Source of the DNA: an uncultured Clostridia bacterium
GTDB taxonomy: Bacteria > Bacillota > Clostridia > TANB77 > CAG-508
Direction of reading: 5' to 3'
DNA length: 44,320 bases
Assembly (NCBI GenBank): GCA_944386735.1
Contig: CALXCH010000003.1
Coordinates: forward strand, 1 to 44,320
Shown here: one piece after another, positions 1-44,320 of the stretch
How the letters are laid out: each line of letters opens with the position of its first letter
Position numbering within the stretch: the stretch's first letter is position 1
The notes under the pieces: model-generated
What the model saw: the letters and a program-made list of their open reading frames with translations, nothing else
What the model was told of the DNA's origin: nothing
Database searches by the model: none
Program-made: the position numbers and the translations under genes

Positions 1-542
1 CCTGCAAATGATATATAAAATCCAAGTTTTAAACCTTCTTTTACAAGCTCCCTATTTAATGGGCAACAATGAAATACTCCTTTATTTTCTACATTGTTTT
101 CTTTTAAAATCTTTAAAGTATCCATCACCGCTTCTCTTGTATGTATTACAATTGGCAAGGCCAGTCTATTTGCCATATTTATTTGTTCTATAAAAGCCTT
201 TCTTTGAAGTTCACGCATTTTTTCATCTTTTTCCCAATAATAATCTAGTCCAATTTCTCCTACAGCTAAAACTTTTGAATTTTCTTTAGCTAATTTTTCA
301 ATTTCTTCTAACATTTTCCACAATTCTTCTTCAGTTTGTGGAATATCATTAGGAGAAATTCCTACTGTTGCATAAATAAAATCATATTTCTTAGATAATT
401 CAATTGCTTTTTTTGAACCTTCTAAACTATATCCTGCTGAAATAAATTCTATATCTTCATCGTGTATTTTTTCTATTATTTCTTCTCTATCATTATCAAA
501 CTTTTCATCATCTAAATGCGCATGATTATCAAAAAATTCCAT
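1..542 (-). CDS. TatD-family metal-dependent hydrolase (partial; C-terminus lies beyond the window start)
   Basis: My reverse-strand translation starts at ATG 542: MEFFDNHAHLDDEKFDNDREEII...AVGEIGLDYYW...PIVIHTREA. The N-terminal DxHxHL, the EIGLDY and the HxR motifs are typical of TatD/YabD. It is absent from the ORF track because it runs off the edge. Confidence 0.8.
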   Translation of the reverse strand, partial: MEFFDNHAHLDDEKFDNDREEIIEKIHDEDIEFISAGYSLEGSKKAIELSKKYDFIYATVGISPNDIPQTEEELWKMLEEIEKLAKENSKVLAVGEIGLDYYWEKDEKMRELQRKAFIEQINMANRLALPIVIHTREAVMDTLKILKENNVENKGVFHCCPLNRELVKEGLKLGFYISFA

Positions 543-563
543 AATTTAATATTTTCATCCTTT

Positions 564-938
564 CTACTTTGTTATAATTGTTACATTTGCTACTGCATAT
601 TCTTTACAATGTGAAATACTAATATCTATATCTTCTATATCGCCCAAATCTATGCTTACTATTTTTAATTTTGGCCTTCCTTGTTCATCATTTACTACTT
701 CGAAGTCTTTCCAACAAACAGAATATTTATCATCTATCTTCCAAGAAAGTGCCTTAAAAGCTGCTTCTTTTGCAGCAAATCTTGCTGCATAGTGTTGATA
801 TTTTTGTTTTTTCTTACTCTCACAATATTTTATTTCACTTTTAGTAAATACTCTATCTAAAAAAGCTTCTCCTGATTTTTCTATGCTTTCTTTAATTCTA
901 CTAATTTCAATAATATCAATTCCACAAGTTACTTTCAT
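564..938 (-). CDS. acpS: holo-[acyl-carrier-protein] synthase (4'-phosphopantetheinyl transferase)
   Basis: MKVTCGIDIIEISRI...AARFAAKEAAFKAL...ISISHCKEYAVA is the AcpS signature. The track ORF starts at 959, but the SD AAAAGGAG lies inside that extension, so ATG 938 is the likely start. Confidence 0.85.
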   Translation of the reverse strand: MKVTCGIDIIEISRIKESIEKSGEAFLDRVFTKSEIKYCESKKKQKYQHYAARFAAKEAAFKALSWKIDDKYSVCWKDFEVVNDEQGRPKLKIVSIDLGDIEDIDISISHCKEYAVANVTIITK

Positions 939-993
939 TTCTTTCTCCTTTTTGAGCATATCTTTTTTATCTTAAATTTTTATTATTCACAAA

Positions 994-1027
994 ATGAGAC
1001 AGAAAAGGTCCGTCCCTACTGTCTCAT
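994..1027 (-). terminator. hairpin overlapping the stop codon of the 409-aa ORF (copy 1 of a repeated element)
   Basis: atgagacag (994-1002) pairs with ctgtctcat (1019-1027). A T-run follows on the minus strand. Confidence 0.5.
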
Positions 1028-2245
1028 TAAAACTATAAAATTCAATATATTAAATATTAATGATGCTGCAAGTACTAATCCAATGATAATTGTTGAAGTT
1101 CTATCTTTTTCTATGTTTAAATCTTTATATAAGATATCATATTTATTTTTTACCTGACTATAAAGACTTTCTAATTCTAATGTTTCTGCAATTCTATGGT
1201 TTAGCATCGTTCCAGTTTCATCATCTGTTATTTCTGTTATCCATAGATTTTTAGTAAAGTCTATAAATTTCTTTCTTGCTTTTTTTACTTGCTTTGGATC
1301 TTTTAGCTCTAATTCTATTCTCTTTAAGTATATTTTCTTATATAAATTAATTATATATGTATATAAATATTGATTTTCAAACTCATCTGGAAGTATTGTA
1401 TAATTATTCATATCTTCACTAGATGAAAATAGCATAACTCCTAGCTTACTTAATCCTAGTTTTGCATATTTCCAACTTGATATTGTTGTTATTTTTTCTT
1501 CTTCTAGTTTTCTACTATTATCTGCTGGTAATACGTTTGCAAATCTTATATAATGATGAACTATCTTTTCAAAATCACTGTTACTACTCCAAGCTTCTTG
1601 ATCTATACAAACATATGAATATGTTAAAAATCTTTCTGTATCAATATCAAGTTTCATGGCCTCTAAATTAGCACCTGTTACTTTTCTAATAAAATCTCTA
1701 AAAGTTTCGCTACTTGCAAAACTATTTGTTTGAAGACGTATATTATCATAAGCATCTAAGCCTGAATTTCCATTTATATCTCTAAATTTATAATTAAAGT
1801 TTAAGATATTTGAAAAACTATTATCATCTTCAACATTTGTTTTTATAACTAAAAAACATATTCCCGTATTAAAGCATACAATTTCTATCTTTGATATTGT
1901 GAAAAAGATCCCTTTGCTATCATCTACTTTTCCTTGTATATCCTTATTTATTCTGTATTCAAATATATTACAAGGATACTTAGAAAGCAAGGCTGCTCTT
2001 GTTTCATCTGGAAATTCCTCTAATTTTTTTAATTTACTACTTCCAAAACTAAAACTTGAGAATAAGAAATCTCTTGTTTTTGGTAAAAAGTACTGATACA
2101 TTTTAAAATCTTTTTCTTTTTGAAATGTTTTTAGCTTAAAGTCTTTGTCTCTTAACATTTTTAATATGTATTTTTGATATTTTCCTTCCTTTATCACAAA
2201 TGGATGGATGAAGTATGTGTATTGATAATTTGTCTTTAGTTCCAT
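1016..2245 (-). CDS. hypothetical protein with a single C-terminal transmembrane helix
   Basis: 409-aa ORF with SD GAGGTGA upstream. Hydrophobic C-terminus (TIIIGLVLAASLIFNILNFIVL). No family recognised. Confidence 0.6.
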   Translation of the reverse strand: MELKTNYQYTYFIHPFVIKEGKYQKYILKMLRDKDFKLKTFQKEKDFKMYQYFLPKTRDFLFSSFSFGSSKLKKLEEFPDETRAALLSKYPCNIFEYRINKDIQGKVDDSKGIFFTISKIEIVCFNTGICFLVIKTNVEDDNSFSNILNFNYKFRDINGNSGLDAYDNIRLQTNSFASSETFRDFIRKVTGANLEAMKLDIDTERFLTYSYVCIDQEAWSSNSDFEKIVHHYIRFANVLPADNSRKLEEEKITTISSWKYAKLGLSKLGVMLFSSSEDMNNYTILPDEFENQYLYTYIINLYKKIYLKRIELELKDPKQVKKARKKFIDFTKNLWITEITDDETGTMLNHRIAETLELESLYSQVKNKYDILYKDLNIEKDRTSTIIIGLVLAASLIFNILNFIVLMRQ

Positions 2246-2262
2246 ATTTTTTCACCTCTTAT

Positions 2263-3783
2263 TTATTTCCTATAATAGTTCATATTAAGGTCTTTTCCTA
2301 AGTACCAACTTCCAATGAAATCAACTTGTAAATAGTCTTCTAAGTTATATGCTGGCTCTTGCACAACTTTTCCGTCTTTATTGATTGAACCCCATTTTCC
2401 GTCTTTCTTTATTCCTGCATATCCAAATGAATTTTGGCTAGTTGCATCATCATATATATAGTCAACTACTACATTTCCATCTTTATCTACAAAACCATAT
2501 TTTCCATTCTTTTTACTTACAAATAATGTGTTAGATGGGAATATATCTGATTCTTTTTCTTCTTCAAACCTAAAATTATAATATTTATATTCATCATTTT
2601 GTCTTATTTCTATATACCCGTCCTCATCATCTAAGTCTGTTACCATTCCCGTTAGTTTTACTTCATAATTACTATCTAGTACTTCATTATTATAAGTTTC
2701 ATCTTCTGTTACATATAAATCTGCTTTTTCATTATATGTTATTCCTCTATATTTAAATTCTACTAATGTATTTCCTGATAAATCTATTATTCCATAATTT
2801 TCTCCTGTTTTTGCAATAAATATTCCTGATTTTGCTTCTTTTAAGTCATCATAGTTTGCATCTATTGTTTTTTCTCCTGCCAAACTCATTACTCCATATT
2901 TTTCGCCATCTTTATATATTACTCCATTTTCTGGATTTTTTAAGATAGCTGTTATCTCATCATAGTTTCCATTTAAGCTTTCAGTTCCGTCTTTTTTTAC
3001 AACTTTTTGTTTTCCCCCATCGACTACTACATAATAGTCTCCTTGATGGATTTTAGATATTCCGTCATATTTCATTTCTAATACTTGTCCATTTGAAATA
3101 TCTACTACTCCATATTTTCCTTCTGTATTTTTTACTATAAAGCCATCTACTGCTTCATCTCCTAAGCCTTGTATCTCTGCATAACTTGTTGGAATTATTA
3201 ACTTTCCTTCGTCACTTACAACTCCATAGCTACCATCTTTTAAAACAAGTATAGCATTTTTCACTCCTTGAAGTCCTGTAATTTCATCATATTCACATGG
3301 AAGTACTTCATTTCCTTCCATATCAATTAATCCATATTTTCCGTTATTTTCTACTCTTAATACTTTGCTATTATATGATAAATTTTCATTTTCATCCATA
3401 TTTGATATTGCTTCTATTTGTTCGTAATTCGTAAATATTTCTTGGTTTTTACTATTTAATGCTTTTGTTTTATATGTTCCATCATCATAATTTACATCAT
3501 ATGTACATAAGAAGACATCTTCTTTACTATTAGGTACTACTATCATTTCGCTATATCCTGGGTCTATTACAACTTTTCCGGAAGAATCTATTACTCCCCA
3601 TTTGTTGTTTTGGTATGCTGCAAAATAATCTGTACTTGTTACTACATTTTGTTGTTCTTTATCATTAGATAAAATACCTTTTAGCATTACAATACACATA
3701 ATAATTACAACAAATAAAATTATTACTGCAAATACTTTTTTTAGGTTTAATTTTGGCTCATCATATCTTCTTCCTCTATTCAA
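2263..3783 (-). CDS. WG-repeat (KWG-type beta-propeller-like repeat) protein, N-terminally membrane anchored
   Basis: Reiterated motifs: KWGVIDSSGKVVIDPGYSEM, GKYGLIDMEGNEVLPCEYDEI, GKYGVVD, GKYGFVDKDGNVVVDYIYDD, GKWGSINKDGKVV. An N-terminal TM is present. The SD GGGAGG lies inside the track ORF, so TTG 3783 is the likely start (track start 3804). Confidence 0.75.
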   Translation of the reverse strand: MNRGRRYDEPKLNLKKVFAVIILFVVIIMCIVMLKGILSNDKEQQNVVTSTDYFAAYQNNKWGVIDSSGKVVIDPGYSEMIVVPNSKEDVFLCTYDVNYDDGTYKTKALNSKNQEIFTNYEQIEAISNMDENENLSYNSKVLRVENNGKYGLIDMEGNEVLPCEYDEITGLQGVKNAILVLKDGSYGVVSDEGKLIIPTSYAEIQGLGDEAVDGFIVKNTEGKYGVVDISNGQVLEMKYDGISKIHQGDYYVVVDGGKQKVVKKDGTESLNGNYDEITAILKNPENGVIYKDGEKYGVMSLAGEKTIDANYDDLKEAKSGIFIAKTGENYGIIDLSGNTLVEFKYRGITYNEKADLYVTEDETYNNEVLDSNYEVKLTGMVTDLDDEDGYIEIRQNDEYKYYNFRFEEEKESDIFPSNTLFVSKKNGKYGFVDKDGNVVVDYIYDDATSQNSFGYAGIKKDGKWGSINKDGKVVQEPAYNLEDYLQVDFIGSWYLGKDLNMNYYRK

Positions 3784-3845
3784 GATATTTTCCTCCCTTT
3801 GCACATTTATACTATATCATATGTTGCACAACTTATCAATAAATT

Positions 3846-6290
3846 TTAAACTTCTTTTTTTCTAAATTTACATACTAAAACACTCATATCATCTTTTGCT
3901 ACTCCATAGTTATTATCTATTGCTTCTTCTAATATCAAATTAGCTATTTTTTGAGTATTTGTTGTCTCTATATCTTCTAATAAATATTTAATCCATAATT
4001 CTTTGTTTTTATATTCTACATTTGAATCCAAGATTCCATCTGAGCAAAGTACCATTATTTCTCCTGATTCTATATCTTTATCAAATGTTTGGATTTTACT
4101 TTCCTCTATTATTCCTGTTGGCAAAGAGTTTGATTTTACCATTTGAACTCTTTTTCCATGTTTTATATATGTTGGACATGCTGCACTTTTTATAAATTCA
4201 ACATTTCCTGCATACAAGTCAACTATTGCTATATCAAGTGTTGCAAAGCTTTCTTTGTTTTGATTAATTAGAGCATTATTTATTAAATCTAATGATATGT
4301 TTTTATCAAATCCTGATACTAATAAATTTTCTAATAGTCTTAAAGCATTTGAACTACTTGCCTTTGCCTCTTTTCCGCTTCCCATTCCATCACTTATTGC
4401 TAACAAATATTTTCCATCTTTTAGTCTAGCTGTTAAAGTACTATCTCCAGAAATCTTACTTTTTGATTTTGTCATATTAGCTGTTCCCATTGCCATAACG
4501 AACTTATCATCTGATAAGAAGCTTAGTTTTTTCCCTACCACTGCTTCTTCATTTAGTACTATTTTTTCTCCTAATACTTTAGTAAGTATCTTTCCTATTG
4601 TTTCTTGTTTTTCTGTTTCTAAATTTTCATTCAAATAAATTTCTATTATAAATCTATTTTCTTTCTTTATAGCTATATCTTGGACTTCTATTTCTTTTTG
4701 TTCTAATAATTCTATTATTTCTCTTTTTTCTCTTGTGTATTTTTCTTCGTTTTCTATATCATCTTCTAATCCTTTTGCCATACTTTCTATTGCTTTTGAT
4801 ACACCTTTTAATTGTTTTTCTACATTTTTCTTATTTTGTGCTATTTTCTTTTTCCAAATAAAGTCTGATTTTGAGGCTTTATATGAAACATTTATTGTTC
4901 TTACTATTTGCATGATATTTTCTTCTAGACGTTTACTTATTTCTTTATCATCAAATCCTATTATATAACTATTACAATCTGCAAATACTTTTAATAAATC
5001 AGTTCTTGATATTTCCTGTTTATCAAGTAAAAGATTAAATATTTCGTCTATAATTTTGCCATTTACATCTGCTATATCATCATATAACATATTATCTTTA
5101 TACGGCTCTAAATTATTTAGTAATTCTGATATAAATATTTTTTTATTTTCTTCTTGCTCGTTATCTGCGTTTTCCCTTTCTGCCGGCCCTTCACTATATG
5201 CCGTAGCCATCTGATTTATTGCTTCTGATACATTGTTTAGGCTTTCTGCTACTTCTTTACTTTTATTTAATGCCCTTCCTGATGTATATGGTAAAAACTT
5301 CGAATTTCCTATAAATTCTTCTAAATCTATTTGTAAGTTTTTTGGTACTAATAATAGTCCAATTGATGCAATTAATATTTCTTTAAAATGTATTAATTCT
5401 ACTGTATAGCCATTTGATACATATGCCAAGACAATATTTCCTAGTGTAAAACCAACTACTACTCCTATTTTTCCAAATCTGTTTAATATTCCTGCTATCA
5501 TTCCTGATATTGCATATGCTGCTATCATTATTGGCTCATTATTACTAATTACACCCAAAGTTACTCCTATTGTTACTCCTGATGTTGTTCCAACTAGTAT
5601 TCCATTTTTCCAACCTAAAATCATTACAATTAATATACTAAATATATTTCTTATACTAAAGCCATATATACTTGAATTTCCAAATGCTGCAACTGCTATT
5701 GCAAATAATAAGCTTGCTCCTATTACTTCTTCTATTGAAAAGGCCCTTTTTGTATAAAATTCCTGAACTACTGGTAATGAATTTACAAATATTTTATAAA
5801 ATACTAATGCTATTATTGACAATGTTATTGTACTTAGCACATCATATAATGTAAATACTGACATAAAAATTTTTATTAGCCCTATTAATAAACAAGCTAT
5901 AAATACGTTTTTTCCGATTTTTATTTTTTCATTTCTTTCTTGCTCATTATAACGTGGTTTTACTATAAATAATGTTGCAATCATAACTAACGCTGTTAAT
6001 AAATATTCTACTGCTCCTCCTACTCCAAATTTTATTAAGTTACCAAGTAGTGAAATTACCACTATCCCTAGTGCTGGAATAGAAAATGCCAAACAAGCTC
6101 CTAGCAAGCTTATACTAAATATTGAAAATTCTCCGCCTAAACTTACAAAGGACAACATAAATGCTACAATATATATTACTATATTTTCTTTTGCAAATAC
6201 ATTTCCGAATATATTAAATTTACTTTTTTCTTCCCTTATATCATTTTTACTATTTAAATCTATTGTGTCTTCACTTAAATTTTGAAACAT
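3846..6290 (-). CDS. spoIIE: stage II sporulation protein E (polytopic membrane PP2C phosphatase)
   Basis: About 810 aa. The N-terminal ~320 aa contain many TM helices. The C-terminal PP2C-like region reads AISDGMGSG...MVLCSDGILD...DDMSVLVCKF. SD AGAGGTGG precedes ATG 6290 (track start GTG 6299). Confidence 0.9.
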   Translation of the reverse strand: MFQNLSEDTIDLNSKNDIREEKSKFNIFGNVFAKENIVIYIVAFMLSFVSLGGEFSIFSISLLGACLAFSIPALGIVVISLLGNLIKFGVGGAVEYLLTALVMIATLFIVKPRYNEQERNEKIKIGKNVFIACLLIGLIKIFMSVFTLYDVLSTITLSIIALVFYKIFVNSLPVVQEFYTKRAFSIEEVIGASLLFAIAVAAFGNSSIYGFSIRNIFSILIVMILGWKNGILVGTTSGVTIGVTLGVISNNEPIMIAAYAISGMIAGILNRFGKIGVVVGFTLGNIVLAYVSNGYTVELIHFKEILIASIGLLLVPKNLQIDLEEFIGNSKFLPYTSGRALNKSKEVAESLNNVSEAINQMATAYSEGPAERENADNEQEENKKIFISELLNNLEPYKDNMLYDDIADVNGKIIDEIFNLLLDKQEISRTDLLKVFADCNSYIIGFDDKEISKRLEENIMQIVRTINVSYKASKSDFIWKKKIAQNKKNVEKQLKGVSKAIESMAKGLEDDIENEEKYTREKREIIELLEQKEIEVQDIAIKKENRFIIEIYLNENLETEKQETIGKILTKVLGEKIVLNEEAVVGKKLSFLSDDKFVMAMGTANMTKSKSKISGDSTLTARLKDGKYLLAISDGMGSGKEAKASSSNALRLLENLLVSGFDKNISLDLINNALINQNKESFATLDIAIVDLYAGNVEFIKSAACPTYIKHGKRVQMVKSNSLPTGIIEESKIQTFDKDIESGEIMVLCSDGILDSNVEYKNKELWIKYLLEDIETTNTQKIANLILEEAIDNNYGVAKDDMSVLVCKFRKKEV

Positions 6291-6568
6291 CCTTACCACC
6301 TCTTTATATTTGATAAGCTTATTTTACTACTTGTCCTTCGTGGTTTTTGTCTTTTCTAGTCTGCTAAACTAAAAAAGTTTTTTACATTTTTTTATATATA
6401 TTTTTTATTTTTTTCATAATAATTTAATATACGATTTTTATTTTATTACAGAATATCGAAAAAAGCAATATTTAGGGAAAATGTTCTAAAAAATAATTTT
6501 TATAATTTAAATTTTTTTATTAATATTAAACTCTCTTTATATAACTTTTAATAGAATAAAACCAAAAA

Positions 6569-6600
6569 AATCAGGCTAAATATTTCTATTTAACCTGATT
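6569..6600. terminator. bidirectional rho-independent terminator after the 3023-aa gene
   Basis: 14-bp stem with one mismatch (aatcaggctaaata / tatttaacctgatt), flanked by A7 and T8. Confidence 0.7.
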
Positions 6601-6637
6601 TTTTTTATGATTTAGTATTGTTTATTAGCTTTAACAA

Positions 6638-9600
6638 CTATTTTAATACTTTTTTCTTAATGAAGATAATTCCTACTCCTAAGATTATGAATGAACTAAT
6701 ACCTAGAATAATGTATGGTATGTAATTTAAGTCTTCACCAGTAGGAGGTGTTATTGTAATAACTCTATAGTCATCATCTCCACCTTCTTCTCTTCCATCA
6801 TCACTTGGTACGTAATTTCCTGGTATCGTATAATCATCAGGATTATCTGGCTTTGTTGTTCTTCTTCCTATTAATACATTTACCTCAATATCATTACCAA
6901 AGTCTAGATCATTTGCACTATTTGATAACACTTTAGATACTTCTAATTCTGTAGTATATCTTCCTATTCCCATATTAGCAAAAGCATCTGTCCATAATAC
7001 TTGATTATATTTCTTAATAGCATCATATGCGTCTTGTGACAAATATTGATCATTTAGTAATTGTTCTAGTTCTTCAGGCTCATATTGATGCCAATTCTCT
7101 GGGCTATTTTCTTTATCAAATACTAAATCATTTGACAAGTAATCATGTAGTCTCTTTATTCTTGGTGCTATTAAGCTATTTGGATCATCTGGAGTTCCAA
7201 AGATATAGTAATTTTCATCATTATAGTCTAATTCTGAATCACTGTTATCTGCTATTATTTCATATCTTACAGTTAATGTTGCTCCTTGTATTATTTCGCT
7301 ATCTACTTCTATATGAACATTTCCATCTGGTAAGAATCTTAAATGTTCAATTTCATCTACTCTTGGGTCTCCATCAATTAATACTTGACCATTTGCAAGT
7401 GTTACTTTTACATGAGATATTTGTTTTTCAACTTTAAGGTTTTGTATTGGTCTTCTTATTATACCAAAGTCCATGTTGTCAAATACAAATTTAAGTTCTT
7501 CTCCAAACTTGCTCATATTGTCTAAGTTAACGTCATAATCCTCTTTAATTTCAAATCCTCTTGACCTTGCCTCTATAGCTTTTATTGCATCATCATTTAG
7601 AACATTAGGGTCTGTATTTCCATAATAGTATTCTCTTTCCAATCCAAGTCTATCTTTAAGAAGGTCGTATTTACCATTTCCATCTATTCCAATTTCATCT
7701 CTAGCATCTGACCATCTTGCTGCATTTTCTCCGGATGTTTCTGATCTATACCACCAATCTGTATCTCCTGCTGCTGTAGATTCATTTTCTGGCCTATTTC
7801 CTCTATATATTGTTGACTTATACTTATCTACATCATCTATAACTCTATTTTCCGTTCCATCTGGATTATATATTACACTGTTATTACCATAAGTAAATCT
7901 TAGTAAGTATTTTCCTGGTATTACTCCAGAGAACTCATAATGTCCGTCGTTTCCTGTTGTTTTTGATGCTAGTTCTACTACTGTATCAGTAGCTGATGTG
8001 CCTTGTTGATATAGGTTTGCTATTTCAGATTCCTTTGGTTCCGTTCCTTCTGTTCCTGCTTCTCCCAATATACTTGCATTTGCTAAATCTACATCTGAAT
8101 TAGCATCATAAGATAATACTATTAAGTCTACTGTAACATTTCCTACTGTATTTTCTGTTCCTTGTTCATATTCACCATTACCAATTCTTTCTTTTACTTT
8201 CTTTGTTTCTCCAGTTATTGGATCTGTTACTTCTGTTCCACCATTTTCTAAATCTAGTAAATCTGCTATTGCCTCATCTTCCCATACAGTTCCTGATATT
8301 ACTCTACCTTCTTTTAATTCTAACTTAAATGCTGGTGCACTATCTGTATCATCCTCAAATGTAGTTCTATCTGTTGGTTCTGCTGAACCTGGTCTAGAAT
8401 CTTTATCAACTCCTGCATAATGTACACTAAATCCTGAATCTGAGTATGTTGAGTATGATCCTATTTCTGCGACTGCATCTAATGGATTATTTTCAAATTC
8501 CTCATTATTATCTAATACTGCATTTATTGCACTATTGTTTAATTTATATGTAACATATATATATTTTACTGTTTGAGGTTCTAGGTTTTGATTAACTTCT
8601 TCTATTGTAGCCTTGTTATAATCTCCTACAGCTCCTCCATCAGTATAATTATATGATGTATTTCCACTATCGTCTTGAATGCTATCAATAGTATACCTAT
8701 TATCATACATAACTATAACATTATTTACTTTAGTATAAAGATTTGTCGCTTCATTTCTTAATGCTATCTTATATCTTACATATACTTCTAATTTTCCTTC
8801 ATTTCCAGGTTGTGCATTGTATACTACATCTGATGAATAAATTGGTTGTGTATATTCTGCTGAACCATATTCATTTCCGAATTTTACAGCTACATTAAAT
8901 CCATCACCATATTGACTTTGATTTTCAAATCTTTGGTTATAATTATATGTATGTTCATAACCATTTAATGTTACTTTTACTGTTTCAATGTCCTCTACTA
9001 ATGATAAATCTGGTTGTTCTCTTTCCATAATTCCTAAGTTAATATATGGAATTTCTTCTTTTTCTGTTTTTCTTATATTATCTATTGTATCAAAATCGTC
9101 TGCTAAATATCCTGATTGTCCTTGACTTTGATATGCATCTTTTGTTGTTGCATGCATTATATATTGTTCATCTGTCATGTTTACTGGGAATTTTTGTTCA
9201 TCATATCCATATACAGAGTTTGGTCCATAGTTTAATGTACTCTTATTTTGGCCTATAATGTTACCATTTTCATCTTCATAATACTGGTCTGTATCATAAT
9301 TTAAGTCGTATGTTTTACTTCCCCCATCGTCTCTTGATTCACCAACAGGTCCTGTAGTTCCACTATGTGTTATTTCTGAATATTTTCTATTAAATTCTGC
9401 TCTTTCTGCTTCATTTTCTGCTGCTTTTGAGCTATTTGGATTGCTTGGTGTTAAATCTGTTAATGGTACTGGTTCATAACTCATTCCATTATAAGTAAAT
9501 TGTATATAATAGTTTGTTAATTCATCTATTAAAACATCTATCATTAAGTAATTTCCGTCTGCGTCTGTTAAAATCTCATCTACTGTTGTTCCTCTATTAA

Positions 9601-12600
9601 CAGAATCATTTTCATTAAATGTTTCTTTTGTCTTAAATGGAACTGGATTTCCATTTCTATCTAATAATTTCACAGTTACATTTGCAACTTTCCTATCCGG
9701 ATTATTTTCATCTGAATCTCCTTGTGAATATACATAATCTCTTTCAGATGTTTTACCACTTATCATATCTTCCCATACTGTTCCTGATAATTTAATCCAT
9801 TTTCTTCTGTTTTCAAAGTTTATAATATCATATTCAGCTGCTGGCACATTTGAAGGTAATGATTCTCCTTCTTTTCCTGTTGTGTAATATGATTTTCTTC
9901 TTACTACTTCTACTTGACCCTCATTAGATTGTTCTCCTGAGCCACTGCCACTACTCCAATAAATATAATTTGGATCTAACTCATAACCATATTTATCTAT
10001 ATTTATTGCTGTTTCTATAACTGTATACGTTCCTATTCTTATATTATAGATATTTATTTCTCCATTTTCATCTGTTATAAACTCTGTTGCATCCTCTATA
10101 TTACTTGTGTATTCCATATTAAAGAATTGTACACTACCTGTTACTTGTCTTATAGGATTTCCATTTGCATCAATTCCAACTACATATCCGCCTTCTCCTT
10201 GTAACTTAAAGCTAATATTAGGCATTAAGTTTTCGCTATCCTTATCTTTTTTAATAATCTTTAAGTTACCAGTATATTTAGTATTTTCCATGTAGTATAC
10301 GATTAATTTTCCACCTTCTGTAGGTACTGAAAGATCTATAAGTTCTTCTACATTTTGCTCATATCCATAATTATTATTTATTGTTTCTGTTAAATAATAA
10401 GTTCCTGGTTCTAAGTTTTCAAAAGAATATTTTCCTTCTGTTGTTCTAAATGATTCACTATAACCATTTGGTCCTGTTAATGTTCCTTCGATGTCTATGT
10501 ATCTCTCATAATCGTCTCCATTTTCATGTTCATCTAAGTCTACTTTTAATAGTTCTATAAATGTATTAAAGTTTGTCCACTCAATCGTATCTTCTGTCCA
10601 TATATCTTCATATTTCCAACCTTCACCAGCATCTTCCCAACCACCTTCAGCATTTTGGTGACGGTTTCCTGTATAGTTTGTTGGACATGGGTTTGTACCT
10701 ATATAATAGTAATATGCATATACATATTTCCAATAGTATTGTCTTACAGTTTCTGTTTTTCCTTGTGTTGCTGTTACACGACTTACTCCTCTTTCAAACT
10801 CACTTGCTGTTAAACTTATATAGAAAGTTACATTTCCTGTTCCTGTAACAGAACCTATTCCGTTTCCATTTGCATCACATAATGTATAGCTTAATGTACC
10901 TCCGTCTTTACTATATACAGTTATTCTATAAGGTTCCTCATTAGAATTCGTAGATGATTCAAATGGACCTAAAACATATCTATCTCCTACTTTTTTGTTC
11001 TCTATCTTATCATTTAATTTTGTTAATTCAATTCCTGGAGTAACTACTTCTGTTGATCCATATTCATAGCTAAAAGATGATGAAACAGAATAAGCATATT
11101 CAGAATCTGAACAATTTGCTCCACTCCAACCAGCAGCAGGATAGTCACCACTATCTGAACAAACAGCTGAAGATGTTGGTCCTCCTGAAACAGTAAATCC
11201 ATGTGAAGTTTGTCCATTACCAGTATAATGAAGTCTTATTGCAAAAACATTACTACATGATGTTATTCCTATTATTGCAAATACGAACATTGATACTCCA
11301 AATTTAGTTATATTCTTTATTTTAAATTTAAATTTAATACCTAAGAATACTAGTACTGCTAATACAAATAATATTATTCCTATAGAAATATATACTGCTA
11401 AACCTGTACTTACACCAATAATTAAATCTGCTTGTGAATAATCATCTTCTGATGTATTTCTATTTCCTGGTGTTGAATCTGTATCTTTTGTTCCTGTTAT
11501 ACTTCCTTCTGCGCTTCCTATTTCTGCTGCATTTGTATAAGTTCCAGCATCATCTTCTCCCATTGTTTTTGTTAATGTTAATGTTAATTCTTTGCTTTCT
11601 CCTGGATTAATCACTTGATTCATTAATCCTCTATTTACAAGCACTCCATTTTCATTTGTCCAATTTGTATTTCCATTGTTAGAGAAATCAAGTCCATCTG
11701 GTAAATAATCATATATTTCCTTTACTGTAGCTGGTGATTGTCCCTCATTTGTTATAACTATTTTATATTTTACTGAAACCTGAGCTCCTTCTATTTCTTT
11801 TGCTCTTATTTCAACCCTACCTAATTGTGTATTATCATATGATACCTGCTTTGTTCCATTTACAGTTGTAACTGAAACATCTGTTATATATTTATCTAGT
11901 TTTAAATCATAGCCTTGCCTTTCCATCAGACCAATATCTATGTTATTTGCATCTTTGTTTAAAGTTATTTGGTCTGTAAGTCCAACGTTTACTTTTTGGC
12001 CATCCAGTGTAATAGTCTGATCCATTGCATCTGAATTTATTTCTTCTGATACTCCACTTGCTCTGTATTGTGTTAATAAATAAACTGAAGTATTGTAATT
12101 AAATACAACCACATAATTTCCTTGTTCTATACCACTAAATGTATATCTTCCGTTATTCGTTGTTGTTTGCGCTTTTACATTATTTGAATCTGATAAATCT
12201 ACTAGCATTACTTCTATACCACTTATCAAAGATTCACTATCTTGTCTAGCTCCATCACCATTTGCATCATTCCAAGAAATTCCTGAAATAGAATATTTAG
12301 CATCTGGATCACTTGGAGTAGTTGGATTATCTGGATCTGTTGGTGTATCTGGGTCTTCTGGGTCTGTTGGTGTGTCTGGATCCTCTGGCTTTTCTTCTTC
12401 AGTATATGGAACAATTATATGTGTTACAACATTTGATGATTTTGTTTCTAATGGTGCTTCATATATTCCCTCATTTTCACCAAATGAATCTCCTACATCT
12501 ATTTTAGCTCCTTGTACTATTGCGCTATTCTCAACCTCTGTGTTCTGATATACATATCCTGCTATTGTCTTAATTTGGATATTTATAGTTTCTTGATATG

Positions 12601-15600
12601 GAATCCATGTATATATATCTACATTTGGTAACTTGTTGCCATCAGAATCCGAATTTGATGATTTGATATTTTCCGTTTTTGTTTTCTTTTCGCTATATCC
12701 AGCAGGAACTCTTCTACCTTCTGAATCTACTTCAGTTACTCTTTCAAAATAATCATATGTAATAGTTTGTGGTTTTACGTTTTCTGGTAGATAATCTAAA
12801 ATATTAACATATAAACCACTTGTTTTATTTTTTATTCCTGATATACCTGTACATGTTACAGCAATATTATAATTTATTTCCTCTCCATATTTTACCTCTT
12901 CACCCTCGTTGTCAGAACTCATTTCTATTACTACATTGTTAAATCCGTATTGTATTCTGTTTTCATTCATATTATATGTAATGTCTTTAGTTGTTACCGT
13001 AGCAACTGTTTTTAATTCTGCATTTCCATCACTATATTGTTCTCTAAGATATGTATCATCTCCTTTACGCACACCTATTTTATATGTACCACTTTTTGTT
13101 GCCTTAATTATAACCTCATTACCATTAAAGCTATAAGTATAACCTCCTAAGTCTTCTACTCCTGAAAGACCTAAATTATATATTTTTGTATCATATTCTG
13201 ATGCATAAGCACCTACATACACATCTCCATTATCTAATTGTTCTTGTGTTGGAATAAAAAGCTCTGGCAATTTTACTTTTATTGTTACTTCCTCTCCACT
13301 AGGGTTGTCTAAATTAATTCCATATGCATATTGCTCTTCTAAAACTGTGGCTGATCCTTCATTAATTATAGACCATAAAAATGCTTTTACTTCTCCTTGC
13401 TTAATTTTGTTGTTCAACTTATAATCAGATACTTCTGTATTTCCTATATAAGTTTTTATATTTGTTGTTATATCTTTTTCTTCTTCTAAATCTTCAACTT
13501 GTACCTCATAATATTTATTCACAGTTTGTCCGGCTTTTATTGTTCCAACATCTATTTCTGTTTCTTTAAGATTTTCATCAAAATTATATTCATATATTCC
13601 TGTTGATAAATCTCCAAATGTTGAATTTAACTCTCCGTATTTCAATCCATCTGGTATTGTTCCTACTATTCTTACATTATCTATTGGATCACTTGTTGTA
13701 TTTTTAATTTGTACATTATATTTTATAAACTCTCCTTCATATACAGAATCTCCATCTTTTAGTTCAGATTCACCTTTCATAGGAGTAACTTTTATTTGTA
13801 ACCCATCTATTTGTTCTTGTGTTGCAGCTACTAAAGCTTCTTGTTTTGCTATTTCTTCTACTTGTCCTACAATTGCATCTACTAAATTTCCGTCACCATT
13901 TGCATCTGTCGAAGCATTTGCATTAGTATCTTCACTTTGAGTCTTTTGGAAATTTTCTATTATAATTTGTTTTTCTATATTTCCTTGCTCAACACCACCA
14001 TAGTTATTTGTATAATCTACATTAATTTTATCTACTCTAGTTTCAACATCTGTACTTAATATTATTGATGCCGGTATTTTTATATTAGTTGTTATTCCTA
14101 AATTATTCTCATTATAAGCTGTCTCATTTCCTTCTATATTTACTACTATACTTGTAGTTCCGTCTTCTGCTGTCTCTACATATGGTTCTTGCATATTTAA
14201 ACTATTTGAATAAAGCATAGAACTATTTCCTAAAATAACCTTTTCTACATCATTTGGTAATTTTATTCTTATTGTTGGATTATCGAATAAGTTGTTTGCT
14301 ACTGATGAAGAATTTAATGAAATATCAAATGTTACATCATTTTGTTTTTCATTTGTCCAATCTGTATTATCTACATTTACTTCCACATTAGTTGTAGCGT
14401 CTTTTACTTCTATTGTATTTTCTTTTTCATTTCTGTAGCTCTCTTCTTCTACTATTTGTGTTGCTACATTATTATTTCCTTGATTTTCTTCTGTATTTAC
14501 ATTAACGTTTCCGCTGTTTAAATTTGGACTATTTAAATTTAAACTTCCACTTTGTAAGTAGTTTATAGTGTCTTCTACATTTACTTGTTCTTCTTTTTCA
14601 TTTATTCCTACTATAGTTACTTTTCTTGTAATATCTTTATCATCTAAATATGACTCATCACTTTTTATTTTCTTTACATTTTCTATATGTAATATTCCTT
14701 CATTTATAATATTACTTGTTTTTATAGTTATGCTATTTACATCATCCCCATATGTAACTATATATTCTCCGTTTTCGTCAAATTCTGTATTATTATCAAT
14801 GGTAGCAATAACATTATTATTTCCATCTAATATTTCTAAGCTACCATTTTCTCCTAGAACATTTAAAATATCATTCTTTAATATTTTTGTACTTTTATAA
14901 TAAACATCATTTTGTCTTACAAATGAATTTTCTTCTGTTATGTTAATCTTTTGATGAGCACGTTTATCACTTATTGTTATTTCATTATTTTCTGTATATT
15001 CTGTATCATAGGCAGTTCCATTTATAACATTAGATTTGATGTATCCATTATATATATCGCTTGTATTAGTAGCAATAGAAGTTAGCTCTCCAACATCTTC
15101 TGTAACCTTTTGATTTAATGCTCCTTCTCCACTTACTTCTCTATTATCATCTGTAAACAACACAGCTTTATATGATACATTACAGAATAAATCCCTTTCT
15201 GGCTTATCTTGTGTATAAGTATCATAACAAGAAATAATTATGTATTCATCTCTATCATTATCACTTGGTCTTGTATTATATATAGGTTGTCCATTTTCAT
15301 CTTCATTGCTTGTTCTTATTGTTGCTATTCCAGAATTAGAATCATAGCTATAATCTACATTTATATTAGTTGTTCTTCCATTTGTTGCTTTTGTACCTTC
15401 ACTAATTACTTTTACACTATTTGGATACTTTCCATCAATTGGGCTTAAAGCAACATTAATCTCTGAATTTTTTATAGCATAGAATTCGTCTCCATATTTA
15501 ATTCCCGTTCGTAAGCTATATTGTACTAAAGTACCTTTTGTCCCATCAGTGAGCTCATAATTTACATATTTATTAAAAACTCCTTCAAGGATAGCTTGTT

Positions 15601-15709
15601 CCTCGTTATCTGCTCCATAACTTGTTCTTGTAACTACTCTGCTTATCGCTATTAACATTATTACCAAAATAGCTAAAGCAAATATCTTTACAATATTTTT
15701 CTTTTTCAT
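6638..15709 (-). CDS. giant (3023 aa) surface protein; in-frame fusion of an A-type (DUF11/SdrD-B-like) and a B-type (SpaA/Cna-B plus SdrD-B-like) adhesin paralogue
   Basis: Uninterrupted ORF with SD GGGGGAA upstream and an N-terminal signal peptide. DUF11-like motifs (GEFIKYNVQIKNTTSDPIDNVRIVGTIPDGL), a PEDPDTPTD x2 linker, and SdrD-B-like motifs (GISWNDANGDGARQD, SGTVWEDMISGK, SGTVWEDEAIADL). SpaA/Cna-B-like region (GNLKIIKKDKD...GTYTVIET). Internal TM pair at about aa 1437-1490. C-terminal TPPTG, then TM, then KKKVLK. Confidence 0.85.
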   Translation of the reverse strand: MKKKNIVKIFALAILVIMLIAISRVVTRTSYGADNEEQAILEGVFNKYVNYELTDGTKGTLVQYSLRTGIKYGDEFYAIKNSEINVALSPIDGKYPNSVKVISEGTKATNGRTTNINVDYSYDSNSGIATIRTSNEDENGQPIYNTRPSDNDRDEYIIISCYDTYTQDKPERDLFCNVSYKAVLFTDDNREVSGEGALNQKVTEDVGELTSIATNTSDIYNGYIKSNVINGTAYDTEYTENNEITISDKRAHQKINITEENSFVRQNDVYYKSTKILKNDILNVLGENGSLEILDGNNNVIATIDNNTEFDENGEYIVTYGDDVNSITIKTSNIINEGILHIENVKKIKSDESYLDDKDITRKVTIVGINEKEEQVNVEDTINYLQSGSLNLNSPNLNSGNVNVNTEENQGNNNVATQIVEEESYRNEKENTIEVKDATTNVEVNVDNTDWTNEKQNDVTFDISLNSSSVANNLFDNPTIRIKLPNDVEKVILGNSSMLYSNSLNMQEPYVETAEDGTTSIVVNIEGNETAYNENNLGITTNIKIPASIILSTDVETRVDKINVDYTNNYGGVEQGNIEKQIIIENFQKTQSEDTNANASTDANGDGNLVDAIVGQVEEIAKQEALVAATQEQIDGLQIKVTPMKGESELKDGDSVYEGEFIKYNVQIKNTTSDPIDNVRIVGTIPDGLKYGELNSTFGDLSTGIYEYNFDENLKETEIDVGTIKAGQTVNKYYEVQVEDLEEEKDITTNIKTYIGNTEVSDYKLNNKIKQGEVKAFLWSIINEGSATVLEEQYAYGINLDNPSGEEVTIKVKLPELFIPTQEQLDNGDVYVGAYASEYDTKIYNLGLSGVEDLGGYTYSFNGNEVIIKATKSGTYKIGVRKGDDTYLREQYSDGNAELKTVATVTTKDITYNMNENRIQYGFNNVVIEMSSDNEGEEVKYGEEINYNIAVTCTGISGIKNKTSGLYVNILDYLPENVKPQTITYDYFERVTEVDSEGRRVPAGYSEKKTKTENIKSSNSDSDGNKLPNVDIYTWIPYQETINIQIKTIAGYVYQNTEVENSAIVQGAKIDVGDSFGENEGIYEAPLETKSSNVVTHIIVPYTEEEKPEDPDTPTDPEDPDTPTDPDNPTTPSDPDAKYSISGISWNDANGDGARQDSESLISGIEVMLVDLSDSNNVKAQTTTNNGRYTFSGIEQGNYVVVFNYNTSVYLLTQYRASGVSEEINSDAMDQTITLDGQKVNVGLTDQITLNKDANNIDIGLMERQGYDLKLDKYITDVSVTTVNGTKQVSYDNTQLGRVEIRAKEIEGAQVSVKYKIVITNEGQSPATVKEIYDYLPDGLDFSNNGNTNWTNENGVLVNRGLMNQVINPGESKELTLTLTKTMGEDDAGTYTNAAEIGSAEGSITGTKDTDSTPGNRNTSEDDYSQADLIIGVSTGLAVYISIGIILFVLAVLVFLGIKFKFKIKNITKFGVSMFVFAIIGITSCSNVFAIRLHYTGNGQTSHGFTVSGGPTSSAVCSDSGDYPAAGWSGANCSDSEYAYSVSSSFSYEYGSTEVVTPGIELTKLNDKIENKKVGDRYVLGPFESSTNSNEEPYRITVYSKDGGTLSYTLCDANGNGIGSVTGTGNVTFYISLTASEFERGVSRVTATQGKTETVRQYYWKYVYAYYYYIGTNPCPTNYTGNRHQNAEGGWEDAGEGWKYEDIWTEDTIEWTNFNTFIELLKVDLDEHENGDDYERYIDIEGTLTGPNGYSESFRTTEGKYSFENLEPGTYYLTETINNNYGYEQNVEELIDLSVPTEGGKLIVYYMENTKYTGNLKIIKKDKDSENLMPNISFKLQGEGGYVVGIDANGNPIRQVTGSVQFFNMEYTSNIEDATEFITDENGEINIYNIRIGTYTVIETAINIDKYGYELDPNYIYWSSGSGSGEQSNEGQVEVVRRKSYYTTGKEGESLPSNVPAAEYDIINFENRRKWIKLSGTVWEDMISGKTSERDYVYSQGDSDENNPDRKVANVTVKLLDRNGNPVPFKTKETFNENDSVNRGTTVDEILTDADGNYLMIDVLIDELTNYYIQFTYNGMSYEPVPLTDLTPSNPNSSKAAENEAERAEFNRKYSEITHSGTTGPVGESRDDGGSKTYDLNYDTDQYYEDENGNIIGQNKSTLNYGPNSVYGYDEQKFPVNMTDEQYIMHATTKDAYQSQGQSGYLADDFDTIDNIRKTEKEEIPYINLGIMEREQPDLSLVEDIETVKVTLNGYEHTYNYNQRFENQSQYGDGFNVAVKFGNEYGSAEYTQPIYSSDVVYNAQPGNEGKLEVYVRYKIALRNEATNLYTKVNNVIVMYDNRYTIDSIQDDSGNTSYNYTDGGAVGDYNKATIEEVNQNLEPQTVKYIYVTYKLNNSAINAVLDNNEEFENNPLDAVAEIGSYSTYSDSGFSVHYAGVDKDSRPGSAEPTDRTTFEDDTDSAPAFKLELKEGRVISGTVWEDEAIADLLDLENGGTEVTDPITGETKKVKERIGNGEYEQGTENTVGNVTVDLIVLSYDANSDVDLANASILGEAGTEGTEPKESEIANLYQQGTSATDTVVELASKTTGNDGHYEFSGVIPGKYLLRFTYGNNSVIYNPDGTENRVIDDVDKYKSTIYRGNRPENESTAAGDTDWWYRSETSGENAARWSDARDEIGIDGNGKYDLLKDRLGLEREYYYGNTDPNVLNDDAIKAIEARSRGFEIKEDYDVNLDNMSKFGEELKFVFDNMDFGIIRRPIQNLKVEKQISHVKVTLANGQVLIDGDPRVDEIEHLRFLPDGNVHIEVDSEIIQGATLTVRYEIIADNSDSELDYNDENYYIFGTPDDPNSLIAPRIKRLHDYLSNDLVFDKENSPENWHQYEPEELEQLLNDQYLSQDAYDAIKKYNQVLWTDAFANMGIGRYTTELEVSKVLSNSANDLDFGNDIEVNVLIGRRTTKPDNPDDYTIPGNYVPSDDGREEGGDDDYRVITITPPTGEDLNYIPYIILGISSFIILGVGIIFIKKKVLK
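12302..12390 (-). repeat. Pro/Asp/Thr-rich linker encoded by a tandem ~27-nt repeat (PEDPDTPTD x2, then PDNPTTPSDPD)
   Basis: Plus strand reads ...ggatctgttggtgtatctgggtcttctgggtctgttggtgtgtctggatcctctgg... Confidence 0.7.
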
Positions 15710-15856
15710 GATACTTTTCCCCCATATGTAAAATTTCTTATATTAATATTACAAGCTTTTTCAATCAATTTCAATGTGTATTTTTTCCTAATATGGAAAA
15801 ATAATCCTTAAGTCTTTAGGGAAAGTCATTTGCGCGCTAAATATTAAAAAACCTTT

Positions 15857-15886
15857 ACATTTTTATTACATTTTTAGACATTTTTA
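15857..15886. repeat. three exact copies of ACATTTTTA at 10-11 bp spacing, upstream of the 3023-aa gene
   Basis: Copies start at 15857, 15868 and 15878. Confidence 0.7.
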
Positions 15887-15949
15887 TACTAAAAGCATCT
15901 AAACCCTTTATTTGCGTAGCAATTACAAATGTTACAATTAAAAGAAAAA

Positions 15950-15980
15950 GAAGTAGAAAACTTTAAATATTTTCTACTTC
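15950..15980 (-). terminator. rho-independent terminator after the 1301-aa gene
   Basis: gaagtagaaaa / ttttctacttc forms an 11-bp perfect stem. TTTTTCTTTT follows on the minus strand. Confidence 0.7.
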
Positions 15981-16012
15981 TTTAATAATTTCTTTAATTA
16001 GTTGCCCTATTT

Positions 16013-19000
16013 CTATTTGTCTTTATTTCCTAAAGCTCTTTTCTTAATTAAGAATACTCCAACTCCTAAGATAACTAATGCTACTACTCCAACTATAGTT
16101 GGTACGATAAATGCTAAGTTATTACCTGTTGATGGTGTAACAATAACTGTCTCTGCCATGTTGTCGTCAATTTCTGTATGTCCACTACCTGGAATATAAT
16201 TTCCTGGTATTTCAGTTGGCTTAGCACCACCTGTCTTATCTAATGTTACAACCTCTGTTTCGTTATCCACATAAGTTTCATTTGCTGTTGATAATAATCT
16301 AGATACTGCTAAATCTGCTGCTGCTTCTTCAGTTGGTTTTAAGTTATGTTCTTTTAAGCTTTCTGTATAAAGAATAGTCTTTTCATTTATAGTAGAATTT
16401 TCATTATTGTATACAACCTCTGCAACTAAATCTTTAATCTCATCTGGTGTCTTAACTTGCCAATCTGGATTTGCTGCATTATCAAATGCCCAATCATTAT
16501 CTAAGTAATCTATTATAGCTGATGGAGTTATTGTTACAACGTCTCCTTCTACAATTCCATATTTATAGTAGTTTTCAGATAAGTAATCTAATTCACTTAA
16601 GTTTGTAGCTTTTACTTCATAACTTACCTCTAATGTTGCTCCTTGAACTATTTCGTTGTCTATTTCAAGTCTTACATATCCATTTTGAGGATTTGCAGTT
16701 TCTGATGGTCCCATATGAGTTAAGTGCTCTGCTTGTCCTGTTATATTACCATCTTCATCAAATGTTGCATCTATTATTACTTGACCATTAGCAAGTGTAA
16801 CTTTTACTGATTTTACTCTCTTAGTCATTGCTAATTTTTGTCTTGCTCTTTCTACTATACCAAAGTCAACATTATGAATTTCGTAAGTATATCTGTCTCC
16901 TGATGAAGCTGTATAAACACTATCATATTCTACACCAATTCCCATTGTTGGAGTTGTAGAATTCATCTTGTCTATTGTTGTTTGTGTACTATTTGTTATA
17001 TGCTTAATTTCATCATCAATTTTCTGTCTTAATTCATAATCATCAATAGCATCTGTTTTTCTTGTATCTACATCTTCTTTGAACCATTGTTTATTTGTTT
17101 GATCTCTTGAGCTATCATATACTGTTCCTTTATAGTTTTGTACTGTATAAGTGTCATCTCCCCAAGTATATGTTAATGTATAATCACCTGGTATATAATC
17201 TGTAATTTGGAAATCACCATTACTATCTGTTGTAGTAGTATACACTTTTCCGCTTCCAGTATTTTCTGTTAATGTAACCTCTACACCTTCAATACCTGGT
17301 TCACCATCTTCATATGCTCCAGATCCTTGTCTTATTTCTCCTGTCATTAATTCTCCTGAAGTTTCATCTAAGAATACTTTACCATCTAATTTTCTTGCAT
17401 CTGCAACTTCTAGTTTAAATCCAGGTGCTGAATCTGTATCATCTTGATATGTTGCTTCATTTCCTGGAGTTGCATTTGCTGGGTTAGAATCTTTATCTAT
17501 ACCTGCATATACATTTCCATCAGCATCAAATGTTGAATAAGAATTTATTTCTACTACATTATCTAGAACTTCTCCATCATTTATTAAGTTTACTACTTGC
17601 TCTCTACTTAATTGGAATTCTATATAAATATCAGCTGTACTTTGTGGGTCTAATCTAGTATTTGTATCTATTACAGTTTTTGCATATTCATCATTGTATG
17701 CTGTATCTGTATGAGTAAGTTCGTCTCCTGTTATACTTCCATTTTCATCTAAGGCTGTTCCAACTCTTAGAAGTGTATAGTTACTATCATAGTAGTCTAC
17801 TATACTATTTATTTGACTAATTAAGTTTGTAGATTCATTTCTTAAAGCTATTCTATATGTTGCATAAACTTTTAATTCTTTACTTGGATCCTCTTCATTT
17901 ATATATTCATAATCTGCTTTATAAATTGCTCTTGTATATGACATTGAACCATATTTATTTCCAAATTTTACACCAACATTAAATCCATCACCATATTCAC
18001 CTTGGTTCACAAACCTTTGTGAATAATCATATACATGTTGATATCCGTTAACTGCTACTCTTACATTTTGTAAGTCTTTAATTAATGCCATATCTGGTTG
18101 TTCTCTTTCATATAAACCTTGGTTAATCCATTTTATTTCTTCCATACCATATGTGAAGTGGTCCCAAATACTATAACCAGTTTCATCTGTATTTCCTGTA
18201 ATTAAGTACTGACCATTATTAATTAATGTTGCTGTGTGCTCATTTTGGTCTAAGTTATAACTTAAGTCATAAACTTTATTTCCATTTTCATCAAGAGTAA
18301 TACCTGTATCTTCTGTACTTCCTCCTTCTACAGAACTGAACTTTTTATTAAACTCATCTCTTACTGTAGGGTTTTCTGCAGATTTAGAACCATTGTCACG
18401 GTCTATGTGTGGTATTACATTTGTATAGGTTAATCCGTCATATTCAAACTCAATATAATAATCTTGTAATTTTTCAATTAAGACATCCATAAACAAATAT
18501 GCTCCACCATCTGCTGTTGTTGTTTCCATTACAGTTTCACCTGTTGTTCTATCTTTTAATCTTACTGTAATTCCATCTAGTAAAATATCTGCATCATCAT
18601 AGTCATTATCTTTAAATAAATCATTTCTATATGATTGTTTTCCTGATATCTTATCCACCCAAACAATTCCTGATAATTTTACATAGATTTGTTTGTTTGC
18701 AATTTGGAACTCTGTCGTATCACCTGCTGTTATGGTTGTTACTTGTCCATCAGTTAAGAATTCATATCCATAATTTGGGTTTTGAGTTTCATAAGCTGTA
18801 TATGTTCCTACTACTAAACCTTCAATATATATTTCACCGTTTTCATCTGTTATGAATTCTGTTGCCTCTTCCCTTGTATCTACATATGCTATGTTACCAT
18901 TTTCATCTTGTTTTATATATTTTCCAAGCTCATTATTCATAATATAGAAACCTACTCCAGGTAATTTTACTTCTGTATTATCTTTATTTACTTTTACTAT

Positions 19001-19918
19001 TCTTAATTTTCCTGTTGTTGGTATATCATAATCAAATGTTAAATCTATAGTCTGAGTAATTTTATAAGGTTCCCTAATTAACATGTTTTGTAAATATCCT
19101 TCTGTTGCTTCTAAGAACCATATATTTACACCTAATAACTCTACTTGAGATTTAGCTGTAACTCTACTTATTTTAGTAACACTTCCATCTATTGGTATTG
19201 AAATATAAAAGTCAGTTCCTGATTTTATACCACTAGCATCAAAGAAGTTTTCTGTTGTTCCAGAGAAGCTACTATATAATTTTTCTGATACCGGATTAGA
19301 ATCTTGGTCATACACATTTACTTCTGTTAATGTTCCTGCAAAAGTCCAATTAAATGGTCCTATCCTCATATAACTTTTTCCGTCTTTTTGATATGCCACT
19401 ACTTGAATATTGTCTTTATTAGTATTATCTGTTGCATTATCAATATTTGCAATCTGATTTGCATAGTTTATCGCTGCTTGGTCTGCCCAAGTTGGTTTTC
19501 CATGTGCACTTCCTGCAAATCCTTTATATAGTCCTGCATGATATTGTCCAACATTATTCATCCAAGTATATCCAAAATTCCATACACCATTTGCAACTGG
19601 ACCAGCTTCCTTTGGTGACCCATTATTTTGAGATAATATATATGCAAATCTAGCATTGTCCAAACTATCTATTGTCTTTCCCGTTTGATCTGTTGATTTA
19701 GTTCCTTCTATTTTTACATTTGATATAACTTTGTAATACATAAGACTTTTTATAGATTGTCCATGCTCCATACAAAATATATTATTACTACTATAATATT
19801 GGCTACTTGTTAGTGTAACAGTCTGCCCTACATAATATGCAGTTGAGATTGTTGCTATACCTAATATTGCTATAATTGTTGTGACCATAGCAATTGCTAT
19901 TTTCTTTAATCTACTCAT
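16013..19918 (-). CDS. B-type large surface protein (1301 aa): SpaA/Cna-B-like and SdrD-B-like domains with a TPSTG sorting-like signal
   Basis: Signal peptide MSRLKKIAIAMVTTIIAILGIATISTA. Motifs GKLRIVKVNKDNTE...GTYTAYET, KLSGIVWVDKISGK and LDGKVFLDETSGEL. C-terminus VTPSTGNN, then TM, then KKRALGNKDK. Strong SD AAAGGAGGGG lies 21 nt after the upstream gene's stop. Confidence 0.85.
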   Translation of the reverse strand: MSRLKKIAIAMVTTIIAILGIATISTAYYVGQTVTLTSSQYYSSNNIFCMEHGQSIKSLMYYKVISNVKIEGTKSTDQTGKTIDSLDNARFAYILSQNNGSPKEAGPVANGVWNFGYTWMNNVGQYHAGLYKGFAGSAHGKPTWADQAAINYANQIANIDNATDNTNKDNIQVVAYQKDGKSYMRIGPFNWTFAGTLTEVNVYDQDSNPVSEKLYSSFSGTTENFFDASGIKSGTDFYISIPIDGSVTKISRVTAKSQVELLGVNIWFLEATEGYLQNMLIREPYKITQTIDLTFDYDIPTTGKLRIVKVNKDNTEVKLPGVGFYIMNNELGKYIKQDENGNIAYVDTREEATEFITDENGEIYIEGLVVGTYTAYETQNPNYGYEFLTDGQVTTITAGDTTEFQIANKQIYVKLSGIVWVDKISGKQSYRNDLFKDNDYDDADILLDGITVRLKDRTTGETVMETTTADGGAYLFMDVLIEKLQDYYIEFEYDGLTYTNVIPHIDRDNGSKSAENPTVRDEFNKKFSSVEGGSTEDTGITLDENGNKVYDLSYNLDQNEHTATLINNGQYLITGNTDETGYSIWDHFTYGMEEIKWINQGLYEREQPDMALIKDLQNVRVAVNGYQHVYDYSQRFVNQGEYGDGFNVGVKFGNKYGSMSYTRAIYKADYEYINEEDPSKELKVYATYRIALRNESTNLISQINSIVDYYDSNYTLLRVGTALDENGSITGDELTHTDTAYNDEYAKTVIDTNTRLDPQSTADIYIEFQLSREQVVNLINDGEVLDNVVEINSYSTFDADGNVYAGIDKDSNPANATPGNEATYQDDTDSAPGFKLEVADARKLDGKVFLDETSGELMTGEIRQGSGAYEDGEPGIEGVEVTLTENTGSGKVYTTTTDSNGDFQITDYIPGDYTLTYTWGDDTYTVQNYKGTVYDSSRDQTNKQWFKEDVDTRKTDAIDDYELRQKIDDEIKHITNSTQTTIDKMNSTTPTMGIGVEYDSVYTASSGDRYTYEIHNVDFGIVERARQKLAMTKRVKSVKVTLANGQVIIDATFDEDGNITGQAEHLTHMGPSETANPQNGYVRLEIDNEIVQGATLEVSYEVKATNLSELDYLSENYYKYGIVEGDVVTITPSAIIDYLDNDWAFDNAANPDWQVKTPDEIKDLVAEVVYNNENSTINEKTILYTESLKEHNLKPTEEAAADLAVSRLLSTANETYVDNETEVVTLDKTGGAKPTEIPGNYIPGSGHTEIDDNMAETVIVTPSTGNNLAFIVPTIVGVVALVILGVGVFLIKKRALGNKDK

Positions 19919-19939
19919 TTGAACTTCCCCTCCTTTCTT

Positions 19940-22900
19940 TTATATTTCCTCTTTATTTTTTCTTCTTTTTATTACTATAAAAACTATTACTCCTAAAACT
20001 GCAACTACTGCTATAGTTATTCCGATATAAACTGCTCCACCCGTTCTAAGTCCTAAAAGAACATCTGCTGAGCCCATATCATTTTCGCCATTTGCTCTAT
20101 TTCCTGGTGTTGAATTACTATCTGCTAATCCTAGTTCATTATAGCTTTCCTTTATCTCTGCTGTATTGTTAATTAATCCCAAATTATCATTTGTCATGTT
20201 TTTAGTTAATGTTAATGCTACTTCTTTTGATTCTCCCGGTTTAATTACATCATTTGCCAAACTTGCATTATATAGTCCATCTGAAGTTTGATACCAATCT
20301 TTATTCATCTCTGAGTTGAATTTCAAATCATTTGGCATATAATCTACAATGCTTCTAACATATCCGTCTACTTCTCCTACGTTGCTTACTCTAATTTTGT
20401 ATTCTATTAATACCGTTGCTCCATTTACTCTTTTTGCATCAAGTTCTGCCCTTGCTAATGTTTCATCATTATATTCTTTCACTGTACTTCCAGTTGAATC
20501 TTGTATAATTATTTTGCTAACAAATTTTTCAAGTTTTAAATCAAAGTTTTGTAATTTTACAAATCCTATATTAATATCTGAAACATTTCCTTCACTCATA
20601 TCTAGAATATCTGTTGATGCAACACTTTGAGTTTGTCCATCTACATTTAAGTCCTTCATCATTGCGTCAGAATTATTTGTTTCACTTACACCTTCTGCTT
20701 TATATTTTGTTAATGTATATGCTGAATTATCATAATCAAATATTACAATATATTTTCCTCTTCCTATATGGTCTAATACATATACACCATTTTCATTAGT
20801 TGTTGCTTCTAATATGCTTCCATCTTGCTTACTTACTAAATTATTTGTTTCTGTATTATATAATTGTACTTTTACTCCACTTATTAATTGTTCTCCACTA
20901 TCTTTTTGTCCATTTGCATTTTCGTCAAACCATGCAACACCTGTTATAATTCCATTTCCATTTGCCACATCATTATTGCTTCCATTATTTTCACCTGGAT
21001 TTTCAGTTCCTCCACCTTGATTCTCATTTGCTTCAATTATATGTGTAATCTCTGGTGCTGTAGCAACTGTTTCAGCTAATACTTCTGCATGTGCTACATT
21101 TGTAATTGCTTCTGCTTCAGTTCTTCCTTCAGAGAAATTAACAACTGTTTCAATTTCTACTGTGTTTTCAGAACCGGCAGCAATATTACATCTTAATTCA
21201 ATATTATTATTTCCTGCTAATTCTGTAGCTTCTTCACCATCAAATGTTACTTTATTTACTGTTAAGCTTGATGGTATAGTATCTTTTAATACTAAATCAC
21301 TAATATCTTCTGTTCCGTTATTTTTAATATTTATAACATATTTTAATGTATCTCCAGCTTTTAAATAATCTCCATCTGGATCAGCTGTCATTGATAAAGA
21401 TATATCAACTTTTCTTACATCATCTGTTACTACATTTGAACGATATTCATCTTTTCCTATGTCTGCTACTACAGAGAAATTAACTGCTGATGCATTATTT
21501 AATTTATCAATCTTCATATCATAGCTTAATACTTTATTTTGTCCTGGTTCTAATGAACCTATATTTATATTATCTTGATAATCTATTAATTCTGAAGTAA
21601 CGTTACTACTATTATTTGAGGTTAACTCATCTTCTGTAACCTCTACTGGTTCTCCTACTGTCTCTACTCCTGAACTTACGCTTTGAAGATCTTCATCTGT
21701 TACTTCTTCTGAAGACATATTTGTAATCAAGTTTAATCTAGCTACTTCTAAAGTGTCTGGTAAATTTGTTTTAACTGTTACATCTTTTTGTGTCTCATCA
21801 GAAATATTTTCTACTATAGCTAAATATTGGATTACTCCTGCTTCATATAAATCAACACTTCTATCTGTTACTCTTTTTACAGTTACACGAATATCTCCAC
21901 TTGCTGTTGTTAAACTTGTTTCACCAGATTCTTTAGTTACATCTCCATATGTTATACTTGATTTACTTACTAAATTTGTTCCTGCTGGTGTATCATTATT
22001 TACTCTTACCTCATACTCTTTTGTTACAACTTCTCCTACTTTTAAAGTATCTATTGTATCTTCATAAGTTCTGCTATCTAATTCTTTATAGTAAGAAGCT
22101 CCTGTATATTCAAAGTTATCTTCGGGTTCCACTAATGTAGTTCCTTCTGGTACTATTCCTTTAACTGCTACGTTATTTATATCAACACTACCTTCATTTG
22201 AAACTTCTATTTTATATTTAATAACTTCACCATTCTTAACTGTTCCACCATTATTTTGGTTTGCATCTGCTACACTAGCTGTTAATTTTGTCTCTAAATC
22301 AGGTCCTACACCTGTTTCTAAATCAATCTTTGTAGCTTTCATTTGATTTGTAGCTTTTGTTAATGAATTTTGATAATCTACTGTATAGTCTTGGCTAGCT
22401 TCTTGGTTATATTCTAGAGAAGCTGGCACATTTGTTGTATAAGTAGCTTCTATACTTGCTCCAGATTCCATTGTAGGTACTTCAATTAAATATTTTCTAA
22501 CTTTTGCGCCATCTGTTATATTTTCTTGCCATCCATTTTCTCCATTTTGTACGTCATCTGTTGCATTTTCATTTTCTGTATAATATACTTTTGCACCTTC
22601 TACTCCTTGAACATTAAGTCCTTGAGTTACAGTTGTATCTATATTATTTTCATTACTTTTTGTTGGAAATGTTCCTAAAACTTTTACATTTTCCATAGCA
22701 TTTTCATTACTATTTATTACTTCTATTTGTGTTTGTAAATCTTTTGCATCTGTTCCTCTATCAAGTGTTACTACTTTTGTATCTTGTTCTCCAATTGTTT
22801 CTACACCTAAATCGGAAATAGAATGAATTACTGTCATATCTGTTGGTGCAACTACTCTTATATCTTTATCAGAAGTTATTACTTCTCCTTTATTTTCTAC

Positions 22901-24757
22901 TGTCATTGTTACTTTTGCATCTTGTGTTGCTGTTCTTCTATTTACCTCTGCAGTAGCATCTATAACAAGTATAGCACCATCTATTCCAGCCTCTTTATAA
23001 CTTGTTTGCTTTCCTGCAAGCTCTACTGTAATTGTTCTTCCATTCGCACTATAATTTGCAATAGATAATTCAGTTTCATAAATTAAATCTATACTATTTA
23101 TTGTAATGTTTTCTACTGGTTCTGGTAATTCAAAAGTAATTTTTGGATTTTCATATAAGTTATATTGCTCTTGATTATTCTTTAATGTTGCTCTTATTTC
23201 TACATCATTTGGTATTACTGTTGATAATGTATCTTTATTTACTTCTAAATCAGCTTCTGTTTTTGCTTCTTCTAATCCTATTTTTGCTTCCATATTATTT
23301 GTTACTGTTCCATTGTAACTAACAGTTGCATTTGATACTAATTCTACTGCATTTTTAACACTTTCTTCTTGTCCAGCTTTTATTGTTTTTGTATGTATAA
23401 ATACTAAATCTCCTTCAGCTATTGGCGTTGTCGTTTTTATTTCTAAGCTTGATGGTTCTTTTCCAGTATAATCAATTATTAAATTTCCATTTTCATCTGT
23501 TTGTGTTTGTGAATTTATTGTTCCTAATACCATACCACTTTCGTTTAATATTGTTATACTTCCATTTTGACCTAATATTTTATCAAAACTACTCTTTGAT
23601 ATAGTTGTTTTATTATAAACAACATTTGCTGCAAGTGTTCCACCATCTACTAAATTATAATAACTTGCATTTTCTTTTACAGAAATACTTTCTTCACTAT
23701 TTGCTAAGTTTACGCTTAATTTTGTTTTTGTTTCAAATGCTCTATCTAAAGAAGCATTTATTTTTCCTTTATAAATTGAACTTTCTGTAGCTGTATTACT
23801 TATTTGAATTAAAGAATCTTTTTCCTCTGCTCCTATTTCTATTGTATTTGAAACTTTTATTTCTTTATCATTATATAATTTTACAGTTTCTTCTATCGGT
23901 AATCTTGCATTCTCCAAGTTTTCATCTTTATCATAAACTAAAGTTAGAATTACATTTTCACATCCTGATTTTTTCCATAAGATTTTGTTTTCGTTATTTG
24001 GTTCGTTTGTAAATTTTAAAGTTACTTTGTCTTCATCACTGTTATAATCAAAATGTGTCATTGTATTGAAATTAGCTTTTGTTACAACTTCTGGAATGCT
24101 TTTTGCTTCTGGTAAAGCAACATCTGTACTTATTTCTTTTATTGGATAATTATTTTCTTTTAATCCCATATTCATAGAAATTTGCACAACTCTTTTTTCT
24201 TCACCATTTACTTTAACAACTTTATTTGTAATTACTTCTGCTGTATTTTCTACACTTTCTTCATTATTGTTTTCGGCATATTCTAACTTAATTTTTCTTG
24301 TTGCCTCAATATTTATGTCTTTTTCTGTACTATCTCTATAAATACCTGTTAATTTTAAGCTTGATTCCGCACTTAATAAACCTGCATCTAAACTATCATC
24401 TTTTACAGGTTCTATTTCTACATCAATACTTGCTGTACTTCCTGCATTTATTTGATTTAGTGTTATTTTATTACCTTCTATTTTATTTACGTATTCACTA
24501 GTAGATTTTTTTAATTTAAAATTACTATTTTCTAAAGTAATTTCCCCATTAAAATATCCTTCATTTTTTACAGTTATTGTTAATGTTAATAGACTTTCAC
24601 TTTTTAATTCAGCTGTATATTCTATATTTCTATGATTAGTAGAAATATTTTCAGCTGCTAAACTTACAAAGCCTACTCCAACATAAATAAAATTAATCAT
24701 TGTTAGAGTAACTAACAATAACATTACTGTTATTATTTTTATAATTTTACTTTTCAT
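19940..24757 (-). CDS. A-type large surface protein (1605 aa): multiple DUF11-like beta-sandwich repeats plus one SdrD-B-like domain, C-terminal TM anchor
   Basis: SD AAGGAGG and a signal/anchor N-terminus. DUF11-type motifs (GEVIKYKIEVSNEGSVDINNVAVKGIVPEG, GDTLKYVINIKNNGTEDISDLVLKDTIPSSL). SdrD-B-like GVAWFDENANGQKDSGEQLISGV. C-terminus NSTPGNRANGENDMGSADVLLGLRTGG, then TM, then KRRKNKEEI. Confidence 0.85.
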   Translation of the reverse strand: MKSKIIKIITVMLLLVTLTMINFIYVGVGFVSLAAENISTNHRNIEYTAELKSESLLTLTITVKNEGYFNGEITLENSNFKLKKSTSEYVNKIEGNKITLNQINAGSTASIDVEIEPVKDDSLDAGLLSAESSLKLTGIYRDSTEKDINIEATRKIKLEYAENNNEESVENTAEVITNKVVKVNGEEKRVVQISMNMGLKENNYPIKEISTDVALPEAKSIPEVVTKANFNTMTHFDYNSDEDKVTLKFTNEPNNENKILWKKSGCENVILTLVYDKDENLENARLPIEETVKLYNDKEIKVSNTIEIGAEEKDSLIQISNTATESSIYKGKINASLDRAFETKTKLSVNLANSEESISVKENASYYNLVDGGTLAANVVYNKTTISKSSFDKILGQNGSITILNESGMVLGTINSQTQTDENGNLIIDYTGKEPSSLEIKTTTPIAEGDLVFIHTKTIKAGQEESVKNAVELVSNATVSYNGTVTNNMEAKIGLEEAKTEADLEVNKDTLSTVIPNDVEIRATLKNNQEQYNLYENPKITFELPEPVENITINSIDLIYETELSIANYSANGRTITVELAGKQTSYKEAGIDGAILVIDATAEVNRRTATQDAKVTMTVENKGEVITSDKDIRVVAPTDMTVIHSISDLGVETIGEQDTKVVTLDRGTDAKDLQTQIEVINSNENAMENVKVLGTFPTKSNENNIDTTVTQGLNVQGVEGAKVYYTENENATDDVQNGENGWQENITDGAKVRKYLIEVPTMESGASIEATYTTNVPASLEYNQEASQDYTVDYQNSLTKATNQMKATKIDLETGVGPDLETKLTASVADANQNNGGTVKNGEVIKYKIEVSNEGSVDINNVAVKGIVPEGTTLVEPEDNFEYTGASYYKELDSRTYEDTIDTLKVGEVVTKEYEVRVNNDTPAGTNLVSKSSITYGDVTKESGETSLTTASGDIRVTVKRVTDRSVDLYEAGVIQYLAIVENISDETQKDVTVKTNLPDTLEVARLNLITNMSSEEVTDEDLQSVSSGVETVGEPVEVTEDELTSNNSSNVTSELIDYQDNINIGSLEPGQNKVLSYDMKIDKLNNASAVNFSVVADIGKDEYRSNVVTDDVRKVDISLSMTADPDGDYLKAGDTLKYVINIKNNGTEDISDLVLKDTIPSSLTVNKVTFDGEEATELAGNNNIELRCNIAAGSENTVEIETVVNFSEGRTEAEAITNVAHAEVLAETVATAPEITHIIEANENQGGGTENPGENNGSNNDVANGNGIITGVAWFDENANGQKDSGEQLISGVKVQLYNTETNNLVSKQDGSILEATTNENGVYVLDHIGRGKYIVIFDYDNSAYTLTKYKAEGVSETNNSDAMMKDLNVDGQTQSVASTDILDMSEGNVSDINIGFVKLQNFDLKLEKFVSKIIIQDSTGSTVKEYNDETLARAELDAKRVNGATVLIEYKIRVSNVGEVDGYVRSIVDYMPNDLKFNSEMNKDWYQTSDGLYNASLANDVIKPGESKEVALTLTKNMTNDNLGLINNTAEIKESYNELGLADSNSTPGNRANGENDMGSADVLLGLRTGGAVYIGITIAVVAVLGVIVFIVIKRRKNKEEI

Positions 24758-24970
24758 AATAAACCTCCTTAGTTCATACTATCTCTATTTACTATTATAA
24801 CCTTTATTGGTAGATTTTTCAAGGTTTTTGTGCATTTTTTTGAACTTTTTATGTAAATTTTTCCTTTTGAATAAATTTTTTACCTATACTTGTAACATTT
24901 TATATTTTGTCTGCATATTATATTTCATAGATAAGATTAATTTGCATATATTTAAGTAGAGGTGATTTAT

Positions 24971-25417
24971 TTGGATAATAATTTTAATATAGATAATAAT
25001 ACAATGAATAAACTAAATGATATGATGAAAAATGGAGACGTTAAAGATTTAATTTCTAAAATTCCTCCAGAAATGATACAAAATTTTTCGTCTATAATGA
25101 ATAACAACGGTAGCAACAGCAACAACAATAGCAACATTAATACAAATGATAATGAAAACAATAATAGCAATAACTCTAACAATAATAATAATTCTAATTC
25201 TTTTGATTTTAGTAATATTGATATGAATACTATTATGAAAATGAAAACTATTATGGAAAAAATGAATAATACAAATGATCCTAGGAGTAATTTACTTGCT
25301 TCTTTAAAGCCATATCTGCGTGATAACAAAAAGGAAAAATTAGACCAATATGCTAATCTAATCAATTTTGCTAAAATTGCCGAAATTTTAAAAAATGATA
25401 ATAAGGAGCCTAAATAA
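24971..25417 (+). CDS. small Asn/Ser-rich low-complexity protein, function unknown
   Basis: SD AGAGGTGA, then 5 nt, then TTG 24971 (track start GTG 24962 lies inside the SD). Central poly-N/S tract (NNNGSNSNNNSNINTNDNENNNSNNSNNNNNSNS). Structured C-terminus DPRSNLLASLKPYLRDNKKEKLDQYANLINFAKI. Confidence 0.55.
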   Translation: MDNNFNIDNNTMNKLNDMMKNGDVKDLISKIPPEMIQNFSSIMNNNGSNSNNNSNINTNDNENNNSNNSNNNNNSNSFDFSNIDMNTIMKMKTIMEKMNNTNDPRSNLLASLKPYLRDNKKEKLDQYANLINFAKIAEILKNDNKEPK

Positions 25418-25815
25418 TGCCAGTTTTCCCTTTCTCTCCTTTCTATCCTAATTATTATAAACGTTATTATCCTCATTATTATACAAATAATGGGGATATT
25501 CAAAATAACTCTAATCCTAATAAAGATAATGAAAATCAAAGCCAAGAAGAAACAAACGAAAAGGATGAAAAAAGAGGACAAGAAAGAGAAAGTAGAAATA
25601 GCAATAAAAAAAGAGCACCTAAAAATAATTCCTTTGCTAACATTAATCTTTCTGCATTACTAGAATCCGATTTAAATTCTCCAGTTGTAGAAATATTAGG
25701 TATAAAATTATATTTAGATGACCTTATTATAATTGGTTTATTATTTTTTCTTTATAAAGAAGATGTACAAGATGAAATTTTATTTGGTATTTTACTATTG
25801 TTATTACTAAGTTAG
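25417..25815 (+). CDS. small Tyr/Pro-rich protein with a hydrophobic C-terminus, function unknown
   Basis: Its ATG overlaps the upstream stop (TAATG), and SD AAGGAG lies 8 nt upstream. N-terminus MPVFPFSPFYPNYYKRYYPHYY. C-terminal hydrophobic LIIIGLLFFLY...LFGILLLLLLS. Confidence 0.55.
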   Translation: MPVFPFSPFYPNYYKRYYPHYYTNNGDIQNNSNPNKDNENQSQEETNEKDEKRGQERESRNSNKKRAPKNNSFANINLSALLESDLNSPVVEILGIKLYLDDLIIIGLLFFLYKEDVQDEILFGILLLLLLS

Positions 25816-25816
25816 T

Positions 25817-26431
25817 TTATTCTATTATGATTTTATCATCTACTACACTAAGATACGCTTGCTTATGTAGTGGTTCTTCATCACGGTTAATTTCTTTTAC
25901 TATATTTGCAATTCTAACCTGCACAGCATCAAATAATCCTGCTGCTATAATTGCTTGTTTATTTCCTTTAGCTCCTGCATGAGCAAGTCCTCTTAATGCT
26001 CCTAAAACAACTATATTATCAGATGCCATTACTTCTGCTCCAGAATTTACATCTCCTATTATTACTAAGCTTCCTTCTGTTTCTAGTTTTTGCCCTGATC
26101 TTAAAGAACCTCTATGAAATTTTGTTTCTGATACTGCTATTTCTTTATCAAAAGCTCTCTTAATGCTGGAAAGTCCTAAGCTTTTAGGCATATCAAAATC
26201 TATATCTACATCAATTTTGTCTTTTATTATTGCTTGTATTTCATCAATTTCTTTATTTTTTAATATTTTTCCTGTAACCCTTATTGGTGTTTTTTCATCT
26301 TTATATAGTTTTTTTAGTTCCGGTAATTTCTTTTTTAATGTAGAAATTATTTGCCCTTGTTCTGCATTTTCATCTAATTTTATTACTATTTCATCTTTTC
26401 TTAAATTAATACTCACATAGTTATTTTTCAT
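25817..26431 (-). CDS. minC: septum site-determining protein MinC
   Basis: C-terminal beta-helix motif: GSLRSGQKLETEGSLVIIGDVNSGAEVMASDNIVVLGALRGLAHAG. Length of 204 aa and position downstream of mreBCD-pbp2 both fit. Confidence 0.85.
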   Translation of the reverse strand: MKNNYVSINLRKDEIVIKLDENAEQGQIISTLKKKLPELKKLYKDEKTPIRVTGKILKNKEIDEIQAIIKDKIDVDIDFDMPKSLGLSSIKRAFDKEIAVSETKFHRGSLRSGQKLETEGSLVIIGDVNSGAEVMASDNIVVLGALRGLAHAGAKGNKQAIIAAGLFDAVQVRIANIVKEINRDEEPLHKQAYLSVVDDKIIIE

Positions 26432-26552
26432 TTTTACATCCTTCCATTTTTTACAAATTTACACTTAAAATATAATATAGATTTTTCCTATTGTCAATAA
26501 AAATTAAAAACGAAATCACTTTTACTTTTTAATTCTTATTAATTTTTTAGTT

Positions 26553-26570
26553 TGTCGACAGGTTTCGACA
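26553..26570 (-). promoter_or_regulatory. two direct-repeat Spo0A-box-like heptamers spaced 10 bp, upstream of minC
   Basis: Minus strand reads cTGTCGAAaccTGTCGACaaa: TGTCGAA at 26570-26564 and TGTCGAC at 26560-26554. Confidence 0.35.
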
Positions 26571-26762
26571 GATTTTTTCAAAATTTCTGTGCTAAAATAT
26601 CTTTATTACAGTTGCGCAGCTGTTAATTTTAATTCAATAATTTGTTTTCGAAAGATTTTTTTCGTATAGAAATCAAAATAAAGCAAAAACAATTTAATAA
26701 AATTTTACCCCAAGGGGTTGCTTTTTGTATACCTTTTTGGTAAAATGGAAAGGAAGTAATAA

Positions 26763-27635
26763 ATGGTGAAAAAAGAATTTAATTTACTTCCAATAAAAAA
26801 TGATTATGTCTTTAAGAGAACTTTTGCATATAAAGGAAATGAGGATGTATTAATTGACTTATTGGAAGCAATACTAGAAAGAAAAATAGTAAAAGTAACA
26901 ATAAAAAATCCAGAAATGGTATCAGAAAAAGAAAATGGTAAAAAATTCATATTAGACATTAAAGCAGAACTAGATGATGGAACAATTGTTGATATTGAAA
27001 TGCAAACAGCAGATGAAAAAAATATAGAAGAAAGAAGCACAGCATATATATCAAGAATGATATCAGAACAACTACAAGCTGGAGAAAAATATGTTAAATT
27101 AAATAAAGCTATATTTATAGGAATATTAGATTTTGAATATTATAAAAGAAATAGCTATCATAATATAGCAAGAGTAAGATTCGATGAAATAAAAGAAGAC
27201 AGCTATGTATATATGGGATATAAAGATCAAGATGAAATAGCATCAAGATATATAGAAATGCACTACATAGAGCTTCCAAAATATTTTAAGAAAAATCCTA
27301 AAATAAAAACAAAACTAGATGAATGGCTATATTTATTTTCAGGAGATGAGGAGAAAATGGAAATGGTTAAAAGAAAAAATAAGAAGGTGAAAAAAGCTAT
27401 GGATACATTAGAAAGAATAAGTTTAGACCCAAAAGAAAGAGAAATGTATGAGTCTATTCAAACAGAGGAATTTCTCCAAAGAATAAGTGAAAATAATTTT
27501 AAAGAGGAAGGTAGAAAAAGTGAAAAAATAGAAACTGCTAAGAAAATGCTAAAAGATAATATGGAAATTAAGTTTATAGAAAAATATACAGGGCTAACAG
27601 AAGAAGAAATAGAAGAAATAAAAAAACAAATTTAA
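26763..27635 (+). CDS. Rpn-family recombination-promoting nuclease / putative transposase (PD-(D/E)XK, PDDEXK_2-like)
   Basis: N-terminus LPIKNDYVFKRTFAYKGNEDVLIDLLEAIL and ...FILDIKAELDDGTIVDIEMQ are typical of the YhgA/Rpn-like family. SD GGAAAGGAAG upstream and a hairpin terminator downstream. Confidence 0.7.
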   Translation: MVKKEFNLLPIKNDYVFKRTFAYKGNEDVLIDLLEAILERKIVKVTIKNPEMVSEKENGKKFILDIKAELDDGTIVDIEMQTADEKNIEERSTAYISRMISEQLQAGEKYVKLNKAIFIGILDFEYYKRNSYHNIARVRFDEIKEDSYVYMGYKDQDEIASRYIEMHYIELPKYFKKNPKIKTKLDEWLYLFSGDEEKMEMVKRKNKKVKKAMDTLERISLDPKEREMYESIQTEEFLQRISENNFKEEGRKSEKIETAKKMLKDNMEIKFIEKYTGLTEEEIEEIKKQI

Positions 27636-27643
27636 TTTTTAAT

Positions 27644-27678
27644 GCTAGAAATTTACAACTTTTTGTAAAAATTCTAGC
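27644..27678 (+). terminator. terminator after the Rpn-like gene
   Basis: gctagaa.tttaca / tgtaaa..ttctagc forms an interrupted stem, followed by TTTATTTTTTT. Confidence 0.6.
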
Positions 27679-27728
27679 TTTATTTTTTTAGAAAATTACT
27701 ACAATTCCCTGTTTTTGGCATTCAAAAA

Positions 27729-27761
27729 TGAGACAAATGAGGCCCGTCCCCACTTGTCTCA
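27729..27761 (-). terminator. hairpin overlapping the pbp2 stop codon (copy 2 of a repeated element)
   Basis: tgagacaa (27729-27736) pairs with ttgtctca (27754-27761). ATTTTTG follows on the minus strand. Confidence 0.55.
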
Positions 27762-29879
27762 GTTCATTATTTGAACATATGGCTCTGCTGTCATATCTTC
27801 TTCTACAGTTTGAACATTCATTCCAAAATATTCTTCCATTATATCTCTTACAACTTCTGCAGTATAGTTTCCGTGTCCACCATTTTCTACTATAACCACA
27901 ATAGCAATTTCTGGATTTTCAAAAGGTGCAAAACCAACAAACCAAGCATTAACTCCTCCTGTTGTCTCTGCTGAACCAGTTTTTCCACCTACACTAATTC
28001 CAAAATCTTTAAATCTTACATATGCTGTACCTGAACTATCTTGTGTAACAGATTCCATACCTGCAAGAACAGCATTTAAATATTCTTGATTAATATTAAT
28101 ATCCTCTACTTGTTCTTCTTCTATTCCTAATTTTTTATTTACAAAGCTTTCTATGTCCTCTTTAGATACCTCTGAACCATCTGAATTTCTTATTGTCCTT
28201 ACAATAGTAGGTTGTATTCTATTTCCTCCATTTGCTAGCATGCTTATGTATCTTGCCATTTGAACAGGGCTAAATGAATTATCATTTTGTCCTATTGCTG
28301 ATTGCAAAGTATCAGCTGCATACCAAGTTGAATCATTTGGATGTAGTTTAGCTTTTGTTTCAGGACATGCAACATATCCCGATGTTTCACTTGGCAATTC
28401 AACTCCTGTTTTTGTTCCTAAACCAAAATATTTTGCAAATTTTGCTAAAGTATCTATTCCCATTCTATCTGCCGTTTCATAGAAGAAATAGTTACAAGAT
28501 TTTTCAATAGCTCCTGAAACATCAAGCCAACCATGTCCTCTATGATAATCATTATAATACCAACATCTTGGTTGAAAATCTCTATATTTTGTATATATAC
28601 CTGTATCATTTATTTTTGTTTTTAAATCTATTGCTCCTGATTCTAAACCAGCTATTGCTGTTACCATTTTAAATGTTGATCCCGGTGAATAAGAACTTTG
28701 CACTGCTTTATTTACTAAAGGATGTGCCTCATCGTTATTATAATTATTCCAATTTTCTGTACTTATTCCACCTACAAAATCTGCTGGATTATATGTAGGA
28801 TAACTTGCCATTGCTAAGATTTCTCCACTATTTACATTCATAACAACACAAGCACCAGATTTAGCATCAAAACTTTGTCCAAAACCTCCACTTGAGATTT
28901 TTTGAATATTTGCTGCTAATGCATCTTCCGTAACTTTTTGAAGATTAGCATCTATCGTAAGGACTACATCAGAACCTTCTACAGCTTCTTTTGCAACATA
29001 TTCAGCAGTTGTTGTTCCATCAACAGCCATATCTATCTGTTTTGTTCCATTTTTTCCTTTTAAGTATTCTTCAAATACAGCTTCTATTCCAGTTTTACCA
29101 ATAATATCATTTTGGCTATATGTATCTTTTCTTGTTTCATATTCTTCACTACTTATTTGTGAAGCATAACCTAAAATATGTGCAGCAAGCGTTCCTGATG
29201 TATATTTTCTTACAGGTTTTACTGAAATATTTATTCCTGCAAATTTTTCTGAACTTTCACTAAACTCTGCTACTGCTTCTCTTGGAATATTGTCTGCTAT
29301 TGTAATTGATTTTGTGCTGCTATAACCTTCTATAGATATTTGATATCTAATAGCTATTATTTTTCTTATTTCTTCAGTATTAGTTGTATTTGTTATCTCA
29401 TATTTTTTTACAAATTTATTAAAAGCTTCTTCTGCACTTATATTTTCATCTAAATTATTGTCCTTTTTCCACTTTGCTAAAGTTTCATCAGATATTGTGA
29501 ATGCATATGGATTTATACTAATTGGGAAAGAATCAGGATAAGAAACTCCATATTTTTCAAGGACTTGTATCATATTTAATATAGAAATATTAAGCTGGTT
29601 ATCATCTATTTTTGTTTTATACATCTCTAAAGAAAATTGCATATCAGAGCTAACTAACGTTGCTCCTGTTCTATCTAGAATATCTCCTCTTGCTGCTTCT
29701 AATGTACTTTCTCTTGTAAGTCTTGTATTTGATTCTTCTCTATACTCTGCACCATGTACTATTTGAAGGTTAAATAGTTGGACAATTAAAATTATTCCTA
29801 TAATATAAACAACAACTGTTAATAAATTAAATCTAAGATTTATATTAGCTTTTTTAGGAGTTTTATTTCTTCTTATCAA
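27759..29879 (-). CDS. mrdA: penicillin-binding protein 2 (class B transpeptidase)
   Basis: N-terminal TM, SxxK (PGSTFK), KTGSAE (KTG) and position after mreD. TTG start with SD AGGTGA. Confidence 0.85.
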   Translation of the reverse strand: MIRRNKTPKKANINLRFNLLTVVVYIIGIILIVQLFNLQIVHGAEYREESNTRLTRESTLEAARGDILDRTGATLVSSDMQFSLEMYKTKIDDNQLNISILNMIQVLEKYGVSYPDSFPISINPYAFTISDETLAKWKKDNNLDENISAEEAFNKFVKKYEITNTTNTEEIRKIIAIRYQISIEGYSSTKSITIADNIPREAVAEFSESSEKFAGINISVKPVRKYTSGTLAAHILGYASQISSEEYETRKDTYSQNDIIGKTGIEAVFEEYLKGKNGTKQIDMAVDGTTTAEYVAKEAVEGSDVVLTIDANLQKVTEDALAANIQKISSGGFGQSFDAKSGACVVMNVNSGEILAMASYPTYNPADFVGGISTENWNNYNNDEAHPLVNKAVQSSYSPGSTFKMVTAIAGLESGAIDLKTKINDTGIYTKYRDFQPRCWYYNDYHRGHGWLDVSGAIEKSCNYFFYETADRMGIDTLAKFAKYFGLGTKTGVELPSETSGYVACPETKAKLHPNDSTWYAADTLQSAIGQNDNSFSPVQMARYISMLANGGNRIQPTIVRTIRNSDGSEVSKEDIESFVNKKLGIEEEQVEDININQEYLNAVLAGMESVTQDSSGTAYVRFKDFGISVGGKTGSAETTGGVNAWFVGFAPFENPEIAIVVIVENGGHGNYTAEVVRDIMEEYFGMNVQTVEEDMTAEPYVQIMN

Positions 29880-29909
29880 ACTATCACCTACTTCCTTTTC
29901 TTACTATTG

Positions 29910-30344
29910 TTAAAAATATCTCGTTAAAATTTTATTTCCTTTATATTCATTCTCTATATAATATCCTGCTTTTTGTATTAGTGGATATAATATAATTGCT
30001 AAAATTAAATTATATACAATCTCAATTGCAAGTATCCTTAAAAAGTTTACGATTTCTACATTTATTGCTAAAAATATATATTTTAATAAATAATTTAGTA
30101 CTTCTACTAAAAGAGTAGATCCAAAGACCATAAGCATTATTGTCATCCTACTGTCTTTTGAAAAGTTTTTATCAAATACTCCTGCCAAAAATCCTACCAT
30201 TCCTAATGTTACAGCATTTATGCCTACTTGTTCACCAAGCAATAAGTCTAACATTACCCCTGTTGCTACTCCATAAATTGTTCCCATTGTTCTACTTGCA
30301 AATAATCCTATAAACAATACATATATAATAAATAAATTAGGCAT
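29910..30344 (-). CDS. mreD: rod shape-determining protein MreD (ORF as tracked; the true 5' end appears to lie in another frame, see findings)
   Basis: Polytopic small membrane protein directly after mreC. ATG 30344 has no SD. A 28-codon ORF (TTG 30444 to TAA 30358, MKKLVINIVLILV...) with SD AGAGGTGA encodes an MreD-like N-terminus in a different frame. Confidence 0.7.
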   Translation of the reverse strand: MPNLFIIYVLFIGLFASRTMGTIYGVATGVMLDLLLGEQVGINAVTLGMVGFLAGVFDKNFSKDSRMTIMLMVFGSTLLVEVLNYLLKYIFLAINVEIVNFLRILAIEIVYNLILAIILYPLIQKAGYYIENEYKGNKILTRYF

Positions 30345-30457
30345 GCAACCTGCAATATTAAACCAAGTAAAGAAGTTTGATTGAAGATAATATATAATTA
30401 ATCCGTACTAAAATTAAAACTATATTAATAACTAGTTTTTTCAATTAATTCACCTCT

Positions 30458-31273
30458 TTATTGATTTGTTATTACAAGCACTGTATCTAATTTATCAAAA
30501 TTTACGGCTGTTTCTATTACAGCATATCTATCTGTTATATTTTGTGCATTTTCTACACTTCTTACTGTTCCAACATGAATTCCTTTTGGATAGATACCTC
30601 CAAGTCCTGAAGTTTCAACGCTATCTCCTTGTACAACATTTGCATCTGTAGGTATATACATTCCTCTTAATGTAGAGTCTTCTTCTAATGTTCCTTTACA
30701 TACTATACTATCTTCTGTTGTACTTAATGTACAGCTAACAGAACTTGCTGTATCTATAATTGTTTGTACTTTTGCTGTATCATTTGTTACAGAAATCACA
30801 TGTCCTACTAATCCTTGGTCTCCAATTACAGTCATATCTACTTGTACTCCGTCATCACTTCCTACATTTATGACTATTGTTTTTGAATAATTGCTAATGT
30901 CTTTATTTATTACATATCCTGGAACTGTAGTATATTCTCCATATTTTTCACTTAAATTTAAATATTCTTGTAATGTTTCATTTTGTGTCTTTATGTTTTC
31001 AAGTTCTCTTAATGATTGCTCTAATTCACTATTCTTTTGTTTTAATTCTTCGTTTTCTTGTTTTAAATTATTTATATCTGTAAAAAATGTGCTATTCCCA
31101 CTTAATTTATTTTTTAAGTATGTTAATCCGTTTTGTATAGGCATAACCAAATTAGTTGCAGCATTTTCAAATAAGCTTGTGTTTTTTTCTCCATTTGAAA
31201 ATATTACAATTAAAATTAAAACTATAATAGTAATAACAATTCCTATAATTCCGCTTTTTTTCTTTCTATACAT
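30458..31273 (-). CDS. mreC: rod shape-determining protein MreC
   Basis: N-terminal TM, coiled coil (NNLKQENEELKQKNSELEQSLRELENIK) and C-terminal beta domains (GLVGHVISV..., GGIYPKGIHVGTV). Confidence 0.85.
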   Translation of the reverse strand: MYRKKKSGIIGIVITIIVLILIVIFSNGEKNTSLFENAATNLVMPIQNGLTYLKNKLSGNSTFFTDINNLKQENEELKQKNSELEQSLRELENIKTQNETLQEYLNLSEKYGEYTTVPGYVINKDISNYSKTIVINVGSDDGVQVDMTVIGDQGLVGHVISVTNDTAKVQTIIDTASSVSCTLSTTEDSIVCKGTLEEDSTLRGMYIPTDANVVQGDSVETSGLGGIYPKGIHVGTVRSVENAQNITDRYAVIETAVNFDKLDTVLVITNQ

Positions 31274-31289
31274 TTTTTACTCCTTGTTT

Positions 31290-32324
31290 TTATCTTCTAT
31301 TATTTCTTGCATTTACAAGAACTCTACCTAAACGTTCTATATCTTCTAAAACTTTTCCCGCTCCTCTTACAACACAATCTAATGGTTCATCTGCTACATA
31401 AACAGGCATTCCTGTTTCTTGGCTTATAAGCTTGTCTAGATTCTTAATTAAAGCTCCTCCACCTGCTAGTACTATACCTTTTTCCATAATATCTGCTGCA
31501 AGTTCTGGAGGAGTCTTTTCTAATGTCATTTTTACTATTTCTACTATTTTTGAGATTGATTCTTTCATAGCTTCTTCTACTTGTGCAGATGTAATAGTAA
31601 CATTTTTAGGTAAACCTGTGCTTAAATCTCTTCCTCTAATCTCCATAGATTCTTCTGTCATAAGTGGCATTGCACAACCAAGCTGAATTTTTATTTGTTC
31701 TGCCGTTGTTTCTCCAATTGCTAAATTCATTTCACGTTTTATATAATTTACTATGTCTTCATCAAGTTCATCTCCTGCCACTCTTAGTGAGTGACTTACT
31801 ACTATTCCACCTAAAGAAATAACAGCTACTTCTGTTGTTCCTCCTCCTATATCAACAATAATATTTCCACTAGGTTCTCCAACATCCAATGATGCACCAA
31901 TTGCTGCTGCCATTGGTTCTTCTATTAGATATACTTCTTTTGCTCCTGCTTGCATTACTGCTTCCTCTACTGCTCTTTCTTCTACTTCTGTTATTCCAGA
32001 AGGTACTCCTACTACTACTCTTGGCTTTCCTATATTATATCTTTTTCCTACTTTTGCAATTATGTTTTTAAGCATTAATTGTGTCGCTGTAAAGTCTGCT
32101 ATAACACCATCTTTCATAGGTCTTACTGCGCTTATTTGTTCTGGCGTTCTTCCTAGCATTTCCTTTGCTTCTGTTCCTGTTGCTACAATATTTCCTGTTC
32201 TTTTATTTATTGCAACAACTGATGGTTCTTTTAAAACAATTCCTTTTCCTTTTAAAGCTACTAAAAGATTAGCTGTTCCTAAATCAATTCCAATATCTTT
32301 TGATCCAAATGTAAAAAATTTCAT
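31290..32324 (-). CDS. mreB: rod shape-determining protein MreB (actin homologue)
   Basis: [12 protein letters not shown]...[16 protein letters not shown]...[20 protein letters not shown]...[14 protein letters not shown]. Confidence 0.95.
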
Positions 32325-32360
32325 AACTCTATGTTCCTTTCTTTGTTTTATTTTTATTCT

Positions 32361-33071
32361 TTATGTCTTTTTCCTTCCTTCTTCTAATAAAGCAATTTGC
32401 GTAAAGATACTTGTATATTTCATATTTCCAATTATTAAATGATCTAACATCTCTATTCCTATTACTTCTGCCATCTTATTTATTTTTTCTGTATATATTA
32501 TATCTTCTTTACTTAGAATAGGTTTTCCACTTGGGTGATTATGTACTAATATAAATTTTGGTGCTTTCATTCTAATTGGCTCATATAAAATATCCTTTAT
32601 AGGAATATCTACAATATTAACAGTTCCTTTGGCTACATCTTCTATTTTTAATATTTCATTTACACTATTTAAAATAGCTACTTTTACAACTTCTTCTTTT
32701 TTTAGCTTTAAGTCACTCATTAACATTTTAGCTAAATCTCTTGGACGCTTTATGGCTATATTTTTATAATTTGATTTTTTAAACATTCTAACTGCTATTT
32801 CTCCTACTGCTTTTAACTGTATAGCCTTTACTTTTCCTATTCCTTTTTGTTGCATTAATTCTTGTATTGTTAATGTATTTAAGTAATTTAAGTTTTCAGC
32901 TGTTGTATTATTTAGACTAAGTAACTTTTGCGCTAATTGTACTGCTGTTTCTTCTCTTGTTCCTGTTTTTATTATTATTGCAAGTAATTCTGCATCTGAT
33001 AATACTTTTTCTCCATACATTTCTAACTTTTCGTATGGTCTTTCTAATTCTGGTAATTCTTTTATTTTCAT
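32361..33071 (-). CDS. radC: RadC-family JAMM/MPN protein
   Basis: IKELPELERPYEKL...LSDAELLAIIIKTGT and HNHPSG motif. ATG 33071 is preferred over the track TTG 33077. Confidence 0.85.
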   Translation of the reverse strand: MKIKELPELERPYEKLEMYGEKVLSDAELLAIIIKTGTREETAVQLAQKLLSLNNTTAENLNYLNTLTIQELMQQKGIGKVKAIQLKAVGEIAVRMFKKSNYKNIAIKRPRDLAKMLMSDLKLKKEEVVKVAILNSVNEILKIEDVAKGTVNIVDIPIKDILYEPIRMKAPKFILVHNHPSGKPILSKEDIIYTEKINKMAEVIGIEMLDHLIIGNMKYTSIFTQIALLEEGRKKT

Positions 33072-33133
33072 AGACAAAATATTCTCAAATCCTTTCCTTT
33101 TTAGATTCCCCTATATTTTGTCCCTATTTATCC

Positions 33134-33391
33134 CTATAATTTTTTATAAATAAATACTGCAAGCACCATTCCTATTATACTTGCTATATTAATTCTAAAT
33201 ACTAACCCAAATGTTATTTGTATAACGCTTAAATCAAGTGTTATAGGTGTATTTAGTCCAAAATTTTGGCCATATCCTAGCCACCAAAGCCAACTAACCC
33301 TCGATGCTAATTCTCCTAATAATCCTCCTACTACTATTCCTGATAATATAAAAACTAATAATATCCATACGTTTTTTTCTTTTGTTGCCAT
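33134..33391 (-). CDS. small membrane protein, DUF4321-like
   Basis: 85 aa with two TMs. GGLLGELA...GYGQNFGLNTPITLDLSVIQITFGLVFRINIASIIG resembles DUF4321 proteins of Clostridia. SD GGAGGG upstream. Confidence 0.6.
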   Translation of the reverse strand: MATKEKNVWILLVFILSGIVVGGLLGELASRVSWLWWLGYGQNFGLNTPITLDLSVIQITFGLVFRINIASIIGMVLAVFIYKKL

Positions 33392-33730
33392 TTTTTATCC
33401 CTCCAAAAATTTCCTTTTCTCTTACGGCTATTTATTTTTACACACAAGTATTATATATTGAATTAACAAATTTTTCAAGTATTATGTCTTTATTTTTACA
33501 AGTTTAATAATTTTGCTAATTAAAAAAGTAAAGGCAATTAAGAATTTACTTGAGTTCCTTACTCAAATAGACCGTTTGAAAGAACAAGCAAAAAAAGCTT
33601 TAAAACTAGAATACTGTTTAATCTTATATATCTCAGTTTTTACCAATTATTATAATTAGTCTATTAATTGAACAAAAAACTACATAAATTCAAGTATTTT
33701 TAGTAAAACATCAAATTAAACTAAAAAAAC

Positions 33731-33761
33731 GAGGTGGAAAACTTTTAAAGTTTTCCACCTC
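33731..33761 (-). terminator. rho-independent terminator after the ricin/NlpC-P60 gene
   Basis: gaggtggaaaac / gttttccacctc forms a 12-bp perfect stem. GTTTTTTTAG follows on the minus strand. Confidence 0.75.
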
Positions 33762-33789
33762 AACTGTTGACATTAAGTCTTTATCTTAA

Positions 33790-35910
33790 CTAATTAGGTA
33801 ATTCGCATTTACTTGTTTCTGCATCATAAGGAGAACCAAAACCTATTAAGTCATTATCTAGATTTCCTATAATTACACCAAGAGTTGTACTTGCTGCATG
33901 AATCATTTGACCATCATGATAATATATTGAAGCATGTCTTGAACCATAAGTTGCATGGTTCTCAATATTTGCTGGATCTCCCCAGAACATAATATCTCCT
34001 GGTTTTGCTTGTGAAAGGTCTGTTTTAATACCATTTTTATTTTTGATATATGGATATTGCCAGCTCATATCTTGGTCATCATCTCTAGTACCTGTTCTAA
34101 ATCTTATACCTGTTGCATTTGTTACGCACCATGCTGTCAAACCATCACATACAAATCCTGTTGGTGCTTGAAGTAATTCATAGTCACAACCTACACGAGA
34201 TAATGCAAGTAATAATGTACGTTGACGTTGGTCTCCAACAAGTTGTGGTAATGGTGCAGTCTTTCCATGGCCTCCTGGTAAATCATCAAAAGTTGGTAAA
34301 TGCCATGTTGCACGTCCTTCACTATCGAAATCATATATTGAACCAAATTGTGCTGGATCCGTCATTGTTGGGTCTACACGAGTACAATTTGTTACAAGTT
34401 TTCCTGTTTGTGGGTCTGTACAATACATTGAGCCATTAACACTAAACCAACCAACTGGTGTTTTTTCTGTTAACTTCCATAACTGTGCAGTTGAACTATT
34501 TCCTTCATATTGTTGTACGTTTGCACCAAGTGCTGAAGAATTATCTGCTACATCCAAATATTTACCTGAATTTGTATTTCTTAGTCTTATATAACCTCCA
34601 TCTGCAACTTCAGACCACCATCTTTGGCATGTTGCACCATTATCTTCCCACTGACGTACATTTGCTCCATTATCCATACTGCCATCTTCTACATCTAATG
34701 CAAGTCCATACATTGTTGTAATCAAATATCCTGAATCTGTATAAGTAATTCTAAATCTTTGGTTATTTTTATTGTTCTTTTCCCACATTATGATATTAGT
34801 TCCCCAGTCTGAACCAGAATTATCTAAATCCATTGTTGTTCCTAATGGTGATGAAATTTCGTACCATCCATCTTTAATTAAATGTTCTCTATTTACTAAG
34901 AATCTTTGAGCTTCTTGATCATTATTTTTCTCCCATACTTGTATTTTTGCTCCACTGTCATTGCTATTTGAATTAATATCTAAGTAAAGCCCACTTTCTT
35001 TATTCTTAAAGGTAATTCCATTGTTCCATTCTACTTTCCAAGTATTTGCATCACTTACTGGAGTAGAACTATTTCCTAATTGCACAACTTCTGAACCATT
35101 TTCTTTCCCTGTTTCTGTTAACCATCCTCCTGATGATACTGTACGTATACGTACTTCATCTTTAGCAACTCTATGTATTTCAAAACGTTGTGCTAAAGAG
35201 TTATTTACCTCCCATAAGTTAAGTGCAGTTCCATCATTAGAAGAATTATTTGGTACATCTAAACCTACTTTATAATTTGCTGCTTTTTTAATTGAAACAA
35301 TGTTTTCACTTAATAGTTCTGTTTCCTCTAGGTTAAACTTTTGAGCATCACTATTAATATAATCCCACTGTTGTACATTTGTTCCATCTGTGAAAACTCC
35401 TCCGTTTACATCTAAAGCTTTTCCAGAACATTGTGCTATAAAATTATATGTTCCATCTGCGTTTTTATTAATTTTCCATCTTTGTGCAGATGCTCCATTA
35501 TCCTCCCATTGACGGATATTTACACCATTATCTTGTCCACTATTTTCTACGTCTAATATCAATCCTGAGCATAAGCTTGCTATCTTATAATATCCATTTC
35601 CTTCATATGAGATATAAAATCTTTGGTTTGCATCTCCTGCATTTCTATCCCATATTTGAAGATTTCCACCCCAATCCAAAGAATTATCATTAATGTCAAG
35701 TACATAGTTACTATTTTTTGCACAAGATATTATATAAACTCCATCTTTTACTGTCTTGCCTGATAAAGCATCTGTAATACTTGTAATTGTTCCTTTATTT
35801 AGGTCTAATGTTATTGTTCTTGCAAAAGTATTTGAATTTCCTATTACCACAAATAAAATCATTATAATTAAACATCCTATAATTTTGTTTATTTTTTTAA
35901 TTCTATTCAC
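33790..35910 (-). CDS. secreted protein: three ricin-B (beta-trefoil) lectin domains plus a C-terminal NlpC/P60 (C40) peptidase domain
   Basis: Signal peptide (...GNSNTFA). Nine QxW-like subrepeats (QRF, QRW, QKF, QRF, NTW, QRF, QRF, QRW, QLW). C-terminal TGFVCDGLTAWC...PGDIMFWG...RHASIYYHDGQMIHAAS gives Cys/His/His spacing like NlpC/P60. Confidence 0.7.
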   Translation of the reverse strand: MNRIKKINKIIGCLIIMILFVVIGNSNTFARTITLDLNKGTITSITDALSGKTVKDGVYIISCAKNSNYVLDINDNSLDWGGNLQIWDRNAGDANQRFYISYEGNGYYKIASLCSGLILDVENSGQDNGVNIRQWEDNGASAQRWKINKNADGTYNFIAQCSGKALDVNGGVFTDGTNVQQWDYINSDAQKFNLEETELLSENIVSIKKAANYKVGLDVPNNSSNDGTALNLWEVNNSLAQRFEIHRVAKDEVRIRTVSSGGWLTETGKENGSEVVQLGNSSTPVSDANTWKVEWNNGITFKNKESGLYLDINSNSNDSGAKIQVWEKNNDQEAQRFLVNREHLIKDGWYEISSPLGTTMDLDNSGSDWGTNIIMWEKNNKNNQRFRITYTDSGYLITTMYGLALDVEDGSMDNGANVRQWEDNGATCQRWWSEVADGGYIRLRNTNSGKYLDVADNSSALGANVQQYEGNSSTAQLWKLTEKTPVGWFSVNGSMYCTDPQTGKLVTNCTRVDPTMTDPAQFGSIYDFDSEGRATWHLPTFDDLPGGHGKTAPLPQLVGDQRQRTLLLALSRVGCDYELLQAPTGFVCDGLTAWCVTNATGIRFRTGTRDDDQDMSWQYPYIKNKNGIKTDLSQAKPGDIMFWGDPANIENHATYGSRHASIYYHDGQMIHAASTTLGVIIGNLDNDLIGFGSPYDAETSKCELPN

Positions 35911-36064
35911 AATAAAATCCCCCTTTCTTTTGCAAAATTTTCCTACTCTAATTATACTACTCAGAACATATTTTTGTCAAGTTTTACATAAGTTTTTTTA
36001 TTGTAACTAAGCAAATAAAAAACAACTAACTTTTCATAGTTAATTGTTTCTTATTTGTTATTTA

Positions 36065-38503
36065 CTATTTTATATTTTTGGTATAACCATCATATTGCTT
36101 ATATTTTAAATATAATATCATACTAACTCCAATCATAATTACTGTTAATATCGCTAAAGAGATTATTCCAGTTTTAGGTAAAATTGAATTTGCTGTTGTT
36201 GGATCCTTGAATTGTCCACCTTGTCCGCTCTGTCCACTTTGTCCGCTTTGACCATTTTGTTGTGCACCATTATTGCTAACATTTTCATTAATTGTATTAA
36301 TGTCTACAAATACTTCTGTTTTGTTACCAACTAAATCTTCTATATCAACTACGTCAACAGTATTTTCTGAATATGTCTTTGTTAAAGTAGTTCCATCTTC
36401 TGATATTTTCCATCCATCTAATTGTTTTATTGGTTCATTTGCCTTTATATATACTGTTACTTGATTTTTTTCTGTGTCTGTTTTATAATCCACAGTTACT
36501 TGTGGTGCCTCTTTATCAATATTATTTATTTCTATATTTACTTCTACTTGATTTCCAGCTAAATCTTCTACAATAATTGTTTCACTAGCATTTTGAGAAT
36601 ATGTTTTTTGTATTGTAAGCTTATCACTTGATATTTCCCAACCTGTCGGTTGTTTTAATTCTTCATTAGATTTTATAATAGCTTGAACGTTTTGATTAGT
36701 ATTTTCTGTTATACTATAAGAAAGTTCTATCTGTGGTGCCTCTTTATCAATATTTTGAATATTTATTACTACAGTAGTAGTATTTCCTAAAGTATCCTCA
36801 ACCGTTATTTCCTCTTGAGTATTTTGAGTATACACTTTAGTTAATGTCTTTGAGTCTGCTGACAATTCCCAGCCTTCTACTTGTTTTATCATTTTATCAG
36901 CTGTTATTGTAACTGTTACGTCCTTATTTGTAGGAGCTGTTTCAGAATACTTCACTTCACATGTTAATGCCTCTTCTACTATATTATCAACAACTATATC
37001 TACTTCTGTTGTATTTGAGGCCAAATCACGTAAAATTATTTTTTCTGTTGTATTTTTTGTATATTCTTTAGTTAGAGTCTTTCTATCTTGTGATAATTTC
37101 CAGCCTTCTACTTCTTGTAATTCTTCATTTGAAGTTATTGTTACTATTACATTTTCTCTTGTTGGCTCTGTAGTACTGTAACTTACTTCTACATTAGGAG
37201 CTATTTTATCTATATTTTCTATTAATATTTGTTGTTCTATTGATTCTCCACTTGCACTTGTTATTGTTATAGTTTCATTTACATTTTCTTCATATGTCTT
37301 TTGAGCTGTTTTTTTATCTTGTGATAATTCCCAGCCTTCAATTGGTTGCATTTCTCTATTTGAAGTAATAGTAACAACTACATTATTATTGGTAGGCTCT
37401 GTTGTACTATATTGTATATCTACTCCAAACTCTCCATATGCTGTATTTGTTAATGCTGGTGCTTTAAATACAGTTGCTTGCTCATCATAAGCCATTACAT
37501 TTGCTATGTGGCTTGTTGAAAAACTTTCTTCATTGATTTTTGTATTATTTCCTACCATAAAATAATCATAAGTATCGTCTACTCCATTATCTAAAAAAAC
37601 ATCTACACCAAACCATCTTTGTTCATTTGGTTGATATACTGCTGCCCATTGTTGGTCTTGCCCTGCAACTTGTCCTCTAATTAATACTGCATTAACTCCT
37701 TTTTTTCTACATAATAATACAAATAAATCTGATTGTCCCTCACTTACTGCTTCTCCATTTATTAATGCTCCATATGCAGTATGTTGCACTTCTGTTCCGC
37801 TCAAGTTTTGTCCTTTAACATTTTGACAAATATAATCATGTATATTTTTTGCAATATCATATACATTATCACCACTTATTGAGTTTACTACTTCTTCTAG
37901 TTTTGTATTAAACTGCTCTTTATTTTCACTCTCTGATAATATAGATAATTGAAAATTTACTTGTTGTATTACAAGCTCTCCTGTATCATCATTTACATCA
38001 GCCGTAATATTTCCATCTATTCCGCTATATCTTAACCAATAATATTCTGGATTATCCAATACAAATGCACAGAAACCATCATAAATATATGGTTTAACAT
38101 TTTCATTGTATACTGTCTGTATTGTTTCATCATCAGTAGATTCTAACTTAAATGATAAATTTGTAGAAACACTAATTGTTTCCGTTGGCTCTGTATTTTC
38201 TAGTAATACATTATAAATATTTTGTGATAATTCATTAGTTAATTGATTATAATAAAACTTATTTGAATAATTCTCATCTATTTCTTCTGCTCTTGTTACC
38301 ATCAATCTACTTTTTAAGATTCTAGAATTTAAATAAAATTCATTATCAATTAATTGATTATTTGTTATTTTAAAATTTATTTTTACTTGTCTAACATTTT
38401 CAGAATTAGCTTCAGTATAATTGACTCCCAAAAGTACAACCGACAATAAAAACATAATAGCAATTAATAAATATTTTTTTATTTTCTTTTTTTCTTTTAG
38501 CAT
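36065..38503 (-). CDS. LPKTG cell-wall-anchored protein: degenerate transglutaminase-like N-terminal domain plus five Ig-like repeats
   Basis: Signal peptide. Core AYGALINGEAVSEGQSDLFVLLCRKKGVNAVLIRG...QWAAVY...RWFGVDV. Five ~75-aa repeats (YSTTEPT..NV.VTITSNE....EGW.LS.D..T..K.Y). GQSGQSGQSGQGGQ linker. ILPKTG, then TM, then KYKQ tail. Confidence 0.8.
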   Translation of the reverse strand: MLKEKKKIKKYLLIAIMFLLSVVLLGVNYTEANSENVRQVKINFKITNNQLIDNEFYLNSRILKSRLMVTRAEEIDENYSNKFYYNQLTNELSQNIYNVLLENTEPTETISVSTNLSFKLESTDDETIQTVYNENVKPYIYDGFCAFVLDNPEYYWLRYSGIDGNITADVNDDTGELVIQQVNFQLSILSESENKEQFNTKLEEVVNSISGDNVYDIAKNIHDYICQNVKGQNLSGTEVQHTAYGALINGEAVSEGQSDLFVLLCRKKGVNAVLIRGQVAGQDQQWAAVYQPNEQRWFGVDVFLDNGVDDTYDYFMVGNNTKINEESFSTSHIANVMAYDEQATVFKAPALTNTAYGEFGVDIQYSTTEPTNNNVVVTITSNREMQPIEGWELSQDKKTAQKTYEENVNETITITSASGESIEQQILIENIDKIAPNVEVSYSTTEPTRENVIVTITSNEELQEVEGWKLSQDRKTLTKEYTKNTTEKIILRDLASNTTEVDIVVDNIVEEALTCEVKYSETAPTNKDVTVTITADKMIKQVEGWELSADSKTLTKVYTQNTQEEITVEDTLGNTTTVVINIQNIDKEAPQIELSYSITENTNQNVQAIIKSNEELKQPTGWEISSDKLTIQKTYSQNASETIIVEDLAGNQVEVNIEINNIDKEAPQVTVDYKTDTEKNQVTVYIKANEPIKQLDGWKISEDGTTLTKTYSENTVDVVDIEDLVGNKTEVFVDINTINENVSNNGAQQNGQSGQSGQSGQGGQFKDPTTANSILPKTGIISLAILTVIMIGVSMILYLKYKQYDGYTKNIK
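36290..37430 (-). repeat. five tandem ~225-nt coding repeats (Ig-like modules) inside the LPKTG protein gene
   Basis: Reiterated peptide pattern: V.YS.TEPTN.NV.VTI.....I.Q.EGWELS.D..TLTK.Y..N..E.I.V.D..GN...V.I...NIDK.AP. Confidence 0.7.
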
Positions 38504-38830
38504 AATATATCATTCTCCTCTTTCTTTTGAATTATCTCATATTTTTATCATAATCTAGAACATATTTTAATTCTTTGTTTACAAATAAAAAAATCAATCT
38601 CCCATAAATAATATACAATATTTTTTGTACTTTTGCAATAATCATCTACCTTTGTAAAGTAATTATAATATAGTTGTAATATAACCGTAATATAATTGTT
38701 GCATCTAATTTTAATTCTTTATTCTATTTGAAATAAGGCACCCACAACCTTACTAGCTTTAGACAGTGGGGTAAGGTTGCCAAAAATAGATTTTTTGTGT
38801 TACACTATCGATATGGGTACATAGTTATTT

Positions 38831-39067
38831 TTGTATACAAGTATGGAAAAAACTGCTGATATGAAACAAATATTAGATGATATAAACCCCTTCTCTCATG
38901 AGATATATCAAAAACATAAAGTCATTATCAGGTATATAGAGATAGACCAAAATCATATACACTATATGATAGAAACCGAACTACCGATGCCCGTTAGTAA
39001 AATTGTAAATCCGGTAAAAAGTTATACCACATATCATGTTTGGAAGAAATATCCAAATTATTTGTGA
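38831..39067 (+). pseudogene. tnpA: IS200-type Y1 (HUH) transposase TnpA fragment
   Basis: ...IEIDQNHIHYMIETELPMPVSKIVNPVKSYTTYHVWKKYPNYL shows an HUH motif (HIH) and an LKS.TS-like region. It lacks the N-terminal ~25 aa. The C-terminal FW.DG.F segment continues in another frame. Confidence 0.65.
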
Positions 39068-39154
39068 AAACAATTTTGATAGGAATACACATTTTGGACA
39101 GATGGACATTTTGTTTGCTCTGAAGAATGCAATTTATAATATGGATTCTGCCTA

Positions 39155-39625
39155 TTAGAAATTCTTCAAAGAGCATACCGGCTATCCAAAGTTTAAGAGT
39201 AAGTATGAAATCCATAAATCATACACTACCAATTATACTAATGGAAATATAGTTGTAGATTATGAGAGTGGAAAAATAAAACTGCCAAAATAAAAAAAGT
39301 AAAAGCCAAAAGTGATAGTTACAGAAAATTTACAGATAAAAAATATGGTAAAATCATTATCTGGCAAAATAAATAATAGATGCATCATGGTATGAGCTTG
39401 CAAGACAATTAGAATATAAGGCTATATGGAATGCGAGAAAGTATATCAAAAAATAGATACTTTCTATGCCAGAAGCCAATTGTGTTCTGTCTGTGATATC
39501 AGAATGTAGATACAAAAGATTTGTCTGTCAGTGAACGGACATGTCCTATACGTGGATCATGGCAGGATAGGGATATAAATGCTTCAACAAATATCCTTAT
39601 GGAAGGACTAAGAAAAATTGCATAG
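39155..39625 (+). pseudogene. tnpB: IS605 OrfB/TnpB remnant (internally deleted, multiple stops)
   Basis: Fragments FFKEHTGYPKFKSKYE...SYTTNYTNGNIVVDYESGKIKLPK (N-terminal part), LEYKAIWN, and DLSVSERTCPIRGSWQDRDINASTNILMEGL (C-terminal Zn-finger/RuvC-III part). They are separated by stops and frame changes. Confidence 0.65.
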
Positions 39626-40313
39626 AGAAAAAATATAGGTAAGAGACTGTTCAAATTGATACCTATGAAGATAGTAAGTCACGAGGTCTATAAAGAAGTA
39701 ATCTCATTAGCTTCAGACAATGAGTAGTTCACATATCTAAAAAATTATATTATAGTAAAAAAAATTAAATTTTTTAATTACCAAAAATTATATATTTAAA
39801 TATAATAATATTAGTAGTATAATTAAATTAGTATATATTTTAGAAGGTATTTACTTTGTCGACTATCCATCACCTAAAGGTAATAAACTTGTAACTGACA
39901 AATAATGCAAACAATTAAGATTTTAATCTCATACCTTTGTTCAATAGACAACTCTAAAGTGGCGTTACATCATAAGGTAATTGACTGCACACTTTGTAAC
40001 ATAGATATACTATTATACAACTACATATGGTACTTACTAACTTTCCAAATTATGTAGTAAAAAAACTTACATTTTAGCACATACAATTTTACATTACAAA
40101 TGGTTAGTTGTGAAAAGCTCATATATTAACTTTTTGAAATACAAAAAGTACCTTTCTAGAAAACTGCCAATGTTTTTCTCTTTATACATAATGACAGTAT
40201 ATAAACGTTTGTTTGTTAATAGAATAAGCAAAAAATCTACAAAATATTTGAAAGGAGGAATGGCACTCCTCTCATTGCTTTAACAGTAGTGTGGTTCAGT
40301 GCCTAGTAAATTT

Positions 40314-40955
40314 ATGAAAATAGAAAAATTAACAGAGGATAAGATTAGAATAATTGTTAATTCCTCAGATTTAAAGTTAGAAAATCTAGATATAAAATCT
40401 ATAATGTCTAAAGCTATAGAACGTCAAGGATTTTTTACATATATGCTAGAAAAAGCAAAAGATGAAGTCGGTTTTAATACTGATGGTTGCAGAATTCTTA
40501 TAGAAGCTTTTTCAACCTCTGATGATATTTTAGTTTTTACAATTACTAAATATTCAATTGATTCTACTTCTAACAAAACGTTAAATCCTAACAAAATAGG
40601 TGTTAAAGCAAAAAGGAAATCTTTGAATATAACAAATAAACAAGCTTTATACAAATTAAAAAGTTTTGATGATTTTTGTGACTTTTGTGAATGTATAAAT
40701 AGAGAATATAAATTTGATATTAAAAAACTTTCTAAAAATACATATTTATATTTATATAATGATACATATTACTTATTTATGAAAAATATTAATATTGGTA
40801 ACATAGCTTTAAAAAATTTTTACTCTATTATTTCTGAGTTTTTAATTCCTGTTAATTATTCTAATAATTTTGAGAGTAAATTATTAGAACATGGAAAAAT
40901 AATTATTAAGGGAAATGCAATTGTTACTGGAATTAAATATTTTGCAAATAAATAA
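40314..40955 (+). CDS. mecA: adapter protein MecA (ClpC adaptor)-like
   Basis: MKIEKLTEDKIRIIVNSSDLKLENLDIKSIM...FFTYMLEKAKDEVGF...LIEAF has a MecA-like N-terminus. ATG 40314 is preferred over the track GTG 40299. No clear SD. Confidence 0.65.
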   Translation: MKIEKLTEDKIRIIVNSSDLKLENLDIKSIMSKAIERQGFFTYMLEKAKDEVGFNTDGCRILIEAFSTSDDILVFTITKYSIDSTSNKTLNPNKIGVKAKRKSLNITNKQALYKLKSFDDFCDFCECINREYKFDIKKLSKNTYLYLYNDTYYLFMKNINIGNIALKNFYSIISEFLIPVNYSNNFESKLLEHGKIIIKGNAIVTGIKYFANK

Positions 40956-40975
40956 AACCAGATTATATCTGGTTT
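40955..40975. terminator. bidirectional terminator between the convergent mecA and M23 peptidase genes
   Basis: aaaccagat / atctggttt stem, flanked by A- and T-runs. Confidence 0.65.
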
Positions 40976-40996
40976 TATTTTATGTATTCATTTACT

Positions 40997-42016
40997 TTAA
41001 TAGACATAGTTTTGTGGATTATATGCAACACCATTTACTCTAACTTCTAAGTGTAAATGTGGTCCTGTTGAATTTCCAGTTGACCCTACCGCAGCAACAG
41101 TATCACCTTGTGAAACTTGTGTTCCTACTCCTACATATAATTTGCTACAGTGACAATAATAAGTTTGAACACCATTCCCATGGCTTATTACTAACATATT
41201 TCCATAAGAGCCTTTGTATCCTGCAAATGCTACCGTTCCTGATGCTGCTGCCTTAATTGGTGTTCCAGCTGCTGCTGAAATATCTAAGCCTGTATGTGAT
41301 GATCTTCTAATACTACTTGATGCTCCAAATCTAGATGTTATTATTCCAGATATTGGTCTTATTAAACTTATTCCTATATTTGCCTTAGCACTTGATGTTG
41401 TTCCTTTTGTATTTACTGTTCCACTTGCTGCATATTTTGTAGTACCTTTACTAGTTGAAGCTACTGCTACTGGCTTCGGTGGTTCGACATATAATTTTGA
41501 CACAGCATCTTCTTCTGTAACTAAATCTTTCAATTCTGTTTCATATTTTTCTACAATTGCAATTTTATCTATGTTAGAACTATTTTTTTCTTTTAAATCA
41601 CTTACTACTTTTTCAGCATCTTCAAAAGTTCCAACATATGCTTTTTCTTCTTGCTCGTCTGTTATTGCATAATATCTATAATATGTAACTCCTGCTTCTT
41701 TTATTTTATTAAATATTTCATCATCGTTAGTTACAATATTTTTCTTTAATAAACAAAGCTTGTATTCTGGCATATTATCCACTTGGACAAATGCTACATT
41801 TGAATTTGTTCCATCACCTTTATCAACATAATCATTTATTCTATGTTGTAACCCTGACCTATCTTCAGTATATCCTACTTGCTGCCCATTTATAAAAACA
41901 CTATATGTTGGTTTATATAAAAAAGCTATTGTTCCTATAATTAAAAAAGCTGCTATTACAAAAAGAATTATAAATTTAATTCCTCTTCTTGTATGTATTA
42001 ACACTTTTTTTAACAT
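40997..42016 (-). CDS. M23 (LytM-type) metallopeptidase, N-terminally membrane anchored
   Basis: HTGLDISAAAGTPIKAAASGTV...GNMLVISHGNGVQTYYCHCS...GSTGNSTGPHLHLEVRVNG shows intact HxxxD and HxH motifs. SD GGAGAG lies 7 nt before ATG 42016. Confidence 0.85.
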   Translation of the reverse strand: MLKKVLIHTRRGIKFIILFVIAAFLIIGTIAFLYKPTYSVFINGQQVGYTEDRSGLQHRINDYVDKGDGTNSNVAFVQVDNMPEYKLCLLKKNIVTNDDEIFNKIKEAGVTYYRYYAITDEQEEKAYVGTFEDAEKVVSDLKEKNSSNIDKIAIVEKYETELKDLVTEEDAVSKLYVEPPKPVAVASTSKGTTKYAASGTVNTKGTTSSAKANIGISLIRPISGIITSRFGASSSIRRSSHTGLDISAAAGTPIKAAASGTVAFAGYKGSYGNMLVISHGNGVQTYYCHCSKLYVGVGTQVSQGDTVAAVGSTGNSTGPHLHLEVRVNGVAYNPQNYVY

Positions 42017-42196
42017 CAATATTCTCTCCTTTGTATTTCTTTTTTCTATTTTACATCGTAATCATATTGTAATATTTTTATTTTTGCAAAGATATTCTAA
42101 CTTTAATTTCCGTAAGTTTTCTTTGTTTTTTTCACTTTATCTCTTTTTTATTCGTTTTATCTCGTTTTTTCTTACAAAATAATTTTTTTAAAAACA

Positions 42197-42225
42197 AATG
42201 TCGTGTGAAACCCTCACACGACATT
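42197..42225 (-). terminator. rho-independent terminator after the CotF-like gene pair
   Basis: aatgtcgtgtga / tcacacgacatt forms a 12-bp stem. A T-rich run follows on the minus strand. Confidence 0.7.
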
Positions 42226-42229
42226 ACTT

Positions 42230-42475
42230 CTAACCTTGCATTTCTGTTTTTACTGTATTTATTTCTGTTACTGTAGCTTTTTGAGCTGGTATATAATACC
42301 CTTTACTTTGTGCTACTTTAAACAACTCATATTGAAAACTTTCATCACTATTTCTTATTTGTTGGAATGTTTGTCTTAATTGCATATTCTCGCATTCTGA
42401 AATAGCTGTTTGATATGCTGTTAAGTCTGACTTTACTCCTGCTAAAATATCGTTTACCATTACTTTTTCGTCCAT
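42230..42475 (-). CDS. spore coat protein F-like (Coat_F domain)
   Basis: VNDILAGVKSDLTAYQTAISECENMQLRQTFQQIRNSDESFQYELFKVAQSKGYY. Strong SD AAAGGAGGAAAAG. Confidence 0.7.
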   Translation of the reverse strand: MDEKVMVNDILAGVKSDLTAYQTAISECENMQLRQTFQQIRNSDESFQYELFKVAQSKGYYIPAQKATVTEINTVKTEMQG

Positions 42476-42490
42476 TACTTTTCCTCCTTT

Positions 42491-42682
42491 TTAATTATTT
42501 CCTAAAAAACTCATTAATTTTTGTTTTGTGTTTAATGCATCTTGTGCTGACTTTGTGAACATTTGCTTAATTTGTGGGTCAACTGCTTGTCCTGCATATG
42601 TGTTTAATTTTTGATATGTTGTTTCATGTGCTCCTATTAGATGTCTTAAATGTTGTAATTCTACTTGATTTAAATCTGGCAT
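42491..42682 (-). CDS. small helical spore-coat-associated protein (partner of the CotF-like gene)
   Basis: MPDLNQVELQHLRHLIGAHETTYQKLNTYAGQAVDPQIKQMF.... SD AAAGGAAGG precedes ATG 42682 (track start 42700 is upstream of the SD). Confidence 0.55.
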   Translation of the reverse strand: MPDLNQVELQHLRHLIGAHETTYQKLNTYAGQAVDPQIKQMFTKSAQDALNTKQKLMSFLGNN

Positions 42683-42776
42683 AATTATCCTTCCTTTCAT
42701 TTAAAATCTAAATATATTATTTCCAGTTTTAAATCTTTTATACAAAAATAACAAATAAGATTTATATAAGCAAAGC

Positions 42777-42805
42777 TTTAATTTTATGTAAATATATGTT
42801 ATAAT
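42777..42805 (+). promoter_or_regulatory. candidate sigma-A promoter with an extended -10 for the small membrane-protein gene
   Basis: TGtTATAAT (TG at 42797-98, TATAAT at 42800-05). Weak -35 TTTAAT lies 17 bp upstream. Confidence 0.4.
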
Positions 42806-42878
42806 ATTATCAGTTTTAAGCAAAAATTTCCTCGTTATACAACAAGGAAATACAACAACTACGATTGTAGGAGGGAAA

Positions 42879-43148
42879 ATGAAAACTACGATTAATTTTA
42901 TTGCCAAAGCACTTAAGATTGGTATCTGGATTAGCTTTCTTTTTATGATGCGTAATTACTTTGATATGCTGTCCTCCTTCGGAGATTCTGACACCTCTCT
43001 TGATGCTTACACTGCGGCAATAAGCCTTTACACCTTTGCTATAGTTATTCGGTTCTTTATCACATATGCTATTACTCAAATCATCCGATTGCTTTCGGAA
43101 GTTCTTATTTGCATTTGTGAAAAGCATGAAAAGGCAAAGGAGCAGTAA
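42879..43148 (+). CDS. small (89 aa) two-TM membrane protein, function unknown; compositionally atypical
   Basis: SD AGGAGGG, an upstream extended -10 promoter and a downstream GC-rich hairpin. G+C is visibly higher than in neighbours. Uses CTG, GCG, CGG, CGA and TCG codons, which are rare elsewhere in the window. Confidence 0.6.
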   Translation: MKTTINFIAKALKIGIWISFLFMMRNYFDMLSSFGDSDTSLDAYTAAISLYTFAIVIRFFITYAITQIIRLLSEVLICICEKHEKAKEQ

Positions 43149-43154
43149 TCGTAA

Positions 43155-43184
43155 AATTCCCCGGCGAATACTCGCTGGGGAATT
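43155..43184. terminator. GC-rich hairpin between the convergent small membrane gene and the nucleotidase gene
   Basis: aattccccggcga / tcgctggggaatt (one G-U pair), followed by TTATTTT. Confidence 0.6.
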
Positions 43185-43188
43185 TATT

Positions 43189-43746
43189 TTATAACAATAT
43201 TTTTTCTACTTCTTTCCAATTGTTTACTCTTATAAAGTTATTTTCTTTTAATTCTTCTTCTGTCATATTTTTATTATGATATGCTGTAAATAATAATTTC
43301 AAGCTTGCTTTTCCCATTAATTTCTTAGGACTATCATCTATTCTTATGTCTGCATCTAATAACTCTTTATTAGAAATAAATATAAATTTATGTGGATTTA
43401 TAAATGGGAACTTTTCACTTAAAAAATTATATTTATCATTTAAAGTTTTTCCTGAAACCTTTGGTTCATCTCTAAATACATATGCAGTTGCGATATAAAC
43501 ATCATAAACCTTATTTAATTTTTCCATGACTTCTTGTGCATCTTTTACAATATCAACATAGTCATATGCATTTTTAGTATAATACCATTTTACCCAATCT
43601 TCTAATCTATCTTTTGGTATTAAATCATTAATGTAATAACTTCCTGCATCTTCTTGCTCATAATTAGTTCCTAGGAATTCATTAATCATTCTAATAAAAC
43701 CTTTTTCACAAAGTACATCATCCATATCTACTATTAATTTTTTCAT
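43189..43746 (-). CDS. 5'(3')-deoxyribonucleotidase-like HAD phosphatase (NT5C family)
   Basis: MKKLIVDMDDVLC contains the DxDxV/T HAD motif I. Size (~185 aa) and overall pattern resemble YorS/NT5C-type proteins. Confidence 0.65.
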   Translation of the reverse strand: MKKLIVDMDDVLCEKGFIRMINEFLGTNYEQEDAGSYYINDLIPKDRLEDWVKWYYTKNAYDYVDIVKDAQEVMEKLNKVYDVYIATAYVFRDEPKVSGKTLNDKYNFLSEKFPFINPHKFIFISNKELLDADIRIDDSPKKLMGKASLKLLFTAYHNKNMTEEELKENNFIRVNNWKEVEKILL

Positions 43747-43762
43747 AATCTTCTATCCTTTA

Positions 43763-44320
43763 TTAATTATCAATTACCTCTAATTTTGCAAATTTAGCCA
43801 TTAATCTTTTATGTCCTACTTTATCAAAGTTAATATCTACTTTTAAGTCATCGCCTTCTGGCTCTACTCTATTTATTATGCCTTCACCAAATTTTTTATG
43901 GAATATTCTTACTCCTGCTTTATATTGTGATAAATCAACCGGAGTATTATTCTTCTTTTTATTTAACCCACTTAAGAAGCTTTCCGCAGTTCTGAACATA
44001 AAATCATTATTGTTAACCTTGTTTGTCGCTGCAACTTTTTCCTTCTCTTTAGGTTCTAACTTATAACTTTTTACTTTTCCATTACTTTCATTTCCATAAG
44101 ACCAACTATAAGAAGAATCTTTAAACATCCTTTCTTTATTAGTAGTTTCTCCAAAGGATTCTTCATATCCATCTAATAAATCTTCTGGAATTTCTTTTAA
44201 AAATCTTGAAACTTGATTATAACTTGTTGAGCCAAATATAGTTCTTTGTTTACTACAAGTTAAAAATAGATGTTCTTTTGCTCTAGTTATTCCAACATAA
44301 CACAAACGTCTTTCTTCTTC
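43763..44320 (-). CDS. pcrA: ATP-dependent DNA helicase PcrA/UvrD, C-terminal part (partial; N-terminus lies beyond the window end)
   Basis: ...EERRLCYVGITRAKEHLFLT... (helicase motif VI region), followed by a C-terminal Tudor-like GVRIFHKKFGEGII...VDINFDKVGHKRLMAKFAKLEV. Confidence 0.8.
   Translation of the reverse strand, partial: EEERRLCYVGITRAKEHLFLTCSKQRTIFGSTSYNQVSRFLKEIPEDLLDGYEESFGETTNKERMFKDSSYSWSYGNESNGKVKSYKLEPKEKEKVAATNKVNNNDFMFRTAESFLSGLNKKKNNTPVDLSQYKAGVRIFHKKFGEGIINRVEPEGDDLKVDINFDKVGHKRLMAKFAKLEVIDN

Follow-up and report, generated by a model that had tools for sequence, protein, structure and literature searches.

Two paralogous copies of an A+B surface-protein module in uncultured gut Clostridia, with B a probable thioester/isopeptide adhesin

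The window, a stretch of 44,320 nucleotides from an uncultured Clostridia bacterium, carries an 18-kb block of three consecutive genes for very large surface proteins, here named A1, B1 and A2::B2. Their coordinates and lengths are exactly those of the original prediction, all peptide strings quoted in it are present in the translations, and both the Shine-Dalgarno-bearing spacer and the inter-module terminator that it described were located. The genes and their signals are as follows:

19940-24757, minus strand: A1 gene (ORF call), 1605 aa
16013-19918, minus strand: B1 gene (ORF call), 1301 aa
6638-15709, minus strand: A2::B2 fused ORF (ORF call), 3023 aa
11315-15709, minus strand: A2 moiety, aa 1-1465, colinear with A1
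12301-12388, minus strand: 27-nt tandem repeat in A2, encoding a P/D/T-rich linker
6641-11314, minus strand: B2 moiety, aa 1466-3023, colinear with B1, ending in TPPTG, a TM helix and KKKVLK
24794-24822, minus strand: putative promoter 5' of A1, TTGAAA-17-TATAAT, sigma-70-like (11/12, a consensus match only)
19919-19939, minus strand: 21-nt A1-B1 spacer with the Shine-Dalgarno sequence AAAGGAGGGG for B1
15947-15983, minus strand: terminator-like hairpin 3' of B1, a perfect 14-bp stem followed by a T run
6564-6605, minus strand: terminator-like hairpin 3' of A2::B2, 19-bp stem

The block consists of two paralogous copies of an A+B module, the second of them fused. In BLASTP, A1 matched the 3023-aa ORF over two regions (residues 157-589 to 28-534, 23% identity, 1e-16; 1271-1599 to 1141-1461, 40% identity, 6e-66), with no match for its middle region, while residues 232-1296 of B1 matched residues 1729-3022 (31% identity, 2e-142). 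Comparison by hhalign of profiles from 30 A1-type and 30 A2-type sequences gave one colinear alignment (1-1603 to 1-1465, 1295 columns, E 1e-197), and the B1 and B2 heads aligned at the profile level (E 1e-44). Stretches of up to 231 nt, 8.6-9.4 kb apart, are 70-76% identical between the modules even in DNA. The N-terminal part of the large ORF is thus colinear with A1 and its C-terminal part with B1, bearing out the tandem duplication that had been proposed. In a related locus (L020), identity to the window is 96% for housekeeping genes, 89% for A1 and 90% for B1, dropping to 55% for A2 and 67% for B2; module 2 therefore evolves far more rapidly than module 1, in keeping with a surface variant under diversifying pressure.

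The block had also been called an island, a label that does not hold. In all 87 related loci fetched, from metagenome-assembled genomes of uncultured gut Clostridia and from metagenome contigs, it is conserved at the same position, with mreBCD-PBP2-minC on one side and spoIIE on the other; the A+B pair sought between minC and spoIIE in relatives recurs there. It is a core, syntenic feature of this uncultured, low-GC clade. Its 18 kb make up a big portion of a probably small genome (MreB-bearing contigs reach up to 1.48 Mb).

A fixed place beside cell-shape, division and sporulation genes would be accounted for if the proteins built a structural envelope or spore-surface layer, such as an S-layer-like coat or a spore appendage, and were not adhesins at all; fixed protein lengths and the large share of the genome given over to the block fit this as well. 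We nevertheless regard it as improbable. Synteny with neighbouring genes is no evidence of common function, the best promoter match is of the vegetative sigma-70 type, and module 2, which in relatives is separate, fused or absent, is dispensable (missing in L028, L034, L062 and L078). Moreover, the thioester-like head and the CnaB, SdrD_B and CLIPPER domains described below are typical of adhesin stalks.

Within the block, the A+B pairing, originally proposed to be obligate, is indeed preserved. A precedes B in every related locus in which both are visible, and the gap in the first pair (modal 20-21 nt) lies between -17 and +26 nt in 75 of 78 loci; in later pairs the usual distance is 1-26 nt. 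Additional copies comprise the whole pair with one exception, L085, which has a second B-like gene without an A of its own. Lengths are equally constrained: A1 orthologues span 1598-1660 aa in about 75 loci and B1 orthologues 1293-1345 aa. Fusion is seen in 27 other loci, where the fused orthologues measure 2156-3176 aa; in one of these, L076, it affects the first pair. The 50%-identity representatives likewise include fused proteins, of 2200-3135 aa. On the B1 tree of 53 genomes, parsimony required at least 15 changes among the unfused, fused and absent states.

The fusion junction has a recurrent architecture:

11234-11425, minus strand: fusion junction, aa 1429-1492, comprising VSTG, the A2 TM helix, a KFKFKIKNITK loop, a B2 signal-like helix and VFA|IR

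VFA|IR resembles an AxA-type signal-peptidase site, and GGAG lies 5 nt 5' of an internal ATG. All 27 fusion junctions examined share the order TG, TM helix, basic loop, signal-like helix and AxA-like site. Because the A anchor helix, the short basic loop and the B signal peptide are all kept, fusion leaves membrane topology unchanged, and cleavage at the junction appears plausible. That A and B have repeatedly become fused counts as Rosetta-stone-type evidence for their joint action; the two proteins may also associate physically.

The same observations could be read differently, with A and B as ordinary sortase-anchored fibrillar adhesins that work independently and merely share an operon inherited from one ancestor; fusions would then be neutral losses of a stop codon, harmless since the internal signal peptide remains functional. 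Each protein does have a complete signal peptide and a complete sorting-signal-like C-terminus, known monomeric adhesins are built from the same kinds of domain, the LPKTG protein of the window points to a sortase, and in unfused second modules stop and start codons are often 1-4 nt apart, making fusion mutationally easy. What makes us consider independence unlikely, although a serious contender, is that A-B order and spacing are kept across 87 loci, that extra copies (save in L085) duplicate the pair as a whole, that the tight lengths of A1 and B1 are unlike those of adhesins with variable repeat number, that intact fused ORFs of 2800-3176 aa persist in many species, and that the modelled region of A shows nothing recognisable as an adhesive head.

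B1 begins with a signal peptide and a thioester-domain-like head, continues with a CnaB/SpaA domain and two modules of the SdrD_B plus CLIPPER-like kind, and closes with TPSTG ahead of a TM helix and basic tail. Its N-terminal elements map as follows:

19019-19837, minus strand: B1 head, aa 28-300, divergent class II thioester-domain-like fold
19772-19774 (Cys49) and 19088-19090 (Gln277), minus strand: candidate thioester pair, from invariance and motif fit
18692-19009, minus strand: CnaB/SpaA-type domain, aa 304-409, invariant isopeptide triad K309/E377/N408

In the AF2 model of the head (pLDDT 92.7), a beta-barrel and a helical bundle are accompanied by a beta-sandwich and a long hairpin. 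In Foldseek against the PDB, the model's sole significant match was the class II thioester domain (TED) 6fwy (E 7.9e-7, probability 1.0), with poor global superposition (TM 0.24, rmsd 12 Å). Cys49 and Gln277 are invariant in 27 sequences of 35-52% identity, and likewise among sequences of only 19-52% identity; hardly any other head residue is invariant. FC49ME fits [YFL]C-Phi-zeta and LQ277NML fits Phi-Q-zeta-Phi-Phi (motifs from PMC6194298), while the helix motif reads VANGVW where TEDs have TQxxPhiW, and QxAxW in distant B members. The full-length B profile was colinear with BaTIE 6fwv in the PDB (90-424 to 29-344, E 5.7e-8); a head-only profile retrieved no TED from the PDB, NCBIfam models had no matches on B heads, and the Pfam TED model PF08341 matched only 1 of 20 members (E 0.13). 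The CnaB domain matched those of pilins and adhesins (9lty, 4oq1 [RrgC-like], 3phs) and of BaTIE 6fwv. In B2, the upper lobe of the head is shorter by about 100 aa; invariant Cys and Gln residues are kept (C1517, Q1685), the Cys being out of alignment with C49 of B1 in the profile comparison. We take B to be a probable thioester/isopeptide (TIE) adhesin, in which Cys49 and Gln277 of B1 would form the thioester. The original prediction had correctly assigned B as the adhesive partner and had missed the head; a probable TIE adhesin with a class II-like head is what is new here.

A1 starts with a signal peptide, followed by an all-beta stalk that contains CLIPPER/DUF11 domains, a C-terminal SdrD_B plus CLIPPER-like module and finally LRTG, a TM helix and basic residues as its tail. 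Its N-terminal third is modelled as a string of Ig-like domains resembling, over the modelled region, the arrays of PrgB, AgI/II C123 and SdrD/SdrG, and no adhesive head could be recognised there. Beyond this region Pfam assigns CLIPPER and SdrD_B domains, in agreement with the proposed role of A as a stalk. The DUF11 (now CLIPPER), SdrD_B and SpaA domains named in the original prediction all score above Pfam threshold in the block, PF01345 and PF17210 among them.

Both proteins end in anchors:

19943-20050, minus strand: A1 C-terminal anchor, LRTG (aa 1570-1573), TM helix (~aa 1578-1596), KRRKNKEEI
16016-16138, minus strand: B1 sorting-signal-like C-terminus, TPSTG (aa 1261-1265), TM helix, KKRALGNKDK

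The degenerate xxTG motif ascribed to A-type proteins is present; B also has a C-terminal motif, and a better one ([VI]TPxTG). Across 107 A-type proteins the consensus is SADV[IL][IL][SG][IVL][RKS]TG followed by a TM helix and basic residues, whereas that of B1 is [VI][TAI]P[ASNP]TG with T1264 and G1265 invariant. Sortases normally need the motif proline, which is absent from A. The motif of CbpA, NVQTG, likewise lacks Pro and fails as a substrate of C. difficile SrtB in vitro, so A may stay in the membrane through its anchor. This NVQTG parallels the [SG][IVL][RKS]TG of A, and the TPSTG/TPPTG of B differs from the SPSTG/PPxTG of SrtB substrates ((S/P)PXTG) in the first position alone; these substrates share the tripartite C-terminal signal and, outside the motif, have no sequence relationship to A or B. 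No sortase-like ORF was found within the window. However, an 812-aa protein at 36065-38503 ends in a canonical LPKTG sorting signal, and a sortase is therefore likely to be encoded outside the window. The earlier statement that no sortase accompanies the genes thus holds locally and probably not genome-wide. B would probably be attached by that sortase, or otherwise by its helix alone. With a signal peptide and an anchor on each protein, side-by-side or independent display is possible and a complex is not required.

Given these termini, B could also be the thioester tip pilin, like Cpa, of a sortase-polymerised pilus with A as shaft or base and a pilin-specific sortase elsewhere. TED tip pilins are known (Cpa, cited in PMC6194298), the CnaB domain of B resembles pilin domains, and A and B share a C-terminus made up of xxTG, TM helix and basic tail; the S. 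pyogenes FCT pilus (Cpa tip, FctA shaft, SrtC) likewise couples a thioester adhesin gene to an Ig-like structural protein. Yet we find this reading very doubtful, as neither the window nor any related locus has a class C sortase or SipA-like gene within 10 kb, subunits of 1300-1600 aa are many times pilin size, and the A motif lacks Pro. A and B are each membrane-anchored, and gene order and fusions misfit head-to-tail polymerisation: fusion places the "tip" C-terminal to the "shaft" with a membrane hairpin between them, which side-by-side display fits better.

The A/B system is a variant on known fibrillar adhesins. Class II TIE adhesins (BaTIE/BasC of B. anthracis, EfmTIE86, SaTIE, TIE-pLS20 p34) share with B an N-terminal head after the signal peptide, a [YFL]C-Phi-zeta Cys with a Phi-Q-zeta-Phi-Phi Gln about 190-230 residues on, a Gln on a long hairpin emerging from an inserted beta-sandwich, and CnaB isopeptide stalk domains after the head. 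Unlike them, B has a head undetected by Pfam and NCBIfam models, a TQxxPhiW motif degenerate in B1, two to three times the length, and TPxTG in place of LPxTG; a dedicated 1600-aa partner gene 5' of B, often fused, is described for none in the cited papers. Fibrillar adhesins with CLIPPER and SdrD_B domains have CnaA/CnaB-like Ig stalks too, likely with isopeptide bonds (PMC12617251), but consist of a single chain with one head and one anchor, whereas here an essentially headless A and a headed B form an invariant gene pair.

Paired adhesins are known from mycoplasmas (P1 and P40/P90 of M. pneumoniae; the P97/P102 paralogue pairs of M. hyopneumoniae), where two large surface proteins with C-terminal TM anchors, encoded by adjacent co-transcribed genes, form a heteromeric adhesin; the pairs are duplicated as units and one partner is a cleaved precursor. 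To our knowledge there is no homology to A/B, and mycoplasmas lack a wall, sortases, and thioester or isopeptide domains; the A/B modules may be likened to these pairs by analogy alone.

On the strength of what was observed, namely colinear sequences, conserved synteny and pairing, a shared junction architecture, the domain content and conserved residues, we favour, at a probability of roughly 0.55, two paralogous A+B modules in which B is a TIE-type fibrillar adhesin and A a stalk, acting as a pair. The duplicated module, the stalk-like A and the adhesive B of the original prediction are thereby retained. After cleavage of its signal peptide, B would expose a distal head, a very divergent class II thioester domain, whose predicted Cys49-Gln277 thioester could form a covalent bond to an amine on a target. 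Its stalk would consist of the CnaB domain with its isopeptide triad and the two SdrD_B plus CLIPPER-like modules, tethered by TPxTG, the TM helix and the basic tail. A would be a stalk of ~1600 aa with a B-like C-terminal module and anchor, and with an xxTG motif only. Co-transcription and translational coupling, as proposed here, would yield A and B in a 1:1 ratio at the same membrane site, where they might form a two-chain fibre, with A possibly serving as the root of B, or an adhesin with a companion stalk. In module 2, loss of the stop codon and spacer would have created the single ORF, threading A2 outside, its anchor helix, a short cytoplasmic basic loop, the B2 signal peptide, B2 outside and a final anchor helix; cleavage at the AxA-like site or internal initiation might then restore two proteins.

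The window has a GC content of 26-31% and represents a segment of a low-GC Firmicute chromosome. A minus-strand run (pcrA ... mecA ... radC-mreB-mreC-mreD-PBP2) is followed by an Rpn nuclease gene on the plus strand and by minC; beyond minC lie two small plus-strand genes and three giant minus-strand ORFs, and beyond these spoIIE and the genes for a WG-repeat protein, a 409-aa protein and AcpS (acpS). The ORFs at the center of the analysis are:

24962-25417, plus strand, first small gene divergent from A1, 151 aa
25417-25815, plus strand, second small gene divergent from A1, 132 aa
19940-24757, minus strand, A1, 1605 aa
16013-19918, minus strand, B1, 1301 aa
6638-15709, minus strand, AB2, 3023 aa, with an N-terminal A2 and a C-terminal B2 moiety

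The original prediction, that the giant ORFs arose as a tandemly duplicated two-gene module with A1 colinear with A2 and B1 with B2, was borne out. All peptide strings quoted in its support were found in translations of the three ORFs. In BLASTP, A1 matched the N-terminal half of AB2 in two colinear blocks (1e-16 and 6e-66), with the central part of A escaping BLAST, and a profile-profile comparison of 30 A1-type with 30 A2-type sequences gave a single end-to-end alignment (1-1603 to 1-1465, E 1e-197). B1 residues 232-1296 aligned to AB2 residues 1729-3022 (BLASTP, 2e-142), and the heads of B1 and B2 are alignable at the profile level (E 1e-44). At the DNA level, 70-76% identical stretches persist between the modules at a spacing of 8.6-9.4 kb. 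The A1-B1 spacer is 21 nt long, as described before, and includes AAAGGAGGGG; the top sigma-70-like match in a 19.7-kb scan lies just upstream of A1, and terminators (hairpin and T-run) are located after B1, where one had been placed, and after AB2. These terminators are the sole inverted repeats detected: invertible-promoter repeats were not found upstream of either operon, nor did Rfam match a c-di-GMP or other riboswitch there, and neither tRNAs nor other Rfam families were detected anywhere in the window. Within A2, an in-frame 27-nt tandem repeat (12301-12388, 3.3 copies) encodes a Pro/Asp/Thr-rich linker (PEDPDTPTDPEDPDTPTDPDNPTTPSDPD) immediately before the SdrD_B domain; this linker could be a length-variable hinge.

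Close relatives of A and of B number in the hundreds each; every one derives from a metagenome or MAG, and their names are no more informative than "hypothetical" or [quoted passage not shown]. A profile scan with one genome per species returned 331 relatives, and the best 80 are, without exception, from MAGs of uncultured Clostridia, Clostridium sp. or Eubacteriales in human, mouse or rabbit gut. When the B core was searched against 1.84 billion 50%-identity representatives, 1151 clusters matched, 549 of them with E below 1e-30; the family is large at this level of clustering, yet entirely unannotated.

In 83 related loci, ORFs were called and then assigned through BLASTP comparison with the window proteins. 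The recurrent order, kept even for B proteins just 35-37% identical to B1, is mreC-mreD-PBP2-minC-(two small opposite-strand genes)-A-B-[A-B, A::B or nothing]-spoIIE-WG-409aa-acpS, with A::B denoting a fused ORF. Since the same order recurs throughout related loci, the block is not an inserted island; the A+B pair does recur as anticipated, but the supposed island turned out to be a core locus throughout the clade, whose second copy varies, and this synteny also rules out horizontal transfer of an island. The GC content of the giant-ORF block (31% versus 27%) shows a slight excess that tracks amino-acid composition. A precedes B in every locus in which both are visible. The gap within the first pair has its mode at 20-21 nt and falls between -17 and 26 nt in 75 of 78 cases, later pairs are typically spaced by 1-26 nt, and lengths are tightly conserved (A1, 1598-1660 aa; B1, 1293-1345 aa). 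Among the 83 loci, 23 have the architecture A-B-A-B; in about 27, the second module is fused, and four have a single module. In one related locus (L076, 6530-14884), the first and sole visible module is an A::B fusion of 2784 aa; in another (L085, 15270-19961), a second B-like gene (1563 aa) without an A of its own follows the first pair.

The two small plus-strand genes are conserved at their position beside A1 in nearly all related loci. Neither product was matched by Pfam. One is N/S-rich, and its C-terminal helix is conserved; the other starts with a Tyr/Pro-rich region and carries a hydrophobic C-terminal segment. A 204-aa ORF overlapping both genes (24967-25581, minus strand) is probably spurious. 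In Firmicutes, minDE are usually found next to minC. Here, the adhesin locus occupies that place, and minC (25817-26431, minus strand) is followed by neither minD nor minE in the window or in related loci. The gene inserted between PBP2 and minC (26763-27635, plus strand) encodes an Rpn-family recombination-promoting nuclease/putative transposase; among related loci, only that of the closest relative (L020) has an Rpn gene at this position, and L077 carries an Rpn-like ORF at another place, downstream of B1.

At the fusion junction of the window, the A2 anchor (VSTG plus LAVYISIGIILFVLAVLVF) leads in frame via KFKFKIKNITK into FGVSMFVFAIIGITSCSNVFA/IRLHY, a helix that resembles a signal peptide and has an AxA-type site. 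In other species, 27 fusion junctions were examined, and every one follows the same order of xxTG, a transmembrane (TM) segment of about 22 aa, a basic loop of 8-16 aa, a signal-like helix, a small-residue cleavage-type site and mature B. An assembly error as the source of the fusion can be ruled out, as fused ORFs are intact in independent assemblies and their junctions obey the same logic. The topology predicted for the fused protein is self-consistent, with A2 outside, the loop inside and B2 outside, so that fusion would leave the placement of the ectodomains unchanged. Signal-peptidase cleavage at the junction would free the N-terminal head of B2. Internal initiation would be an alternative route to free B2, and is possible in the window because a GGAG lies 5 nt before the internal ATG. 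A neighbor-joining tree of B1 from 53 genomes requires at least 15 changes of state among unfused, fused and absent second modules; as close relatives may have quite different second modules, allele replacement probably accounts for a part of these changes. Relative to L020, identity amounts to 96% for housekeeping proteins, 89% for A1 and 90% for B1, 55% for A2 and 67% for B2. One module is conserved, the other fast-evolving and dispensable. The rapid divergence of a second module beside a conserved first suggests that antigens or ligands are being diversified, which would bear on host specificity and on the pressure that phages or immunity exert on these uncultured bacteria.

The strict pairing, duplication as a unit, conserved lengths and recurrent topology-preserving fusions argue that A and B act together. 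We suggest, with a probability of roughly 55%, that they constitute a co-expressed two-protein adhesin module, in which B would carry a covalent-binding head on an isopeptide-stabilised stalk and A would be a companion stalk, produced at the same site and in equal amount. Any fibres would be an estimated 40-60 nm or so in length. That A and B are independent adhesins, each anchored by sortase, with no more in common than an operon, is a doubtful, though by no means negligible, alternative.

Pfam did not match B1 residues 1-300, detecting only SpaA and SdrD_B in the protein overall. A confident AlphaFold2 model of B1 residues 26-305, based on 29 homologues (pLDDT 92.7), comprises a beta-barrel, a helical bundle, a beta-sandwich and a very long hairpin, a secondary-structure order that fits the class II thioester domain (TED) fold (beta-barrel, three-helix bundle and inserted beta-sandwich, slipknot). 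The sole significant match in a Foldseek search of the PDB was the class II TED of the Enterococcus faecium thioester/isopeptide adhesin TIE86 (6fwy; E 7.9e-7, probability 1.0, but a poor global superposition, TM 0.24 and rmsd 12 Å); the second-best match reached only 6e-3. Among TEDs, universal conservation is limited to the two residues that form the bond, a Cys ([YFL]C-Phi-zeta) and a Gln (Phi-Q-zeta-Phi-Phi), the latter situated in class II TEDs on a long twisted hairpin from the inserted beta-sandwich, and a TQxxPhiW motif in helix alpha2 is not essential (PMC6194298). In B1, the context I-F-C49-M-E fits the Cys motif, and 29 close as well as 27 diverse homologues all keep this Cys. The context Y-L-Q277-N-M-L, 228 residues past C49, fits the Gln motif; this Gln is also invariant and is modelled between two long strands (E224-246 and E254-275). 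Across 27 homologues of 35-52% identity, C49, G187 and Q277 are the only invariant head residues, and across 20 heads of 19-43% identity, C49, G187, F237 and Q277 are invariant. At the TQxxPhiW site, B1 and its close relatives have V-A-N-[GA]-[VI]-W (VANGVW in B1), with the W kept and TQ lost, and more distant B members have Q-x-A-x-W.

A profile of diverse full-length B proteins matched BaTIE (6fwv) colinearly over the TED and the first CnaB domain (90-424 to 29-344, E 5.7e-8). Curated models (Pfam PF08341 TED, NCBIfam TQXA) matched none of the three window proteins; among 20 diverse B heads, PF08341 gave a single, non-significant match (E 0.13) and NCBIfam none. A head-only profile retrieved no TED chain from the PDB, only spurious Rab matches, and phmmer searches of PDB sequences with A1 and B1 returned nothing useful. 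The Cys and Gln of B are predicted to form a thioester, and B is probably a very divergent TIE-type adhesin. The predicted thioester-domain-like head is in keeping with the earlier assignment of B as the adhesive partner; that the proteins instead build a structural or spore-surface layer appears highly improbable. B2-type heads are about 100 aa shorter than B1 in the upper lobe. Of 49 such sequences, 48 keep the Cys, typically within F[ST]GGPxGxGxC[MVQ]NHG, and all keep the Gln; in AB2 the two residues are C1517 and Q1685. These heads may be active.

Behind the head, B contains a CnaB-type domain (Pfam SpaA PF17802, 37.7 bits in B1 and 47.1 in AB2, cutoff 23.1), in which the Lys309/Glu377/Asn408 triad of B1 is invariant and whose profile matched pilin and adhesin CnaB structures in the PDB (9lty, 4oq1, 3phs). 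The remainder of B consists of two SdrD_B plus CLIPPER-like modules, each terminating in a DSxPGN...EDD signature; the last module is common to the C-terminus of A (1e-10). A1 was matched by DUF11 (PF01345; 49.5 bits, cutoff 24.6) and SdrD_B (PF17210; 45.1 bits, cutoff 29.7), AB2 by SdrD_B (53.5 bits) and DUF11 (42.1 bits) and B1 by SdrD_B (41.4 bits). Matches of A to bMG10 and CLIPPER_2 were weak, and TIGR01451 matched A1 and AB2. Of the domains previously listed, DUF11, SdrD_B and SpaA thus lie above the gathering score, but a thioester domain went undetected by Pfam and NCBIfam. The name CLIPPER replaced DUF11 when the domain proved to be an isopeptide-bonded stalk element (PMC12617251). 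Residues 36-600 of A1 were modelled by AlphaFold2 (pLDDT 85) as a string of about five beta-sandwiches, in which no distinct head domain was seen, and Foldseek relates the model to tandem Ig-like arrays (PrgB, antigen I/II C123, integrin alpha legs, SdrD/SdrG/Ace). The CLIPPER and SdrD_B domains, together with the modelled Ig-like fold of this region, are consistent with A being a stalk, as proposed.

All three giant ORFs have an N-terminal signal peptide and a C-terminal hydrophobic segment with a basic tail, upstream of which we searched for sorting motifs, defined as xPxTG 17-45 residues from the C-terminus. B ends in TPSTG/TPPTG (consensus [VI][TAI]P[ASNP]TG), followed by a TM helix and basic tail; T1264 and G1265 of the B1 motif are invariant. 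This motif resembles the (S/P)PXTG sortase motif, and from its sequence B is a plausible sortase substrate. A indeed ends in the degenerate xxTG ascribed to it (...SADV[IL][IL][SG][IVL][RKS]TG, TM segment, basic tail), and a Pro, and with it xPxTG, is found in this motif in none of more than 100 A sequences. The SrtB sortase of Clostridioides difficile does not cleave the Pro-less NVQTG of CbpA in vitro (PMC4155245), and display without a sortase has a precedent in the class II TED adhesin of pLS20 (PMC8092201); A may stay helix-anchored.

The only LPxTG protein in the window, of 812 aa (36065-38503, minus strand), has a transglutaminase-like core and repeated Ig-like segments and ends in a canonical sorting signal (...SILPKTG, TM segment and KYKQYDGYTKNIK as basic tail). 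Given this protein, a sortase is almost certainly encoded elsewhere in the genome. The claimed lack of a sortase therefore holds for the window and within 10 kb in the 83 loci, but is unlikely to hold genome-wide. Neither a sortase nor any accessory gene was found in the window or the 83 loci; as to a pilin-specific (class C) sortase, the window contains no TLxTC-type ORF, and a TLxTC screen of the 83 loci yielded only three spurious matches, all in antisense junk ORFs. A sortase-polymerised pilus with a thioester tip would thus lack a pilin sortase in all these loci, would require huge subunits (1300-1600 aa) and would have to cope with an unsuitable fusion geometry; we give this model little credence.

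A more far-reaching proposal, which we put forward tentatively and deem unlikely, is that A and B make up a new kind of surface fibre with two obligate chains. In it, A would be a headless Ig-like stalk with a Pro-less xxTG, membrane-anchored independently of sortase and physically paired with a wall- or membrane-tethered B, and the B head would represent an unrecognised, highly divergent thioester-domain branch. In about half of the species, a single polytopic precursor (about 3000 aa) would contain both A and B and be cut by signal peptidase at the internal signal peptide in a "polyprotein" route to giant Gram-positive adhesins, and the fibre would serve this uncultured gut Clostridia clade as its dominant organelle of attachment to the host.

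Domains of these types, and fibrillar TIE adhesins as a general class, are already known. New are the invariant stalk-plus-adhesin gene pair, its repeated A::B fusion via an anchor-loop-signal junction, a thioester-like head beyond the reach of current sequence models, the unusual sorting motifs and the core-genome position in an uncultured gut clade. The adhesin block takes up 18 kb of a genome of probably about 1.5 Mb. Should the head function as a thioester domain, adhesion by a covalent "chemical harpoon" would extend to a commensal clade, via a branch missed by current domain models. Pairing and repeated fusion provide a natural experiment on whether giant Gram-positive adhesins function as heteromeric pairs, and the A::B junctions one on whether internal signal peptides can split giant precursors.

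Large genes for products of 227-1134 aa that begin like type IV pilins (KGITLIALVITIIVLLILAG...) are found within or next to the adhesin locus of several MAGs, at insertion points that differ; the window has none:

L005, 1824-3749 and 14595-16037, type IV pilin-like genes
L025, 7746-11150, type IV pilin-like gene
L034, 21743-23086, type IV pilin-like gene
L049, 2313-3755 and 4209-4892, type IV pilin-like genes
L070, 2748-4412, type IV pilin-like gene
L076, 15122-16534, type IV pilin-like gene
L077, 13778-15856, type IV pilin-like gene

Close to the mre operon, a 706-aa protein (33790-35910, minus strand) with six ricin-type beta-trefoil lectin repeats and an NlpC/P60 peptidase domain is likely another cell-surface or glycan-binding protein. 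The region 38500-40300 comprises 1.8 kb without an ORF of at least 80 aa and coincides with a change in the sign of the GC skew; a 78-aa ORF located there (38831-39067, plus strand) includes ...IEIDQNHIHYMIE..., reminiscent of a fragment of an IS200/IS605 Y1 transposase.

Follow-up and report, generated by a model that had tools for sequence, protein, structure and literature searches.

We show here by comparative analysis that an open reading frame of 3023 codons from an uncultured Clostridia bacterium (GCA_944386735.1, CALXCH010000003.1) is a genuine gene, which encodes two fibrillar-adhesin-like surface proteins, one A-type and one B-type, in one chain and which recurs in many species. The gene lies in a stretch of 44,320 nt, the window in what follows, in which the two protein types are also encoded as separate paralogues. 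The fused gene and its parts are:

6638..15709, minus strand: fused A-B gene, 3023 codons plus stop
15611..15709, minus strand: N-terminal signal peptide of the precursor, approximately aa 1-33 (MKKKNIVKIFALAILVIMLIAISRVVTRTSYGA), from the translation, with inferred boundaries
11402..15610, minus strand: ectodomain 1 (A-type) with CLIPPER/DUF11 and SdrD_B stalk domains, from Pfam matches above gathering score
11402..11449, minus strand: conserved pre-anchor motif EDDYSQADLIIGVSTG, aa 1421-1436, from 28/28 homologues, the AF2 model and pN/pS
11336..11401, minus strand: TM1, stop-transfer anchor helix L1437-I1458 (22 aa), from hydropathy and AF2
11303..11335, minus strand: predicted cytoplasmic basic loop KFKFKIKNITK, K1459-K1469 (11 residues), from charge and pN/pS
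11240..11302, minus strand: TM2, internal signal-peptide-like segment F1470-A1490, with a predicted signal peptidase I site between A1490 and I1491
11288..11299, minus strand: GGAG (11299..11296), TATCA and ATG (11290..11288, M1474), a weak SD-like match with an in-frame Met
6752..11239, minus strand: ectodomain 2 (B-type), from Pfam, profile searches and identity to the unfused B protein
6641..6751, minus strand: B-type sorting-signal-like tail with TPPTG (aa 2987-2991), a spacer of 6-7 residues, a hydrophobic segment and KKKVLK
6564..6605, minus strand: terminator-like hairpin 3' of the fused gene

The first half of the protein aligns with the unfused A paralogue at 40% identity across the last 330 aa of A, and the second half with the unfused B paralogue at 31% identity across 1327 aa. 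The in-frame joining of an A-type and a B-type protein, proposed in an earlier reading of this DNA (the sequence-only reading), is thereby borne out. The marks of a fibrillar adhesin are found in the fused protein: a signal peptide, a membrane or wall anchor, and isopeptide-type stalk domains that score above the Pfam gathering threshold (SdrD_B 53.5 bits, cut-off 29.7; SpaA 47.1, cut-off 23.1; DUF11/CLIPPER 42.1, cut-off 24.6). The NCBIfam search also matched TIGR01451, and a phmmer search of the whole fused protein against PDB sequences gave no match. Ectodomain 2 begins with an all-beta N-terminal domain of unknown fold, followed by SpaA, SdrD_B and CarboxypepD_reg-type domains. It is conceivable that this domain is a thioester domain (TED), a fold with a Cys-Gln thioester pair. 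A Cys and a Gln, spaced by about 168 residues, are near-invariant in this N-terminal domain across 29 sequences, and the Gln aligns weakly to ..TNLQAI.. of 6fwv. A profile of the region matches 6fwv, 3kpt, 2ww8 and further structures by way of the SpaA-type domains in them, and Pfam TED has no match in the domain. Its AF2 model, built from a 3-sequence alignment, is all-beta with a pLDDT of 70, and both Cys and Gln fall in low-confidence segments; Foldseek with this model against the PDB returned nothing at E<0.001. The region is too divergent for a word-indexed homologue search, which retrieved only P0001. Across the 44,320 nt, Rfam and tRNA scans gave nothing, and a promoter scan was uninformative in this DNA of 29% GC, with 114 sites where 130 were expected.

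The fused arrangement is widely distributed. We found 47 further fused genes with the same module in MAGs of uncultured Clostridia, 41 GTDB species representatives that had been assembled variously with SPAdes, MEGAHIT and IDBA, and each of the 47 is a single stop-to-stop ORF of ~2700-3400 aa. Among the best 150 clusters at 50% identity from a search of 1.84 billion proteins, about 46 align across the junction unbroken; P0001, P0002 and P0009 cross it, and fused homologues extend down to about 30% identity. An identical 3023-aa protein is present on ENA scaffold L001, and an allele of the same length (P0227), with a few substitutions and the same junction, occurs on four other contigs. The hosts are animal- and human-gut Clostridia, and their genomes often carry the fused gene in several tandem copies. 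Because the fused design is kept in dozens of related species, it is real and does not stem from an error in sequencing. Interruptions farther downstream occur in four genes of the fused type (L032, L051, L052, L060), hence some copies may decay, or the assemblies may be in error. For annotators it follows as a rule that a 3-kaa ORF labelled "SdrD B-like/DUF11" is not the product of mis-assembly when a TM pair lies in its interior.

In order, the junction consists of EDDYSQADLIIGVSTG, a helix of 22 residues, the loop KFKFKIKNITK and a segment that resembles a signal peptide and ends in VFA/I. Past the loop, TM2 starts at F1470, M1474 and C1485 lie within it, and ...SNVFA1490 is followed by I1491RLHY and in total by 1533 more codons. 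The first half was said to close in a complete A-type anchor, followed by a basic loop and a B-type export signal, and these elements are present in the translation, which contains the junction peptide quoted at the time letter for letter. The interval given for it, 11240-11413, is V1433-A1490, while the quoted peptide extends beyond these limits by 6 aa on the N-terminal and 5 aa on the C-terminal side. The pre-anchor motif, EDD[YF]SxAx[LIV]II[SG][VI][SG]TG, occurs in 28/28 fused homologues and holds Pro in none of them. TM1 consists of 22-23 uncharged residues in all 29 fused genes, with a mean best-19 Kyte-Doolittle value of 2.95. Loops of 9-18 aa with a net charge of +3 to +7 were parsed in 28 of 29 genes (+5 in the window); L043 is the exception, as its TM2 escaped the automated call, and its loop, found by eye, is KNKKINKTIK. 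Across 10 close genes, pN/pS is 0.22 for the loop, 0.44 for the motif, 0.51 for TM1 and 0.81 for TM2 with its c-region, compared with about 1.1 for a deliberately unaligned control segment. The loop is hence the part of the module under the strongest purifying selection and, judged by this selection at the codon level, it is translated in the frame of the fusion. The fast evolution of TM2 and its c-region is typical for signal peptides and also fits a mere hydrophobic spacer. No long homopolymer is found at the junction, and the other two frames are stop-rich there, as had been noticed before. AF2 places a beta-strand at aa 1424-1434 and helices at aa 1464-1485 and 1437-1460, a helix-turn-helix in which TM2 packs beside TM1; the pLDDT of TM2 is low (53-70) and the model ends after residue 1487. 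The previously predicted topology is self-consistent, and the uncharged TM1, the charge of the loop and the helix-turn-helix of the AF2 model are in line with it.

The window also encodes both protein types as separate genes, in the same order:

19940..24757, minus strand: unfused A paralogue (1605 aa), ending in ...LGLRTG, a TM segment and IKRRKNKEEI
19919..19939, minus strand: A-B spacer of 21 nt (AAGAAAGGAGGGGAAGTTCAA), which carries a strong SD (AAGGAGG) and puts the ATG of B in frame with the stop of A
16013..19918, minus strand: unfused B paralogue (1301 aa), which starts with a signal peptide and has a TPSTG tail
15947..15983, minus strand: terminator-like hairpin 3' of the A-B operon

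The last of these elements makes the fused gene a separate transcription unit. Both paralogues are real, parted, as described earlier, by a stop (TAA) and the 21-nt spacer, and mutually in frame, and the comparison of 18 codon-equivalents in the unfused copy with 16 in the fused one is correct. The in-frame placement of A stop and B start as such was rejected as a special feature, since it occurs in 9/24 unfused pairs of other genomes, which is chance level. In these 24 pairs and in that of the window, an A-type gene precedes a B-type gene, just as the A half precedes the B half in the fused gene. The tail of unfused A corresponds to TM1 and the first half of the loop, and the signal peptide of unfused B to the second half of the loop and TM2. 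Between them, unfused pairs have a stop, a spacer of 15-27 nt with AAAGGAGG and an ATG, none of which is conserved in the fused genes. The unfused spacer, when translated in frame, gives KKGGEVQM where the fused copy has TKFGVSM, and it is plausible that a former stop and spacer became coding, i.e. that the direction was fusion. An NJ tree of a 200-aa domain, rooted at the midpoint, has the unfused A genes as one clade nested among the fused ones, and secondary fission is therefore possible. In either case, fused and unfused paralogues that adjoin in one genome are a natural matched pair for the study of Sec stop-transfer and re-initiation in Gram-positive bacteria.

TM2 differs from TM1 in the way that a signal peptide differs from an anchor. 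Its hydrophobic core is short (mean 14.8 aa vs 22.6 aa) and less hydrophobic (best-19 hydropathy 1.83 vs 2.95), and after the core comes a polar c-region in which positions -3 and -1 are taken by small residues, VFA/I in the window. A site of the form [AVSTI]x[AG] without P in the next position, 4-10 aa past the core, is found in 29/29 genes against 25% of random control windows, by a simple rule and no trained predictor and in related genes that are not 29 independent trials; Ala makes up only 4% and Gly 8% of the residues in fused proteins. In its second half (KKITKIG, KISKLG) the loop looks like the n-regions with which the signal peptides of unfused B proteins begin (MKNKIIKI.., MKKLLKYI..). 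Charged n-region, short h-region and small-residue c-region of a Sec signal peptide are thus in place, and TM2 looks cleavable by signal peptidase. The usual N-terminal position is lacking: the TM2 region begins at residue 1459 of 3023, so that only an internal signal peptide is possible.

Taken together, these features suggest a precursor that is passed through the membrane two times and then split by signal peptidase I into one adhesin of A type and one of B type, a model derived from sequence comparison and structure prediction to which we assign a roughly even chance. The N-terminal signal peptide would send ectodomain 1 (~1400 aa) out through Sec, TM1 would halt the transfer, and the loop would stay cytoplasmic by the positive-inside rule. 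TM2 would then act as an internal signal peptide that restarts translocation, such that ectodomain 2 (~1500 aa) would also reach the outside, until the final TPPTG, hydrophobic segment and KKK tail halts transfer again. A cut by signal peptidase I after VFA1490 would free the B moiety with its own N-terminus, to be anchored via its own C-terminal tail, probably by a sortase that accepts xPxTG, and the A moiety would stay membrane-held by TM1, together with the loop and the TM2 remnant. One transcript and one translation would in this way deliver A and B adhesins 1:1 at the same membrane site. The fused precursor would do the job of the tightly SD-coupled A-B pairs, and internal initiation would be unneeded. 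Among the three possibilities listed in the sequence-only reading, the comparative data favour the genuine two-ectodomain precursor, possibly processed. If the model of a cleaved precursor is true, bacteria can use membrane-threaded polyproteins to fix the stoichiometry and co-localization of surface proteins.

The cleaved precursor has its most serious competitor, unlikely though we hold it to be, in a giant hairpin that is never cut, in which TM2 is a permanent helix and the 3023-aa protein displays two ~1500-aa ectodomains with a third, C-terminal anchor. The evidence for the topology supports this protein equally, AF2 draws TM2 as a helix packed on TM1, and cleavage is a prediction. However, a core of ~15 aa is short for a permanent helix when compared with the 22-23 residues of TM1, and such a helix would have no need for the c-region, whose -3/-1 site is kept in all 29 genes at a frequency far from the 25% of the controls. 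An uncut chain would also pin the B N-terminal domain at the membrane under the wall, while in unfused B this domain presumably forms a free tip.

A second cut has to be considered as well. In addition to signal peptidase, a sortase might cleave at ..GVST/G, by which ectodomain 1 would be transferred to peptidoglycan, the G-TM1-loop-TM2 hairpin left in the membrane as a discarded peptide and two wall-linked adhesins produced at a fixed 1:1 ratio. We judge this outcome to be distinctly improbable. The A motif has the layout of a sorting signal in that the T-G is invariant and a hydrophobic segment (TM1) and a basic stretch (the K-rich loop) follow; it is extremely conserved (28/28), and its layout is homologous to that of the B tail (PGN..DD..A..[IV][IV].x.TG), which has xPxTG. 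That tail reads TPPTG-EDLNYIP-YIILGISSFIILGVGIIFI-KKKVLK in the window and has the arrangement of an xPxTG sorting signal; in the logo of B tails, ..TP[PNAS]TG[ED]N is followed by a spacer, a hydrophobic segment and a K/R tail, with Pro at position 2 in 45/56 B-type C-termini. A sortase motif without Pro has been reported, NVQTG of C. difficile SrtB, and the Zmp proteins provide a precedent for an internal LPXTG ahead of two TM segments. A cut at the A motif is contradicted by its second position, which is occupied by V in 24 and by I in 4 of the 28 fused genes, so that the Pro of LPXTG is lacking throughout. Moreover, the motif is internal rather than C-terminal and exposed, and its TG abuts the helix without a spacer. 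AF2 makes YSQADLIIGVS, with moderate confidence, the last beta-strand of a folded domain, in which the motif would be hidden from sortase. A search for sortase genes with a TLxTC-type regular expression over all ORFs of the window and of 79 loci gave spurious antisense matches only, and an NCBIfam search for a named C-terminal sorting domain gave nothing. The window encodes a canonical LPKTG protein (36065..38503), which implies a sortase elsewhere in the genome. We regard sortase cleavage at the Pro-less A motif as doubtful. If it did occur, the sortase-cut polyprotein would be a previously undescribed mode of surface protein biogenesis in Gram-positive bacteria, and [SG][VI]xTG a new sortase recognition motif in an uncultured lineage of gut Clostridia.

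Two further alternatives have little probability. In the strain of the window, signal peptidase II might cleave ahead of C1485, so that a lipid would anchor B by its N-terminal end. This has only a slim chance: I-T-S-C1485 (IGITSC, followed by S) fits the lipobox [LVI][ASTVI][GAS]C, and among 10 close relatives four (WIN, L003, L008, L009) have a Cys in this place, but three of these have T at -1 (VTC, FTC, TTC), a poor lipobox, most fused homologues have no Cys there, and all 29 keep the A/G site at -1 located 5 residues downstream of the Cys. It is just as hard to uphold that two products arise through internal initiation at M1474, with the read-through fusion as a by-product, a scenario that the sequence-only reading had put forward together with a functional retained SD and ATG. 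The GGAG and the in-frame ATG at 11290 exist, but the gap between them is 5 nt (TATCA) and not 7 nt as reported. They lie exactly where a B-type signal peptide is expected to start, and the unfused spacer, read in frame as KKGGEVQM, resembles TKFGVSM of the fused gene. Against this, an ATG with an SD match of at least 4 nt is found in only 3/29 fused homologues, and 15/29 have no in-frame start codon there; the position of M1474 is I in P0001 and missing in P0009. The match is also at background level, as 8 of 65 internal in-frame ATGs in the three genes (12%) have an equally good one (>=4 nt), whereas the true starts of A and B have SD matches of 7-8 nt. The GGAG is accounted for by the conserved K-x-G-[LV] codons, and the loop is constrained at the protein level (pN/pS 0.22). 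Finally, a product begun at M1474 would lack a positively charged n-region because all lysines sit upstream of it.

That the junction is a sequencing or assembly artefact or a recent pseudogenizing fusion, with a stop hidden by an indel or base error as once suspected, is hardly conceivable: the tract is A/T-rich, and with only one in-frame stop between the unfused paralogues a single substitution would be enough to join a pair of this kind, but the stop sought in related loci is absent from all 47 genes of 41 other assemblies down to ~30% identity, the junction recurs in tens of protein clusters and in an independent allele on four contigs, and the loop is under codon-level purifying selection without a long homopolymer.

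Internal cleavable signal peptides are textbook knowledge for viral and eukaryotic polyproteins and are very rare in bacteria. In the flavivirus structural region and comparable systems, alternating stop-transfer and signal segments thread ectodomains through the membrane, and signal peptidase separates them. These polyproteins differ from the fused gene in that they belong to another domain of life and share no homology with it; the fused gene has one internal junction, and its predicted products are cell-surface adhesins of Gram-positive type. Substrates of C. difficile SrtB carry (S/P)PXTG-type motifs; compared with such clostridial sortase substrates, the B tail TP[PNAS]TG fits xPxTG, while the internal A motif has no Pro. 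Open-access papers on internal sorting signals, on double LPXTG motifs and on polyproteins with sortase gave no account of a gene fused in this way, and the only bacterial analogue found in that literature is offered by the streptococcal Zmp proteins with their short N-terminal module. The stalk domains CLIPPER, SdrD_B and SpaA, present in both halves of the fused protein, are those of fibrillar adhesins and pilins such as BcpA, RrgA and the B. anthracis protein 6FWV. Fibrillar adhesins are laid out as signal peptide, stalk and C-terminal anchor (bioRxiv 10.1101/2025.04.25.650565). Each known member is one protein that has a single signal peptide and a single anchor, whereas the fused gene joins two complete units via a hairpin. 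In the Zmp proteases (IgA1 protease/ZmpA, ZmpB, ZmpC and ZmpD) an internal LPXTG is followed by two hydrophobic segments, the second of which has been proposed to be a 'second signal peptide' that is cleaved by signal peptidase and allows export of the large part lying downstream of it (PMC3518915). A stop-transfer segment followed by an internal signal peptide would be common to Zmp and the fused gene, by analogy and not by membership; the two share no sequence similarity. No peptidase family (M26, HEXXH) is among the Pfam and NCBIfam matches of the fused protein, and the anchoring logic alone is held in common with Zmp. The Zmp motif is a true LPXTG, in contrast to [SG][VI]xTG without Pro, and ahead of it Zmp has a short N-terminal piece where the fused gene has a full adhesin of ~1400 aa. 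Also unlike in Zmp, the downstream part of the fused protein has its own C-terminal xPxTG tail. What is new compared with these systems is that an internal-signal logic would join two complete adhesins of ~1500 residues each, in an arrangement kept in at least 41 species-level genomes.

Comparison of homologous loci reveals a conserved single ORF in which two surface-adhesin halves are joined by a module compatible with a helical hairpin and followed by a predicted signal-peptidase-type site. The window has a G+C content of 28.9% and, with spoIIE, mreBCD, minC, mecA, radC and a gene for a PBP2-type transpeptidase, is part of the chromosome of a spore-forming bacterium of Clostridia type. Between the PBP2-type gene and minC lies a transposase gene of the PD-(D/E)XK family (PF12784; 26763..27635, plus), with its neighbours on the other strand. 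The 1.8 kb at 38500..40300 hold no long ORF and gave no hit in tRNA and Rfam scans; a 78-aa ORF inside (38831..39067, plus) resembles, judged by eye, a fragment of an IS200/IS605-type transposase. The features at issue are:

19940..24757, minus: A, unfused, 1605 aa
between A and B: TAA, then a spacer of 21 nt containing the strong Shine-Dalgarno (SD) sequence AAGGAGG
16013..19918, minus: B, unfused, 1301 aa
15983..15947: terminator-like hairpin of the A-B operon
6638..15709, minus: fused ORF, 3023 aa
6605..6564: terminator-like hairpin of the fused gene
aa 1421-1436 of the fused protein: pre-anchor motif EDDYSQADLIIGVSTG
aa 1437-1458: TM1, the anchor helix, LAVYISIGIILFVLAVLVFLGI
aa 1459-1469: loop, KFKFKIKNITK
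aa 1470-1490: TM2 with c-region, FGVSMFVFAIIGITSCSNVFA, then IRLHY

In its first half the fused protein resembles A (40% identity across the C-terminal 330 residues of A), in its second half B (31% across 1327 residues). All three proteins contain stalk domains of fibrillar adhesins, namely CLIPPER/DUF11, SdrD_B and SpaA-type domains (for the name CLIPPER and the isopeptide bond of this domain see bioRxiv 10.1101/2025.04.25.650565). The junction peptide described in the sequence-only reading agrees exactly with the translation of the window, and both other frames contain stops there, as had been claimed; the interval assigned to it, 11240-11413, covers V1433 to A1490, so that the quoted peptide is slightly longer than its range. 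An AlphaFold2 model of aa 1290-1520 (43-row alignment, mean pLDDT 77) places YSQADLIIGVS as the final strand of a CLIPPER-type sandwich, followed by two helices (aa 1437-1460 and aa 1464-1485) with a turn of three residues between them, the confidence being low from TM2 onward.

The same architecture recurs in many genomes. An ENA metagenome scaffold encodes the identical protein, its DNA being 100% identical over 15 kb except for one intergenic stretch 3' of the gene. This sole difference (6476..6631; 156 nt in the window, 100 nt in the scaffold) sits just 3' of the fused gene, where it overlaps the terminator-like hairpin. A second allele from the same 90% cluster, P0227, also has 3023 aa, differs by a handful of substitutions and carries the same junction on four other contigs. 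A scan across GTDB species, with one genome for each, and subsequent ORF analysis identified 47 further fused genes in 41 assemblies from several studies and several assemblers; in every case one ORF of about 2700-3400 aa, uninterrupted from stop to stop, contains an A-type C-terminal domain, the same module and a long second half. The junction is also spanned by three metagenomic proteins from a word search (P0001, P0002 and P0009; 51-31% identity), and by the single best alignment of about 46 of the top 150 proteins when 1.84 billion cluster representatives were searched exhaustively with HMMER; many of these matches are 2.7-3.2 kaa long. At the codon level, pN/pS among ten close homologues was lowest in the loop (0.22), followed by the motif (0.44) and TM1 (0.51), compared to about 1.1 for a downstream control stretch chosen as unalignable. 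Hence, the loop is translated in this frame and under purifying selection.

We parsed the module in 29 related fused genes by a strict pattern. TM1 consists of 22-23 uncharged residues in all of them, and in 28 of the 29 the loop has 9-18 residues with a net charge of +3 to +7, the automated TM2 call having failed for the remaining locus (L043). TM2 has a short hydrophobic core, 14.8 residues on average, and its best 19-residue hydropathy is 1.83 compared to 2.95 for TM1. The core is followed by a polar stretch and a small-x-small site (VFA, VYA, VAA, AIA, VFG, VSA and others). A strict signal-peptidase rule ([AVSTI] at -3, [AG] at -1, no Pro at +1, 4-10 residues past the core) is satisfied in 29/29 fused genes, but only in 25% of random windows from the same proteins, of whose residues Ala makes up just 4% and Gly 8%. 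This points strongly to a cleavage site, albeit from 29 related and not independent sequences. In its first half the loop resembles the K/R tail that ends unfused A proteins, and in its second half (KKITKIG, KISKLG, KLGKIS) the n-region of the signal peptide with which unfused B proteins begin (MKNKIIKI.., MKKLLKYI..). In the closest clade the loop (11303..11335, minus) is near-invariant, IKFKFKIKKITKIG, and lysines and hydrophobic residues alternate along it. This conservation exceeds what the positive-inside rule alone would need, and the loop may therefore bind something, for example lipid head groups, SecA/SRP or a partner protein.

Among the readings offered before, we favour the polyprotein with a hairpin, in line with the comparative data. 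Ectodomain 1 would be exported via Sec, TM1 would act as stop-transfer, the lysine loop would remain cytoplasmic and TM2 would restart export; signal peptidase I would then cut at A1490|I1491, leaving two separately anchored products. Covalent coupling through the fusion would replace the translational coupling of an A-B pair, so that both halves would be delivered in equal amounts and to the same site. Were the predicted site left uncut, the product would be a giant with three anchors, which we consider rather unlikely given the site in every parsed gene.

Full double processing, with a sortase acting at the internal motif as well, appears slightly less probable still. In B-type C-termini the motif ..DDxMAETV[IV][IV]TP[PNAS]TG[ED]N precedes a spacer of 6-7 residues, a hydrophobic segment and a K/R tail, with Pro at position 2 in 45 of 56 tails; this is a credible xPxTG sorting signal. 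The fused A motif, EDD[YF]SxAx[LIV]II[SG][VI][SG]TG in 28/28, never has this Pro, lacks a spacer to the helix and is modelled by AlphaFold2 within a beta-strand. No sortase-like ORF occurs in the window or in any examined locus; an 812-aa transglutaminase-core protein of the window (36065..38503, minus), however, ends in a canonical LPKTG, hydrophobic and basic sorting signal, and the organism therefore very probably encodes a sortase. This protein also has about five repeats of ~90 aa. Taken together, B is likely anchored by sortase, while cutting of the internal A motif is a minority possibility.

The proposal that a retained SD and ATG at 11290 (M1474) permit internal initiation did not hold up and is very unlikely. 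GGAG lies 5 nt upstream of this ATG, yet an in-frame ATG with an SD-like match of at least 4 nt placed 4-12 nt upstream occurs in just 3/29 fused genes, counting the window, and in 15/29 the stretch is devoid of any in-frame ATG, GTG or TTG. P0001 has Ile in place of M1474 and P0009 has no counterpart, and 8 of 65 internal in-frame ATGs in the three genes of the window (12%) score equally, the true A and B starts having SD matches of 7-8 nt. A product begun at M1474 would also miss the charged n-region. Internal initiation is thus not a conserved mechanism, although it might occur at a low level in this strain; GGAG itself is a by-product of conserved K-x-G-[LV] codons. We give equally little credit to ITSC1485 as a lipobox. 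An indel or assembly error hiding a stop is refuted by P0227 on four contigs, by the 47 genes and by purifying selection on the loop, and has practically no probability left.

The idea that the loop descends from A tail, stop and spacer is attractive, but not proven. Stop of A and ATG of B share a frame in the window, and the spacer translated in frame gives KKGGEVQM, its fused counterpart being TKFGVSM; in-frame unfused A-B pairs (9/24) are at chance level. A midpoint-rooted NJ tree built on the C-terminal domain of A groups the true unfused genes, A of the window among them, in one clade nested among fused lineages. The locus is a growing array of paralogues; in related MAGs, some contigs carry two or three fused copies in tandem (L005, L002 and L011 on CALXZU010000084.1; L003/L004 on CALXFB010000054.1). 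Many fused genes follow the 3' end of a B-type gene, likewise in the window. Four loci of unfused appearance, L032 (416..4744 / 4698..9014), L051, L052 and L060, belong to fused clades and are really fused-type genes with an intact junction, whose frame breaks within the N-terminal domain of B; either these copies are decaying or their assemblies contain frameshift errors. This N-terminal domain of B (10370..11239, minus), which directly follows the predicted cleavage site, carries a Cys and a Gln that are both near-invariant in an alignment of 29 homologues and are separated by about 168 residues; they fall within the motifs F.GGP....C and HQ, a pair reminiscent of thioester adhesin domains. 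It has no Pfam TED match and no Foldseek match in the PDB; its AlphaFold2 model is all-beta with moderate confidence.

The domain content of both halves is of the ordinary fibrillar-adhesin/pilin-like class. We found no description in the open-access literature of two such proteins fused via an anchor and signal-peptide hairpin, and this clean and widely conserved architecture is apparently undescribed. Derived from sequence analysis of uncultured organisms alone, it is of relevance for Gram-positive secretion and surface display. The streptococcal zinc metalloproteases/IgA1 protease (Zmp; PMC3518915), with LPXTG and two TM segments, the second proposed as a second signal peptide, share the logic of the anchoring module and are its conceptual precedent. 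Unlike Zmp, the fused gene has a whole adhesin upstream of the motif, no protease domain and no proline in the motif; it has no homology to Zmp and thus stands outside that family.
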